From: Macrostomum lignano
Taxonomy: Eukaryota
Direction: 5' to 3'
NCBI GenBank assembly: GCA_002269645.1
Contig: NIVC01001377.1
Span: 62,001 to 126,000, forward strand
Length of the DNA stretch: 64,000 nt
Below, piece after piece: positions 1 through 64,000 of this stretch. The notes beneath the pieces are model-generated. The model ran no database searches. It saw only the letters and a program-made list of their open reading frames with translations, and was not told the origin of the DNA. The position numbers were made by a program, and so were the translations under genes. How positions within the stretch are numbered: position 1 is the first letter of the stretch; each line of letters starts with the position of its first letter.

Positions 1-788
1 GAGATGAGGAACTTGACGATTTCAGAGTGACCACAGATAGCAGCCTTTTCGGCAGCTTTGATGCAGGTGTCCCTGTTTGATTGCTCATTGATTTGTGGGA
101 CGAGAAACTTGACGATTTTAAAGTGACCATTGATTGCAGCAGATATGGCAGCTTTGATGCAGCAGGTGTCCCTGTTTGATTGGTCATTGATTTGTGGGAC
201 GAGAAACTTGACGATTTCAAAGTGACCATTGTCTGCAGCATTTTCGGCAGCTTTGATGCAGCAGATGTCCCTGTTTGATTGGTCATTGATTTGTGGGACG
301 AGAAACTTGACGGCTTCAAAGTGACCACTGATTGCAGCATTTTCGGCAGCTCTGATGCAGCAGGTGTCCCTGTTTGATTGGTCAATTATGTGTGGGACGA
401 GAAACTTGACGATTTCAAAGTGACCATATTCTGCAGAATTTTCGGCAGCTTTGATGCAGCAGATGTCCCTGTTTGATTGGTCAATTATGTGTGGGACCAG
501 AAACTTGACGATTTCAAAGTCACCAATTAATACAGCAGTTTCGGCAGCTTTGATGCAGCAGGTGTCCCTGTTTGATTGGTCATTGATTTGTGAGAGGAGA
601 AAATTAGCGATTTCAAAGTGACCATTGATTGCAGCCTTTTCGGCAGCTTTGATGCAGCAGATGTCCCTGTTTGATTGGTCATTGATCTGTGGGACGAGAA
701 ACTGGACGATTTCAAAGTGACCACGAATTGCAGCAGCAAAAATGTGTTCCGTGGTCGGTCGCTGATGTCGGCTTTGACTTTGACCCAT
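1..788 (-). CDS. Ankyrin-repeat protein, 5' part (runs off window); paralog of the ANK-cGLR gene at 36865-37856
   Basis: ATG at 788 gives MGQSQSRHQRPTTEHIFAAAIRGHFEIVQFLVPQINDQSNRDICCIKAAE..., open to the window edge. It has eight 99-bp (33-aa) GHFEIVKFL-type repeats. It is absent from the ORF track because no stop lies in the window. Confidence 0.85.
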   Translation of the reverse strand, partial: MGQSQSRHQRPTTEHIFAAAIRGHFEIVQFLVPQINDQSNRDICCIKAAEKAAINGHFEIANFLLSQINDQSNRDTCCIKAAETAVLIGDFEIVKFLVPHIIDQSNRDICCIKAAENSAEYGHFEIVKFLVPHIIDQSNRDTCCIRAAENAAISGHFEAVKFLVPQINDQSNRDICCIKAAENAADNGHFEIVKFLVPQINDQSNRDTCCIKAAISAAINGHFKIVKFLVPQINEQSNRDTCIKAAEKAAICGHSEIVKFLI

Positions 789-944
789 TGTTCTAAAAAG
801 CCGTATTGGATAAAAAGGTTAAGTGGGAGAAAAAAGGAGAATGGCAGGAAGAGGAGAGGGAGCGGAAATACAGCATTGTAGCTGTAAATTTTTTAATGAA
901 TTTAGAAGAGACTATGAACCTTGCCTGCAATCTTTGGCTGCTGT

Positions 945-1296
945 CAGAGCGGCAGATGTCAGTCACGGTTTGTCAGAGTGGCAGATGTCAGTCACGGCTG
1001 CTGTCAGAGTGGCAGATGTCAGTCACGGCTGCTGTCAGAGTGGCAGATGTCAGTCACGGCTGCTGTCAGAGTGGCAGATGTGAGTCAGGGCTGCTGTCAG
1101 AGTGGCAGATGTCAGTCACGGCTGCTGTCAGAGTGGCAGATGTCAGTCACGGCTGCTGTCAGAGTGGCAGATGTCAGTCACGGCTGCTGTCAGAGCGGCA
1201 GATGTGAGTCACGGCTGCTGTCAGAGCGGCAGATGTGAGTCACGGCTGCTGTCAGAGTGGCAGATGTCAGTCACGGCTGCTGTCAGAGCGGCAGGT
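945..1296. repeat. 31-bp minisatellite (GTCAGAGTGGCAGATGTCAGTCACGGCTGCT)
   Basis: Direct tandem copies; the same array recurs at 37905-38290 in the paralogous segment. Confidence 0.95.
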
Positions 1297-1983
1297 GTTT
1301 CAAAGGTTTGTGCAGCCGGTTGCCAGAAAGATTTCACCGCCTCATCTCTCAGCTGCCCCCCTTTTGCAGCCTCTGGCGAGGCCACCCCTTGACCACCCCG
1401 GCCTTAGCAACCGAAACTTTTCTCTCAAGCGTGAGCGCTTTTGCCTCTGTGCACCCAGCATGGCAACGGAGAGACTGCGGCTGCAGCGGCCACCCCCAGC
1501 TGTACTTGATGAGGCTGAGCTGACCCATTGTGCCTCAGTGCAGTGTGAGATCTTTAAATGCATTTAATGGCCCACTGAGCGGTGTAAAATGCTGCTCAGT
1601 ACCGCAGTGCATCGGTTTGAGTAGGCGGTCAAATGTACAGAAATGCATTGTTAAATTTGGCCAGTTTTCTCTCTCACTCTGCTCACTGGCATTCTTAACT
1701 GCAGCTGCTGCAGAGCATTGGCTGGCTGGCAACAGGGCTCTGGCTCTCTCCCGACTCTCCTATGCTTTCACTGTCCCTCTAGTGCGCAGCTCAGGCAGTT
1801 GAGAGTCTGCTGGGCTGAGTTTGGCGAGTGCATTTAGCAGCAATAATTGACATTCTTTTGCTTTTCTACAGAAGCCTCTCATCACTGCCGCTCCTTCTGT
1901 TTCATGTTTTGAACAGGTGGCAACCGGCCCCTGTGGCAGGACTTGGCTTGCAAGCGCAGGCAGAAACTTGCAGTGACGATTGC

Positions 1984-2956
1984 TCGGCAAGAGACAGGGG
2001 TGCCCGGCAAGAGACAGGGGTGCCTGGCAAGAGACAGGGGTGCCCGGCAAGAGACAGGGGTGCCTGGCAAGAGACAGGGGTGCCCGGCAAGAGACAGGGG
2101 TGCCCGGCAAGAGACAGGGGTGCCCGGCAAGAGACAGGGGTGCCCGGCAAGAGACAGGGGTGCATGGCAAGAGACAGGGGTGCCCGGCAAGAGACAGGGG
2201 TGCCCGGCAAGAGACAGGGGTGCCCGGCAAGAGACAGGGGTGCCCGGCAAGAGACAGGGGTGCCCGGCAAGAGACAGGGGTGCCCGGCAAGAGACAGGGG
2301 TGCCCGGCAAGAGACAGGGGCGCCCGGCAAGAGACAGGGGCGCCCGGCAAGAGACAGGGGTGCCCGGCAAGAGACAGGAGTGCCCGGCAAGAGACAGGGG
2401 AGCCCGGCAAGAGACAGGAGTGCCCGGCAAGAGACAGGGGTGCCCGGCAAGAGACAGGGGTGCCCGGCAAGAGACAGGGGTGCCTGGCAAGAGACAGGGG
2501 TGCCCGGCAAGAGACAGGGGTGCCCGGCAAGAGACAGGGGTGCCCGGCAAGAGACAGGGGCGCCCGGCAAGAGACAGGGGTGCATGGCAAGAGACAGGGG
2601 TGCCCGGCAAGAGACAGGGGTGCCCGGCAAGAGACAGGGGTGCCCGGCAAGAGACAGGGGTGCCCGGCAAGAGACAGGGGTGCCCGGCAAGAGACAGGGG
2701 TGCCCGGCAAGAGACAGGGGTGCCCGGCAAGAGACAGGGGCGCCCGGCAAGAGACAGGGGTGCCCGGCAAGAGACAGGGGTGCCCGGCAAGAGACAGGAG
2801 TGCCCGGCAAGAGACAGGGGTGCCCGGCAAGAGACAGGGGTGCCCGGCAAGAGACAGGGGCGCCCGGCAAGAGACAGGGGTGCCCGGCAAGAGACAGGGG
2901 TGCCCGGCAAGAGACAGGGGTGCCCGGCAAGAGACAGGAGTGCCCGGCAAGAGACT
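1984..2956. repeat. 20-bp minisatellite (GGCAAGAGACAGGGGTGCCC), ~48 copies
   Basis: Direct tandem copies; explains the six overlapping repetitive ORFs. Confidence 0.97.
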
Positions 2957-3223
2957 GTGCAAAATCTAGAGTACTTTTTTAACGCCAGCCGTAGTCAATA
3001 TCTCTTTTTCCCAAGAGCTTTATGAGAATATATATTTTTGATTTGCTTGACTGTGGCTCTCTCGTGTTTGCCCCAGAATGCATGCTTGCGTCACCTTGCA
3101 GCTGAGCTCTGCAGCCGCTCCATGTGGCTTTTGGTTTCGCAAATATAAGCCCGACATTTACTCGGATCTGACGTAACTTGTCCGTTGACTGTCTCCGTGT
3201 TGGCTTTGCTTTCTATACTGAGG

Positions 3224-3690
3224 TCCTCAGCTCCATCACCCAGCTGCCCAGATCCTCAGCTCCATCACCCAGCTGCCCAGTTGCCCAGACCCTCAGCTCC
3301 ATCACCCATCTGCCCAGATCCTCAGCTCCATCACCCACCTGCCCAGATCCTCAGCTCCATCACTCAGCTGCCCAGCTCCTCAGCTCCATCACCCACCTGC
3401 CCAGCTCCTCAGCTCCATCACCCACCTGCCCAGATCCTCAGCTCCATCACCCACCTGCCCAGATCCTCAGCTCCATCACCCATCTGCCCAGATCCACAGC
3501 TCCATCACCCAGCTGCCCAGATCCTCAGCTCCATCACCTACCTGCCGAGAACCTCAGCTCCATCACCCATCTGCCCAGATTCTCAGCTCCATCACCCAGC
3601 TGCCCAGATCCTCAGCTCCATCACCTACCTGCTGAGAACCTCAGCTCCATCACCCTGCTGCCCAGATCCTCAGCTCCATCACCATCCTTG
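3224..3690. repeat. ~29-bp minisatellite (CAGATCCTCAGCTCCATCACCCACCTGCC)
   Basis: Degenerate tandem copies. Confidence 0.9.
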
Positions 3691-4095
3691 CAGATCCTCT
3701 CACCTATTTTTAAGCACACAAGTTTCCCATATGCTTGTGGAGTTTATTGACACCAGTTCCTACGAAACTGACTGCTATAGTTTATCTGCGAAAAATCCGC
3801 AACAGGTTTCAATATTCCTTACTTTCTACTTCCTACTTCATCAGTAGTGTACATAAACTGTGAGCACAGAAATGTTCTGAAATTAGCGCGTATATTTTCG
3901 TGAAAGAAGCCAGACTTCCCCTATTATGGCATTAGACACTAGAGCATACATTCTACTAACTGATCTATACTGATCAGTTAGTGATCAGTGGTGGTGATCT
4001 ATACTGATCTATAGAGCTTTAGGGGTAGGATGCTTAAGGCTGCTTGTTAGTGTGTTAGAGGCGAGTTGCTAGAGTGTCAGAGACTGTCAGGATGC

Positions 4096-4680
4096 TTGAG
4101 CTGGCTCAGAATCTGCTGCTCAACTGCCTGCTGAGCAGAGCTGGTTAACTGGCTCAGAATCTGCTGCTCAACTGCCTGCTGAGCACAGCTGGTTAACTGG
4201 CTCAGAATCTGCTGCTCAACTGCCTGCTGAGCACAGCTGGTTAACTGGCTCAGAATCTGCTGCTCAACTGCCTGCTGAGCACAGCTGGTTAACTGGCTCA
4301 GAATCTGCTGCTCAACTGCCTGCTGAGCACAGCTGGTTAACTGGGTCAGAATCTGCTGCTCAACTGCCTGCTGAGCACAGCTGGTTAACTGGGTCAGAAT
4401 CTGCTGCTCAACTGCCTGCTGAGCACAGCTGGTTAACTGGCTCAGAATCTGCTGCTCAACTGCCTGCTGAGCAGAGCTGGTTAACTGGGTCAGAATCTGC
4501 TGCTCAACTGCCTGCTGAGCACAGCTGGTTAACTGGCTCAGAATCTGCTGCTCAACTGCCTGCTGAGCAGAGCTGGTTAACTGGGTCAGAATCTGCTGCT
4601 CAACTGCCTGCTGAGCACAGCTGGTTAACTGGCTCAGAATCTGCTGCTCAACTGCCTGCTGAGCAGAGCTGGCTAACTGA
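4096..4680. repeat. 48-bp tandem repeat
   Basis: Unit CTCAGAATCTGCTGCTCAACTGCCTGCTGAGCACAGCTGGTTAACTGG, ~12 copies. Confidence 0.95.
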
Positions 4681-4732
4681 ATCGCCTGAACTGGCACTGG
4701 AAATCGCTCACAAAAATCGCCCCAAATCGCCC

Positions 4733-5425
4733 AAGGTCGAGACGAAGCGCGCGATGCCCCGCAAAGAAGCCAACAACCCGGAGGCGCACATCCCCACCAA
4801 GAAGCTTTTTGTCGGCACCCTTCGCAAGGACGTCACCGACCAGCTGCTGCGGGACTTTCTCAGCCTACGGCACAATTGTCGACGCGTACATCGTCAAAGA
4901 CAACGCCACGGGAGACAGTCGCGGCTTCGGCTTCGTCGTGTTCGATGACTATGACCCCGTGGACAAAGCGATGCTGTACAAGCCTCACCTGCAGCGCGCT
5001 GGAGGCTCAGTCAGCATCACGGACGTGAAGAAAGGCCTCACCAAGGAGGAGCTGGCCAGCGCGCACTTTCTCGAGCAGCAGCAGTCGCACGGCATGCAGG
5101 CCAACATGGGCGGCCCTCCCGGCGCTATGATGATGTCAGGCGGTGGCATGGGGCCCTGGGGTCCCATGATGGGAGCCATGATGGGCGGTGGCAGCGGACC
5201 GAAGCTGCAGCAGCAGCAGCAGCAGCAGCAGTACGAAAGCAGCCGCAGGCCGCGTCTTCAAAGCCCTCCAAGAGTCCCGCTGGGGCTGGCGGCGGCGGCG
5301 GCCCAGGACCCAACGGCATGGGCGGCCCTGGCGGCTCGATGGGACCCTACGGACCCATGGGCATGATGGGACCCGGTCCTATGGGTCCTATGGGCATGAT
5401 GGGACCCTTTCCCATGGGTCCTATG
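4733..5425 (+). pseudogene. hnRNP A/B-family RRM protein fragment (second RRM plus Gly/Met/Pro-rich tail), frameshifted
   Basis: Joined frames read VETKRAMPRKEANNPEAHIPTKKLFVGTL (RNP2) ... SRGFGFVVFDDYDPVDK (RNP1), closely paralleling the hnRNP A1 linker and RRM2. There are frameshifts near 4856 and near 5280, and no RRM1 is visible upstream. Confidence 0.75.
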
Positions 5426-5694
5426 GTTGAATTCTCTGACGCTTGGCTGCAATATCGGCTGGAACTGGAGCTGGCGGTCGCTTTCTGGCTAGGCGACGTC
5501 CTGAACCTGTGTGGACAGCGACATCAGCGGAAGCGTCGCCAGCAGCGGCATCGGCAGCGGAGGCGGAGACAACGGCGATCAATGTCGCTATCGCTGTTGC
5601 CGTACAGCTGGTTTACTCTGCCGTTGAGATCCTCCGAGTTAAACGATACGGCAAGCAGTGGATTACTCGTAGGGTCGGCAACGGCAAGCAGGAC

Positions 5695-5895
5695 GGCGCC
5701 AGGCACGGTGTCGCCAGACACAGCGGCGCCAGACACAGCGGCGCCAGACACAGCGTCGCCAGACACAGCGGCGCCAGACACAGCGGCGCCAGACACAGCG
5801 GCGCCAGACACAGCGGCGCCAGACACAGCGGCGCCAGACACAGCGGCGCCAGACACAGCGGCGCCAGACCCAGTGGCGCCAGACACGGCAGCGCC
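5695..5895. repeat. 15-bp minisatellite (AGACACAGCGGCGCC)
   Basis: Tandem copies. Confidence 0.93.
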
Positions 5896-6559
5896 AGCGG
5901 CAAGCAGGACGGCATGTCGATGTCGCTGCTTTTTTGCCATCGGCACCGCGGAGGAGCCCTGGACGCAGTCGCTGATGGCCCGCAACCGACATGTCAGCAG
6001 ACGGCGGATTTTGCGTCCTATGCAGAATGCTGTCCAGGTCGTAATCTGATGGAGGAACGATAGAAAGTAGCAAGTTTTTTAGCGAATTCATTTAACAGGC
6101 TGCCTTGAATTGGAGCTCTGGCGCTCAGGATGTCCTCTTGCAGCGCTGCCGCACTCGACACCAACTTCTTCGTTAGGTCACGGCCCTGCTTCCGCCTCTC
6201 CTTGGCCTGGCCCTGTTTGCATTCTCAGAGGGGATTGCAGGTTTGATGGGGTCAGAAGAGTAAAATTAATGAAAAACAATACGATATAATACTCGTAATG
6301 GTGTAAACTACATTCGCACATTGGTGCAAGGGTCAAATGCGCAGCTTTAATGACTGAACCTATGCTATATGCAGCTATTCAGTGTATTGAATTTAGTTTT
6401 TATTCACGACTTTTTATTAACTCACAAAAGGTACAACTGCTTTCTAAATAATAAAATAAGTTTAGATTAGTTGCTAAGGAATCCAACTTTTCGCTTAAAA
6501 TGTGATTTTTGTCGTTTCAGAAGTCTTCTGTGACAATTATTTAGCAAATTTAGCGATTT

Positions 6560-6850
6560 TACCTGGTAAAATTGGCGCTGCATACCTTCGGTGTGATGCT
6601 GGTGGTCAGCCATGAGCCGCTGCTCCTCCGCAGAGCAGTTCGACAGGCCCATGACTTCCAACCATTGCCGAAACTTTGAAACGGTGACGTTCTTGAGCAG
6701 CGCAGAATACCTTTCTCGATACTGGTACAGTAGACCAGTCTGTCAAAGGACAATACAATCGCGCCAGGTCATGGTCCTTTGGACGCTCAGCGAAGCGCTG
6801 GGCCAGCAGCTGCATGAGCAGGTCGGCGCAAGGCGCGATGCTGACCCAGG
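6560..6850 (-). other. Possible tyrosine-recombinase-like (Crypton-type) exon fragment, frameshifted
   Basis: Joined frames read ...VTVSKFRQWLEVMGLSNCSAEEQRLMADHQHHTEGMQRQFYQ followed by a GT donor. The spacing R...(MGH-like)...FY resembles the C-terminal YR catalytic motifs. This is motif resemblance only. Confidence 0.3.
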
Positions 6851-7244
6851 CCGACCCATGCTTTGCGTTCGACTTGTGACTTGAATTGAATTGAATGATG
6901 CGAAATAGAAATTTGAGAAATAGATTGAGTATGCATGAAAAAGATGTATATGCTCAAAAATGGCGATGAAATCAGTCATCAACAAACCAAAGAGTAGATA
7001 AACTTTCATTGGTTGCAATTTTGACTCCACTTTGGTGACTAATTAAAGTTCTCAATTTTACATATTTGGAACTGCTTGACACTATTCTTTACGATAATGG
7101 CGCAATCATAAGTTTGGTGCAACAAATTTGCTTAGATAGGTGTCTTCCACCATGAACCACGTATCACTTTCACTGAGCATAGTGCAATCTTGAGCATACT
7201 CAGAGCACGTATTTGCTTTTAAACATGTATTCATGCATTCATGT

Positions 7245-7410
7245 ATTGGGGTATGTGCAGGTGTATTGTGGTATGCGCAGGTGTATTGGGGTATGCGCAG
7301 GTGTATTGGGGTATGTGCAGGTGTATTGGGGTATGTGCAGGTGTATTGTGGTATGTGCAGGTGTATTGGGGTATGTGCAGGTGTATTGGGGTATGTGCAG
7401 GTGTATTGGG
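7245..7410. repeat. 20-bp minisatellite (GTGTATTGGGGTATGTGCAG)
   Basis: Tandem copies. Confidence 0.93.
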
Positions 7411-7645
7411 CTAAATGTGCCGTCACGAGACTCACCGGTGCTCGCAGGCAGGGCTTCAAGCGGCAGCAGTGCAGGCGGTCCGTCAGACTTGGCACCGCAG
7501 AATCCGCAACATTCGCGGGCTCCACAGCAGATGGCAGCCCTGGCATTTAAGCAGTCGCTGCCAGAGGTGCGGAGGCTGAGGTAAACAGTCATCTATAACT
7601 GCTAGCTTGCCGCCTTTGGCTATGCGGGGACCGAAAATGCTACTT

Positions 7646-7917
7646 CAGAGGTCGGCAAACTTCGGCCCGCGAGGCCTCTTTATCCGGCCCTCGGCTCCAC
7701 TGAAACCTCACAATAGCAATCCGGCTTGCTCCAGTTTTGTGTATCTTCTCTCCTCTCTCCTATCCTCTCTCCTCCCTCTTCTCTCTTCTCTCCCTTCTCT
7801 TGTCTCTCCTCTCTTTTCTAATCTTGTTTTTTTTCTTATCTCATCACTCCCCTCTCCTTTCCACTCTCATCTGGCCCGCAGCCATGAGCTCAAAGGTCAA
7901 AGGTTTGCCGACCCTTG
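7646..7917. mobile_element. hAT-type MITE (272 bp)
   Basis: Ends CAGAGGTCGGCAAAC and GTTTGCCGACCCTTG form a 13/15 inverted match. A CGGCCCGCG subterminal motif is present. The 8-bp flanks TGCTACTT / TGCCACAT match 6/8, consistent with a decayed hAT TSD. Confidence 0.6.
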
Positions 7918-8129
7918 TGCCACATGGACATCAACAGCATTTCCAAACTGAGCTGCAGCCTGATAAGAATCGCAGCTGTTTATCCAGCACATTTCAGCCG
8001 TCACTGGCCATTGTGAAGATTGCTATCGCCGTGGCAGAGGTGCACAGGAGCGATCTGGTATGCAGCCCTCTCGAGTCCATCTGCATCAACAGGCACAGCT
8101 GCCGCTTGCCAAGTCTGATGGTTCAGTTG

Positions 8130-8515
8130 CAGTGTGAGGCTGTGCAGGGAGCAGTGTGAGGCTGTGAAGGGAGCAGTGTGAGGCTGTGCAGGGAGCAGTG
8201 TGCGGCTGTGCAGGGAGCAGAGTGATGCTGTGCAGGGAGCAGTGTGAGGCTGTGCAGGGAGCTGTGTGAGGCTGTGCAGGGAGCAGTGTGAGGCTGTCCA
8301 GGGAGCAGTGTGAGGCTGTGAAGGGAGCAGTGTGAGGCTGTGCAGGGAGCAGTGTGAGGCTGTGCAGGGAGCAGAGTGAGGCTGTGCAGGGAGCAGTGTG
8401 AGGCTGTGCAGGGAGCAGTGTGAGGCTGTGCAGGGAGCTGTGTGAGGCTGTGCAGGGAGCAGTGTGAGGCTGTGCAGGGAGCAGTGTGAGGCTGTGCAGG
8501 GAGCGGTGTGAGACT
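8130..8515. repeat. 22-bp minisatellite (GTGTGAGGCTGTGCAGGGAGCA)
   Basis: Tandem copies. Confidence 0.93.
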
Positions 8516-8899
8516 GTGGACAGATGGGGTCCAGCTTCCTAAGCTCATTCTTCAGAGTCTGTATTATACTTTCGACTGCTTCGCACTCTGACAAAAAGTA
8601 CACATCGGATCCATGCAAAGCCTCTGCAGAGGCACAGCCGCTCTCCAAGCTGAATGTCCGGCCATCTGCTGCTACATCCGATGACGAATATCTTGAGACG
8701 AATTCGAGGAGATTCCAGCAGCAGTCGGGACGAAGCGCTCAGATCACCGCAGACGCAGTCGAATGCAGTGCCGCGCAGCACATCGACTGTGCAAAATCCA
8801 GAGTACTTTTTTAACGCCAGCCGTAGTCAATATCGGAACATTCTGGCAGAGTCGCCCCGAACAATCAGGGCGGAGTAGCTGATGAGGCGTTTCCACAGC

Positions 8900-9505
8900 T
8901 TCCGCTGCAGCCACCTTCAGAACTGCAGCCGCTGCCGCCACCTTCAGAACTACAGCCGCTGCCGCCACCTTCAGAACTACAGCTGCTGCCGCCACCTTCA
9001 GAACTACAGCCGCTGCCGCCACCTTCAGAACTACAGCCGCTGCCGCCACCTTCAGAACTACAGCCGCTGCCGCCACCTTCAGAACTACAGCCGCTGCCGC
9101 CACCTTCAGAACTACAGCTGCTGCCGCCACCTTCAGAACTACAGCTGCTGCCGCCACCTTCAGAACTACAGCCGCTGCCGCCACCTTCAGAACTACAGCC
9201 GCTGCCGCCACCTTCAGAACTACAGCCGCTGCCGCCACCTTCAGAACTACAGCCGCTGCCGCCACCTTCAGAACTACAGCTGCTGCCGCCACCTTCAGAA
9301 CTACAGCTGCTGCCGCCACCTTCAGCACTACAGCCGCTGCCGCTACCTTCAGAACTACAGCCGCTGCCGCCACCTTCAGAACTACAGCCGCTGCCGCCAC
9401 CTTCAGAACTACAGCTGCTGCCGCCACCTTTAGAACTACAGCCGCTGCCGCCACCTTCAGAACTACAGCTGCTGCCGCCACCTTCAGAACTACAGCCGCA
9501 GCCGC
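8900..9505. repeat. 27-bp minisatellite (CCACCTTCAGAACTACAGCCGCTGCCG)
   Basis: ~22 tandem copies. Confidence 0.95.
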
Positions 9506-9754
9506 CTGTGACGCATCCTCTACAGTCGCAGGCGTCCCGAAGCACCTCGGTGGGAAGTCACTCTCTGAGAAAGATTCAAATTTGAGCTGTGTTTAACCGC
9601 TTGCTGCTGGAATTCATCCAACACTGGTTTCTGTCAGACTGACTCGCATTATGGTTTTTCAGCATTGATTGCAGTGTAGCGAAGGTTCTGCACAGACTTT
9701 GCTGTTTAACTCCTCGATAACTACTAGTCCCGGTTGTTAGGGGAATCCCTGATG

Positions 9755-10205
9755 AGGTTGCTCAAGTTGATGGGTAATCAAAGATCAGGTTGCTCCGGTT
9801 GATGGGTAATCAAAGATCAGGTTGCTCCGGTTGATGGGTAATCAAAGATCAGGTTGCTCCGGTTGATGGCTAATCAAAGATCAGGTTGCTATGGTAATCC
9901 CAGATCAGGTTGCTAGGGTAATCCCAGATCAGGTTGCTAGGGTAATCCCAGATCAGGTTGCTAGGGTAATCCCAGATCAGGTTGCTAGGGTAATGCCAGA
10001 TCAGGTTGCTAGTGTAATGCCAGATCAGGTTGCTAGGGTAATCCCAGATCAGGTTGCTAGGGTAATGCCAGATCAGGTTGCTAGTGTAATGCCAGATCAG
10101 GTTGCTAGGGGAATCCCAGATCAGGTTGCTAGGGTAATCCCAGATCAGGTTGCTAGGGGAATCCCAGATCAGGTTGCTAAGGGAATCCCTGATGAGATTG
10201 CTGAT
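9755..10205. repeat. Compound minisatellite: 32-bp units grading into related 24-bp units (CAGATCAGGTTGCTAGGGTAATCC)
   Basis: Both unit types share GATCAGGTTGCT...GGTAATC. Confidence 0.9.
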
Positions 10206-10874
10206 TGCTAGGGTAATCCCAGTTCGGGTTGCTGGGGGATCCCCAAATATTTAGCGCAGCAAATGTTCACTTGCAGCAGTTGAGCATCAGTGAGGCAGTC
10301 AGCAGCTTGAGGTACTCAATTCCGTCAAGAAGGTGCAAAGCTGCCTACGTGTGCATCTGGAATGCACTGCTGAGGCAATTGCTGTGGCGCTCAGTGGCTG
10401 AGCAGCTCGGCTTTGAGCTCCGAGTGAAACATGGGTGGAGATATGAATTTACCGAGCCGAGCGGCCACCCACAGCCGGAAGTTCAGGAGGTGCCGCTGCT
10501 GGCGCTGCAAGCCGCCACCGGCGATTCTGCGACTGCCTGCTGGCTGAGGAGGTGCCGGCTGACCTTTGATGTTTCTGTGGCCTTGCAGCCTTTTATGTAC
10601 TTTTATTCTTGTCTGCAGGCACTTTGGAGGTGATCAACTGTAGGATTCTCATGTTATAATCAGGAATTATGTTGTTGTTTGTTGTTCAGCTCTCAACCAA
10701 GGACGACTCGCGGCATTTTGAAGGCAGCATTGTGGGGCAGGAGACACAAATGGGGAACCACGAATAATTATTTTCAAATTTATTTATGAACTTGAAAAGG
10801 CAAGCAAGCGTATTTTAACAAAGCAACATGAAATATGAAACAGCAATAAATAAAACAATGGAATTTCAGTTATT

Positions 10875-11616
10875 GTTCATGAGGGAGCTGTCAGGCTGTC
10901 AGTCACTGAATGTTAATGAGGGAGCTGTCAGGCTGTCAGTCACTGAATGTTCGTGAGGGAGCTGTCAGGCTGTCAGTCACTGAATGTTTGTGAGGGAGCT
11001 GTCAGGCTGTCAGTCACTGAATGTTCATGAGGGAGCTGTCAGGCTGTCAGTCACTGAATGTTCATGAGGGAGCTGTCAGGCTGTCAGTCACTGAATGTTC
11101 ATGAGTGAGCTGTCAGGCTGTCAGTCAGTGAATGTTCGTGAGGGAGCTGTCAGGCTGTCAGTCACTGAATGTTCATGAGGGAGCTGTCAGGCTGTCAGTC
11201 ACTGAATGTTCATGAGTGAGCTGTCAGGCTGTCAGTCACTGAATGTTCGTGAGGGAGCTGTCAGGCTGTCAGTCACTGAATGTTCATGAGTGAGCTGTCA
11301 GGCTGTCAGTCAGTGAATGTTCGTGAGGGAGCTGTCAGGCTGTCAGTCAGTGAATGTTCGTGAGGGAGCTGTCAGGCTGTCAGTCACTGAATGTTCGTGA
11401 GGGAGCTGTCAGGCTGTCAGTCACTGAATGTTCATGAGGGAGCTGTCAGGCTGTCAGTCACTGAATGTTCATGAGGGAGCTGTCAGGCTGTCAGTCAGTG
11501 AATGTTGATGAGTGAGCTGTCAGGCTGTCAGTCAGTGAATGTTCATGAGGGAGCTGTCAGGCTGTCAGTCACTGAATGTTCATGAGGGAGCTATCAGGCT
11601 GTCAGTCACTGAATGT
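10875..11616. repeat. 37-bp minisatellite (GAGGGAGCTGTCAGGCTGTCAGTCACTGAATGTTCAT)
   Basis: ~20 copies; a shorter array of the same unit lies at 16549-16685 in a paralogous segment. Confidence 0.95.
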
Positions 11617-12049
11617 CCATAACTACATGATTAAAGTACATGAAATCAACTTGCTGACTGATTGAGCTCACTTTGACTTTTCGGTCCGCCTTGGCTGCTC
11701 AAGGACCCTATCGTGCGTTTCGAAGTAGCCATGGATTTGTCCTGATGTGGCCAGCTTGGCCTCGTGCTGATCTGCCAGTCTGCCCTGACAGGTCCGCCTT
11801 TCACTTCAGTGACGAGTTCGGCCAGTCTTTTGTGCCATCCGAAAGACTTTCCAGCTGCGGAATGAGCTCGGCTTCAGAAAGCGACTGGCGTCCGAGCTTC
11901 CTTAGATATCGGCCGGCTTTCCCCAAAGCCGAAGCTGTTTTGCTTCAGAGCGCAGCGCTTCCGGTTCTTCAGATATCGGCCGATCGGACGTCTGCTGCAC
12001 TCCAAGATGAGAGTTTCGAACTGGACGAATCAGCTTTGCCAGGTGCGTC

Positions 12050-12545
12050 TTGATGACCTTGGCACCTTGGCATCAGATCTGGGTGTCTTCATGACCTTGG
12101 CATCAGATCTGCGTGCCTTCATGACCTTGGCATCAGATCTGGGTGCCTTCATGACCTTGGCATCAGATCTGGGTGCCTTCATGACCTTGGCATCAGATTT
12201 GGTTGCCTTCATGACCTTGGCATCAGATCTGGGTGCCTTCATGACCTTGGCATCAGATTTGGTTGCCTTCATGACCTTGGCATCAGATTTGGTTGCCTTC
12301 ATGACCTTGGCATCAGATCTGGGTGCCTTCATGACCTTGGCATCAGATCTGGGTGCCTTCATGACCTCGGCATCAGATCTGGGTGCCTTCATGACCTTGG
12401 CATCAGATTTGGTTGCCTTCATGACCTTGGCATCAGATCTGGGTGCCTTCATGACCTCGGCATCAGATCTGGGTGCCTTCATGACCTTGGCATCAGATCT
12501 GGGTGCCTTCATGACCTCGGCACTTTGGCATCAGATCTGGGGCCT
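12050..12545. repeat. 30-bp minisatellite (ATGACCTTGGCATCAGATCTGGGTGCCTTC)
   Basis: Tandem copies. Confidence 0.95.
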
Positions 12546-13189
12546 TCAGCCAGCACTGAGTCAGTCGCCAAGCCCGATTGCGTCATCCGGCACAGCAATT
12601 TTGTTCGCCAGCTTCCGTGCATCGGCTGCCTCATCAGCGACCCGCTGCTCAGCTTCTGCAGCTCTCGGGCCTCCTTGTGCAGGCGGCAGCTGTGCGAGTT
12701 GACGGCCGCCCTGGTGGCCCGCCATGCACCGCAGATGCGGCACTGCTGAGAGGCGTTTCGGTCTGGGATGCTGCAGTTGCGTGTGCGCTGCAGCTGCCTT
12801 CACAGTGAAATCGGTAGCCGGCTGCAGCTCTGATGAGATTTTTATGATCGCCCAGTTTTTTGCACTTCGGCCATCTTCGGATAGGCTGGTCGAGCCTTGG
12901 TTGTGCGATCCCGATCGAGTCGCATGGGCAGATGCAGGATTAGCCTGCTCACAGCTTCTTGGCATCATCCTTCGCCCGCAATGGGCTGCCCAGAGGATAT
13001 TTTACTGTATGAGCTCTTGCTGGTGTCGCCATTAATTTAAAAATTCAACTAAAAGACTGATGACACTTGGAGATTGACAAGTTCAGACTAGATAACTACA
13101 TGTACGGATAAGTCACTTTTTCGGCAAAGGGCGCAAATTTATTTTCGAAACAATACAAATAGGTACCAACAAAATTTTAAACAAAAGCT

Positions 13190-13736
13190 CGAGGGAGAGT
13201 CGAGAGAGGCAGAGGCGGGAGAGGCAGAGGCGGGAGAGGGAGAGGCGGGAGAGGGAGAGGCGGGAGAGGGAGAGGCAGGAGAGGGAGAGGCGGGAGATGG
13301 AGAGGCGGGAGAGGGAGAGGCAGGAGAGGGAGAGGCGGGAGAGGCGGAGGCGGGAGAGGGAGAGGCGGGAGAGGGGGAGAGGGAGAGGCGGGAGAGGGAG
13401 AGGCGGGAGATGGAGAGGCGGGAGAGGGAGAGGCGGGAGAGGGAGAGGCGGGAGAGGGAGAGGCGGGAGAGGGAGAGGCGGCAATGGGAGAGGCGGCAAT
13501 GGGAGAGGCGGGAGATGGAGAGGCGGGAGAGGGAGAGGCGGGAGAAGGAGAGGCGGGAGAGAAAGAGGCGGGAGAGGCAGAGGCGGGAGAGGGAGAGGCG
13601 GGAGAGGGAGAGGCGGGAGAAGGAGAGGCGGGAGAGAAAGAGGCGGGAGAGGCAGAGGCGGGAGAGGGAGAGGCGGGAGAGGGAGAGGCGGGAGAGGGAG
13701 AGGCGGGAGAGGGAGAGGCGGGAGAGGGAGAGGCGG
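13190..13736. repeat. 15-bp GA-rich minisatellite (GGGAGAGGCGGGAGA)
   Basis: Tandem copies. Confidence 0.93.
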
Positions 13737-14054
13737 TCCAGCATCGGTGGGGCTGTCAGCAGCTCTGATCTCCAGCTCGGCAACCAGGCAGTCAGTTCCG
13801 TCAAGAAAGCGCACAGCCGGCTCCGTGTCAGCTGCAGCAGCCGCCACAGGGCAGGCGGAATGCACTGCTGAGGCGGCTCTCGCTGTGGCGCTCAGTGGCT
13901 GAGCACCGAAAGCTGCTCGGCTTTGAGCTCAGAGTAAAAGTTGGGTTGCAGGTGTGAGAATTGCGTTTAAATCTTGCACTTTGTTGATTGGTTCGAATTT
14001 CTGGGATTCTCAGCTTTCGATTCGAGCAGCGTTGCTATAGAAATATGGTTTCCA

Positions 14055-14276
14055 TAGTAACCGGATAGGCTTGATGATTTCCTTAGCAACCAGATAAGCT
14101 TGATGATTTCCTTAGCAACCAGATAAGCTTGATGATTTCCTTAGCCACCGGATAAGCTTGATGATTTCCTTAGCAACCGGATAAGCTTGATGATTTCCTT
14201 AGCAACCGGATAAGCTTGATGATTTCCTTAGCAACCGGATAAGCTTGATGATTTCCTTAGCAATCGGATAAGCTTA
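14055..14276. repeat. 29-bp minisatellite (GGATAAGCTTGATGATTTCCTTAGCAACC)
   Basis: Tandem copies. Confidence 0.92.
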
Positions 14277-14324
14277 ATATATATCTAAGCACCTGGACTT
14301 TCCCAGGAACACTGACACCCTATC

Positions 14325-14710
14325 TGTGGGATCAGATAGGCTGTTGGATCAGATAAGATGTGGGATCAGATAAGGTGTGGGATCAGATAGGGTGTTGGAT
14401 CAAATAGGGTGTGGAATCAGATAGGGTGTGGGATCAGATAGGGTATGGGATCAGATAGGGTGTGGGATCAGATAGGGTGTGGGATCAGATAGGGTGTGGG
14501 ATCAGATAGGGTGTGGGATCAGATAGGGTGTGGGATCAGATAGGGTATGGGATCAGATAGGGTGTGATATCAGATAGGGTGTGGGATCAGATAGGGTGTG
14601 GGATCAGATAGGGTGTGGGATCAGATAGGGTGTGGGATCAGATAGGGTGTGGGATCAGATAGGGTGTGAGATCAGATAGTTTGGGATCAGATAGCGTGTG
14701 GGATGAGATG
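14325..14710. repeat. 17-bp minisatellite (GTGGGATCAGATAGGGT)
   Basis: Tandem copies. Confidence 0.92.
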
Positions 14711-14929
14711 GCGCTAATACAGATGAGTCAGTCATGATCTAGAGATAACCATTTAAAGATGAAAGTTCAAAATTCTCAAAAGATTTGTACGAGCGTATAT
14801 TTTTGCGCATATTTCCTAGAAAGCTTTGTTTCCTTGAAAGCGGTTTAGACTAAATAAATTGAGCTGGGAGATTCATTTGGTTGATTGATTATCTATGCAG
14901 TGTTCTTTCCTCTGCGTTTCTTTGGCTGT

Positions 14930-15945
14930 GTCAGGCTGTATTTGGCTGTTTGAGGGCTGCCTTTCGCTGTGTGAGGGCTGCCTGTCGCTGTGTGAGGGCT
15001 GCATTTGGCTGTGTGAGGGCTGCCTGTCGCTGTGTGAGGGCTGCCTGTCGCTGTGTGAGGGCTGCATTTGGCTGTGTGAGGGCTGCCTTTGGCTGTTTGA
15101 GGGCTGCCTTTCGCTGTGTGAGGGCTGCCTGTCGCTGTGTGAGGGCTGCATTTGGCTGTGTGAGGGCTGCCTTTGGCTGTGTGAGGGCTGCCTTTGGCTG
15201 TGTGAGGGCTGCCTTTGGCTGTGTGAGGGCTGCCTTTGGCTGTGTGAGGGCTGCATTTGGCTGTGTGAGGGCTGCATTTGGCTGTGTGAGGGCTACATTT
15301 GGCTGTGTGAGGGCTGCCTTTGGCTGTGTGAGGGCTACATTTGGCTGTGTGAGGGCTGCCTTTGGCTGTGTGAGGGCTGCCTTTGGCTGTGTGAGGGCTG
15401 CATTTGGCTGTGTGAGGGCTGCCTTTGGCTGTGTGAGGGCTACATTTGGCTGTGTGAGGGCTGCCTTTGGCTGTTTGAGGGCTGCCTTTCGCTGTGTGAG
15501 GGCTGCCTGTCGCTGTGTGAGGGCTGCATTTGGCTGTGTGAGGGCTGCCTTTGGCTGTGTGAGGGCTGCCTGTCGCTGTGTGAGGGCTGCCTTTGGCTGT
15601 GTGAGGGCTGCATTTGGCTGTGTGAGGGCTGCATTTGGCTGTGTGAGGGCTACATTTGGCTGTGTGAGGGCTGCCTTTGGCTGTGTGAGGGCTACATTTG
15701 GCTGTGTGAGGGCTGCCTTTGGCTGTGTGAGGGCTGCCTTTGGCTGTGTGAGGGCTGCATTTGGCTGTGTGAGGGCTGCCTTTGGCTGTGTGAGGGCTGC
15801 ATTTGGCTGTGTGAGGGCTACATTTGGCTGTGTGAGGGCTGCATTTAGCTATGTGAGGGCTGCATTTGGCCGTGTGAGGGCTGCCTTTGGCTGTGTGAGG
15901 GCTACCTGTGGCTGTGTGAGGGCTACATTTGGCTGTGTGAGGGCG
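14930..15945. repeat. 21-bp minisatellite (TTTGGCTGTGTGAGGGCTGCC)
   Basis: ~48 tandem copies. Confidence 0.96.
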
Positions 15946-16548
15946 GTCCTGCAGGCCCTGCCTGACCGTCAGAGGGCGGCGCAGCTCCAAGCAACGCCGA
16001 GCCCCGGACGCTGACGGAGTCGCTCGAACCGCAGGCTGAGGCGGCTGCTGTACTGCGGATGCTGCAGAGCCGAGCGGCCACCCACAGCCGGAAGTTCAGG
16101 AGGTGCCGCTGCTGGCGCTGCAGGCAGCCACCGGCGATTCTGCGACTGCCTGCTGGCTGAGGTGGTGCCGGCTGACCTTTGATGTTCTTGTGGCCTTGCA
16201 GCCTTTTATGTACTTTTATTTTTGTCTTCAGAGATTTACCAGGTAATTCAATGTAGGATTCTCATGTTGTATTCATGAATTTTGTTGTGTTGTTAACTTA
16301 AAAATCGTGAAAGCTTTCAGCAAGCAGCACTGATAACACAAAAAGTGAGTTCGAGAACTCAGGCACTAACTCTTTCATTATTTTCAAATTTATTGGCGAA
16401 CTGGAAAAGGCGAGCAAACGTACTAGTAGTGTATTTTAACAAAGTAACTTAAATGACGAATTACAATTTGGAAAATTTGTGGAATTTTATCATTTCGTCG
16501 ATTTCTGACCAATTCGAAACAGCAATAAATAATGAAGCTTTAGTTAAT

Positions 16549-16685
16549 GCTGTCAGGCTGTCAGTCACTGAATGTTCATGAGGGAGCTGTCAGGCTGTCA
16601 GTCACTGAATGTTCATGAGGGAGCTGTCAGGCTGTCAGTCACTGAATGTTCATGAGGGAGCTGTCAGGCTGTCAGTCACTGAATG
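16549..16685. repeat. 37-bp minisatellite, short paralogous array
   Basis: Same unit as 10875-11616. Confidence 0.9.
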
Positions 16686-17565
16686 GTACATGACTACATG
16701 ATGAAATTTATTTGCAGACTGCCTGAGCTGCTTCTGAAAGCAGGTGCTTGAAAAATCAGGGAGCATGTACAAACGACATTAACAGCTATTAAAGTTGTCC
16801 AATTGCTAGTGGGACAAATAACTAAGACGGAATGGCTAACACTTTGGTGGAAGGCTATATTTAAACACGCGGTCGTAAAGCTCGGCGGAGCGAGAGAAAG
16901 TGAAAAGAAAGGTAATAAACCGAGGCGAGCCAGACTATATATTTAAAGTAATAAACTGGACCTCTTCGTGCGCCACGCGCACAAAAAGGTCTAAGTTATC
17001 GATCGTGCAAAATATTATACTTTCTAGGTACGCAAAAAACAGACACAGCTAAAACGGCCCAATTGGGGGCCACCGAACGCAAAATTACATAGAGAAAATC
17101 TGGGGATAAATCTGACAAAAGTGCATCGAAAATATTATCAGTAACATATGCAGTACAAACACAAAAGCCAGAGGAGCTTTAAAAACTACGAATTCAAACC
17201 AAGCGGCTGCATCAGTCTCTCCAGCTTCGCCCTGACCCCAGCCGACCTTTGGATTTTCCAGGTCCATACAGATAACTGCTACATGTGCATTTGAACTGCT
17301 ACATGTACATGTGCATCGGTGTTGAAGTCCGCAGAACAAAATCGCAGGGAAAAGCCCGCATCAAAGCAGACACGCAGTTTGGAGGGAAAAATTTAGCAAT
17401 TCAGCATGCAGAGGGAATTGAATTGCAGCACAAATGTGCAAAACTGCAGTTCATGGCAAAAACTTATGGATAAACTGAATTCAACGAACAGAAATAGTAC
17501 ACAGTTATTGGTTCTGAAATTCCAGTCCAGCACAACTTGAAAATCTGAGCAACGAAGTCCTCAGC

Positions 17566-19166
17566 TCACTGCAGTCTCATCCGACTGAGCTTGGCGTGAG
17601 TCCAGCTGTCTCTCTGCTCCGCTGCAGTTTCCATGGCAACCAGGCGCCCCAAGTCGGCCCCGTCTCGCCGCAGCTTCGCCCTCGCCCACAGCCTCCGCTC
17701 CTCATCTTCCCTGCTGCGGTGAGCGCCGCTGTCGCTGCCGCTGCGGTTCGAAACTCGCCACCGCTTCTGCCTGACCCAGCCGATCTTCTCCTCGTCCTGC
17801 GTCTCCATGGCGACGCGTCTCTCTTTCTCGATCATCTCCATCTGCTGCAGGCTGAGCTCCACGTGCTCGCGGCAGTCGCTGTAGTGAGCCAGAGTGAGCA
17901 GCTCCTCCAAGTCCGGGTCTTCTTCCAGCTCTCGCTTCCAATCCTCTAGTTTTATTGCAGGTGCGCGATTGCGGAGCAGCTCAGCTTGGAGACTCCAGCT
18001 CAGACAGCGGAAGTTCACGTACAGGTGGGAGGAGAGAGGCTGCGACAGTCTGGCTGTGAACAGAGTCTGCGTGAACTCGGGAAGGAATGGGAAGCGAGGC
18101 GGAGAGTCGCAGGGGAGGCAGAACCTCCACGACCAGTCTAAATCTTCTGGCAGTTTGGTTGCACTGTATTCAGACCCGTGAATATCCTGTGGCTTCAACC
18201 CTGACTGAACCTGATGTCTCTGCAGCTCCATCGCGAGTCTCTCAGCCTCCTCAGATTCTCCGAACTTCAAATGCGCCATGGCAGTCATGCACAGGGCGGC
18301 GCACTTGCACCACTGCAGCTCATGCAGGAGACTGAGCTGCCTCATCAGGGTGTCTCTGTCGCTCGATTCTGACTGCAGCTTGCTTACACACTGGTGCACC
18401 ACACTGTACACGTCTGCGAAATTGGAGTACATTTCTTTTTGATACTTCTTTCCTTCCCTGATCTCCGTAACAGCAGTCGGCGCTGTCAGAGGCAGCAGAG
18501 TGAACGGGTGAAAGTAGAACTTCTTTGACTGCAGAGGTCTCACGAGTTTCCTCAGCTGCTCGACCACTCCGCCGATGTCGCTTCTCAGCTCACAAAGTCG
18601 GTCTCGAACCCTCGCCTTTGTGTTGTCGAAGTCGCCGCCGATTCCAGCGTTCTTGAAGTAGAGCGGAGCGTCGGGCATGAAGAAGTGCGGCATGCACTCA
18701 TCGGGCTTATTGATGAATCTTCTAGAATTGATGAATCTCAGCATCATGTCGAGAGACTCCTTGAGCAGAGCGATCAGATTGTCGGCCTGCCAAGCCTCAG
18801 TTTTAGGATGTGTCCCATGCTTTTCCAGCATAAAGAATAGCAGAGTCTTTGCATGGTAGGTCTTGAGTCCAGGTGTGTCCAGAGTGAGCGGCAAGTGTCT
18901 CTTGAAGATGAACTTGATGAGTGTGAACAGCTGGCCCTGGACTGTGCTCAGCCGTCTCATGATGTCTTTCTCTTGGAAGCTGAAGCTCACTCTGAACTCG
19001 TTGGTCGATCTCGGTCTGGTCGCCCGAACGAGATGAACCTTATCATTGGATCTAAGCAGTTTTCTAATCCTGTCCTCACAGAAACTGCTGCAGCACTTGA
19101 TCGCATGGCACGTGTCCTGTGCAGGCCGCACACCGCACGACGTGGCGGTCTCAGCAGGTTGGCTGC
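17566..19166 (-). CDS. Last exon of ANK + cGAS-like (Mab-21/cGLR) nucleotidyltransferase gene
   Basis: Motifs QDTCHAIKC, EFRVSFSFQEKDIMRRL, KTYHAKTLLFFMLE and CMPHFFMPDAPLY resemble the Mab-21/cGAS core. Acceptor ctctgcAG at 19168-19167 joins the phase-1 donor at 36277 in frame (...VAVGAG|SQPAETATSCGVRPAQD...). Confidence 0.85.
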
Positions 19167-19268
19167 CTGCAGAGCGCAGTGAGCGGAGAGTCGCTTTGTG
19201 GCGAGTGGAAAAGATGGGTTGGTTTGAAACTGCTTGCAGGCGGCACAGCTATGGAGTTGATGGAGGGG

Positions 19269-19688
19269 AGTAGAAGGCATGAGGGGGCTTCTGGGACAAA
19301 ATTTTTCACCTCCTCCATAATCCCATTAAATCCATCCATATTATCCCTGACAGAATCAGAAAAAAAGGGGGGTCGCACCTGCTCACAAAACCTCCTCCAT
19401 AATCCCATTAAATCCATCCATATTATCCCTGACAGAATCATGAAAAAGGGGAGGGGCCGCACTTGCTCCGAAAACTTCGAACATAATCCCATTAAATCCA
19501 ACCATATTATCCCTGACAGAATCAGAGCAGGTGTCCACTGATACCTGTTATGCTCACTGTGGACACTTGTTATGCTCACTGACACAGACATAATCCACCA
19601 ACATCCACCCATAGCATCTTCGAAACAATCAGAAAATAATCTGCATTCTTCTCCCCACATTCAATCCGAAGCGTTGAAACCAGATCCC
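19269..19688 (+). repeat. Left terminal inverted repeat (420 bp) with three internal ~45-50-bp direct repeats
   Basis: Reverse complement of 35563-35982. The ORF-track translations across both TIRs are identical up to the element end. The internal motif CATAATCCCATTAAATCCA..CATATTATCCCTGACAGAATCA occurs three times. Confidence 0.95.
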
Positions 19689-19754
19689 TAAAACTTTAAA
19701 TCCCCAAACCCAGGGTCCTTACCCTTTGAAAAAAAAATTAAATTCTCAATAAAA

Positions 19755-19994
19755 ATGTTTCCAGTTGTCTCTCCAGGTTCTTATTATACTCAGCCTCATC
19801 CATTGTACAAATCCAAGTACCAATGCAGACTAGAATGCAGCAAATACATGAGAAAATATTGGCCCGACGTTAATATCAATGTCCCTAATATTAATCTAGC
19901 TCTCCAAAGACACTGGTTTCATAAGTATGGAGTAACCTACGTAAAAGATTACGACAGCTACTATAACTTTGCAGAAATCATTAAGCAATTGTAA
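19755..19994 (+). CDS. Small 79-aa ORF in subterminal inverted region
   Basis: ATG-initiated; paralog on the opposite strand at 35262-35498. Confidence 0.6.
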   Translation: MFPVVSPGSYYTQPHPLYKSKYQCRLECSKYMRKYWPDVNINVPNINLALQRHWFHKYGVTYVKDYDSYYNFAEIIKQL

Positions 19995-20351
19995 TTTTTC
20001 CTACATTCTCTCAATGATCAACGTCAATACGAACTCTTCACCGTTGAAATCAACACCCACTACTATAAGGAGTACTATATAGGAGTACTATATGCTAGGA
20101 CTACTATTAGTAGATAATGAGTTTTTGTTTGCGACAAATATCCGACAAACTGTCGGATTTTTTTTTGCTCAACAAAAACTGTCGGAAAACTGCCGGAAAA
20201 CTGTCGGAAAACTGTCGGAAAACCACCTCAAATACTGGGAAATGCACTGTCGATGTACGCAGTCTCTATTTGGTGTGTGCAATGCAAATCCCCCTCCCGG
20301 TTCTCTCTTCTCCCAAACACCCGCTAATCCAGCTGAATTTTCTTACTTGAA

Positions 20352-20801
20352 TCATTCTGCTCTCTCAACCCCCAGCTCTTTCAACAGTCTTCCTAATTCT
20401 TTACTTGGTGCGTGCAACGCAAAGCCCACCCCTTCTCCCAAACCAACCCCCAACCCCAACTTTGCCTTACTAAAAATAACAGCTTTAACTAGCTTCCGAG
20501 CGATCGATTCCTTCCACCCGCTTGAAGCCCCTATATTGTCTAGTCTCCTAAGCATTTCTTTGTCCCAACGATTCTTCTCCTCAGGAAAATCTCTATATTT
20601 AACGTCATGCCACATGCACACAGAGTCTAGCTCGTTCACAGGCTCATGCCCAGGATGTGGATTATTGTTTTTATCTAACTGTATTTCAAGTGGATTCAAA
20701 GGCCCGCAATATTTATAGCCGGGAAGTGTCCAGCCTTTGTTTGGATGAGGAAGCTTTTCTATCAGTCCATGTGAATCTATTTTACCACCAGAGCGCTGCA
20801 T
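20352..20801 (-). CDS. Parvovirus-type phospholipase A2 domain protein (adintovirus PLA2X-like)
   Basis: LPGYKYCGP (Ca-binding loop) ... NELDSVCMWHDVKY (HD catalytic dyad). Likely ATG at 20801 (MQRSGG...), ~149 aa. Confidence 0.88.
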   Translation of the reverse strand: MQRSGGKIDSHGLIEKLPHPNKGWTLPGYKYCGPLNPLEIQLDKNNNPHPGHEPVNELDSVCMWHDVKYRDFPEEKNRWDKEMLRRLDNIGASSGWKESIARKLVKAVIFSKAKLGLGVGLGEGVGFALHAPSKELGRLLKELGVERAE

Positions 20802-20831
20802 TATTTTATTTAAAATTTTCTTTTTAAAAAA

Positions 20832-21873
20832 ATGACAGATCAGAAACTTAAAAAACTCTACTACAGCGACAAAGGATTCTTTGTAGGCAAAAATGCCGTT
20901 AGTAAACTCATGGAGCTGAGTAAGGAGCCAAAAGCTACAGTAGAAAAATGGCTCTCTAAGCAGGCTGTCTTTCAAGTCTATTTCCCACCAGTAAAATTTG
21001 AAAGGCCCCATTTCAGTATTTATAAACCTAATGAAGCGCACCAAGCAGATCTTTTGTTTCTCCCCAACGACTCAGGCTACAAGTATGCTCTTACAATTAT
21101 TGACATTGCTTCCAGATATAAGGAAGCTAGCTCGCCCACTCAAGACGAAGAAGTCAGAGGTTGTTGCCAGCGCACTGCAAGATTTTTATAAAAACTCTCC
21201 GCTCACATACCCCCAAATCTTTATGACCGACCCGGGTAAGGAATTCATGGGTGTAGTGAAATCCCTTATGGAAAAGAAAAACACAGAGATTCGCTATGGC
21301 AGAACAAACTTGCACAGAGACCAGGCTTTTGTGGAAAGATTCAATCTAACTCTAGCCAAGAGACTATTCACTAAGCAGACAGCGCAAGAACTCAAACTGA
21401 GTGCGGGGCAGTACTATACCAAGTGGACAGAAAGACTCCCCACTGTTATAGAGCAACTGAACAATGAAGTCACACGCATGACTGGATTGAAACCATCCCA
21501 TGCAATTAAACAAGACACTGTCGAACTTAAGTCATCTCATAGAACAGACAACAACACGACAACCCCACACAACACGCACAACACAAAACACACCTCGAAC
21601 TACCCTAAGCTTCCAGGAGTTGAATCACCATACATACTGACAAACTCTGAGTTTCTACGCTTTTTATATCTACCTGGAGAGCTAGAGAAGGACACCAAAA
21701 GAAGAGCTACAGATCCATACTTCAGCCTTGATGTGCATAAAATAGACAGACATTTTACCTCCGACTCCGGTGACTATTACTTTTTATCTCAAGCCTTTAA
21801 CCCTAAATCCCCCACGCGGTCATTCACTAGAGCTGAACTCCTAGTGATACCAGCTGACACAGAAATTAATTAA
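20832..21873 (+). CDS. Retroviral-type (rve/DDE) integrase of Polinton, one frameshift at ~21125
   Basis: HQADL...YALTIIDIASRY, then after the frameshift FMTDPGKEF...VERFN (D, D, E). The lesion looks like an AGCT duplication. Confidence 0.92.
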
Positions 21874-21889
21874 AATATTAAAATAAAAA

Positions 21890-22344
21890 ATGACAAAGAT
21901 TGAAACCAGAACCATCAATAAACTCAATAAAATCATTGAATCAAAGAAACCAGGTCTTATATCAATTAAAGGTATCAAAGTAAAAATCGATCCCACACAC
22001 AAATAGTTCAATGTAATGAGCAAAGACACAGCATCACAGATGAAAAGTCAGGAGGAATCCTACCATTAGCAGCTCTTATTCCGATCATTGCAGGCGCTGT
22101 AAGTGCCGCAGGTGGTGTAGCTGGAGGTGTAGCAACTGCTGTTAAAGCTGGTAATGATAGAGCCCACCAGCTAGAATTGCAAAAGATTGCAAGAGACAAA
22201 GGTATAACAATTAAGGCAGGAGAGGGCTGCCCTGATTTTGATGATTGTGATGATTGTGAGCATGAAAATTCTGTAAGCAAGTCTGACATTGTCAAAGCCA
22301 TCATGACACTGCACAATGCTGGGTTTACAATAATGCGGATGTGA
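21890..22344 (+). CDS. Small virion protein with adenovirus pX-like hydrophobic segment, one frameshift at ~22003
   Basis: Joined frames read MTKIETRTINKLNK...KSGG|ILPLAALIPIIAGAVSAAGGVAGGVATAVKA. This resembles the adenoviral pX C-terminal GG|ILPLLIPLIAAAIGA after an adenain-type cleavage site. Confidence 0.55.
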
Positions 22345-22468
22345 TGAGGTTTAAAACCCCACTTTATCCAGCTTCATAAACCTAGCGCTACTTATAGGAT
22401 GTAGAAACAGTTCAACTTTTCTATCAGGGTGGTCACCCTCAAAGTTTTTTTTTTATTTTAGAGAAAAA

Positions 22469-25400
22469 ATGCCAAAAGCTAATCCAGCAAAAGATTTAGT
22501 CAACAAATATTTTTCAAAAGGCGTCTCATTTCAAGACAAAAGTAATTTACTAAGAGAAGCATGTAAACAAAAGTTTAACACCGACCCTGGTCACCTGGGA
22601 AGCTATGAAAAACAGTTGGAAATCATCAATCAATTAGAATCAACCAGTATGCGCCTATAAAAAATCTGCAAAGGAACACCAAGAGAGGAGTCGCAACTTA
22701 GTTAACAAATACGAAACTCTCACTGGTGAAAAAGCAAAGTACCCACAAAATAAGCAGGAACAAGAGAAATTAGAGCAATTAATCCATTTAAAAGAGTCGG
22801 AGCTTGCCATTGAAGAGATTAATTTTGCACAGAGGAAGTTTACAGAACATTACATAGAGTACACAATCCCAATTAACGGCACCAACGGTACCACCGCAAA
22901 CATCTACGACTATAAAGACAGCATCCAATCAGTTGTTGATCACACACTCAAAACACGCAAGACTTTAAACTACAGATATCATTCAAGATTGCGTTTTATA
23001 TGCCTGCAAAACCCACTGAGCATCTCGAGTATTACATGACAACAAAGGCAAAGCCATTCACCCCTACAGACACACTGGATCCTTTCCTTCAAGATGTCAC
23101 TAAGAAAATTGAAGCGTTTACATCCAGAGGTTCCGGATGGGTCGTGGGAGGGATTCAAAGAGCGACTGTCATGGTCATGAAATATGACCCACTTAAAGCC
23201 TCCTCTTATATAGAGCTCCCGCATAAGCTAGCCGGTAAAAAAGCTTGCATAAATGTTAAAAATAAAGACAATTGCTGTGCTCTATGGGCAGTTCTTTCTG
23301 CACTTCTTCATGATAGTGTCCCTCACCACCCCGAAAGAACCTCAAATTATCAAAATTATTTCAACTACTATCTCATCGAATGCGAAAAGAAGGGAATCAG
23401 GTTTGACAAAGGAGGCTTGGCGATCTCTCAGATCCCAAAGCTAGAAGAAGTGTTTAATAACAAAATTAGAATCACAGTCTTTGAGTGGAGTGAAAAAACT
23501 GAGAAAGTTCAACCGGTCAGATGTAGCAAAGACGTTTTAGATCCTGAGGGGAAAAGGCGGACTGAAGTGGATCTTCTAGTGATTGGTAATTTACTAGAGG
23601 AGGCTCACTATGTTTGGATTAAAGATCTTTCAAGACTCATTCACAAGCAGTTGAATAATCATCACGAGGCTGTTGCCATCTGCCGCTTGTGCCTTAAGCA
23701 TTACAGTGGACCTGAACGCTTTGAAAAACTAGCAGAGCATGAATTATCATGCGAGGATCACCCGACAAACTGCTCTCTTCCTTCAGCTGAAGAGAAGTAT
23801 CTCCGGTTTAAGAACTATCACAAGATGGAGAAGCTCCCATTTGTTGTATATGCTGATTTCGAATGCTCAATCGTGCCAGAACTCAAAAACAAACTCAAAC
23901 TCAAAAACATGTCCCCAATTCAGTAGCATATGCCTTTATTAATACAAAAGGACTTGTTGAGTATAATTATTTCTTTGGAGAGCAGTGTGTGGAGCAGTTT
24001 ATTGCCAGAATGTTAGAGTTGCAAAAAGTGATTAGCACCCTTCAACCTGTTCCAATAATGATGACTGAGGAGGATGAAAGCAATTTCCTATCAGCAACTC
24101 ATTGCCACATCTGCAGGAAACATTAACTTGCACTAATATTAAAAACCCCACCGTTAGGGACCACTGCCACTTTACTGGGAAATTTAGAGGTGCAGCGCAT
24201 AACACCTGTAATCTAAAGCTAAAATCGAACATTCATGATCTAACGATATTTTGTCACAACGCAAAGAACTATGACATGCATTTAATAGTTGAAAAAATCG
24301 GCATGATTCCAGACATACACCTTGATGCATCGCAGAGAACAAGGAGAAGTTTAAGTGTGTTGATATTAAACAGGATAATTCGGGTACAGGTAAAATAAGA
24401 CTGAAGGATTCATATCAATTTCTAGCTGCCAGTCTAGACGAACTAAGCAAGAATCTAAAAGATGAACAATGTACATATACAAAGATGTTTGCAAGTAAAA
24501 TTAACAACAGTGATGAATCATTTAAACTTTTAAGAAAGAAAGGCTTCTACCCCTATGAAAATATTACTGGGTATCACGTATTTGAAGAAGGTTTACCACC
24601 ACAAGAAGTTCTTTTCAAAGCTAACAGACTCTGGAATCTCTGACAAAGACTATGAGCACGCGAAGCATGTCTATAATTACTTTAATTGTCAAAACTTCTT
24701 CCAGTATCACCTGCTTTACCTCTTCACAGATGTGTTTCTGCTGGCTGATGTGTTTGAAACCTTCAGATACACCTGGTACACAGCATATGGCCTCGATCCA
24801 GCACATTATGTGTCTCTGCCTGCCACTAGCTGGGAATCTTTGCTTAAAATGAAATGGGATCAAGATCCAGATTGGTACATTGAACTTCTTACAGACATTG
24901 ACATGTACAATTTTGTCGAATCGTCAAAGCGAGGGGGAATCTCAATTTGCGTTAACAGGTATGCAAAAGCAAACAATCCCTACATTGAATCTTACAATAA
25001 GGAGCAGCCCTCAAACTACATTACTTACTTGGACGCTAATAATCTCTACGGGTGGGCGATGAGTCAAGATCTTCCAGTTAGAGATTTTCGATGGCTACCC
25101 TCATCAGAATTCAAATGGGACTTTTCATTGGCTGCCATTTATGAGGTTGATGTTTACATTCCACCAGAGCTTCACGACTATTTCTCTGACTTTCCACCCT
25201 TCCCAGAGAACATCAAGTGCCCGAAAATAATCGAAACTCCCAATGATAATAATGGAACTTGGCACCTGTCAGGAACAGAAAAAGAACATACAGAGAAACT
25301 AACACAGAATCTAAACAACAAGACACGTTACAAAATCCATTACAAACTGCTTCAGTATTTTATCTCACTTGGTTGCAGGGTCACCAAAGTTCACAGGGCT

Positions 25401-26306
25401 CTTACATTTACAGAGGAAGCGTGGATGAAACCCTACATTGATAAGAACACCCAGTTTAGGACCAAAGCAACCAACGACTTTGACAAGAACCTCTTTAAGT
25501 TGGCCAACAACTCTGTCTATGGCAAGACTCTTGAGAATGAGCGGAAAAGAACAAACCTGAAACTTGTTACCTCATCAGAGCCTGCTGTTATTCAGGCAAA
25601 TATGTCAAAGCCAACATTCAAAGAACTCCATATCTTTAATAGCTACTTAGGTGTGATCATATTTTACAAAACCAAGGTGACGCTGCGCAAGCCGATCTAT
25701 ACAGGTGTCACTGTTCTCGACGAATCAAAACGTCTGATGTACCAGTTCTTCTATGGCATGAAGCAGCAGTACAAGGATAAAATGAAACTCTTGTACACTG
25801 ACACAGACAGTTTTATTATGGACATTCAAACAGAAGACATTTATCAGGACATGCTGCAGCAAAAAGATTTGTTTGACTTGTCTGAGTATGATGAATCTTT
25901 CAGGACACAGAATGGCGATCAAGTGTTTGACGCCACTAACAAGAAAGTGATTGGGAAAATGAAGGACGAGATTGCTGGTGACATAATCACTGAATTCATT
26001 GGGTTGAGAGCAAAGTCCTATTTTGTAAAATGTGAGTCGTCAGACCCAATTAAAAAATCAAAGGGAATTCCGAAACGTGTGGTTAGGAAGGAAATTAATG
26101 AAGCTGAATACAGAGACGCCTTGAATTGCAACAAAAAGACATCACATGAGTTCTCAAAGCTACAATCTAAAAACCATATTATTCACACAATTCAGCAAAA
26201 GAAGATTGGACTGTCAGGTGCAGATAACAAGAGATTCATTTTTGATGACAATATCAACAGTCTACCGTTCGGGCATTGGAGATTAGGTTTAGGAGGTTGG
26301 GTTTAG
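22469..26306 (+). CDS. Protein-primed family B DNA polymerase (with N-terminal extension), broken by ~6 frameshifts
   Basis: Motifs across successive frames: YADFEC (ExoI), VRDHCHFTGKFRGAAHNTCN, FCHNAKNYDMH, DSYQFL, YLDANNLYG (motif A), KLANNSVYGKT (motif B), LLYTDTDS (motif C). Confidence 0.95.
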
Positions 26307-26359
26307 GAGGTGGAGACTAGGTTTAGGTTTAAGAGAAAGTTTAATAAACCTCATAAAAA

Positions 26360-26758
26360 ATGACGACAAATAACTTTCTTGAAGATTTGGCTAACGAACT
26401 GGAAATCCCAAACTTTAGAGGAATATTTATGAGGGACACTCTGCCTGATTTTCCTCTAAGAAAGGAATGCGGCATCATGAACTTTGACACCACCGATAAG
26501 CCAGGATCTCATTGGGTTTGCTGGGTGATTGATCCCGATCGCAAGCACAAGTGTTATTACTTCGATAGCTATGGGACGGCAGTACCAGAAGAGCTAAGAA
26601 ATTATATGAAGGGAAAAAATAAAAAAATTTATCGCTCAGACTTTATTCTCCAAGGTCTTAGCAGTGATATTTGCGGTGAGCTGTGCATGACTGTTTTGTA
26701 TGCAATGACCAAAACACGAAAGACCTACAAGGAAATTATTCGTACCTGTGTTTCATAG
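26360..26758 (+). CDS. Adenain-like cysteine maturation protease
   Basis: PGSHWVCW (His), YFDSYG (Asp), ILQGLSSDICGELC (Gln/Cys); intact, 132 aa. Confidence 0.92.
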   Translation: MTTNNFLEDLANELEIPNFRGIFMRDTLPDFPLRKECGIMNFDTTDKPGSHWVCWVIDPDRKHKCYYFDSYGTAVPEELRNYMKGKNKKIYRSDFILQGLSSDICGELCMTVLYAMTKTRKTYKEIIRTCVS

Positions 26759-26762
26759 GGGT

Positions 26763-27464
26763 TCATTGTGCATTTCTCGTCGTCCTTCTTACCGAATTTC
26801 TCGTTGTCCTTCTTTCCGCATAATGTTGAAGAACTTTCTCGAGTTCATTTCTCAGCTGACTCATGTCATCAGTACCGACCATGTTCAAGTTCATTCGAAT
26901 TGATTGTTCATAAAGATCCTGAATGGTTTTGAACTCATCCTCTGAAATGAACTTATCCTCGATTGCCCTTGAAATGTACCCTATGATTGATGTGTGCACC
27001 CCTTTCTCTTTTACTTGCTTCTCCTGTAGCTGCTTTAGTTTTTTTCGCCTGTTTCGCGCTAATGCTCCAGTAATTGCTGAAATAAGTCCACATGCAGCAC
27101 CCACAGAGCCGAGCGGGATTGCGATTGGGGCTGTGATGACTGGCAACACTGAGACAGCTGCAGCAGATCCAGATAGAACAGACACAGATCCTAGAATCAT
27201 ATTGCTGTAGTCGAAAAATTTACAGTGGCTGTCATAGCGCTTAATTTTCTTTGTGTTGTGGAAAATATTTTTTTCAAGATCATCGCGCATTTTTTGAATC
27301 TCCACCAGTCGAAACTGTTGAGAGTTACAAGTAATGACGGGGTAGAGTTTTTGTTGCTCATATTGGGGTGCATAGGTGCTGTGGGTGTGAATTCGGTGCC
27401 ATTTGGTTTGGTGCTGTCGGTATTTTAGGTTCAGACTGATCGTATAGAGAATTTTGTTGGGCCA
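26763..27464 (-). CDS. Polinton protein with long Gly/Ala hydrophobic segment (putative membrane-active), 5' frameshift(s)
   Basis: QQFRLVEIQKMRDDLEK followed by ILGSVSVLSGSAAAVSVLPVITAPIAIPLGSVGAACGLISAITGAL. The likely ATG at 27464 is in a different frame. Confidence 0.65.
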   Translation of the reverse strand, partial: WPNKILYTISLNLKYRQHQTKWHRIHTHSTYAPQYEQQKLYPVITCNSQQFRLVEIQKMRDDLEKNIFHNTKKIKRYDSHCKFFDYSNMILGSVSVLSGSAAAVSVLPVITAPIAIPLGSVGAACGLISAITGALARNRRKKLKQLQEKQVKEKGVHTSIIGYISRAIEDKFISEDEFKTIQDLYEQSIRMNLNMVGTDDMSQLRNELEKVLQHYAERRTTRNSVRRTTRNAQ

Positions 27465-27500
27465 TTTTTTTTCCCTAGAAAAAATAAAAAAATTATAAAA

Positions 27501-28286
27501 CTATCCGGTTTGAAGATCTATTGTTTTGAAAAAAGATCTGTTTTCTTTTGATTTGATTAGATTTTGATGAAATTTGATAATTTCATCTGTAGACATGACC
27601 GGACGAGCAGTAGATTCTGCTTCATCAATAGCAATGTCACGAAGATTGAGTGTTCTCTCCAGACGATTAAGCCTCCTTATTATTTTACCCCAATAGCTAT
27701 ACATTCCGTTTAGATAGCTACTGTGTGATACATCCTTTCTCTTTAATGCCTCAAGTCTTTCTTTGATTCGATCATGCAACGATGTTGACTGAGTCATGAA
27801 CTCTTCTAAATTCCTCACTTTAACTGTGTTGGTTGCGACGTTTTCTTTAATTCTATCATGCAATGCTGTTGACTGGTTTATGAACTCTTCTAAATTATTC
27901 ACTTTAGCTGTGTTTGTGAAAACTCCTCCTTCAAGAATACGCATCCGTCTATCAGTGGAATTTCCCAGAAGATTAACTGTCGATCTTAAGCTGTTGATTT
28001 GCGAGACTGCCGAAGTTATTTCTGACCTTAGTTCATTAGTTGCGTGTACAACCTGTACATAAAGCTTATCACTTTCAAACTTCTGCCTAGCTACTTTATG
28101 CGAGATCTTCTATGTTTATTGTAGCTGGTGCATGGAGCGCTCTAGGGCTTTCAGTCTGTTTTTATTCAGTTTGATCTCTGGGATCTTTTCGTCGCTGTTG
28201 ATATATCGCCTGTCAAGGATGGATATCTGAGCTGATGTAAGAGCGCTGTTGCCAGAAATGGATTCACCTGCAAAGTTTATCGACAT
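27501..28286 (-). CDS. Hypothetical coiled-coil viral protein, frameshifted
   Basis: ATG at 28286 (MSINFAGESISG...). It contains an internally repeated NTxKVxNLEEFxxQSTxLHDRIKE unit. Confidence 0.55.
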
Positions 28287-28302
28287 CTTTTAATAGCAAA
28301 TT

Positions 28303-29101
28303 TTAAATTACAGTTCTTTTTTCTTTGCTGATAATCACAAACTGGTAAGGCTGATTCCACTTGTCATAGCAAAGATTAACGAATTCCTCTTGTGAAATCT
28401 TTCTGCTTGAGTTTTTTGTTGGATTTATGAAATAGGCAGGCGCAATGACCTCATTGTAAAATCTTTTTAACCTGTCCTGTGGAATGGTTGGAAACAGGAG
28501 AATCAGATTGCAGTTCCCACGAATTGTTTTGTTCGGGAGCTCGAACCAATTCTGTGCAATGTAAATTACATTACAATTGTTATGTCGCCCTCTTGTAAAA
28601 TAGTTTTCTATCTGCTTCTGTGGGCCTGTCATACAATCATCAAAGACGATCAAATGCTTTCTCCCTTTTCTAGCTCATCTGGTTGGGGTAGAAGTTTGGT
28701 CTTTGGATCAGCCTGTGGATCTCCATAGGTGAACACTTTAATGTTCTGCCATTTTTCATTGTCTTTGAGGTGCTTTGCATATTCAGCAGCTACAATTTCT
28801 GGGTTACTGGGAAGGATTTGTTGGTTATTAAAACATTGAATAATGTCCTCTTTGTTCAGTTTGTTTTGCAATCCAGAAATCAGCATTTTATACTCATCTT
28901 GATACAGTGTGGGAGAGTAGATGTGCAGAGTGTCATAGTCGATAAAGCCAGGTCTAAGAAGCATGTTAAAGACTCTGAATGTTTTACCTGAACCTGATGA
29001 ACCAACAACAATGCATCTGAAGTGACTCGGATTGACTCGTGATGAGAAAACTTAATCTGATTACGCGTCCAGTGAGGATTGAAGTCGTTTGAAAAGTCCA
29101 T
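28303..29101 (-). CDS. A32/FtsK-like packaging ATPase, two frameshifts
   Basis: HFRCIVVGSSGSGKT (Walker A, in a frame not shown in the track), IVFDDCM (Walker B), FTRGRHNNCNVIYIAQ (conserved R-H and Q motifs). Confidence 0.92.
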
Positions 29102-29137
29102 TTTTTCTATGATGAAAAAAAATTTAAATATAAATAA

Positions 29138-29325
29138 TTTAGATGTGTCATTTCGGGACTTAGATGTGTCATTTTGGGACTTAGATGTGTCATTTTGGGA
29201 CTTAGATGTGTCATTTTGGGACTTAGATGTGTCATTTTGGGACTTAGATGTGTCATTTTGGGACTTAGATGTGTCATTTTGGGACTTAGATGTGTCATTT
29301 TGGGACTTAGATGTGTCATTTTGAG
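29138..29325. repeat. 21-bp tandem repeat inside the Polinton (GACTTAGATGTGTCATTTTGG), ~9 copies
   Basis: Intergenic, immediately upstream of the ATPase ATG. Confidence 0.95.
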
Positions 29326-29370
29326 ACTAGTCTTGTACCTTTACATTTCTTGTACCCTCGGAAAGTACCT

Positions 29371-29748
29371 TTAGTCAAATTTGAAACCACTTCCTTTTTT
29401 AATGCTTGCTCTCATCTTCTCATAGACTGCAGGGTCCACACTGTCTGGGTTTGGGGCCAGCGGAGCCAGAGGTTGAATCTCTTGTTTAGGTGTTACAGTA
29501 TCCTTTATCTTTTTGGCTGCTGTGGCTACACTGCCAGCCGCTTCGGCAACGTTCTTGATGTTCTCTTTGTTCTCTCCAATGACCTTAAAAATCTTGGCCC
29601 CCTGAGCGATCAAATCGGCAAGGCCATTCCCAGAGCGTTCTTTTCTTGGATAGTGGCCTGCAAGGAAAAGTCCAGATCCGCGTTTAATGAGATTAAGTTC
29701 CTCTTTGTCATAGTATTTGTCCACGTCTTTCTCAAAAATAATGGGCAT
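29371..29748 (-). CDS. Small putative core/membrane-lytic virion protein with GxG cleavage-like motifs
   Basis: ATG at 29748 (MPIIFEK...). It contains RGSG|LFL, SGNG|LADLIAQGAKIFKVI (amphipathic) and KKGSG|FKFD. Confidence 0.6.
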   Translation of the reverse strand: MPIIFEKDVDKYYDKEELNLIKRGSGLFLAGHYPRKERSGNGLADLIAQGAKIFKVIGENKENIKNVAEAAGSVATAAKKIKDTVTPKQEIQPLAPLAPNPDSVDPAVYEKMRASIKKGSGFKFD

Positions 29749-29764
29749 TTTTACTTGAAATAAA

Positions 29765-31001
29765 TTATTTTTTGTTGAACCGCGAAAGCAGAAGCTCTCT
29801 CGCCCTCTTATCGATGTATTTTCTCTCAAGCATTTTGTCCAGGATGTTGACAAATTCTTTTCTATTCTCATCTTTCATTCCGGTCTTTGCCGCTCCTAGA
29901 AGAACCGCTACTCGCTTGTAGATTTCAGAAATTCCTTTTCCAGTTGCGGGCGGTTGGTCTTGGGTTGTGGAGTTGGTTGGGCTTGTAGCTGCTGGGGAGG
30001 TGATGCAAAAGACTGCTCACTTTCAGAGATGGAACTGTCATGTGGTGCCTGTCTTTGTTGAGGTGTGAAAACTCTTTGCTTGATTCTATTCATTCGATCT
30101 GGAGAGTGTTGTTCTAAATGTTGCCAGTCTGTTGGGTTTTGTTTCTTATATTCAGCTACTTTCAAAGGGTCTAACTGCTCGAGTTGACTGAGTACTTGTT
30201 CTTCTGTGAATGTTGCTGCTGTGGTTGTGGTTGTTGTTGTTGCTGTTGTTGTTGTTGTTGTTGTTCTAGATATTTTATGACTTCCGCCTGATCTGGCAAA
30301 TCGAACCATTGTTTAAAGTGTTTGTACTTTTTGAATCTAGTCAGGTTGACACCGTTATCATACATAAGTTTCAGGACTTCTGGGGCCTTTAGTATTTCTA
30401 TATCTCTAGCAAGAGCAAAAGTCACTAGATCTCTATAGTTCTTTAGCTGTTTGTCCGAGATTCTCTCTTGGTTCTTGGTCATAAAAGTCAGTAAGGTTTC
30501 TGTGAAAGGAATGCTCTTAGTTTCCGAGCCTTTGACAACAGAAATATGTTTCTTATTTATGTCGATATAATATTCCACTGGTTAATTATAAATATTTTTT
30601 CTCCACATACTTATTCCAAATACATATTTCCCATCATGTTCTACACGCTCTACTGGTCCAAAAATGTTATCTGTCACTTTTAGTTGCTGCTGCGGTTGTG
30701 ATTGTTGTGGTTGTGATTGTTGTGGTTGCGGTTGTGCCTGTGGTTGCGGCTGTATCTGTGGTGCTTCTGGAATTTTGCCCAAAGCCTTTTGCACCTGGGT
30801 TTCCTGTATGTCGTCGATAGTTTCTTTGACCTGATCAATATTTTTCTTAGCTTCTCCATACCCGGGCTTATGAAACTCTGTGGCTGCTTGGACAAACTCA
30901 TTGTAGGATTGTTGCTCCTTATTTATTAGCCCGGTAACTCGTTTCTCTGCTTGTGCTAGCTTCTCCAATTCAGATATCTGCTGTGTACTTTTTCGCTTCA
31001 T
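29765..31001 (-). CDS. Gln-rich Polinton hypothetical protein split by frameshifts
   Basis: Three track ORFs (30582-31001, 30171-30578, 29908-30309) plus a final segment ending ENRKEFVNILDKMLERKYIDKRARELLLSRFNKK* abut with 1-2-nt frame changes. Confidence 0.6.
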
Positions 31002-31031
31002 TTCTTATTTTATTTTATTTTTAGTTAAAAA

Positions 31032-32318
31032 ATGAACGACCCACTGACACCAGTTTTCTACAAAATTAACAAGCCTATTTTGAGTGATGACAGCACTATT
31101 AAGGCGACTCAGGTAAGAGTTCCCAGTCAGGAAAATCAGAATGAAACTAATCTTGGTCCAGGTCAAACACTGACATTTACATACAATGGATGTTCGTCTT
31201 TGGTTAGTGTGCACAGTCTTAAGAGCGGCTTCCATATGACATTTCAATTCAAGACAAAGGGTGGTGCGGATGCGGCTCGTGCTAACGTTGACAAGCATGA
31301 TGCGGATGTGGCTCTGATCAGTAACTTTTGGGCGTACATGTTCAAGGAGTTTAGTGTATCGAATGGGAGCACAGAGTTGGAGCGAATCGCCAACTTTGGA
31401 ATTGTCTATGACGCTCATTGTTTGATCGAGAATCCTGATTTTATTCAGTTGGGAAGTGGTGCGGGTTTTATTGCAGATGAAAAAGAAGGAGACACCAATT
31501 ACAGTGGCTATAAAAAGAGGAAGAAGAGATACAACTATGCATTGCAAGGTGCTGATGATGCTGCTAAGAACCCACAGTATCGGTCTGTTGATGTATTTGT
31601 ACCATTGAGATTCATGAGTGGATTCTGTAATACATTTAATCGACTGACTAGTAACTTTAGCTACACCTTTAGGATGACTAGAGATGATCGCAGTAGAGTG
31701 TTGTGGACTGGGGCGGATCACACAAGGATGGAGGTGAAGCTAACCGGAATCGAGCTGTATTTGGAAGTCATTGAGCCAAAGACTGCACTAAAAGCAGACT
31801 ATCTTAAGGCAATAGAGAAGGACATTGATGTTGCATACACAGCCTACATGTGTCGAGATGAGCGAAACGAAACTAGAACAAACATCTGCATCAAAGAGGG
31901 ATCATGCAGCAATCCAAGGTATATCATTATTAATATGAGAAACCCAAATAGCATTATACGCTACATGCATGGAGACGTGCGGTCCATTCAGCATGAAATC
32001 AGTGATAATCTTTACCCTGCACTGCCACAAAATGGAGATTTCAGTCAGAACAAGATTAGCAAATTTTACAGCGAGTTGGTCGACTTGGCTGTGAAAGAGA
32101 ACAATGGAATTGCTATCACTGCTCTTCAATATGGAACTCTATATCCGATGTTTGGCGCTGATGTGTCTGCCAGACAAATGCCTACTGATAACAGCCCTGT
32201 GAATATCGTGACTAACATTGAAAGGACTGCCGCAACACCCGTGGACCTGTACATTGTCTATGCATTTGAGAGGAAGGTGAAGCTTAACATGATCAACAAT
32301 TCATCCAGTAAAGTTTAA
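31032..32318 (+). CDS. Major capsid protein (double jelly-roll, hexon-like)
   Basis: Intact 428-aa ORF. Its size, its position next to the minor capsid gene and the C-terminal LYPMFGADVSARQ motif fit a Polinton MCP. Confidence 0.8.
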   Translation: MNDPLTPVFYKINKPILSDDSTIKATQVRVPSQENQNETNLGPGQTLTFTYNGCSSLVSVHSLKSGFHMTFQFKTKGGADAARANVDKHDADVALISNFWAYMFKEFSVSNGSTELERIANFGIVYDAHCLIENPDFIQLGSGAGFIADEKEGDTNYSGYKKRKKRYNYALQGADDAAKNPQYRSVDVFVPLRFMSGFCNTFNRLTSNFSYTFRMTRDDRSRVLWTGADHTRMEVKLTGIELYLEVIEPKTALKADYLKAIEKDIDVAYTAYMCRDERNETRTNICIKEGSCSNPRYIIINMRNPNSIIRYMHGDVRSIQHEISDNLYPALPQNGDFSQNKISKFYSELVDLAVKENNGIAITALQYGTLYPMFGADVSARQMPTDNSPVNIVTNIERTAATPVDLYIVYAFERKVKLNMINNSSSKV

Positions 32319-32341
32319 ATATTTTTTTGTCGGTGAAAAAA

Positions 32342-33204
32342 ATGGAAGCCATAGCCGAAAGACTAAACAACATTGTTTCACACTCTAAGGAGAGCATTCC
32401 TATTACAATAACCGGGCGAATTAATGACTCAAACGGGATGTTTGTTGAAAAATTAGAGCAGGCGATTCGCCTGGATCCAGGCGCTAATTACCATGTCTAT
32501 CTTAACGACTTCACTGGTTGGTCAAACGTTCCCAATGTGATGGCAGCAAATAATAAGTTTTATTACAAATGGAAAGGTGCAGCAGCAGACCCTGTGGTAT
32601 TCCAGGTGAGCACGCAAAGTGTGGATACCTACAATAACTTTCTAGAAAATGTCTTTACTAAGAGAGGCCATTTTGAGACACCTGATGCGAGTAAGCCAGA
32701 GAAGAAACTGTTCCCTGTCAAACTAACCTATGATCTGACTGTAATGAGAGTGGTCATGCAAGTTCACAAAGATGCGGAGGTTGAGTTTAAAGATGACACT
32801 TGGTATAGGGAACTGGGATTCGAGAAGAAAGTTTATAAGGCAGAATCCGCGGCGCAGACCGCCACTCAAGCATCGGGACTGTTAGAATGGTCCGGGAAAG
32901 TGTAAGCGGTTTGTTCTTAGCACCCAATATTGCAGACATTGTAAAGGGTTTGAATATTCTAATCAGAAGCAATCTCAGTCTTGATTGGGTATTTAAGGGA
33001 AAGCGAACTAATATTTTGTACAACATCTCCAACTCTGTAGCTGGAGGACAGATGGTGGTAGAGAAACCAAATCCAGTGAAAAGAGTTGTATTGAGTAATA
33101 AGGAGATTCACGAGATTGTGCTACAGTTTGAGACTGAAGATGGGATGGGCGTTGATTTTAATGGGGAAGAGTTTGTATTGACGTTAATCATTGAGAGAAT
33201 GTGA
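32342..33204 (+). CDS. Minor capsid protein (single jelly-roll, penton-like), one frameshift at ~32877
   Basis: WSNVPNVMAANNKFYY ... NILIRSNL ... VDFNGEEFVLTLII; directly follows the MCP. Confidence 0.78.
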
Positions 33205-33510
33205 TGGAAAAATAACTAAATATTTTATTTCAGTTCTATTTCGAATTTTTAGTATATTTTTTCTAGTCATATTACTTATTAGTAGGCAACCTCACGCTTT
33301 TAGACTGACCAAGCATTATTTTTTTCTAACCAGTATTTAGTGAAAGGATTGAAAACACAAAAGAAATCGGACACAAAAAGATGTCCGATGTCAAAAGTTG
33401 GTTAACTTCGCAAGTATTCGCACATAACAAACACAAGTCTGTCACTAGTCTTTCTCAGAAAAAAAAGCTTTCTTTTTGCACAGTTGAATTCGTGCGAATT
33501 CCTGTTATGC

Positions 33511-34924
33511 ACATGATTTTTACGAACGTTCGTGAAAATCATGTAACCACTGAGAGCCGCTTTATGCTGCACATGATTTTTACGAACGTTCGTGAAAATC
33601 ATGTAACCACTGAGAGCCGCTTTATGCTGCACATGATTTTTACGAACGTTCGTGAAAATCATGTAACCACTGAGAGCCGCTTTATGCTGCACATGATTTT
33701 TACGAACGTTCGTGAAAATCATGTAACCACTGAGAGCCGCTTTATGCTGCACATGATTTTTACGAACGTTCGTGAAAATCATGTAACCACTGAGAGCCGC
33801 TTTATGCTGCACATGATTTTTACGAACGTTCGTGAAAATCATGTAACCACTGAGAGCCGCTTTATGCTGCACATGATTTTTACGAACGTTCGTGAAAATC
33901 ATGTAACCACTGAGAGCCGCTTTATGCTGCACATGATTTTTACGAACGTTCGTGAAAATCATGTAACCACTGAGAGCCGCTTTATGCTGCACATGATTTT
34001 TACGAACGTTCGTGAAAATCATGTAACCACTGAGAGCCGCTTTATGCTGCACATGATTTTTACGAACGTTCGTGAAAATCATGTAACCACTGAGAGCCGC
34101 TTTATGCTGCACATGATTTTTACGAACGTTCGTGAAAATCATGTAACCACTGAGAGCCGCTTTATGCTGCACATGATTTTTACGAACGTTCGTGAAAATC
34201 ATGTAACCACTGAGAGCCGCTTTATGCTGCACATGATTTTTACGAACGTTCGTGAAAATCATGTAACCACTGAGAGCCGCTTTATGCTGCACATGATTTT
34301 TACGAACGTTCGTGAAAATCATGTAACCACTGAGAGCCGCTTTATGCTGCACATGATTTTTACGAACGTTCGTGAAAATCATGTAACCACTGAGAGCCGC
34401 TTTATGCTGCACATGATTTTTACGAACGTTCGTGAAAATCATGTAACCACTGAGAGCCGCTTTATGCTGCACATGATTTTTACGAACGTTCGTGAAAATC
34501 ATGTAACCACTGAGAGCCGCTTTATGCTGCACATGATTTTTACGAACGTTCGTGAAAATCATGTAACCACTGAGAGCCGCTTTATGCTGCACATGATTTT
34601 TACGAACGTTCGTGAAAATCATGTAACCACTGAGAGCCGCTTTATGCTGCACATGATTTTTACGAACGTTCGTGAAAATCATGTAACCACTGAGAGCCGC
34701 TTTATGCTGCACATGATTTTTACGAACGTTCGTGAAAATCATGTAACCACTGAGAGCCGCTTTATGCTGCACATGATTTTTACGAACGTTCGTGAAAATC
34801 ATGTAACCACTGAGAGCCGCTTTATGCTGCACATGATTTTTACGAACGTTCGTGAAAATCATGTAACCACTGAGAGCCGCTTTATGCTGCACATGATTTT
34901 TACGAACGTTCGTGAAAATCATGT
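33511..34924. repeat. 60-bp tandem array: 24 copies of a 34-bp imperfect palindrome separated by an invariant 26-bp spacer
   Basis: ACATGATTTTTACGAACGTTCGTGAAAATCATGT (self-complementary except one T/G pair) plus AACCACTGAGAGCCGCTTTATGCTGC; the copies appear identical. Confidence 0.98.
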
Positions 34925-34953
34925 TATCAGTGGGAATCGAACCATGCGGGGCA

Positions 34954-34996
34954 GACTGAGACCGGTTTCGGGCTTGTTTGCCCTCGTCAGTCAGTC
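34954..34996 (-). ncRNA. Minimal type-I hammerhead ribozyme
   Basis: Minus strand reads GACUGA-CUGACGA-GGGC(AAACAA)GCCC-GAAA-C(CG)G-UC|UCAGUC. It has a perfect 6-bp stem I, the full CUGANGA/GAAA/NUH core, a 4-bp stem II and a palindromic ACCGGU stem III. Predicted cleavage is after C34960. Confidence 0.9.
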
Positions 34997-35043
34997 ATAG
35001 CCACGCGAGGTCGGCTCCACCTCTAGCCAGCTGAGTGGAACTG

Positions 35044-35052
35044 CTATTTATA
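35044..35052 (-). promoter_or_regulatory. TATA box (TATAAATAG) ~50 nt upstream of the hammerhead
   Basis: Consensus TATA in a GC-rich context, oriented toward the ribozyme and the array. Confidence 0.45.
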
Positions 35053-35261
35053 CGCCCTTGCACCAAGTCCTTGCCTTGCACATGGCGACATTTTCTAGTC
35101 CACCATGTGAGGAATTCGCGCCATGTTCAAATAGCTTTACTATCAGTAAGCTATCGCTTACAAATGTAACTAATACGAGCCGCTATATGCTGCACATGAT
35201 TTTGTCAGTATTTTTAGATCTTGCGTCTGCACTCTACAGGGTACAACCGTGTAGTTGGCTA

Positions 35262-35498
35262 CTACAACTGCCTTATAACTTCAGCAAAGTTATAATAGCT
35301 GTCAAAATTGTTAATGACTACTCCGTGTTTTTCAAACCAGTGAGATTTAAGTGCTTGATTAATATTAGGGACATTGATATCAACGTCGGGCCAATATTTT
35401 CTCATGTATTCGCTGCATTCTAGTTTGCATTGGTACTTGGATTTGTACAATGGATGAGGCTGAGTATAATAGGAACCTGGAGAGACAACTGGAAACAT
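35262..35498 (-). CDS. Small 78-aa ORF in subterminal inverted region (paralog of 19755-19994)
   Basis: MFPVVSPGSYYTQPHPLYKSKYQC is identical in both; the C-termini diverge. Confidence 0.6.
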   Translation of the reverse strand: MFPVVSPGSYYTQPHPLYKSKYQCKLECSEYMRKYWPDVDINVPNINQALKSHWFEKHGVVINNFDSYYNFAEVIRQL

Positions 35499-35562
35499 TT
35501 TTATTGAGAAATTAATTTTTTTTCAAAGGGTAAGGACCCTGCGCTGATGATTTAAAGTCTTT

Positions 35563-35982
35563 GGGATCTGGTTTCAACGCTTCGGATTGAATGTGGGGAG
35601 AAGAATGCAGATTATTTTCTGATTGTTTCGAAGATGCTATGGGTGGATGTTGGTGGATTATGTCTGTGTCAGTGAGCATAACAAGTGTCCACAGTGAGCA
35701 TAACAGGTATCAGTGGACACCTGCTCTGATTCTGTCAGGGATAATATGGTTGGATTTAATGGGATTATGTTCGAAGTTTTCGGAGCAAGTGCGGCCCCTC
35801 CCCTTTTTCATGATTCTGTCAGGGATAATATGGATGGATTTAATGGGATTATGGAGGAGGTTTTGTGAGCAGGTGCGACCCCCCTTTTTTTCTGATTCTG
35901 TCAGGGATAATATGGATGGATTTAATGGGATTATGGAGGAGGTGAAAAATTTTGTCCCAGAAGCCCCCTCATGCCTTCTACT
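35563..35982 (-). repeat. Right terminal inverted repeat (420 bp)
   Basis: Reverse complement of 19269-19688. Confidence 0.95.
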
Positions 35983-36277
35983 GAGGGGAGAGAAAGAGAA
36001 AATGAATTTTACATTCTGTCAGATCAGGTTTTTACGTATTGCATATTGTAGGCATGCTTTGGAGGTGCGATCGGAGTGATTGGTTGCCATAATTTGTATT
36101 TAAAGCGAAATGAGTGCTGGGTGGTATTTCAGCAATGTTTCGAACTCAGGTTGAAGTTGTGAACTCAGAAATTCGGCCACTCGGCATCGAATAAAAATGA
36201 ATTATTGATGGGCAAATTTAACAAATTCTATTGCATGTGAATCTCAGCATTCTAATGATGAACCCAGCCTCACTCAC

Positions 36278-36639
36278 CTGCTCCCACTGCCACCTGTGCG
36301 TGGCCCTCCGTCACCTGCAGCCGAGTGGCGTCTCTGCAGGAGTATTTCCTTTTGCAGCCACCTTTCATATGGAACTTTTGCTTAGCAACCAGCACAGTCC
36401 AGTCAATGTCCGAGTCTGCAGCTGTCCTGCCGTTCACTTGCACCAGACTGTTGGCCCAGCCCTCTGCGTAGCTGCCCGTCATCTGCCTGCCATCCTGTGT
36501 GAGGACTCGAGCGACTCCTTCCAGCCAGTCAGCCAGTCCCTGCTGACACTCTGCTCTCTGCTCGGTGAATCCCGCATCGCTGAGCAGTCGATGCAGCTCC
36601 CTGCTTAGACGGCGGTCCTGCTCGGAGTGGTCCCAGCGT
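36278..36639 (-). CDS. Exon 3 of ANK-cGLR gene: nucleotidyltransferase active-site motif
   Basis: MTGSYAEG...ADSDIDWTV is the GS...DxD signature of the pol-beta/cGAS NTase fold. Acceptor ccccAG at 36641-36640; donor GTGAGT at 36277. Confidence 0.85.
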
Positions 36640-36738
36640 CTGGGGAGAGGTAAGAGTGGAGTGAGTGGAAGCGGATTTGCAAAGTGGCCCAAGCTCAACC
36701 CAAAGAAGGAAAGGTGGAATGAAAGCGGTCACACTCAC

Positions 36739-36780
36739 GGATGGAGGCGTTGAGCGGCTGCCTGCAGGTGCTGTGGGTTT
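36739..36780 (-). CDS. Predicted 42-nt microexon 2 of ANK-cGLR gene
   Basis: Polypyrimidine-ttccAG acceptor and GTGAGT donor; the exon is symmetric in phase 2 and open (ENPQHLQAAAQRLHP). Confidence 0.6.
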
Positions 36781-36864
36781 CTGGAATGTGTGAAGGAAAG
36801 GGAGGTAAGTTGGTGAAGTGATTGCAAGTAGAATTGCAACTAATGGCAACAAATGGCAACTGAC

Positions 36865-37856
36865 TCGGTGGGATTCAGCAACCGCAGCACCTGCCGCTGC
36901 TCATATCGCTGTGCGAGCTGCGCACACGTGAGGCCCTGACTGTCTCGATGGCTGGCATCGGCTCCATTGTCGATGAGAGTCTTGGCTGCTCGCACGTGAC
37001 CGGCTTGGCAGGCTCGTGACAGAGCAGTGCGACCGTGAGTGTCTTGAGCGTGCAGTGAGGCGCCGAGATCGATGAGTTTGTGAATGAGTTCGTGCTGACC
37101 AGCATCAGCTGCGAGCATTAGAGCGGTGGCTCCAGTGTTGTCGTCTGGAAGATCGACATGCTGTGTGCTGAATCGCTCATGATTGAGCAGTGTGGCGGCA
37201 AGAGCGACGTGTCTTTGAGAGATGGAGAGACAGAGCAGCTGTGTGATTTGATCTGGCTGCATTCGAGAGAGGGTGTCGGTGAGAACGGAGTTGCTGCCTT
37301 CGATGGCCATCGCTGCAGTGAAGCTGAGGATGGTGTTGGATTGGAAGAGCCATTGGGGCTCGAGGCCGAGGGAGGCAACGAAAGGTTCTTGAAGATTAGA
37401 GCAAGCGTTTATTGAGTATTGGAAACGGAGATTCCTACTTTGATCGGGATTCGAGAGACACGAGATGAGAAACTCAACGATTTCAAAGTGACCATATACT
37501 GCAGCATTTTCGGCAGCTTTGATGCAGCAGGTGTCCCAGTTTGATTGGTCATTGATTTGTAAGAGGAGAAACATGATGATTTCAAAGTGACCTAATACTG
37601 CAGCATATTCGGCAGCTTTGATGCAGCAGGTGTCCCTGTTTGATTGGTCATTGATTTGTGAGAGGAGAAACTTGACGACTTCAAAGTGACCACTGAATGC
37701 AGCAACTTCGGTAGCTTTGATGCAGCAGGTGTCCCTGTTTGATTGGTCATTGATTTGTACGAGGAGAAACTTGACGTCTTCAAGGCGACCTTTACGTGCA
37801 GCATCAGCAATGTTTTCGGTGGTCGCTTGCTGATGTCGGCTTTGATTTTGGCCCAT
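36865..37856 (-). CDS. Exon 1 of ANK-cGLR gene: MGxxxS myristoylation motif plus ankyrin repeats
   Basis: MGQNQS start, four GHFEIV-type 33-aa repeats, then canonical ankyrins (GATALMLAADAG, GRTALSRACQAGH); GTCAGT donor at 36864. Confidence 0.85.
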
Positions 37857-37904
37857 TGTTCTGGAGAACGGTATGGATAAAAAAGGTTAAGTGGGAGAAA
37901 GGAG

Positions 37905-38290
37905 AAGTCAGAGTGGCAGATGTCAGTCACGGCTGCTGTCAGAGTGGCAGATGTCAGTCACGGCTGCTGTCAGAGTGGCAGTTGTCAGTCACGGCTGCTG
38001 TCAGAGTGGCAGATGTCAGTCACGGCTGCTGTCAGAGTGGCAGATGTCAGTCACGGCTGCTGTCAGAGTGGCAGATGTCAGTCACGGCTGCTGTCAGAGT
38101 GGCAGATGTCAGTCACGGCTGCTGTCAGAGTGGCAGATGTCAGTCACGGCTGCTGTCAGAGTGGCAGATGTGAGTCACGGCTGCTGTCAGAGTGGCAGAT
38201 GTCAGTCACGGCTGCTGTCAGAGTGGCAGATGTCAGTCACGGCTGCTGTCAGAGTGGCAGATGTCAGTCACGGCTGCTGTCAGAGTCGCA
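37905..38290. repeat. 31-bp minisatellite (same family as 945-1296)
   Basis: Tandem copies. Confidence 0.95.
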
Positions 38291-38892
38291 GGTGTTTCAA
38301 AGGTTTGTGCAGCCGGTTGCCAGAAAATTTTTAACGCCTAATTCCTCAGCTGCTCACATTTTTTGCAGCCTCTGTCGAGGCCACCCCTTGACCACCCCGG
38401 CCTCAGCAACCGAAACTTCTCTCCCGAGCGTGAGCGCTTTTGCCTCTGTGCACCCAGCATGGCAACGGAGAGGCTGCGGCTGCAGCGGCCACCCCAAGCT
38501 GTACTTGATGAGGCTGAGCTGACCCATTGTGCCTGAGTGCAGTGTGAGATCTTTAAATGCATTTAATGGCCCACTGAGCGGTGTAAAATGCTGCTCAGTG
38601 CCGCAGTGCATCGGTTTGAGGAGGCGGTCAAATGTACATAAAATGCATTGTTAAACTGGACCAGTGTTCTCTCTCACTCTGCCCACTGGCCTTCGTAACT
38701 GTAGCAGCTGCAGAGCATTGGCTGGCTGGCAACAGGGCTCTGGCTTTCTCCCGACTCTCCTATGCTTTCACCTGCTCCTCTCGTGCGCAGCTCAGGCAGT
38801 TGAGAGTCTGCTGGGCTGAGTTTGGCGAGTGCATTTAGCAGCAATAACTTACATTCTTTTGCTTTTCTACAGAAGCCTCTCATCACTGCCGC

Positions 38893-40435
38893 TCCCTACA
38901 GTCAGCATCCCTACAGTCAGCATCCCTACAGTCAGCATCCCTACAGTCAGCATCCCTACAGTCAGCATCCCTACAGTCAGCATCCCTACAGTCAGCATCC
39001 CTACAGTCAGCATCCCTACAGTCAGCATCCCTACAGTCAGCATCCCTACAGTCAGCATCCCTACAGTCAGCATCCCTACAGTCAGCATCCCTACAGTCAG
39101 CATCCCTACAGTCAGCATCCCTACAGTCAGCATCCCTACAGTCAGCATCCCTACAGTCAGCATCCCTACAGTCAGCATCCCTACAGTCAGCATCCCTACA
39201 GTCAGCATCCCTACAGTCACCATCCCTACAGTCACCATCCCTACAGTCAGCATCCCTACAGTCAGCATCCCTACAGTCAGCATCCCTACAGTCAGCATCC
39301 CTACAGTCACCATCCCTACAGTCAGCATCCCTACAGTCAGCATCCCTACAGTCACCATCCCTACAGTCAACATCCCTACAATCACCATCCCTACAGTCAG
39401 CATCCCTACAGTCAGCATCCCTACAGTCAGCATCCCTACAGTCAGCATCCCTACAGTCAGCATCCCTACAGTCAGCATCCCTACAGTCAGCATCCCTACA
39501 GTCAGCATCCCTACAGTCAGCATCCCTACAGTCAGCATCCCTACAGTCAGCATCCCTACAGTCAGCATCCCTACAGTCAGCATCCCTACAGTCAGCATCC
39601 CTACAGTCAGCATCCCTACAGTCAGCATCCCTACAGTCAGCATCCCTACAGTCAGCATCCCTACAGTCAGCATCCCTACAGTCAGCATCCCTACAGTCAC
39701 CATCCCTACAGTCACCATCCCTACAGCCACCATCCCTACAGTCAGCATCCCTACAGTCAGCATCCCTACAGTCAGCATCCCTACAGTCAGCATCCCTACA
39801 GTCAGCATCCCTACAGTCAGCATCCCTACAGTCAGCATCCCTACAGTCAGCATCCCTACAGTCAGCATCCCTACAGTCAGCATCCCTACAGTCAGCATCC
39901 CTACAGTCAGCATCCCTACAGTCAGCATCCCTACAGTCAGCATCCCTACAGTCAGCATCCCTACAGTCAGCATCCCTACAGTCAGCATCCCTACAGTCAG
40001 CATCCCTACAGTCAGCATCCCTACAGTCACCATCCCTACAGCCACCATCCCTACAGTCAGCATCCCTACAGTCAGCATCCCTACAGTCAGCATCCCTACA
40101 GTCAGCATCCCTACAGTCAGCATCCCTACAGTCAGCATCCCTACAGTCAGCATCCCTACAGTCAGCATCCCTACAGTCAGCATCCCTACAGTCAGCATCC
40201 CTACAGTCAGCATCCCTACAGTCAGCATCCCTACAGTCAGCATCCCTACAGTCAGCATCCCTACAGTCAACATCCCTACAGTCAGCATCCCTACAGTCAG
40301 CATCCCTACAGTCAGCATCCCTACAGTCACAATCCCTACAGTCAGCATCCCTACAGTCACAATCCCTACAGTCACCATCCCTACAGTCAGCATCCCTACA
40401 GTCCCCATCCCTACAGTCACCATCCCTACAGTCAC
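38893..40435. repeat. 15-bp satellite (CCCTACAGTCAGCAT), left part, highly homogeneous
   Basis: ~100 copies; interrupted by the Gypsy element. Confidence 0.97.
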
Positions 40436-40691
40436 TGTGGTGACTGCGTTTCGCTTTCTGTGCAGAGTGGGGGATGGGGGGCTGTCTCTCTCTCTCTCTC
40501 TCTCGGATTGTACTCGCGCACGTGCATACTCTGGAGCGCGAGCACGCCAGAGGTAGCGGCTGATTGGTCAGCCTAGTCAGGCTGGAAAATAAACTGGTAT
40601 TTATTGAGAGAGCTAGGCTTGGCCAGCTCTAAGAAGATTTTTTCTCTCTGCAAGCCACTCAGACTTTGTTACAGTGGCGACGAGGTGACTA

Positions 40692-43600
40692 ATGGCCACG
40701 GGCCTACTGTGTAGCATCGGTCCATTTGAGCCTGAAAATGAGGACTGGCTGCAGTACAAGGAAAGAGTGGAGCAAGTTTTCATTGCAAGCGACATAGAGT
40801 CCGAAGACAAAAAGCGAGCTGTCTTCCTCAGTGTCTGTGGCAAGGAGACATTCAAGCTGATTTGCAGCCTGCTGGCCCCGAGGAAGCCATCGGAGACGAG
40901 CTACGCAGACATTTGCCAAAAACTAAAGGAGCACTGGAAGCCGGAGCCTTCTGAAATTGTGCAGCGTTTTCATTTCTATCAGCGCGTGCGGGCCAGCACC
41001 GAGTCAGTGGCGGATTTCCTGGCCAGTTTGCGGCGTCTGGCCGTGGACTGCAAGTTCGGAAACAGCTTGGAGTCGATGCTCAGGGATCGGCTAGTGCTCG
41101 GCATCCAGGACGATCGGATCCAGCGCAGACTGCTGTCGGAGCCGGAGCTGGATCTCGAGAAGGCGCTGAAGATCGCTCAAGCGGTGGAGCTGGCGGAAAA
41201 AGGCTGCACGGTCGTCAGGAGCTCACAGGAGGTGGCTGGCCCTGCGGCGGCTGCTTCAGTCGATCGAGTCGACCAGGCCAAGGCGACCGGATCTGGTCGA
41301 GCCCCACAGAAGTGTTTCCGGTGCTTGTCGACTCGACATCTGGCGGACAAGTGCCCGTTCATCAAGAAGGCATGCTTCAAGTGCGGCAAGCTCGGGCACA
41401 CCGCAGCTGCTTGCCGTAGAGGCGCCGGGGCATCTGGTGCGGACTCCAAGCCCCGCGTGGGCGCCGTGCAAGAAGCAGAAGACGAGGACTGCAGCTCCCT
41501 TAACACCGTGCCCAGCGTTGCAGCCAAGGTGCCACCCTACTTGACCAAGGTACTGATCAACGGCGTGTCCTGCCAGATGGAGATAGACACGGGCGCCGCG
41601 GTGTCGTTGATCTCAGCCAAAGTCTACCAGGATCTTCTCGGAGGTATCCCTAAGCTCGGTGGGACCACGATTCGGCTGCGAAACTACGGCGGCCAACCTG
41701 TCAACGTGCTGGGACAGTTGAGCGTCACAGTGGAGATTCCAGGAAATGAAAAGAAACTGCTGCCTCTGGTGGTGGTCTCAGGAAGCGGCTCCAGCTTGAT
41801 CGGACGGAACTGGCTGTCTGAACTAACCATGGACTGGAGAAGCATCAAGGAGCTGCGAGAGCGAGAACTGCCGGCTCAGGGAAATCAGCAGGTGGAGCAG
41901 CTGCTGCAAAAGTACAGCGCAGTATTTTCGGACGGACTCGGTTGCTACACAGGCGAACCACTGAAATTGCGGACGAAACCAGGTGCACAGCCCAAATTTT
42001 TCAAAGCTCGGACGGTGCCGTTCGCTTTGAAGTCCAAGGTGGAAGAGCAGCTGGACCGGGAGATCGAGCAAGGCGTTCTGCAGCCTGTCTCTAACTCCGA
42101 GTACGCGTCTCCTATCGTGCCGGTGCTCAAGGCGGATGGATCCGTCAGAATCTGCGCGGATTTCAAGCGCACGGTGAACCAAGACGTTGTGCAGGACTCC
42201 TACCCGCTGCCCAGAATTGAAGAATTGTTCGCAAAGCTAACAGGAGGCCAGAAATTCACCAAGCTAGACCTCAGTCAGGCGTATCAGCAACTGCCCCTGG
42301 ACTCGGAATCACAGCGTCTGTGCACCATCAACACCTCCAAAGGGTTGCTCAGGTACACCAGGTTGCCGTTCGGCATCTCACCGGCAGTCGGCATGTTTCA
42401 GAGGACAATGGACGGCTTGCTTCAAGGAAGACCGCACACGGCGGCTTTTATCGACGATCTGCTGGTGACAGGAACTGATGACGCGAAGCACCTGGAGAAC
42501 CTGGAAGCCGTTTTGCAGCGCCTACAAGATGCTGGGCTGAAGTGCCGAGCTGACAAGTGCCGGTTCATGCAGGAGTCCGTGAGTTACCTGGGCCACCGAA
42601 TCGACGCCGGCGGTCTCCACCCGCTGGAAAGCAAGGTCAGCGCGATCGTTGAGGCGCCAGCTCCCCAGGACGTCACCCAACTCCGCAGCTTCCTGGGCCT
42701 CATAAATTATTATGGACGATTCCTGCCGAACCTGTCCAGCTTGCTCGCTCCGCTGCACCGCCTATTGGACAAGGGCGCTGTCTGGCAATGGAACAGCCCG
42801 CAAGAGAGTGCGTTTCACCGCTGCAAGGAGCTCCTGCTGAGCTCTCAGACGCTAGTGCATTTCGACCCCGGTAAAGAGGTCATCCTGGAGTGCGACAGCT
42901 CGCCCTACGGTCTCGGCGCGGTCATCTGCCACCTAATAGACGGCGTGGAGCGGCCCATCTCGTTTGCGTCCCGCACTCTGGCCGATGCGGAGAAGAACTA
43001 CTCCCAGACGGAGAAGGAGGCCTTGGCAGTTGTTTTCGGCGTCAAGCGATTCCACACCTATCTGTACGGCCGGAACTTCCAGCTGAAGAGTGACCACAAG
43101 CCGCTTCTAGGACTGCTTCACGAGAACAAGGCCATTCCGCCACTAGCATCTGCCAGGATTCAGCGCTGGGCTCTGCTGCTGTCCAGCTACTCCTATCGAC
43201 TGCAATACCGCAAGGGCGCCACCCTGCTGCGGGCGGATGCACTGAGCCGGTTGCCGCTGCCGTCCAAGCCAGCGGAGGCGCCGGCGCCGGCTGAGGTGGT
43301 ACTGCTGATCGACTCATTCAACGAGGGCCCAGTGACTGCGGCTCAAGTTCGCTGCTGGACACGGCGAGACCCGCTACTCGGTCGAGTGCTCAGGTTCGTG
43401 CAAGAAGGCTGGCCGGAGGATCGGCGAGGGAGCGAAGATCTGCGGCCGTTTGCGTCTCGAGCTGCGGAACTTAGCGTGGAGGACGGCTGCCTGCTGTGGG
43501 GCACCAGAGTGGTGGTGCCGGTTCAGGGACGCCTGGCGTTGCTCGAGTGTCTGCACCAAAGTCACCTAGGAGCGTCCAAGCTGAAGTCGCTGGCCAGGAA

Positions 43601-44654
43601 CTATTTTTGGTGGCCGGGAATGGACGGAGACATCGAGCGGCTCTCGCAGCACTGCCGGCAGTGCAAACTGCATCAGCACAGCCCACCTCCAGCGCCGCTG
43701 CAGCCCTGGCCCTGGCCTGACAGACCGTGGTCAAGGGTCCACATGGATTACGCTGGACCGTTCGAAGGCAAGATGCTGCTGATTCTGGTCGACGCGCATT
43801 CCAAGTGGATCGAGGTGCACATCTGCCAGTCCGCGACCAGCTCCGCTACAATCGATCGGCTCCGGCGGACTTTCAGCCAGCTGGGCCTGCCGGAGGTCGT
43901 GGTGACGGACAACGGGCCCAACTTCGTGAGTCAAGAGATGGAGAGCTTCATGAGCAGCAATGGCATCCGGCATGTCAAGGTGTCGCCCTATCATCCGGCG
44001 TCCAACGGCCTGGCGGAACGCGCGGTACAAACGGTGAAGGCGGCTCTGGCAAAGGGACAGCCGGCGGCTCTGCAGACTCGGCTCGCTCGGTTCCTGCTGA
44101 CCTACCGGGTGACTCCGCACAGCACGACTGGCGTTCCGCCGAGCCAGCTGATGATGGGCCGGCCTCTGCGAACACTGCTGGATCTGGTACGTCCGGACGT
44201 CTCGGCTGCGGTCACGCGACGACAGGAGGCACAGAAGCTACAACACGACAGGCGCGCCAGAGCGAGGTCCTTCGAGGAAGGCGACGACGTCGTAGTGCGG
44301 GATTTCACGGGTCAGCAGAAGTGGCTGCCGGCCAGCATCAGCCGACAAACAGCACCTTTGTCCTACGAGTGCCGGCTGCCTGATGATCGCATTGTACGCC
44401 GCCACGCCGACCATGTAGCCTCTGCAGGCGTCGAACCGCTGACCTCAGGAAGCACGGAACTGCCAATTAATGACGAGCTGCGCTACGAATCGGCTGAGGC
44501 AGAAGTTCCGCCGCTGCTGCCGCCCACGCCGCGGCCGCCCACACAGCCACCGACCGCGCCACCGCCGCCCACGCAGCCGCCGCTTCCTCCGACTCCTCAG
44601 GCGCGGCGTTCGCAGAGGAACCGAAAATGCCCGGACAGGTTGACGTACAAGTGA
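40692..44654 (+). CDS. Gag-Pol polyprotein (2x CCHC, protease, RT, RNase H, integrase), copy 1
   Basis: CFRC..H....C/CFKC..GH....C, EIDTGA, FIDD, ECDSS, HxxH/CxxC, VHMDY...TDNG...AERAV; 1320 aa, intact. Confidence 0.97.
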   Translation: MATGLLCSIGPFEPENEDWLQYKERVEQVFIASDIESEDKKRAVFLSVCGKETFKLICSLLAPRKPSETSYADICQKLKEHWKPEPSEIVQRFHFYQRVRASTESVADFLASLRRLAVDCKFGNSLESMLRDRLVLGIQDDRIQRRLLSEPELDLEKALKIAQAVELAEKGCTVVRSSQEVAGPAAAASVDRVDQAKATGSGRAPQKCFRCLSTRHLADKCPFIKKACFKCGKLGHTAAACRRGAGASGADSKPRVGAVQEAEDEDCSSLNTVPSVAAKVPPYLTKVLINGVSCQMEIDTGAAVSLISAKVYQDLLGGIPKLGGTTIRLRNYGGQPVNVLGQLSVTVEIPGNEKKLLPLVVVSGSGSSLIGRNWLSELTMDWRSIKELRERELPAQGNQQVEQLLQKYSAVFSDGLGCYTGEPLKLRTKPGAQPKFFKARTVPFALKSKVEEQLDREIEQGVLQPVSNSEYASPIVPVLKADGSVRICADFKRTVNQDVVQDSYPLPRIEELFAKLTGGQKFTKLDLSQAYQQLPLDSESQRLCTINTSKGLLRYTRLPFGISPAVGMFQRTMDGLLQGRPHTAAFIDDLLVTGTDDAKHLENLEAVLQRLQDAGLKCRADKCRFMQESVSYLGHRIDAGGLHPLESKVSAIVEAPAPQDVTQLRSFLGLINYYGRFLPNLSSLLAPLHRLLDKGAVWQWNSPQESAFHRCKELLLSSQTLVHFDPGKEVILECDSSPYGLGAVICHLIDGVERPISFASRTLADAEKNYSQTEKEALAVVFGVKRFHTYLYGRNFQLKSDHKPLLGLLHENKAIPPLASARIQRWALLLSSYSYRLQYRKGATLLRADALSRLPLPSKPAEAPAPAEVVLLIDSFNEGPVTAAQVRCWTRRDPLLGRVLRFVQEGWPEDRRGSEDLRPFASRAAELSVEDGCLLWGTRVVVPVQGRLALLECLHQSHLGASKLKSLARNYFWWPGMDGDIERLSQHCRQCKLHQHSPPPAPLQPWPWPDRPWSRVHMDYAGPFEGKMLLILVDAHSKWIEVHICQSATSSATIDRLRRTFSQLGLPEVVVTDNGPNFVSQEMESFMSSNGIRHVKVSPYHPASNGLAERAVQTVKAALAKGQPAALQTRLARFLLTYRVTPHSTTGVPPSQLMMGRPLRTLLDLVRPDVSAAVTRRQEAQKLQHDRRARARSFEEGDDVVVRDFTGQQKWLPASISRQTAPLSYECRLPDDRIVRRHADHVASAGVEPLTSGSTELPINDELRYESAEAEVPPLLPPTPRPPTQPPTAPPPPTQPPLPPTPQARRSQRNRKCPDRLTYK

Positions 44655-45083
44655 ACGTTTTTTTGTTTTTTTCCATGACAGACCTTTTTTGTTTACAGCT
44701 TTGGGTGGTGTTCGATTTTTTTTGTTTCTGTTATTGTTGTCGTGGTGCTGGGAAGTATTTTCTTTTCTCTTTTTTTGTTTCTTTTTTGTTGCGGTTTTTT
44801 TCTTTTTTTCATCTACGTGTGGAGGGATGTGGTGACTGCGTTTCGCTTTCTGTGCAGAGTGGGGGATGGGGGGCTGTCTCTCTCTCTCTCTCTCTCGGAT
44901 TGTACTCGCGCACGTGCATACTCTGGAGCGCGAGCACGCCAGAGGTAGCGGCTGATTGGTCAGCCTAGTCAGGCTGGAAAATAAACTGGTATTTATTGAG
45001 AGAGCTAGGCTTGGCCAGCTCTAAGAAGATTTTTTCTCTCTGCAAGCCACTCAGACTTTGTTACAGTGGCGACGAGGTGACTA

Positions 45084-48000
45084 ATGGCCACGGGCCTACT
45101 GTGTAGCATCGGTCCATTTGAGCCTGAAAATGAGGACTGGCTGCAGTACAAGGAAAGAGTGGAGCAAGTTTTCATTGCAAGCGACATAGAGTCCGAAGAC
45201 AAAAAGCGAGCTGTCTTCCTCAGTGTCTGTGGCAAGGAGACATTCAAGCTGATTTGCAGCCTGCTGGCCCCGAGGAAGCCATCGGAGACGAGCTACGCAG
45301 ACATTTGCCAAAAACTAAAGGAGCACTGGAAGCCGGAGCCTTCTGAAATTGTGCAGCGTTTTCATTTCTATCAGCGCGTGCGGGCCAGCACCGAGTCAGT
45401 GGCGGATTTCCTGGCCAGTTTGCGGCGTCTGGCCGTGGACTGCAAGTTCGGAAACAGCTTGGAGTCGATGCTCAGGGATCGGCTAGTGCTCGGCATCCAG
45501 GACGATCGGATCCAGCGCAGACTGCTGTCGGAGCCGGAGCTGGATCTCGAGAAGGCGCTGAAGATCGCTCAAGCGGTGGAGCTGGCGGAAAAAGGCTGCA
45601 CGGTCGTCAGGAGCTCACAGGAGGTGGCTGGCCCTGCGGCGGCTGCTTCAGTCGATCGAGTCGACCAGGCCAAGGCGACCGGATCTGGTCGAGCCCCACA
45701 GAAGTGTTTCCGGTGCTTGTCGACTCGACATCTGGCGGACAAGTGCCCGTTCATCAAGAAGGCATGCTTCAAGTGCGGCAAGCTCGGGCACACCGCAGCT
45801 GCTTGCCGTAGAGGCGCCGGGGCATCTGGTGCGGACTCCAAGCCCCGCGTGGGCGCCGTGCAAGAAGCAGAAGACGAGGACTGCAGCTCCCTTAACACCG
45901 TGCCCAGCGTTGCAGCCAAGGTGCCACCCTACTTGACCAAGGTACTGATCAACGGCGTGTCCTGCCAGATGGAGATAGACACGGGCGCCGCGGTGTCGTT
46001 GATCTCAGCCAAAGTCTACCAGGATCTTCTCGGAGGTATCCCTAAGCTCGGTGGGACCACGATTCGGCTGCGAAACTACGGCGGCCAACCTGTCAACGTG
46101 CTGGGACAGTTGAGCGTCACAGTGGAGATTCCAGGAAATGAAAAGAAACTGCTGCCTCTGGTGGTGGTCTCAGGAAGCGGCTCCAGCTTGATCGGACGGA
46201 ACTGGCTGTCTGAACTAACCATGGACTGGAGAAGCATCAAGGAGCTGCGAGAGCGAGAACTGCCGGCTCAGGGAAATCAGCAGGTGGAGCAGCTGCTGCA
46301 AAAGTACAGCGCAGTATTTTCGGACGGACTCGGTTGCTACACAGGCGAACCACTGAAATTGCGGACGAAACCAGGTGCACAGCCCAAATTTTTCAAAGCT
46401 CGGACGGTGCCGTTCGCTTTGAAGTCCAAGGTGGAAGAGCAGCTGGACCGGGAGATCGAGCAAGGCGTTCTGCAGCCTGTCTCTAACTCCGAGTACGCGT
46501 CTCCTATCGTGCCGGTGCTCAAGGCGGATGGATCCGTCAGAATCTGCGCGGATTTCAAGCGCACGGTGAACCAAGACGTTGTGCAGGACTCCTACCCGCT
46601 GCCCAGAATTGAAGAATTGTTCGCAAAGCTAACAGGAGGCCAGAAATTCACCAAGCTAGACCTCAGTCAGGCGTATCAGCAACTGCCCCTGGACTCGGAA
46701 TCACAGCGTCTGTGCACCATCAACACCTCCAAAGGGTTGCTCAGGTACACCAGGTTGCCGTTCGGCATCTCACCGGCAGTCGGCATGTTTCAGAGGACAA
46801 TGGACGGCTTGCTTCAAGGAAGACCGCACACGGCGGCTTTTATCGACGATCTGCTGGTGACAGGAACTGATGACGCGAAGCACCTGGAGAACCTGGAAGC
46901 CGTTTTGCAGCGCCTACAAGATGCTGGGCTGAAGTGCCGAGCTGACAAGTGCCGGTTCATGCAGGAGTCCGTGAGTTACCTGGGCCACCGAATCGACGCC
47001 GGCGGTCTCCACCCGCTGGAAAGCAAGGTCAGCGCGATCGTTGAGGCGCCAGCTCCCCAGGACGTCACCCAACTCCGCAGCTTCCTGGGCCTCATAAATT
47101 ATTATGGACGATTCCTGCCGAACCTGTCCAGCTTGCTCGCTCCGCTGCACCGCCTATTGGACAAGGGCGCTGTCTGGCAATGGAACAGCCCGCAAGAGAG
47201 TGCGTTTCACCGCTGCAAGGAGCTCCTGCTGAGCTCTCAGACGCTAGTGCATTTCGACCCCGGTAAAGAGGTCATCCTGGAGTGCGACAGCTCGCCCTAC
47301 GGTCTCGGCGCGGTCATCTGCCACCTAATAGACGGCGTGGAGCGGCCCATCTCGTTTGCGTCCCGCACTCTGGCCGATGCGGAGAAGAACTACTCCCAGA
47401 CGGAGAAGGAGGCCTTGGCAGTTGTTTTCGGCGTCAAGCGATTCCACACCTATCTGTACGGCCGGAACTTCCAGCTGAAGAGTGACCACAAGCCGCTTCT
47501 AGGACTGCTTCACGAGAACAAGGCCATTCCGCCACTAGCATCTGCCAGGATTCAGCGCTGGGCTCTGCTGCTGTCCAGCTACTCCTATCGACTGCAATAC
47601 CGCAAGGGCGCCACCCTGCTGCGGGCGGATGCACTGAGCCGGTTGCCGCTGCCGTCCAAGCCAGCGGAGGCGCCGGCGCCGGCTGAGGTGGTACTGCTGA
47701 TCGACTCATTCAACGAGGGCCCAGTGACTGCGGCTCAAGTTCGCTGCTGGACACGGCGAGACCCGCTACTCGGTCGAGTGCTCAGGTTCGTGCAAGAAGG
47801 CTGGCCGGAGGATCGGCGAGGGAGCGAAGATCTGCGGCCGTTTGCGTCTCGAGCTGCGGAACTTAGCGTGGAGGACGGCTGCCTGCTGTGGGGCACCAGA
47901 GTGGTGGTGCCGGTTCAGGGACGCCTGGCGTTGCTCGAGTGTCTGCACCAAAGTCACCTAGGAGCGTCCAAGCTGAAGTCGCTGGCCAGGAACTATTTTT

Positions 48001-49046
48001 GGTGGCCGGGAATGGACGGAGACATCGAGCGGCTCTCGCAGCACTGCCGGCAGTGCAAACTGCATCAGCACAGCCCACCTCCAGCGCCGCTGCAGCCCTG
48101 GCCCTGGCCTGACAGACCGTGGTCAAGGGTCCACATGGATTACGCTGGACCGTTCGAAGGCAAGATGCTGCTGATTCTGGTCGACGCGCATTCCAAGTGG
48201 ATCGAGGTGCACATCTGCCAGTCCGCGACCAGCTCCGCTACAATCGATCGGCTCCGGCGGACTTTCAGCCAGCTGGGCCTGCCGGAGGTCGTGGTGACGG
48301 ACAACGGGCCCAACTTCGTGAGTCAAGAGATGGAGAGCTTCATGAGCAGCAATGGCATCCGGCATGTCAAGGTGTCGCCCTATCATCCGGCGTCCAACGG
48401 CCTGGCGGAACGCGCGGTACAAACGGTGAAGGCGGCTCTGGCAAAGGGACAGCCGGCGGCTCTGCAGACTCGGCTCGCTCGGTTCCTGCTGACCTACCGG
48501 GTGACTCCGCACAGCACGACTGGCGTTCCGCCGAGCCAGCTGATGATGGGCCGGCCTCTGCGAACACTGCTGGATCTGGTACGTCCGGACGTCTCGGCTG
48601 CGGTCACGCGACGACAGGAGGCACAGAAGCTACAACACGACAGGCGCGCCAGAGCGAGGTCCTTCGAGGAAGGCGACGACGTCGTAGTGCGGGATTTCAC
48701 GGGTCAGCAGAAGTGGCTGCCGGCCAGCATCAGCCGACAAACAGCACCTTTGTCCTACGAGTGCCGGCTGCCTGATGATCGCATTGTACGCCGCCACGCC
48801 GACCATGTAGCCTCTGCAGGCGTCGAACCGCTGACCTCAGGAAGCACGGAACTGCCAATTAATGACGAGCTGCGCTACGAATCGGCTGAGGCAGAAGTTC
48901 CGCCGCTGCTGCCGCCCACGCCGCGGCCGCCCACACAGCCACCGACCGCGCCACCGCCGCCCACGCAGCCGCCGCTTCCTCCGACTCCTCAGGCGCGGCG
49001 TTCGCAGAGGAACCGAAAATGCCCGGACAGGTTGACGTACAAGTGA
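45084..49046 (+). CDS. Gag-Pol polyprotein, copy 2
   Basis: Translation appears identical to copy 1. Confidence 0.97.
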   Translation: MATGLLCSIGPFEPENEDWLQYKERVEQVFIASDIESEDKKRAVFLSVCGKETFKLICSLLAPRKPSETSYADICQKLKEHWKPEPSEIVQRFHFYQRVRASTESVADFLASLRRLAVDCKFGNSLESMLRDRLVLGIQDDRIQRRLLSEPELDLEKALKIAQAVELAEKGCTVVRSSQEVAGPAAAASVDRVDQAKATGSGRAPQKCFRCLSTRHLADKCPFIKKACFKCGKLGHTAAACRRGAGASGADSKPRVGAVQEAEDEDCSSLNTVPSVAAKVPPYLTKVLINGVSCQMEIDTGAAVSLISAKVYQDLLGGIPKLGGTTIRLRNYGGQPVNVLGQLSVTVEIPGNEKKLLPLVVVSGSGSSLIGRNWLSELTMDWRSIKELRERELPAQGNQQVEQLLQKYSAVFSDGLGCYTGEPLKLRTKPGAQPKFFKARTVPFALKSKVEEQLDREIEQGVLQPVSNSEYASPIVPVLKADGSVRICADFKRTVNQDVVQDSYPLPRIEELFAKLTGGQKFTKLDLSQAYQQLPLDSESQRLCTINTSKGLLRYTRLPFGISPAVGMFQRTMDGLLQGRPHTAAFIDDLLVTGTDDAKHLENLEAVLQRLQDAGLKCRADKCRFMQESVSYLGHRIDAGGLHPLESKVSAIVEAPAPQDVTQLRSFLGLINYYGRFLPNLSSLLAPLHRLLDKGAVWQWNSPQESAFHRCKELLLSSQTLVHFDPGKEVILECDSSPYGLGAVICHLIDGVERPISFASRTLADAEKNYSQTEKEALAVVFGVKRFHTYLYGRNFQLKSDHKPLLGLLHENKAIPPLASARIQRWALLLSSYSYRLQYRKGATLLRADALSRLPLPSKPAEAPAPAEVVLLIDSFNEGPVTAAQVRCWTRRDPLLGRVLRFVQEGWPEDRRGSEDLRPFASRAAELSVEDGCLLWGTRVVVPVQGRLALLECLHQSHLGASKLKSLARNYFWWPGMDGDIERLSQHCRQCKLHQHSPPPAPLQPWPWPDRPWSRVHMDYAGPFEGKMLLILVDAHSKWIEVHICQSATSSATIDRLRRTFSQLGLPEVVVTDNGPNFVSQEMESFMSSNGIRHVKVSPYHPASNGLAERAVQTVKAALAKGQPAALQTRLARFLLTYRVTPHSTTGVPPSQLMMGRPLRTLLDLVRPDVSAAVTRRQEAQKLQHDRRARARSFEEGDDVVVRDFTGQQKWLPASISRQTAPLSYECRLPDDRIVRRHADHVASAGVEPLTSGSTELPINDELRYESAEAEVPPLLPPTPRPPTQPPTAPPPPTQPPLPPTPQARRSQRNRKCPDRLTYK

Positions 49047-49456
49047 ACGTTTTTTTGTTTTTTTCCATGACAGACCTTTTTTGTTTACAGCTTTGGGTGG
49101 TGTTCGATTTTTTTTGTTTCTGTTATTGTTGTCGTGGTGCTGGGAAGTATTTTCTTTTCTCTTTTTTTGTTTCTTTTTTGTTGCAGTTTTTTTTTTTTTT
49201 TCATCTACGTGTGGAGGGATGTGGTGACTGCGTTTCGCTTTCTGTGCAGAGTGGGGGATGGGGGGCTGTCTCTCTCTCTCTCTCTCTCGGATTGTACTCG
49301 CGCACGTGCATACTCTGGAGCGCGAGCACGCCAGAGGTAGCGGCTGATTGGTCAGCCTAGTCAGGCTGGAAAATAAACTGGTATTTATTGAGAGAGCTAG
49401 GCTTGGCCAGCTCTAAGAAGTTTTTTTTCTCTGCAAGCCACTCAGACTTTGTTACA

Positions 49457-50320
49457 GTCACCTTCCCTACAGTCCCCATCCCTACAGTCATCAACTATCC
49501 CTACAGTCAGCATCCCTACAGTCACAATCCCTACAGTCAGCATCCCTACAGTCAGCATCCCTACAGTCACCATCCCTACAGTCACCATCCCTACAGTCAG
49601 CATCCCTACAGTCACAATCCCTACAGTCAGCATCCCTACAGTCAGCATCCCTACAGTCACCATCCCTACAGTCACCATCCCTACAGTCAGCATCCCTACA
49701 GTCACCATCCCTACAGTCAGCATCCCTACAGTCAGCATCCCTACAGTCACAATCCCTACAGTCACCATCCCTACAGTCAGCATCCCTACAGTCACCATCC
49801 CTACAGTCACCATCCCTACAGTCACCATCCCTACAGTCCCCATCCCTACAGTCATCAACTATCCCTACAGTCAGCATCCCTACAGTCACAATCCTTACAG
49901 TCAGCATCCCTACAGTCACCATCCCTACAGTCACCATCCCTACAGTCAGCATCCCTACAGTCACCATCCCTACAGTCACCATCCCTACAGTCACCATCCC
50001 TACAGTCACCATCCCTATAGTCAGCATTCCTACAGTCAGAATCCCTACAGTCACCATCCCTACAGTCACCATCACTACAGTCACCATCCCTACAGTCCCC
50101 ATCCCTACAGTCATCAACTATCCCTACAGTCAGCATCCCTACAGTCACAATCCTTACAGTCAGCATCCCTTCAGCATCCCTACAGTCAGCATCCCTACAG
50201 TCAGCATCCCTACAGTCAGCATCCCTACAGTCACCATCCCTACAGTCACCATCCCTACAGTCACCATCCCTACAGTCACCATCCCTATAGTCAGCATTCC
50301 TACAGTCAGAATCCCTATAG
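49457..50320. repeat. 15-bp satellite, right part, with more variants and higher-order structure
   Basis: Same unit; the variant block GTCATCAACTATCCC recurs at ~49487, ~49851 and ~50110. Confidence 0.95.
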
Positions 50321-51281
50321 TCTACAGTCTGGTGACTCACTCTGCAGTGACTGTGAGCTGATTCAGATCTTCAATGTTGGCGAATTCAAAGCTTCCGTCA
50401 CCTGTAAATGAAATTGAGCACTATAATGACTTTGGAGACAGTATTGATTCTGCCGTGCGAGAATTAATGAGTTCCCAACTTCTTCTCTATTGCTTTTAAT
50501 TGGCTGGGTAAGGATTTTTCTCCTTTATTTATTCTGGGATTTTCTTTTTTCCATTTTCTGGGTCTTGCTGCATTTCTGTGACATCTGCTTTTGTTGAGTT
50601 GCTTACCTGTCACTTTTGAGATATAATCACCTCCCTGTCCTTTTGAGATATGATCACCTACCTGTCCTTTTGAGATATGATCACCTACCTGTCACCTAAT
50701 GTATGATTACATACCTGTCAATTTGGTGCCAAAGTATGGGGAGGTGATCTTAAGCCAATATGTTTGTCAATATTTGTCAGTTTTGTGATTCACAATCGAC
50801 TCGCTGTCATTCTTTGGCTCCGAAAATTCAAATATTTTGACCTTAGTTCGCTTTTCCAGTTCTATTAAAGATTTTTAGTCAGATCTCATGACCGCCGACG
50901 TGTCTTGAAGGCTCACCTTGTTTGCCAGCTTTCCCTCAGTTTTATGATTTATAACCGCATCTGTCATGTCCCACGGTGTCCGAGAGGCCTCTCGGTAAAA
51001 TAAAGATTTGAGGGTTTTGAGCTCAGCCAATCAGAGTCGAGCTGGTCATCCCAATCAGATCAGAAAACCCGACGCTTGACATGACAAACAGGCAGCTGGA
51101 AATAACCAAGACGTTAGTCTTCACCCCTACGTTATCGAGTTGGCGACTGAGTGTCCATGGATCACCTCAGCTTCACGGGCGAGACAGAGCGAGGGCGAGA
51201 CAGAGCGAGGGCGAGACAGAGCTAGGGCGAGACAGAGTGAGGGCCGCTCCTAACTCCCAATGCAATCCCAATCTCAAGCAG

Positions 51282-51706
51282 CACCAGAGGCGCCAGCACC
51301 AGAGGCGCCAGCACCAGAGGCGCCAGCACCAGAGGCGCCAGCACCAGAGGCGCCAGCACCAGAGGCGCCAGCACCAGAGGCGCCAGCACCAGAGGCGCCA
51401 GCACCAGAGGCGCCAGCACCAGAGGCGCCAGCACCAGAGGCGCCAGCACCAGAGGCGCCAGCACCAGAGGCGCCAGCACCAGAGGCGCCAGCACCAGAGG
51501 CGCCAGCACCAGAGGCGCCAGCACCAGAGGCGCCAGCACCAGAGGCGCCAGCACCAGAGGCGCCAGCACCAGAGGCGCCAGCACCAGAGGCGCCAGCACC
51601 AGAGGCGCCAGCACCAGAGGCGCCAGCACCAGAGGCGCCAGCACCAGAGGCGCCAGCACCAGAGGCGCCAGCACCAGAGGCGCCAGCACCAGAGGCGCCA
51701 GCACCA
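51282..51706. repeat. 15-bp minisatellite (CACCAGAGGCGCCAG)
   Basis: ~28 perfect copies. Confidence 0.96.
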
Positions 51707-51801
51707 GGCGCCTTCCAGTTTCTTAAACTCATAAAGTTTTATGCTGCAGAACTGCAATTGGATTGCTAGCAAAACATCTATTCACCATTTATTCTTACCA
51801 G

Positions 51802-52046
51802 ATGAAAACATTTCGAAGAAGCTGGCAGCCGCATCGATGCCCAACATCAGCAGCGCTCAGAGCTCCATGACTCACAGCAGTTTCCCAGCCAGAGTTGAAT
51901 TCGAGTGCACCGCCGCCTGCCACAGCAGCCCGAGCTGCCTGGGCAGCACCTTCTCGCCGTCAGCCCGGATGTGCCGCCTGCTGAAGTTCCACGCTGTGCC
52001 CGAGGAGTTGGCCAGCGAGTTCGAGTACGTTTGGATGAAGCCGTGA
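51802..52046 (+). CDS. Exon encoding a PAN/Apple-like domain (paralog of 61728-61972)
   Basis: ttaccAG acceptor; FPARVEFECTAACHSSPSCLGSTFSPSARMCRLL aligns with FPAAVEFQCAAACHRRPECLGCVFASSSRVCRLL. Its upstream exon was not identified. Confidence 0.6.
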
Positions 52047-52269
52047 GGGCAGCAGCTGCCGGAATGGAAATGATTCCAATAACTAGCCAACAAGAACTCT
52101 AGGATTGTTGAACGAACAACTTTAAGCTGACTTTATTGCTGGATTGGAATTCTCTTCTATGACGCAATATTTCTGCTTGGAATGGGTCTGAAGCATTGAT
52201 TTTTTTAATTTCAGTGGAACTCAACGAGGCTGGAATCTATCTGATATCTATATATATATATAATATATT

Positions 52270-52412
52270 TATGGCTGGGCTGCATCCAACTCAGCCTCCA
52301 TCTGCACCTGCACCTGTATTTGACTCTATGGCTGGGCTGCATCCAACTCAGCCTCCATCTGCACCTGCACCTGTATTTGACTCTATGGCTGGGCTGCATC
52401 CAACTCAACCAA
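52270..52412. repeat. 57-bp tandem repeat (~2.4 copies)
   Basis: Direct copies. Confidence 0.85.
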
Positions 52413-52849
52413 TGCGAAAAGCCCCCCCCCCAACCCCGCTACCCTAGCCAGGGCAGAGTGAACCCCCATATAGCAACCGGCTGATTCAGTTCTTTTGGGC
52501 TACACTTCATCAGGGGCTGAGTCTCCACTCTAAACACAGCGAATGTGTGCTGTTGTGAGGTAGAGTGGGATTTTAAGAACTTTATAAGAGAAGGAGCGGA
52601 GTGTGCTCCGCGTTTTTTTTAGCCGTGGTAGCTCAGTTTCGGTCCCAAAATCGAAATTCACAATTGTTTCAATACGTCTTTGTCTTAGCGATCGCGGAGA
52701 CCAGAGACCAGACCAGAGACCGGAGACCAGAGAGACTAAATGCAATGGAGAGAAGCCAAGGTCGTTGTCAGGTCGTGTCAGGATTCTGTTTTTTACCTCA
52801 ATGGCCAGATAAAAATTGAGATCATTGCTGCGGGTCAGGTGAGGGAGAA

Positions 52850-53480
52850 AAGGAGAAGGAATAGAGGAGAGAGAGAATAGGAAAGAGATGAGAGGCGAGA
52901 GGAGAGATGAGAGATGCGACGAGAGAGAAGAAAAGAGAAGAGAAGGGTAATGAGATGAGATTAGAAGGGAGAAAAAACGAAAGAGTTGAGAGGAGAAAAG
53001 GGATGAAAGATGAGGAGAGGGGAGAGGAAAAAAGATATGAGAGATTAGGAGAGGGGAGAGGAAAAAATAGAGATGGGAGATGAGGAGAGGGGAGAGGATA
53101 AAAGAGATGAGAGATGAGGAGAGGGGAGAGGAGAAAAGAGATGAGAGATGAGAAGGGGGGAGAGGAGAAAAGAGATGAGAGATGAGGAGAGGGGAGAGGA
53201 GAAAAGAGATGAGAGATGAGGAGAGGGGAGAGGAAAAAATAGAGATGGGAGATGAGGAGAGGGGAGAGGATAAAAGAGATGAGAGATGAGGAGAGGGGAG
53301 AGGAGAAAAGAGATGAGAGATGAGAAGGGGGGAGAGGAGAAAAGAGATGAGAGATGAGGAGAGGGGAGAGGAGAAAAGAGATGAGAGATGAGGAGAGGGG
53401 AGAGGATAAAATAGAGATGAGAGATGAGGAGAGGGGAGAGGAGAAAAAAGAGAGAAAATGGGAGAGAAGAGAGAGCTGAG
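52850..53480. repeat. GA-rich low-complexity repeat
   Basis: Purine-only units of the form GAGATGAGGAGAGGGGAGAG... Confidence 0.9.
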
Positions 53481-53546
53481 AAGAGACTGAAACCTAAAGC
53501 ACCTGAGGCCCGGATAGAGGTCTTTAAGAGTTCGGAAACGGCTGCA

Positions 53547-53624
53547 TACAAATGGAAAGGTGCGACAGCAGAGGTGATTTCCCTTCCCGTAAGCACACAA
53601 GGTGTGGATACATATAATTACTTC
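53547..53624 (+). pseudogene. Relic of a second Polinton minor-capsid gene
   Basis: YKWKGATAEVISLPVSTQGVDTYNYF versus YKWKGAAADPVVFQVSTQSVDTYNNF at 32564-32641: 17/26 aa identical, no gaps. Confidence 0.75.
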
Positions 53625-54139
53625 AGTAGTAGGCATCAGTGAGGGAATTTCATGTGCATAAACAAAATCTCTCTTAGATTAACGTCTACTAAAGTCTAAT
53701 TTGTGGAGAAAAGCTTTAAGATGTAATTAGCTGAAATTGGCCCAAGAACTCTTCTTAATTCAGATCGTTAGTATCAATACTTTCCAAGGTCACGAAGTCT
53801 TAACAGCAGCTTTAGAGATACTGCGCTTAAGATATTTCTGCACGTCCGACTTTATACTTTCTGCATGCTATAATTTAAAACTGGATAGAAATAGCGAGTG
53901 TAGAATATAGAAATAAGGAATGTAAGCACGCATTCACCCCTTCGCCCAGATTCACACGGTCTTGACCTCGTCATCATCTTTTTGATATCTGAAAAAATAA
54001 AACGCACTTTTAAGAATTATAAATTGAAATTTGATAGAATTAAAACAATGTAGCAATTATTTTTTCACGTTGTTCTTTACCATTCATGGTGACAAAAGAG
54101 ATGCTTTCCTGCTCCATTCGCATCAGCTGGTCGAATCTG

Positions 54140-54671
54140 CTATCTACTGCAGCCTTCTTGCAGATCAACTACCTTCTTGTAGTTGATAATTCTTCCCACC
54201 GAATAACTTGAACAAATCAACCCCGGAATGTCAAGGCACAGCCTGTAATACTTTACGTAATCCGCAACTTTGCTAGATGTGATGTCAAATTCTCGTGCTA
54301 GTTCATTTTGTTTCATACCAAATTTCATGTTCGAAAAATTTACCACTGTGCCTTGTTCGAATTGCAAAATGGACTTAACAACAGAAAGAATTTCGGCTGA
54401 TACCATTATTTTCTTAAAACGGCCAATTAATTCTATTTTCGGTACATCTTCCCAACTTCTTGGCAACCATGTTCAACCCAAACATAACCGATTCCAAGCA
54501 GACACGTACGCCGCGGTCTTCGACGTCCTCTAACTTTGGCTTGAACTTTTCAAGAATATTCTCTTGATCTTTGTTTTGGTTCTTCTTTAAGGTGCTCTTC
54601 GTTTTCTCTTGAATGCCTTCCAACTTTTCCAAGCTGGATTGAAGCCTTCTCAGTTCTTCGTCAGGAAACAC
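54140..54671 (-). other. Unassigned AT-rich coding-like fragments (two overlapping frames)
   Basis: Non-repetitive, protein-like composition with an apparent frameshift at ~54440; no family recognised. Confidence 0.3.
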
Positions 54672-56124
54672 TCACAGGCGAGTTCCAAGCAGAGATCGAT
54701 CCTTTTTAATCAGCGTTGTAGTAATCTCAACAACGCGTGAAATTCGTTTTTATTTTTCCTTGGACAAAGCCATGACACTCGTATGTTATACGACAGAATA
54801 AATGAGCGTGTTTAGTGTTTAGTGCTTTTATACAGCAGGCTAGGGTAGGTAGGGGAAGTTTTTAGAACGTAATTGACATACGTAATAAGGATAGAAGTCT
54901 GTGTGCAACCTGGCGCACTTTAAGCGACATTGTCACACAACCGGCGAGAGGCATTGCTGCCCATTCTGCCGACTCCCCTGAGCAGGCATACAAGCGCGCG
55001 GATACTTACGCAGTCATACGCATAGGCACACACTCACACAGGAGTGCACAACGGCCGCACACTTCACTGTGCTTTGGGGTTGGCCCTCGAATCCGTTATT
55101 TTCACGAGCAGAGCCAAGCCAAGATTCCAATTTACTTCAGTAGTCCCAAATTAATGTGACTGCACTTGGAATTGAGCCGGGGCCGCTGGAACATCAGAGC
55201 GCCGCGCCAGACTACTGGGCTACGGCCCACCCATATTGGATCCCCTAGCATGTAGCAGATGGCATTCTCACGGCTGTTTGCGAGCAACCATCGTGTCTCA
55301 GTTGAGTGATGAGCCAGATTGCAGAAAAAGGAACGATCACAAGCAAAGTTGAAAGACATGATAAAATACAAGCTATTTGCTGAGCCAAGCTGAGTGTTAA
55401 CGCTTTCGCTCAGGCTTTTAACTGGCTTTTCACTGGACGAGAACCCCTAGCTGTGTTCAGTGCATTTGTGTTGGATGTTGGTAGATTGATCGATGAACAA
55501 AAGAAGTCTAAAAATAAAAAAGGAACTGCTTGGACAAATAGCAACTCTGCTTGGCTGGGAGTTCATTCTTAGAAGCTTTACTGTTGAGAATAGAGATTTC
55601 ATCACTCATTCCACAAGAGCATTTTCACTCATTCACGGGAAGGATGCGGGCACCCTGGCGCAGCGCCTTCGGCGACAGCGTCCCACAACCAGCGCTGACG
55701 GTATTCTGCCCATTCTGCTGAGCACACATAAGCGCACCAATACGCGCAGGCACAGCACTCATGCTCACGCTCACACAGGGTGTGCAGGGGCCTGACTTTC
55801 TGATCCTGTCAGGAGTGCACACTATTTGCGCCTTGGGGGTTGGCCCTCAGGGGTGAGTCACACGAAAGCCACTCTACCTTTTTCTGAGACCCAAAAAGTT
55901 AAGAAATTTTAAATAAGTTATGAATGAAGCAAATATGCAGACGTGAAGTTCTTTACATAGTTGGCTATCATACGCTTGTAGAAGTGGCGGATGGATAAAC
56001 ATTTATATTTTTCAAGATGGTTTATTTCATCAATTCCTTTGTTCAAGTTCAAAGTTGAATAGTTTCATTAAGCTTGAAGTTCTGCTTTGATGCGCTATGA
56101 AAGTAGTAAATTACCCAGACAAAC

Positions 56125-56690
56125 TCAGCTTTACAGCTTCATCCAGACCCACCCAGCCTCACAGCTTCATCCAGACCCACCCAGCCTCACAGCTTCATCC
56201 AGACCCACCCAGCCTCACAGCTTCATCCAGACCCACTCAGCCTCACAGCTTCATCCAGACCCACTCAGCCTCACAGCTTCATCCAGACCCACTCAGCCTC
56301 ACAGCTTCATCCAGACCCACTCAGCCTCACAGCTTCATCCAGACCCACTCAGCCTCACAGCTTCATCCAGATCCACCCAGCCTCACAGCTTCATCCAAAC
56401 CCACCCAGCCTCACAGCTTCATCCAGACCCACCCAGCCTCACAGCTTCATCCAGACCCACTCAGCCTCACAGCTTCATCCAGACCCACTCAGCCTCACAG
56501 CTTCATCCAGATCCACCCAGCCTCACAGCTTCATCCAAACCCACCCAGCCTCACAGCTTCATCCAGACCCACTCAGCCTCACAGCTTCATCCAGACCCAC
56601 TCAGCCTCACAGCTTCATCCAGATCCACCCAGCCTCACAGCTTCATCCAAACCCACTCAGCCTCACAGCTTGCTCCAAACCCACTCAGCC
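56125..56690. repeat. 28-bp minisatellite derived from the end of the PAN exon
   Basis: The minus-strand unit GAGGCTGAGTGGGTCTGGATGAAGCTGT encodes EAEWVWMKL(stop), matching the exon end EAEWVWSKL*. Confidence 0.9.
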
Positions 56691-58013
56691 TCGCTGGCCA
56701 CTTCAGCGGGCACAGCAAAGAACCTCAGCAGGCGGCACACTCGACTCGAAGACGCGAAGACGCAGCCCAGACATTCTGGGCGGCGGTGGCAGGCGGCAGC
56801 GCACTGGAATTCAACGGCCGCTGGGAAGCTGCTCAGAACGACGGTTCCATCGACAGCTGAGATCACCGGCATGGCGGAGACGGAGAACTTCTTCATTGTT
56901 GAATCAACTGGAAGGAATTTTCAAAGGTAGGAATATGCAAGAGCCAACCAGGAGGTGAGCAGTCATGTCCATTCCGCTGACTTACTATAAGAGCCAACCA
57001 GGAGGTGAGCAGTCATGTCCATTCCGCTGACTTACTATAAGAGTCAACCAGGAGGTGAGCAGTCATGTCCATTCCGCTGACTTACTATAAGAGCCAACCA
57101 GGAGGTGAGCAGTCATGTCCATTCCGCTGACTTACTATAAGAGCCAACCAGGAGGTGAGCAGTCATGTCCATTCCGCTGACTTACTATAAGAGCCAACCA
57201 GGAGGTGAGCAGTCATGTCCATTCCGCTGACTTACTATAAGAGTCAACCAGGAGGTGAGCAGTCATGTCCATTCCGCTGACTTACTATAAGAGCCAACCA
57301 GGAGGTGAGCAGTCATGTCCATTCCGCTGACTTACTATAAGAGCCAACCAGGAGGTGAGCAGTCATGTCCATTCCGCTGACTTACTATAAGAGCCAACCA
57401 GGAGGTGAGCAGTCATATCCATTCCGCTGACTTACTATAAGAGCCAACCAGGAGGTGAGCAGTCATATCCATTCCGCTGACTTACTATAAGAGCCAACCA
57501 GGAGGTGAGCAGTCATATCCATTCCGCTGACTTACTATAAGGACAAACACAAACACAGATACGTACGCACGCACACACGCTCACACGGGGCGCTCACAGC
57601 GGCCCAGACTTTTCTTTGAAGTTTAGTCCCCTGGGGACAGGGAATCAGTATAAGCTATTGGGGGCATGCCAATGCTTTGTCCTTAATTGTGACCCGTTAT
57701 GGACATCGATAACTTTGCTTCAGGGCGCCAAAATGAGTACCTGTGGCGCCAAAATGAGTGCTTACAATATACAGATTCCCAATAATATAATGTAGGAATC
57801 TAGCCATGTGGAATTATTGGCTTGGCCCCCCGACCACTAAAAAATCTATGACTACGCCATGTACAGGTCTACATGTACATGTAGGCGTTGACTGGCCGGC
57901 TATTTTGGCTTAAACTTACACGGCTTGTAGAACAGTTCAAAGATTGAATTCCTGGAATATCCACCGCAGATCTGGCTCGAATTTCCAGTGCATGTCGCGC
58001 GGCAGTCACCCTC
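56652..58013. repeat. Copy 1 of a 1362-bp direct duplication (copy 2 at 61717-63078)
   Basis: Constant offset of 5065. It includes the PAN exon, twelve 50-bp repeats with the same variant order, and the 3' part of the WSC exon. Confidence 0.95.
56941..57540. repeat. 50-bp tandem repeat, 12 copies (intronic; duplicated at 62006-62605)
   Basis: Unit GAGCCAACCAGGAGGTGAGCAGTCATGTCCATTCCGCTGACTTACTATAA. Confidence 0.96.
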
Positions 58014-63396
<5,383 letters not shown>

Positions 63397-63685
63397 GCTT
63401 TCTATTGTGCGAATTTTGATCAATGATTCACCAGCAGAGCAGTTGAGTTTTGTTAAACTGATGCAGAGTAGACTCAACTCTTTCAACACAGTAGACAGCT
63501 TAAAAAGCTTTTATAATTCTTGACGAAAGCCAATCGCGTTTTAGCTGGCAGCAATTCTTTTCCTGCAGACACCTGGCATACCCGGTAGCCATGACAACTG
63601 CTATTTTTTGTTGACTTGTAAAATGCAGTGTATGCGTGAATAAAATTCAGGGAGCATGTGAAAGCTGCCATGCATATGAGCTCAA

Positions 63686-64000
63686 CCATTATCCAGGTAA
63701 TAAATCTCTAGTTAGAGACCCCATTATCAAGGTAATAAATCTCCAGTTAGAGACCCCATTATCCAGGTAATAAATCTCTAGTTACAGACCTCATTATCCA
63801 GGTAATAAATCTCCAGTTAGAGACCTCATTATCCAGGTAATAAATCTCTAATTAGAGACGCCATTATCCAGGTAATAAATCTCTAGTTACAGACCCCATT
63901 ATCCAGGTAATAAATCTCTAGTTAGAGACCTCATTATTCAGGTAATAAATCTCCAGTTAGAGACCCCATTATCCAGGTAATAAATCTCTAGTTGGAGACC
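63686..64000. repeat. 35-bp tandem repeat (CCATTATCCAGGTAATAAATCTCTAGTTAGAGACC), runs off window
   Basis: Tandem copies. Confidence 0.93.

Follow-up and report, generated by a model that had tools for sequence, protein, structure and literature searches.

In Macrostomum lignano, a gene encoding an ankyrin-repeat protein that is predicted to be a cGAS-like receptor (cGLR) contains a Polinton/Maverick-type element of 16,714 bp in its last intron. The presence of the element there is probably coincidental, with a degraded copy residing in an intact host gene whose annotated model is spliced across it. Positions given below refer to the window, i.e., the 64-kb stretch of contig NIVC01001377.1 that was analysed. 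In the literature searched, no paper was found that ties Macrostomum to Polintons/Mavericks in substance.

The host gene and its product

The host gene is located on the minus strand and consists of four exons (37856-36865, 36780-36739, 36639-36278, and 19166-17566), which together form a 2997-nt frame of 998 aa with one terminal stop. All three introns are bounded by GT...AG, with GTCAGT, GTGAGT, and GTGAGT as donors. The spliced product is identical to PAA68676.1 (BOX15_Mlig016402g1, M. lignano, GenBank), whose annotated gene span of 20,291 bp on NIVC01001377.1 matches positions 17566-37856; the exon structure proposed in the initial annotation is thus borne out. Exon 1 contains the start codon (37856-37854) and the ankyrin-repeat region (Ank_2, 92 bits), while exon 2, which is 42 nt long and flanked by an AG acceptor and a GTGAGT donor, is required if the annotated protein is to stay in frame. 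The cGAS/Mab-21-like domain starts in exon 3, which encodes MTGS (aa 398-401) and DSDIDW (aa 420-425). Exon 4 encodes the remaining NTase core (with the candidate third acidic residue, D483), the Mab-21_C lobe, a C-terminal helical region, and the stop codon. Hence, the GS (aa 400-401) and DSDID (aa 420-424) motifs are indeed separated from the rest of the catalytic domain by intron 3 (19167-36277), as had been claimed. This intron is 17,111 nt long, or 391 nt minus the element. In every one of the seven paralog loci examined, it sits at the identical codon position (aa 465/466) and measures 59, 343, 351, 492, 563, 1,340, and 6,047 nt, and homologs run over the exon 3/exon 4 junction as a single domain, which shows that the two halves are parts of one gene.

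The GenBank annotation of the Mlig_3_7 assembly is derived from a StringTie/TACO genome-guided transcriptome assembly, from which repeat-overlapping transcripts were dropped (PMC5730564). The absence of annotation for the genes of the element is explained by this removal, while the annotated model of PAA68676.1 is spliced across the Polinton-bearing intron.

Both sequence and predicted structure relate the encoded protein to cGAS. Among the 32 family members compared, G400 and S401 are invariant and D420-D424 are at least 90% conserved. The exon 4 product matches Pfam Mab-21_C (27.6 bits, cut-off 24.1), its profile matches cGAS chains (E 2e-5), and the top 50 structure matches of the domain model comprise only cGAS and MAB21L1. 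As in the cGLRs described by Li et al. 2023 (PMC9980059), an MTGS-X20-DIDW motif and an invariant D483 are present, and the modelled fold resembles those of cGAS and MAB21L1; however, the residues beside the third acidic residue are non-hydrophobic, and the N-lobe has no sequence-level match to cGAS. PAA68676.1 is included in the curated cGLR tables of that study, with the domain table entry Ank_2-cGLR, and was number 93 of its 140 cloned constructs, but the study reports no activity for this protein; the enzymes found active there belong to insects, anemones, molluscs, hydras, and corals, with no flatworm among them (PMC9980059). Consequently, the description of the gene as an antiviral cGLR can be retained as far as the predicted cGLR is concerned, whereas an antiviral role is unproven.

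The inserted element

The element (19269-35982) has a GC content of 40%, compared with 50-60% in its flanks, and ends in AG...CT. The left terminal inverted repeat spans 19269-20059, and its inner 69 nt duplicate the minor-capsid gene's 3' end. The right repeat consists of an outer part (35263-35982) and an inner part (33146-33216) that has been split off by a nested segment. Between the left arm (19269-19993) and 35263-35982, pairing extends over 725 nt at 94% identity with five gaps. The element is flanked by a 6-bp direct duplication (GAGGGG on the plus strand, CCCCTC on the minus strand) at 19263-19268 and 35983-35988, and the homologous site of one paralog is uninterrupted and contains a single copy of the 6-mer. 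The insertion point falls in a pyrimidine-rich part of the intron, at a distance of 96 nt (102 nt if the duplication is counted) upstream of the acceptor AG (19168-19167), in agreement with the approximately 100 bp originally noted.

The following genes can be discerned within the element. An open reading frame with a phospholipase A2-like domain (20352-21044, minus strand; PF08398, 51.3 bits, E 1.5e-13) overlaps an rve-type integrase gene (20832-21873, plus strand), which is broken by one frameshift, matches PF00665 weakly, and is 41-48% identical in two tblastn frames to the rve gene of L005. The protein-primed family B DNA polymerase (pPolB) gene (22964-26306, plus strand) contains approximately four frame changes and an internal Endonuclease VII-like segment; its homologs number over 5,000 (best E 3e-157), and PF03175 and/or PF02945 occur in many of them. 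It is followed by an open adenovirus-type cysteine protease frame (26360-26758, plus strand; PF00770, 22.0 bits, cut-off 21.3). A broken, putative packaging ATPase gene (28303-29048, minus strand) has recognizable Walker A (GSSGSGKT) and Walker B (LIVFDD) motifs and at least one frameshift, and lacks an in-frame start codon upstream of Walker A; family-model searches gave no match for it. The gene adjoining the capsid gene (29774-31001, minus strand), a homolog of a 446-aa gene in the relative L007, contains one in-frame stop and at least one frameshift. The double jelly-roll major capsid protein gene (31032-32318, plus strand) is intact: it aligns in a single tblastn frame, and although its PF21738 score of 24 bits is below the cut-off of 27, its full-length homologs, which are 71-77% identical, carry this domain. 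Finally, the gene at 32327-33204 (plus strand), assigned by position as minor capsid (penton-like), is broken by one frameshift and is 56-68% identical, in two frames, to the 280-aa gene found after the capsid gene in L006. It should be noted that five genes contain frameshifts or stops, although indel errors in the PacBio-based assembly may account for some of these breaks.

Taken together, the terminal repeats, 6-bp duplication, AG...CT ends, and gene content confirm the identification of the element as a Polinton. Like other animal Polinton/Maverick elements, it is 16.7 kb long, has long terminal inverted repeats, and encodes a protein-primed polymerase B, an rve integrase, an adenovirus-type protease, a Walker A/B ATPase, and a double jelly-roll capsid protein followed by a second capsid-like gene. 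Unlike them, this copy is broken in five genes, contains a phospholipase A2-like frame, and hosts a 2-kb hammerhead/satellite segment in its right terminal repeat. The closest relatives of the capsid protein (those with 71-77% identity) are short metagenome contigs rather than named elements.

The hammerhead motif and hairpin array

Compared with the left arm, the right terminal repeat is interrupted by the nested segment (33217-35262, 2,046 bp, minus strand), which carries a tandem array (33508-34924) of 23.6 copies of a 60-bp unit at 100% identity, each with a 34-nt palindrome, and a type I hammerhead motif (34938-35008, minus strand; Rfam HH9) with predicted cleavage after C34960. Helices I and II of the motif comprise 6 and 4 bp, respectively, and helix III is the loop-less palindrome ACCGGU, which is missing from the minimum-energy fold. 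The motif scores 29.5 bits (E 7e-4 in a 17.4-kb search), below the HH9 gathering score of 52, and no second hammerhead motif was found in the 64-kb window. The hammerhead is on the strand of the host gene, whereas the palindromes of the array fold on either strand, slightly better on plus; therefore, the proposed active orientation applies to the former and not to the latter. Likewise, the ribozyme is inside the element, but since it sits in a segment that interrupts the terminal repeat, it may not be a native part of the Polinton.

The motif resembles most metazoan hammerheads (PMC4209133, PMC6155905) in its 6-bp helix I, 4-bp helix II, and short palindromic helix III, and it resembles the amniote type I hammerheads of RECK, CTCL, and DTNB (Rfam HH9) in its sense orientation within an intron of a protein-coding gene. 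In contrast to the amniote hammerheads and those of metazoan retroelements or satellites, it is delivered by a transposon instead of being domesticated, it is not conserved across species, it is single copy with a loop-less helix III, and it adjoins the tandem repeat units and lies outside them.

Consequences of the insertion and alternative explanations

Most plausibly, a Polinton/Maverick inserted itself into the final intron of a single ankyrin-cGLR family gene, with the usual 6-bp target duplication as a result. The landing site lies 96 nt upstream of the 3' splice site, which leaves the acceptor and the last 96 intronic nucleotides in place. The copy as assembled, with its broken genes, diverged terminal repeats, and nested segment, is degraded, while the host gene has an unbroken 998-aa frame with its catalytic motifs, and its annotated model is spliced across the element.

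A measurable reduction or truncation of host-gene expression by the insertion is unlikely, although several routes to it are possible, including premature polyadenylation or cryptic splicing in the element, pre-mRNA cleavage by the hammerhead from time to time, and repressive chromatin or small-RNA targeting that spreads to the gene. The intron is 12-15 times as long as the species mean of 1.1-1.4 kb (PMC5730564), and its sense strand contains 16 AATAAA (approximately 12 expected) and 16 ATTAAA signals, so a 17-kb AT-rich insert could still reduce the yield of full-length mRNA. Moreover, the sense-strand hammerhead core has every conserved nucleotide, and the array can form 34-bp duplexes, i.e., possible small-RNA precursors. 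Nonetheless, the annotated model, which belongs to a transcriptome-derived gene set, crosses the intron, the coding sequence is unbroken with its motifs conserved, and the sense orientation offers only two strong acceptor-like sites and no consensus AGGTRAGT donor. The suggestion that the insertion silences the sensor is therefore not supported. Neither is that of intronic self-cleavage, as hammerheads with a palindromic helix III cleave poorly as monomers and need a second copy (PMC4209133), and the motif here is single. The annotated junction could also stem from reads of an unassembled element-free allele or from cross-mapping of paralogs that are 77-86% identical; we infer, however, that the assembled allele is spliced across the element and that the effect of the insertion on expression is small. 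Even if cleavage occurred, splicing need not be blocked, because exons separated by intronic ribozyme cleavage stay tethered to the polymerase.

A functional link between Polintons and ankyrin-cGLR genes, either by preferential integration or by retention in which element transcription modulates sensor expression (e.g., through first exons derived from a Polinton or through the hairpin array carried in the pre-mRNA), appears highly improbable. In its favour, the annotated gene span includes an element with pPolB in two of the eight family loci examined, namely the window locus and L004 (PAA65438.1), in the latter of which annotated exon 1 lies within a different such element and is joined from an internal GTAAGT donor to the conserved exon-3 acceptor. 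However, the two elements represent unrelated lineages (33-47% pPolB identity) at different gene positions, and the L004 model is possibly a transcript-assembly artefact. Furthermore, the same introns are occupied by other transposon classes: the 1,340-nt paralog intron contains, at 20 nt from the position of the Polinton insertion, a solo-LTR-like TG...CA insert of approximately 915 bp, and the 6,047-nt intron contains a Ty3/gypsy element. The degraded state of the copy, the weak single hammerhead, and the strand-neutral hairpins also argue against the proposed coupling of viral and immune-gene expression. More improbable still is a mis-join of the element into the intron during assembly. The genome has a high repeat content and is duplicated in part (PMC5730564), and perfect identity of the 60-bp units is unusual beside terminal repeats that are 94% alike; nevertheless, the AG...CT termini coincide exactly with the ends of the repeats, the sequence of the host intron continues on either side colinearly with paralogs, and a mis-join does not explain an exact 6-bp duplication at both junctions.

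Coincidence, which the initial annotation had allowed for, is thus the best-supported reading, and targeting is presumably absent. The family is large and tandemly duplicated (dozens to about 100 members) and repeats account for over half of the genome (PMC5730564), so chance hits are to be expected. Transposons of several classes have struck the introns of the family, and many transposons and satellites lie nearby: the window contains two Ty3/gypsy pol ORFs, approximately 25 minisatellites, and a LINE-like ORF. Overall, the observation of the insertion itself stands, its interpretation only in part. As in ordinary intronic transposon insertions, splice signals have been spared and the coding sequence is unchanged; the case is eye-catching because here a capsid-encoding, virus-like element sits in a gene of a predicted innate-immune sensor family.

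Gene model and gene family

The four minus-strand exons (37856-36865, 36780-36739, 36639-36278 and 19166-17566) join into 2997 nt that encode 998 aa with a single terminal stop, and all three introns have GT-AG borders. The product is identical over its full length to GenBank PAA68676.1 (BOX15_Mlig016402g1), a protein whose gene is annotated on NIVC01001377.1 (GCA_002269645.1) with the same span of 20,291 bp (17566-37856). Thus, the initial annotation, which had read the exons as one spliced frame, correctly re-derived an existing gene model from raw sequence. It had also envisaged that the two halves might prove to be separate genes, and this can be ruled out: the exon 3/exon 4 intron lies at the identical codon (aa 465/466) in all seven paralogous loci (L002-L004 and L008-L011) and both sides of the junction are covered as a single, continuous domain by homologs at 30-40% identity, so that the halves belong to one gene.

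The gene is part of a large M. lignano expansion of ankyrin-cGAS-like receptor (ankyrin-cGLR) genes, in which at least 40 paralogs are named and 94 representatives of clusters fall at E<=1e-10. The protein cluster of PAA68676.1 itself has one member, and there are short family fragments from the older ML2 annotation. The family is partly tandem, as the ankyrin region of a neighbouring gene occupies positions 6-788 of the window. This tandem paralog's region, seen at the left window edge, has a 99-bp periodicity, and the same 31-bp minisatellite lies beside the start of both genes (936-1298 and 37907-38295, within the stretches 6-1298 and 37463-38295).

Assignment to the cGAS-like receptors

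Pfam models recognise ankyrin repeats and Mab-21_C (27.6 bits) in the host protein. Searched with a family profile, the PDB yields cGAS chains (E 2e-5), cGAS-like receptor 1 and MAB21L1; the Mab-21 part searched as a single sequence found no match there, and hhalign aligns the C-lobe with human cGAS (sequence from a table in PMC9980059) at E 3e-4. It is the C-lobe that is matched by sequence (Mab-21_C, cGAS chains and human cGAS), and the N-lobe is without a sequence match. As a fold search with the full-length model returned ankyrin proteins only, a domain-only AlphaFold model was used (pLDDT 74, pTM 0.77); its best 50 PDB fold matches are all cGAS or MAB21L1 (E about 1e-4), with target-normalised TM scores of 0.33-0.51 (0.40-0.51 for most cGAS matches) and up to 424 aligned columns.

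The criteria of Li et al. 2023 (PMC9980059) for a cGLR comprise the motif h[QT]GS-X8-20-[DE]h[DE]h-X50-90-h[DE]h, two-lobe homology and predicted structure. The first part of the motif is present as MTGS (398-401), 20 residues and DIDW (422-425), and across 32 paralogs GS never varies and conservation of the D residues is 90% or more. All 13 of 13 sequences share the candidate third acidic residue, D483, which follows DIDW by about 57 residues and opens a predicted strand, although D483 is flanked by Q and T rather than by the hydrophobic residues of the h[DE]h criterion. The same study lists PAA68676.1 in its domain table as an ankyrin-cGLR and as number 93 of 140 constructs cloned for a biochemical screen; its "Note" field is empty, with no activity note, and the 15 active enzymes came from insects, anemones, molluscs, hydras and corals. 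Therefore, the description of the host gene as a predicted cGLR was right and had already been published, whereas the "antiviral" and "nucleic-acid-sensing" roles are only putative for PAA68676.1. The gene and its classification are thus known; the literature searched contains neither the Polinton described below, nor the site it occupies, nor the nested hammerhead segment, and it does not mention Mlig016402.

The Polinton and its decay

Between about 19.3 and 36.0 kb, GC content falls from 50-60% to 40%, and a Polinton/Maverick element of 16,714 bp with AG...CT ends occupies 19269-35982. Its terminal inverted repeats pair 19269-19993 with 35263-35982 (725 nt, 94% identity), and it is flanked by a 6-bp direct duplication (19263-19268 and 35983-35988, CCCCTC on the minus strand). 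In the paralog locus L002, the homologous target site is uninterrupted and carries a single 6-mer, which confirms the target-site duplication.

The polymerase encoded by the element is of the protein-primed family B type. Its homologs in animals and metagenomes number more than 5,000 (best E 3e-157), many of them carrying PF03175 and an Endonuclease VII-like insert; the gene in this copy is broken. The rve-type integrase has a weak direct Pfam match (18.4 bits vs. a cut-off of 32.6) and is 41-48% identical to the rve gene of the locus L005. The adenovirus-type cysteine protease matches PF00770 (22.0 bits vs. a cut-off of 21.3). The double jelly-roll major capsid protein scores 24 bits against PF21738 (cut-off 27) and has full-length homologs at 71-77% identity for which PF21738 is recorded; scans of IMG/VR and JGI metagenomes found no capsid relatives. 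A second capsid-like gene beside it, an adjacency conserved in the relatives L006 and L007, is probably the minor capsid gene, its putative penton identity coming from position. A putative packaging ATPase is recognised by Walker A and Walker B motifs, which lie in different frames, and no family model matched this remnant. Searches of the PDB and PHROGs with the polymerase, integrase and ATPase pieces yielded nothing useful. Taken together, the repeats, the duplication, the polymerase, the integrase, the capsid and the protease identify the element as a Polinton/Maverick.

Three further features were observed. A PLA2-like ORF (20352-21044, minus strand, 230 aa, PF08398 at 51 bits) is open and overlaps the start of the integrase gene on the opposite strand. 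A 21-bp tandem repeat with nine copies (98%) lies at 29139-29328, just upstream of the ATPase remnant. Outside the element, 53547-53624 resembles part of its minor-capsid gene (75% nucleotide identity, and 65% amino acid identity over 26 residues) and may be a remnant of another Polinton.

The copy is degraded as assembled. The polymerase gene has about four frame changes, the integrase and minor capsid genes have one frameshift each, the ATPase gene has at least one frameshift and no in-frame start before Walker A, and a gene upstream of the capsid gene, to which no function is assigned, has one stop and at least one frameshift. Open ORFs remain for the capsid, the protease and the PLA2-like product. 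As the assembly is PacBio-based, some of these indels may be assembly errors.

The hammerhead and the 60-bp array

In an Rfam scan of the window in gathering mode, no family reached its gathering score. In E-value mode, Hammerhead_HH9 was found at 35008-34938 on the minus strand (29.5 bits vs. a gathering score of 52; E 7e-4 for 17.4 kb). The core is complete (CUGACGA, GAAA and the cleavage triplet GUC), helix I has 6 bp, and helix II, closed by a G-C pair, has 4 bp. The predicted cleavage site follows C34960, in agreement with the strand and coordinate initially proposed. Helix III is the palindrome ACCGGU without a loop, so it cannot form within one molecule, and the minimum-energy fold lacks it. 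Such an architecture is typical of metazoan type I hammerheads, which show poor cleavage as monomers and depend on a second copy with which to dimerise (PMC4209133); the motif fits this dimer-dependent class, and a motif scan of the 64-kb window finds this one copy and no second.

The neighbouring array (33508-34924) consists of 23.6 copies of a 60-bp unit at 100% identity. The initial annotation had placed its hairpins in active orientation within the host pre-mRNA, and this did not hold: the 34-nt palindromes fold on both strands, the plus-strand fold being perfect (with one G.U pair) and the minus-strand fold containing mismatches, so that an active orientation is not applicable and a strand-specific hairpin array is rejected. 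Rfam matches of the array to miRNA families are far below thresholds and reflect the palindromes only.

The left arm has a copy of the minor-capsid 3' end (19991-20059) directly beside the repeat proper, whereas 33217-35262 intervenes between the two in the right arm. Therefore, the hammerhead and the array belong to a 2,046-bp segment that is nested in the right terminal repeat or was lost from the left one. Because this segment is absent from the left arm's repeat copy, the hammerhead is rejected as a native conserved Polinton feature, and the segment as a whole need not be native either; it could represent a satellite that carries a hammerhead, or else a retrozyme-like insert. It also contains, on the minus strand, a TATA-like box that precedes the hammerhead by about 40 nt, with one degenerate array unit further upstream. 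IMG/VR contains neither the hammerhead pattern nor that of the palindrome.

Insertion site and genomic setting

The Polinton inserted 96 nt upstream of the acceptor AG (19168-19167), expanding an intron of 391 nt to 17,111 nt, whose final 96 nt remain intact and share 92-93% identity with those of paralogs. Across eight members of the family, the lengths of the exon 3/exon 4 intron are 59, 343, 351, 492, 563, 1,340, 6,047 and 17,111 nt. Each of the three large introns holds an insertion of a different kind: a TG...CA insert of about 915 bp in L002 (5190-6104 of that locus), 20 nt from the site homologous to that of the Polinton; an antisense Ty3/gypsy element with gag-protease, RT-RNase H and integrase ORFs in the paralog locus L009 (13352-19397); and the Polinton. 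A further paralog, L008, has LTR-retrotransposon ORFs in an upstream intron.

The surroundings are similarly rich in repeats, and more than half of the M. lignano genome consists of them (PMC5730564); neither Maverick nor Polinton is named in the supplementary files of the genome paper. The window contains two Ty3/gypsy pol ORFs (1,320 aa each, in tandem on the plus strand) and a LINE-like ORF (1,214 aa, endonuclease-RT-RNase H, minus strand, between two identical arrays of twelve 50-bp units), the regions of these ORFs being 40692-49046 and 56939-62606. It also contains, at a very high density, about 25 minisatellite arrays (1-16000 and 38000-64000) with periods of 15-50 bp, many of them 94-100% homogeneous, which account for a strong GC skew at 10-16 kb.

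A second family locus also carries a pPolB-bearing element. The paralog PAA65438.1 (L004, contig NIVC01001654.1) has no ankyrin exon, and its annotated 19-aa first exon (3001-3057 of that locus) lies inside an AT-rich element (1-11000, 27-31% GC; pPolB at 6120-9825, minus strand); 27.5 kb of satellites separate the GTAAGT donor of this exon from the conserved exon-3 acceptor (...CAG) to which it is joined. In the same locus, perfect 529-nt inverted repeats (100%) at 11990-29441 enclose about 16.4 kb, mostly 23-bp satellite arrays (2.6 kb and 8.2 kb), in which no coding capacity was recognised. Two of eight family loci with such an element is suggestive of a special location, a figure that could be interpreted only against a genome-wide background. 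The two elements belong to unrelated lineages and lie at different positions in the gene.

Interpretation of the insertion

The initial annotation proposed that the insertion may silence the sensor or couple viral and immune-gene expression. Its observation and its identification of gene and element stand, but this functional inference is unsupported: the coding sequence shows no damage, its motifs agree with the consensus positions of the family, and the annotated model crosses the intron. The GenBank annotation was made from a genome-guided transcriptome assembly (StringTie/TACO, from RNA-seq and mapped de novo transcripts; PMC5730564), so the host model spanning 17 kb should rest on transcripts rather than on ab initio prediction; no transcript evidence was found beyond this annotation, and the annotated transcripts may stem from an allele without the element. 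As transcripts overlapping repeats were removed from the gene set (PMC5730564), no genes of the element are annotated. Some damping of host expression by the insertion is conceivable though rather unlikely: sense-strand AATAAA hexamers are only slightly above expectation (16 vs. about 12), and there are no consensus donors on the sense strand of the element. Moreover, ribozyme cleavage inside an intron need not prevent splicing.

A functional or targeting link between Polintons and ankyrin-cGLR genes, at which the two loci hint, is very improbable given their unrelated elements and different positions. Slightly less credible still is the reading in which these genes recurrently host Polinton-type elements in a way that matters, with sensor output coupled to the element's chromatin or transcriptional state. 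Under such coupling, the sensor pre-mRNA, transcribed through the element, would include a dsRNA-forming array of 23 hairpin units as well as a ribozyme, and Polinton-internal exons, as annotated in PAA65438.1, would drive truncated sensor isoforms. That an assembly artefact created the juxtaposition is the least plausible of all, for the precise 6-bp duplication is present at both junctions and the AG...CT ends coincide with the ends of the terminal repeats. A coincidental and tolerated intronic insertion of a now-decayed Polinton is probably the correct reading, and the evidence points to a routine transposon insertion over interference with an immune gene.

Had the insertion changed cGLR expression, a virus-like element would be interfering with, or wired into, an innate immune sensor, and this would be so in flatworms, a phylum believed to have mostly lost cGLR signalling. 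As it stands, users of PAA68676.1 should note that its gene carries a 17-kb intron. The analysis also delimits a Polinton clearly in a flatworm that serves as a model organism, describes a hammerhead/satellite segment nested within one of the element's terminal repeats, and shows that introns of the ankyrin-cGLR family collect several classes of transposons.

Follow-up and report, generated by a model that had tools for sequence, protein, structure and literature searches.

A 64,000-nt stretch of Macrostomum lignano DNA (contig NIVC01001377.1; here called the window) holds a tandem array in which one 60-bp unit, built around an imperfect palindrome, recurs without a single change. The original prediction likened the array to the homologous regions (hrs) of baculoviruses, which act as enhancers and origins. 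What is such an array doing at this locus, and does the hr model describe it?

The array and the element that carries it

The 60-bp period is exact throughout the array (23.6 periods, zero differences; Table 1). We searched for the palindrome with wildcards at both unpaired T/G positions and found 24 copies in the array, every one with 0 mismatches; comparison of the units showed that the unpaired T/G is identical throughout as well. The rest of the window contains no copy at up to 3 mismatches, and 0 are expected by chance (100 shuffles). These results bear out the predictions that the 24 copies lack variants and that all keep the same single mismatch. The predicted outlying unit is also there: it lies 303 bp from the last unit and is without the palindrome core.

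Table 1. Positions of the array, its Polinton and the neighboring features in the window.
Feature	Position	Strand	Basis
Polinton/Maverick (adintovirus-like), 16.7 kb	19269-35982		TIRs, TSD, gene content
6-bp target-site duplication (TSD)	left copy 19263-19268; right copy 35983-35988		sequence identity
Twin of the 78-aa ORF, diverged, inner left TIR (78/79 aa)	19755-19994	+	sequence comparison
Cassette (array, ribozyme, TATA, outlier), edges approximate	33213-35261		missing at matching left-arm position
AATAAA, possible end of a transcript through the array	33224-33229	-	only one on minus strand from 33100 to the TIR ORF
Tandem array, 60-bp unit, 24 identical 34-bp imperfect palindromes with 26-bp spacers	33508-34924		exact periodicity
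Perfect three-pentamer heat-shock elements, 24	first 33523-33537; last 34903-34917	+	match to consensus
B-box-like motif (Pol III internal promoter)	34933-34943	-	exact consensus match, unique on both strands of the window
Type I hammerhead ribozyme, GUC cleavage triplet, cut inferred after 34960	34954-34996	-	Rfam HH9 and geometry (PMC4209133)
Canonical TATA box, oriented to ribozyme and array	35045-35052	-	TATAWAWR match
Diverged partial unit (half arm and spacer), 40 bp, 88% identical, without heat-shock element	35164-35203		sequence comparison
78-aa ORF, inner right TIR, directly upstream of the cassette, weakly RNase T2-like	35262-35498	-	Pfam, PDB search

For comparison, we used the 28 TRF arrays of the window that have a period of at least 12 and at least 5 copies. 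The window has 62 TRF rows, and tandem repeats (TRF) make up 32.5% of it outside the Polinton. The palindrome arms of the array are 17 bp long, and the next best among the 28 are 8 bp. Full (100%) identity at the array's own period occurs in two of the 28, our array and 51279-51707 (15 bp x 28.6). Three more reach about 99% uniformity, two of which are one duplicated array, and most arrays of the window keep 3 to 12% variation. The predicted DNA hairpin energies are -10 to -11 kcal/mol for a single unit and -31 to -33 kcal/mol for two units (stability z -4 to -5).

Several other identities were tried for the array. Open frames of 539 and 506 aa run through it on the two strands; a 160-aa piece gave 18 protein matches at 16 to 37% identity, none below 1e-30, and the Pfam matches contained no significant stretch, so we rejected a protein-coding role for the repeat. 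A CRISPR-like array was ruled out by the identical spacers. Rfam matches to miRNA families fell far under their gathering scores and were driven by the hairpin. A bacterial promoter scan, irrelevant here, gave results at chance level. The plus-strand G-U pair is uninformative as a sign of RNA selection, since any transition in a palindrome yields one. When the array flanks were aligned with each other and with the left end, none of the 6 local alignments exceeded shuffles. We found no relatives of the palindrome in bacterial and archaeal genomes or phages, collections that are poorly suited to the question. To the left of the array, the minus strand has a 9-bp hairpin with T-rich sequence after it (33366-33389), and EcoRI sites lie on both sides of the array (three, at about 33487, 33497, and 35113). 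The minus strand of every unit, and of the outlier (35190-35197), contains TCATGTG, which we take to resemble the M-box of MITF/TFEB factors.

The array lies near the right end of an element that, judged by its termini and gene content, is a Polinton/adintovirus by the criteria set out in PMC10748475 and PMC8502044. Polintons are described as 13 to 25 kb long, with TIRs of 100 to 1500 bp and TSDs of 5 to 8 bp (PMC10748475); here we found 16.7 kb, TIRs of about 720 bp, and a TSD of 6 bp. The element encodes PLA2, pX, an rve integrase, pPolB, an adenovirus-type protease, an A32-like ATPase piece, and a double-jelly-roll (DJR) capsid. The protease match (Peptidase_C5, E 1.4e-4) alone scored above its curated cutoff, those for the DJR capsid (E 2.7e-5), rve (E 0.0026), and Pox_A32 (E 0.0067) being under theirs. 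The pPolB piece showed 42 to 48% identity to its best 120 matches, a coral adintovirus PolB included, and had no match in the PDB. Both rve and pPolB are spread over several frames; between 20832 and 33204, the integrase, pPolB, ATPase-like, and minor-capsid genes each occupy more than one frame, in an element whose TIRs look young. TIRs together with a protein-primed PolB imply that a Polinton replicates from its termini. Capsid alignment, used to look for related loci in bacterial and archaeal genomes (a poorly suited collection), gave 38 pattern matches, 0 of them confirmed.

The two TIRs show 0 differences over their outer 420 bp, and all 42 differences fall in the inner 300 bp. The identity of the outer part indicates a young insertion. 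A uniform array then requires only amplification shortly before or after insertion, and its homogeneity needs no special mechanism. The original prediction explained the uniformity by recent amplification or by homogenization during viral replication; the young insertion agrees with the former, and the latter is possible but not needed.

The Polinton splits an ankyrin and Mab-21 (cGAS-like) gene (17566-19262 and 35989-37856, minus strand) whose top matches are M. lignano proteins at 83 to 85%, from an expanded Macrostomum family. The 3' half of this gene is still open for 560 codons. The Polinton itself contains a second array (29139-29328, 21 bp x 9, 99% uniform), 10 bp past a TATA box at 29129, as well as an 11-bp x 4.5 repeat near its left end (20175-20229) and 82- to 84-bp x 2.6 repeats in both TIRs (19308-19526 and 35725-35943). 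Elsewhere in the window, a tandem Ty3/gypsy element (40436-49458) has two identical 1320-aa pol ORFs (0/3963 differences) and LTRs with no perfect heat-shock element; it is either a very recent duplication or an assembly duplicate. An intact LINE-type ORF with RNase H (58105-61572, minus strand) lies between identical 1362-bp direct repeats at 56652-63078. Sequences 396-1894 and 37464-38895 are 86% similar, have 99-bp and 31-bp arrays in common, and are probably paralogous genes of one family.

The minus-strand module beside the array

On the minus strand, the TIR ORF (stop at 35262) is followed in order by the outlier, the TATA box, the hammerhead, the B box, the array, and AATAAA. The array begins 9 bp past the B box and 30 bp past the hammerhead, and the first palindrome met after the B box contains a T4 run at 34918. 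This arrangement makes doubtful the original view that the array acts independently of any RNA role. The TATA box is the sole TATAWAWR match in the Polinton to the right of 31520. A possible Pol III promoter is suggested by the exact B-box match; around the ribozyme there is no tRNA-like gene, relaxed ARAGORN doing no better than shuffles (103/200 at the 80% threshold).

The hammerhead has a 6-bp helix I, an intact core, a 4-bp helix II, and a very short, palindromic helix III. Its Rfam HH9 match (34938-35008, E 2.1e-5, 29.5 bits) is under the gathering score of 52, and at the gathering threshold, Rfam gave no hammerhead match. Metazoan type I hammerheads with such a tiny helix III usually work as dimers (PMC4209133).

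The whole module is missing from the matching position of the left arm, where an inverted copy of the 3' end of the minor-capsid gene comes almost immediately after the TIR-ORF stop. This 57-bp copy (20003-20059 versus 33146-33202, 89%), just inside the left TIR, is a relic of a formerly longer TIR. The absence of a left-arm counterpart suggests that the 2-kb cassette entered later, at the right end; on these sequence comparisons, a deletion on the left appears less economical.

In the ORF upstream of the cassette, there is similarity to RNase T2 around the second active site (Pfam E 0.003, PDB E 0.01, Atlas 0.92), and the product is possibly a miniature viral RNase. The ORF differs from its left twin mostly by conservative changes, and the twin had no match in the PDB. 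The single-sequence fold is unusable (pLDDT 49.8).

Heat-shock elements in the palindrome core

In every unit, the palindrome core is a perfect three-pentamer heat-shock element (HSE; GAAnnTTCnnGAA) with the pattern GAA-CG-TTC-GT-GAA. The published HSE consensus is NGAANNTTCNNGAAN (PMC6927752), and when at least three alternating nGAAn pentamers are demanded, the array gives 24 perfect matches. A fourth pentamer, left of the HSE, has one mismatch, which is the unpaired T/G position of the palindrome. There are 26 perfect HSEs in the window, 24 of them in the array, with 0.57 expected in the whole window from shuffles, and only 1 of the 28 TRF arrays has one. As the 24 copies make up a single event, chance is fairly tested per unit. 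A unit contained an HSE in 1462 of 2,000,000 base shuffles (about 0.001) and in 3092 of 2,000,000 when the one-mismatch palindrome was preserved. We tried the consensus sequences of 15 factor motifs. Matches were obtained for three of them, namely, the HSE (P 0.0008), an arm hexamer (0.04), and a generic E box (0.22). The HSE was the only rare motif among them. Since it was spotted after the fact, the chance corrected for 15 motifs (0.01 to 0.02) is a floor, which would rise with a larger motif set. The original prediction had proposed a site for a dimeric protein; the core instead fits the binding site of the host heat-shock factor (HSF), a trimer, and not that of a known viral dimer.

The reading we prefer, at a little less than an even chance, is that the array would be a landing pad for host HSF, working as a stress enhancer in a young Polinton. 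The Polinton would have picked up its cassette of about 2 kb between two convergent genes at the right end, the source probably being a hammerhead-bearing SINE or retrozyme-like repeat of about 300 bp. One HSE palindrome in a 60-bp piece would then have been amplified, with hairpins in displaced single-stranded DNA assisting. Under heat or proteotoxic stress, HSF trimers would load on the array, and the loaded array would enhance, in either orientation, transcription from the nearest promoters, those of the TATA box 121 bp off and of the TIR gene 574 bp off. It might also enhance the capsid genes 2.5 kb off (the capsid start lies 2476 bp from the array). The Polinton would thus be transcribed during host stress, possibly to its own benefit. 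Of the protein-binding enhancer and origin that had been predicted at the DNA level, the enhancer idea survives in this form; an internal origin would not be needed, since the TIRs and protein-primed polymerase should suffice.

We favor HSF because HSEs are concentrated in the array, rare per unit, and absent from 27 of the 28 arrays, and because there are precedents for HSE or HSF use. In M. lignano, 12 of 455 LTR lineages are reported to bear HSEs; six of them carry 1 to 4 upstream of the start and respond to 37°C with an induction of about 2^7.7-fold, and a reporter placed under one isolated LTR is activated by heat (10.1101/2024.12.18.629116). Induction of hsp20 in this species is reported from 30°C (PMC6371448). 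Caenorhabditis Helitrons account for 61% of genomic HSEs, in dense HSF-1-bound clusters, some of more than 100 (PMC6927752), and HSF1 acts on the HIV LTR and EBV Qp (PMC9157408).

Several observations weaken the HSF reading. The sole nearby canonical TATA box points into the array, so that the HSEs would lie downstream of a start there, whereas those of the validated M. lignano LTRs lie upstream, and six other LTR lineages with one HSE each show no heat induction (10.1101/2024.12.18.629116). HSF binding leaves the outer 10-bp palindrome arms unaccounted for, and the outlier retains arm and spacer but not the HSE. The 24 copies count as one event, and the motif was noticed post hoc. Related loci by which conservation could be gauged were not found in bacterial and archaeal genomes or phages.

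Alternative readings and known systems

Could the array be a neutral minisatellite? In that case, slippage would have expanded a 60-bp stretch, prone to hairpins, of a passenger ribozyme repeat, much as it would have done for many other arrays of this genome, and the HSE would be accidental or left over from the passenger, with no benefit to the Polinton even if bound by HSF. We consider this rather unlikely. The abundance of tandem repeats in the window and in the Polinton flanks fits it, as do the 15% of simple and tandem repeats in the M. lignano assembly (PMC5730564), the second fully homogeneous array of the window, the stable two-unit fold, and the apparent insertion of the cassette. However, a long palindrome or a perfect HSE occurs in just 1 of the 28 arrays, and there are documented cases of HSE capture by mobile elements in this host lineage (10.1101/2024.12.18.629116). 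The array might instead act as RNA: a minus-strand transcript, from the TATA/B-box promoter or the TIR gene, would be cut by the hammerhead. Either the T4 runs of the array would terminate a short, VA-RNA-like Pol III RNA, or an uncapped read-through RNA of 1.7 kb with stacked hairpins would extend to the poly(A) signal and could serve as a dsRNA decoy or siRNA source. The order of TATA box, hammerhead, B box, first T4, and AATAAA (33229) on one strand is consistent with such a transcript, and about 82% of the bases are paired in the predicted fold of the array RNA; Schistosoma SINEs likewise combine a Pol III promoter with a hammerhead (PMC6765202). We nevertheless regard an RNA-level module as distinctly unlikely, because there is no tRNA-like gene above shuffle level, a single hammerhead whose helix III is this short usually depends on a second copy (PMC4209133), and it is the plus strand, not that of the ribozyme, whose hairpin is fully paired. 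It would be compatible with HSF binding, as its output.

It is very unlikely that the unit is real while its number or uniformity stems from consensus building. Long reads span 1.4 kb, so the array is within their reach, and the 3 to 12% variation of most arrays in the window indicates that the assembly does not flatten arrays generally. Such an artifact would nonetheless agree with the other difference-free duplicates of the window (0/3963 and 0/1362 positions), with the frame changes in several Polinton genes, and with the reported difficulty of assembling this genome on account of its repeats (PMC5730564). Only a slim chance, the smallest we assign, is left for an hr-like origin or enhancer, in which replication would start at palindromes extruded as cruciforms or bound by a dimeric protein that the element encodes. 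The array does share with the hrs a tandem unit of about 60 bp with one imperfect palindrome (60 and 34 bp here, 64 and 24 bp in SpltNPVII; PMC4535591); its hairpins are stable, and several Polinton ORFs have no known family. But baculovirus hrs are reported as 7 to 9 dispersed loci of 2 to 8 units each (PMC4535591), whereas this 16.7-kb Polinton has one locus of 24. No Pfam family of an IE1-like transactivator was found among the Polinton ORFs, some of which are uncharacterized, and the IE1 motif is missing from the unit. The TIRs and pPolB imply terminal priming, and the left arm has no cassette at the corresponding position. Thus, the array is not a baculovirus hr. By analogy, it may act as an enhancer as an hr does; the hrs are described as using viral factors and acting as origins (PMC4535591), in which they differ from our reading of the array.

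The preferred HSF reading has a more ambitious extension, which we hold to be unlikely. The Polinton would have assembled a stress switch from captured parts, in which the 24 HSEs confer activation by HSF while this DNA, transcribed from the neighboring promoter, gives a hammerhead-cut hairpin RNA that blunts the host RNA defense, the RNase T2-like TIR gene helping. If this were true, it would name an induction signal for the group. To our knowledge, particles of animal Polintons have never been observed, and a consensus HSE array is a specific candidate trigger for waking these elements. With such a trigger, HSE capture, seen in ONSEN, Helitrons, and M. lignano LTRs, would also include a virus-like element of dsDNA. 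Transgenesis, heat reporters, and published RNA-seq after heat shock exist for the genus. If the array is a mere minisatellite, it is ordinary. We found no report of HSEs or of hammerheads in Polintons in the literature searched, most subscription journals being outside its coverage; the one paper there that mentions both Polintons and HSEs is a plant review. Three supplements of PMC5730564 have no entry for Polinton, Maverick, Penelope, Helitron, or hammerhead.

With alpha-class adintoviruses and Polintons, as described in PMC8502044 and PMC10748475, the element has in common its size, TIRs, TSD, pPolB, rve integrase, capsid, protease, PLA2, and pX. It differs from the alpha class in that PLA2 and pX are separate ORFs, and the HSE array, the hammerhead, and the RNase T2-like TIR gene do not appear in the portions of those descriptions that we drew on. 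The hammerhead SINEs of Schistosoma and metazoan non-LTR retrozymes (PMC6765202, PMC7229834, and PMC4209133) share the type I hammerhead core with a 6-bp helix I, a 4-bp helix II, and a tiny palindromic helix III, which here scores below the Rfam gathering threshold. Promoter-like motifs are also present in the cassette, as is the spacing of a repeated head: the 303 bp to the outlier matches the usual retrozyme monomer of about 300 bp (PMC7229834). In contrast to tandem ribozyme monomers of 150 to 450 bp, we found a single ribozyme inside a Polinton, followed by the HSE array, and only a 40-bp head repeats at 303 bp.

Among HSE-bearing mobile elements, the Ty3/gypsy LTRs of M. lignano and ONSEN (10.1101/2024.12.18.629116) are comparable in having a canonical HSE near a TATA box, the former in the same genus. 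The LTRs have 1 to 4 HSEs upstream of the start, whereas the array has 24, downstream of the nearest TATA box, in a dsDNA element. Caenorhabditis Helitrons likewise contain many clustered HSEs in a tandem-like arrangement within a DNA transposon (PMC6927752). The array differs in lying in a Polinton, a virus-like element, with one HSE per 60-bp palindromic unit, an adjoining ribozyme, and putative HSF binding. Human SatIII, whose satellite transcription is driven by HSF1 (PMC9032817), is a tandem repeat that is bound by HSF and transcribed through, as the array may be; the array, unlike SatIII, is short and sits in a mobile element, outside pericentric heterochromatin.
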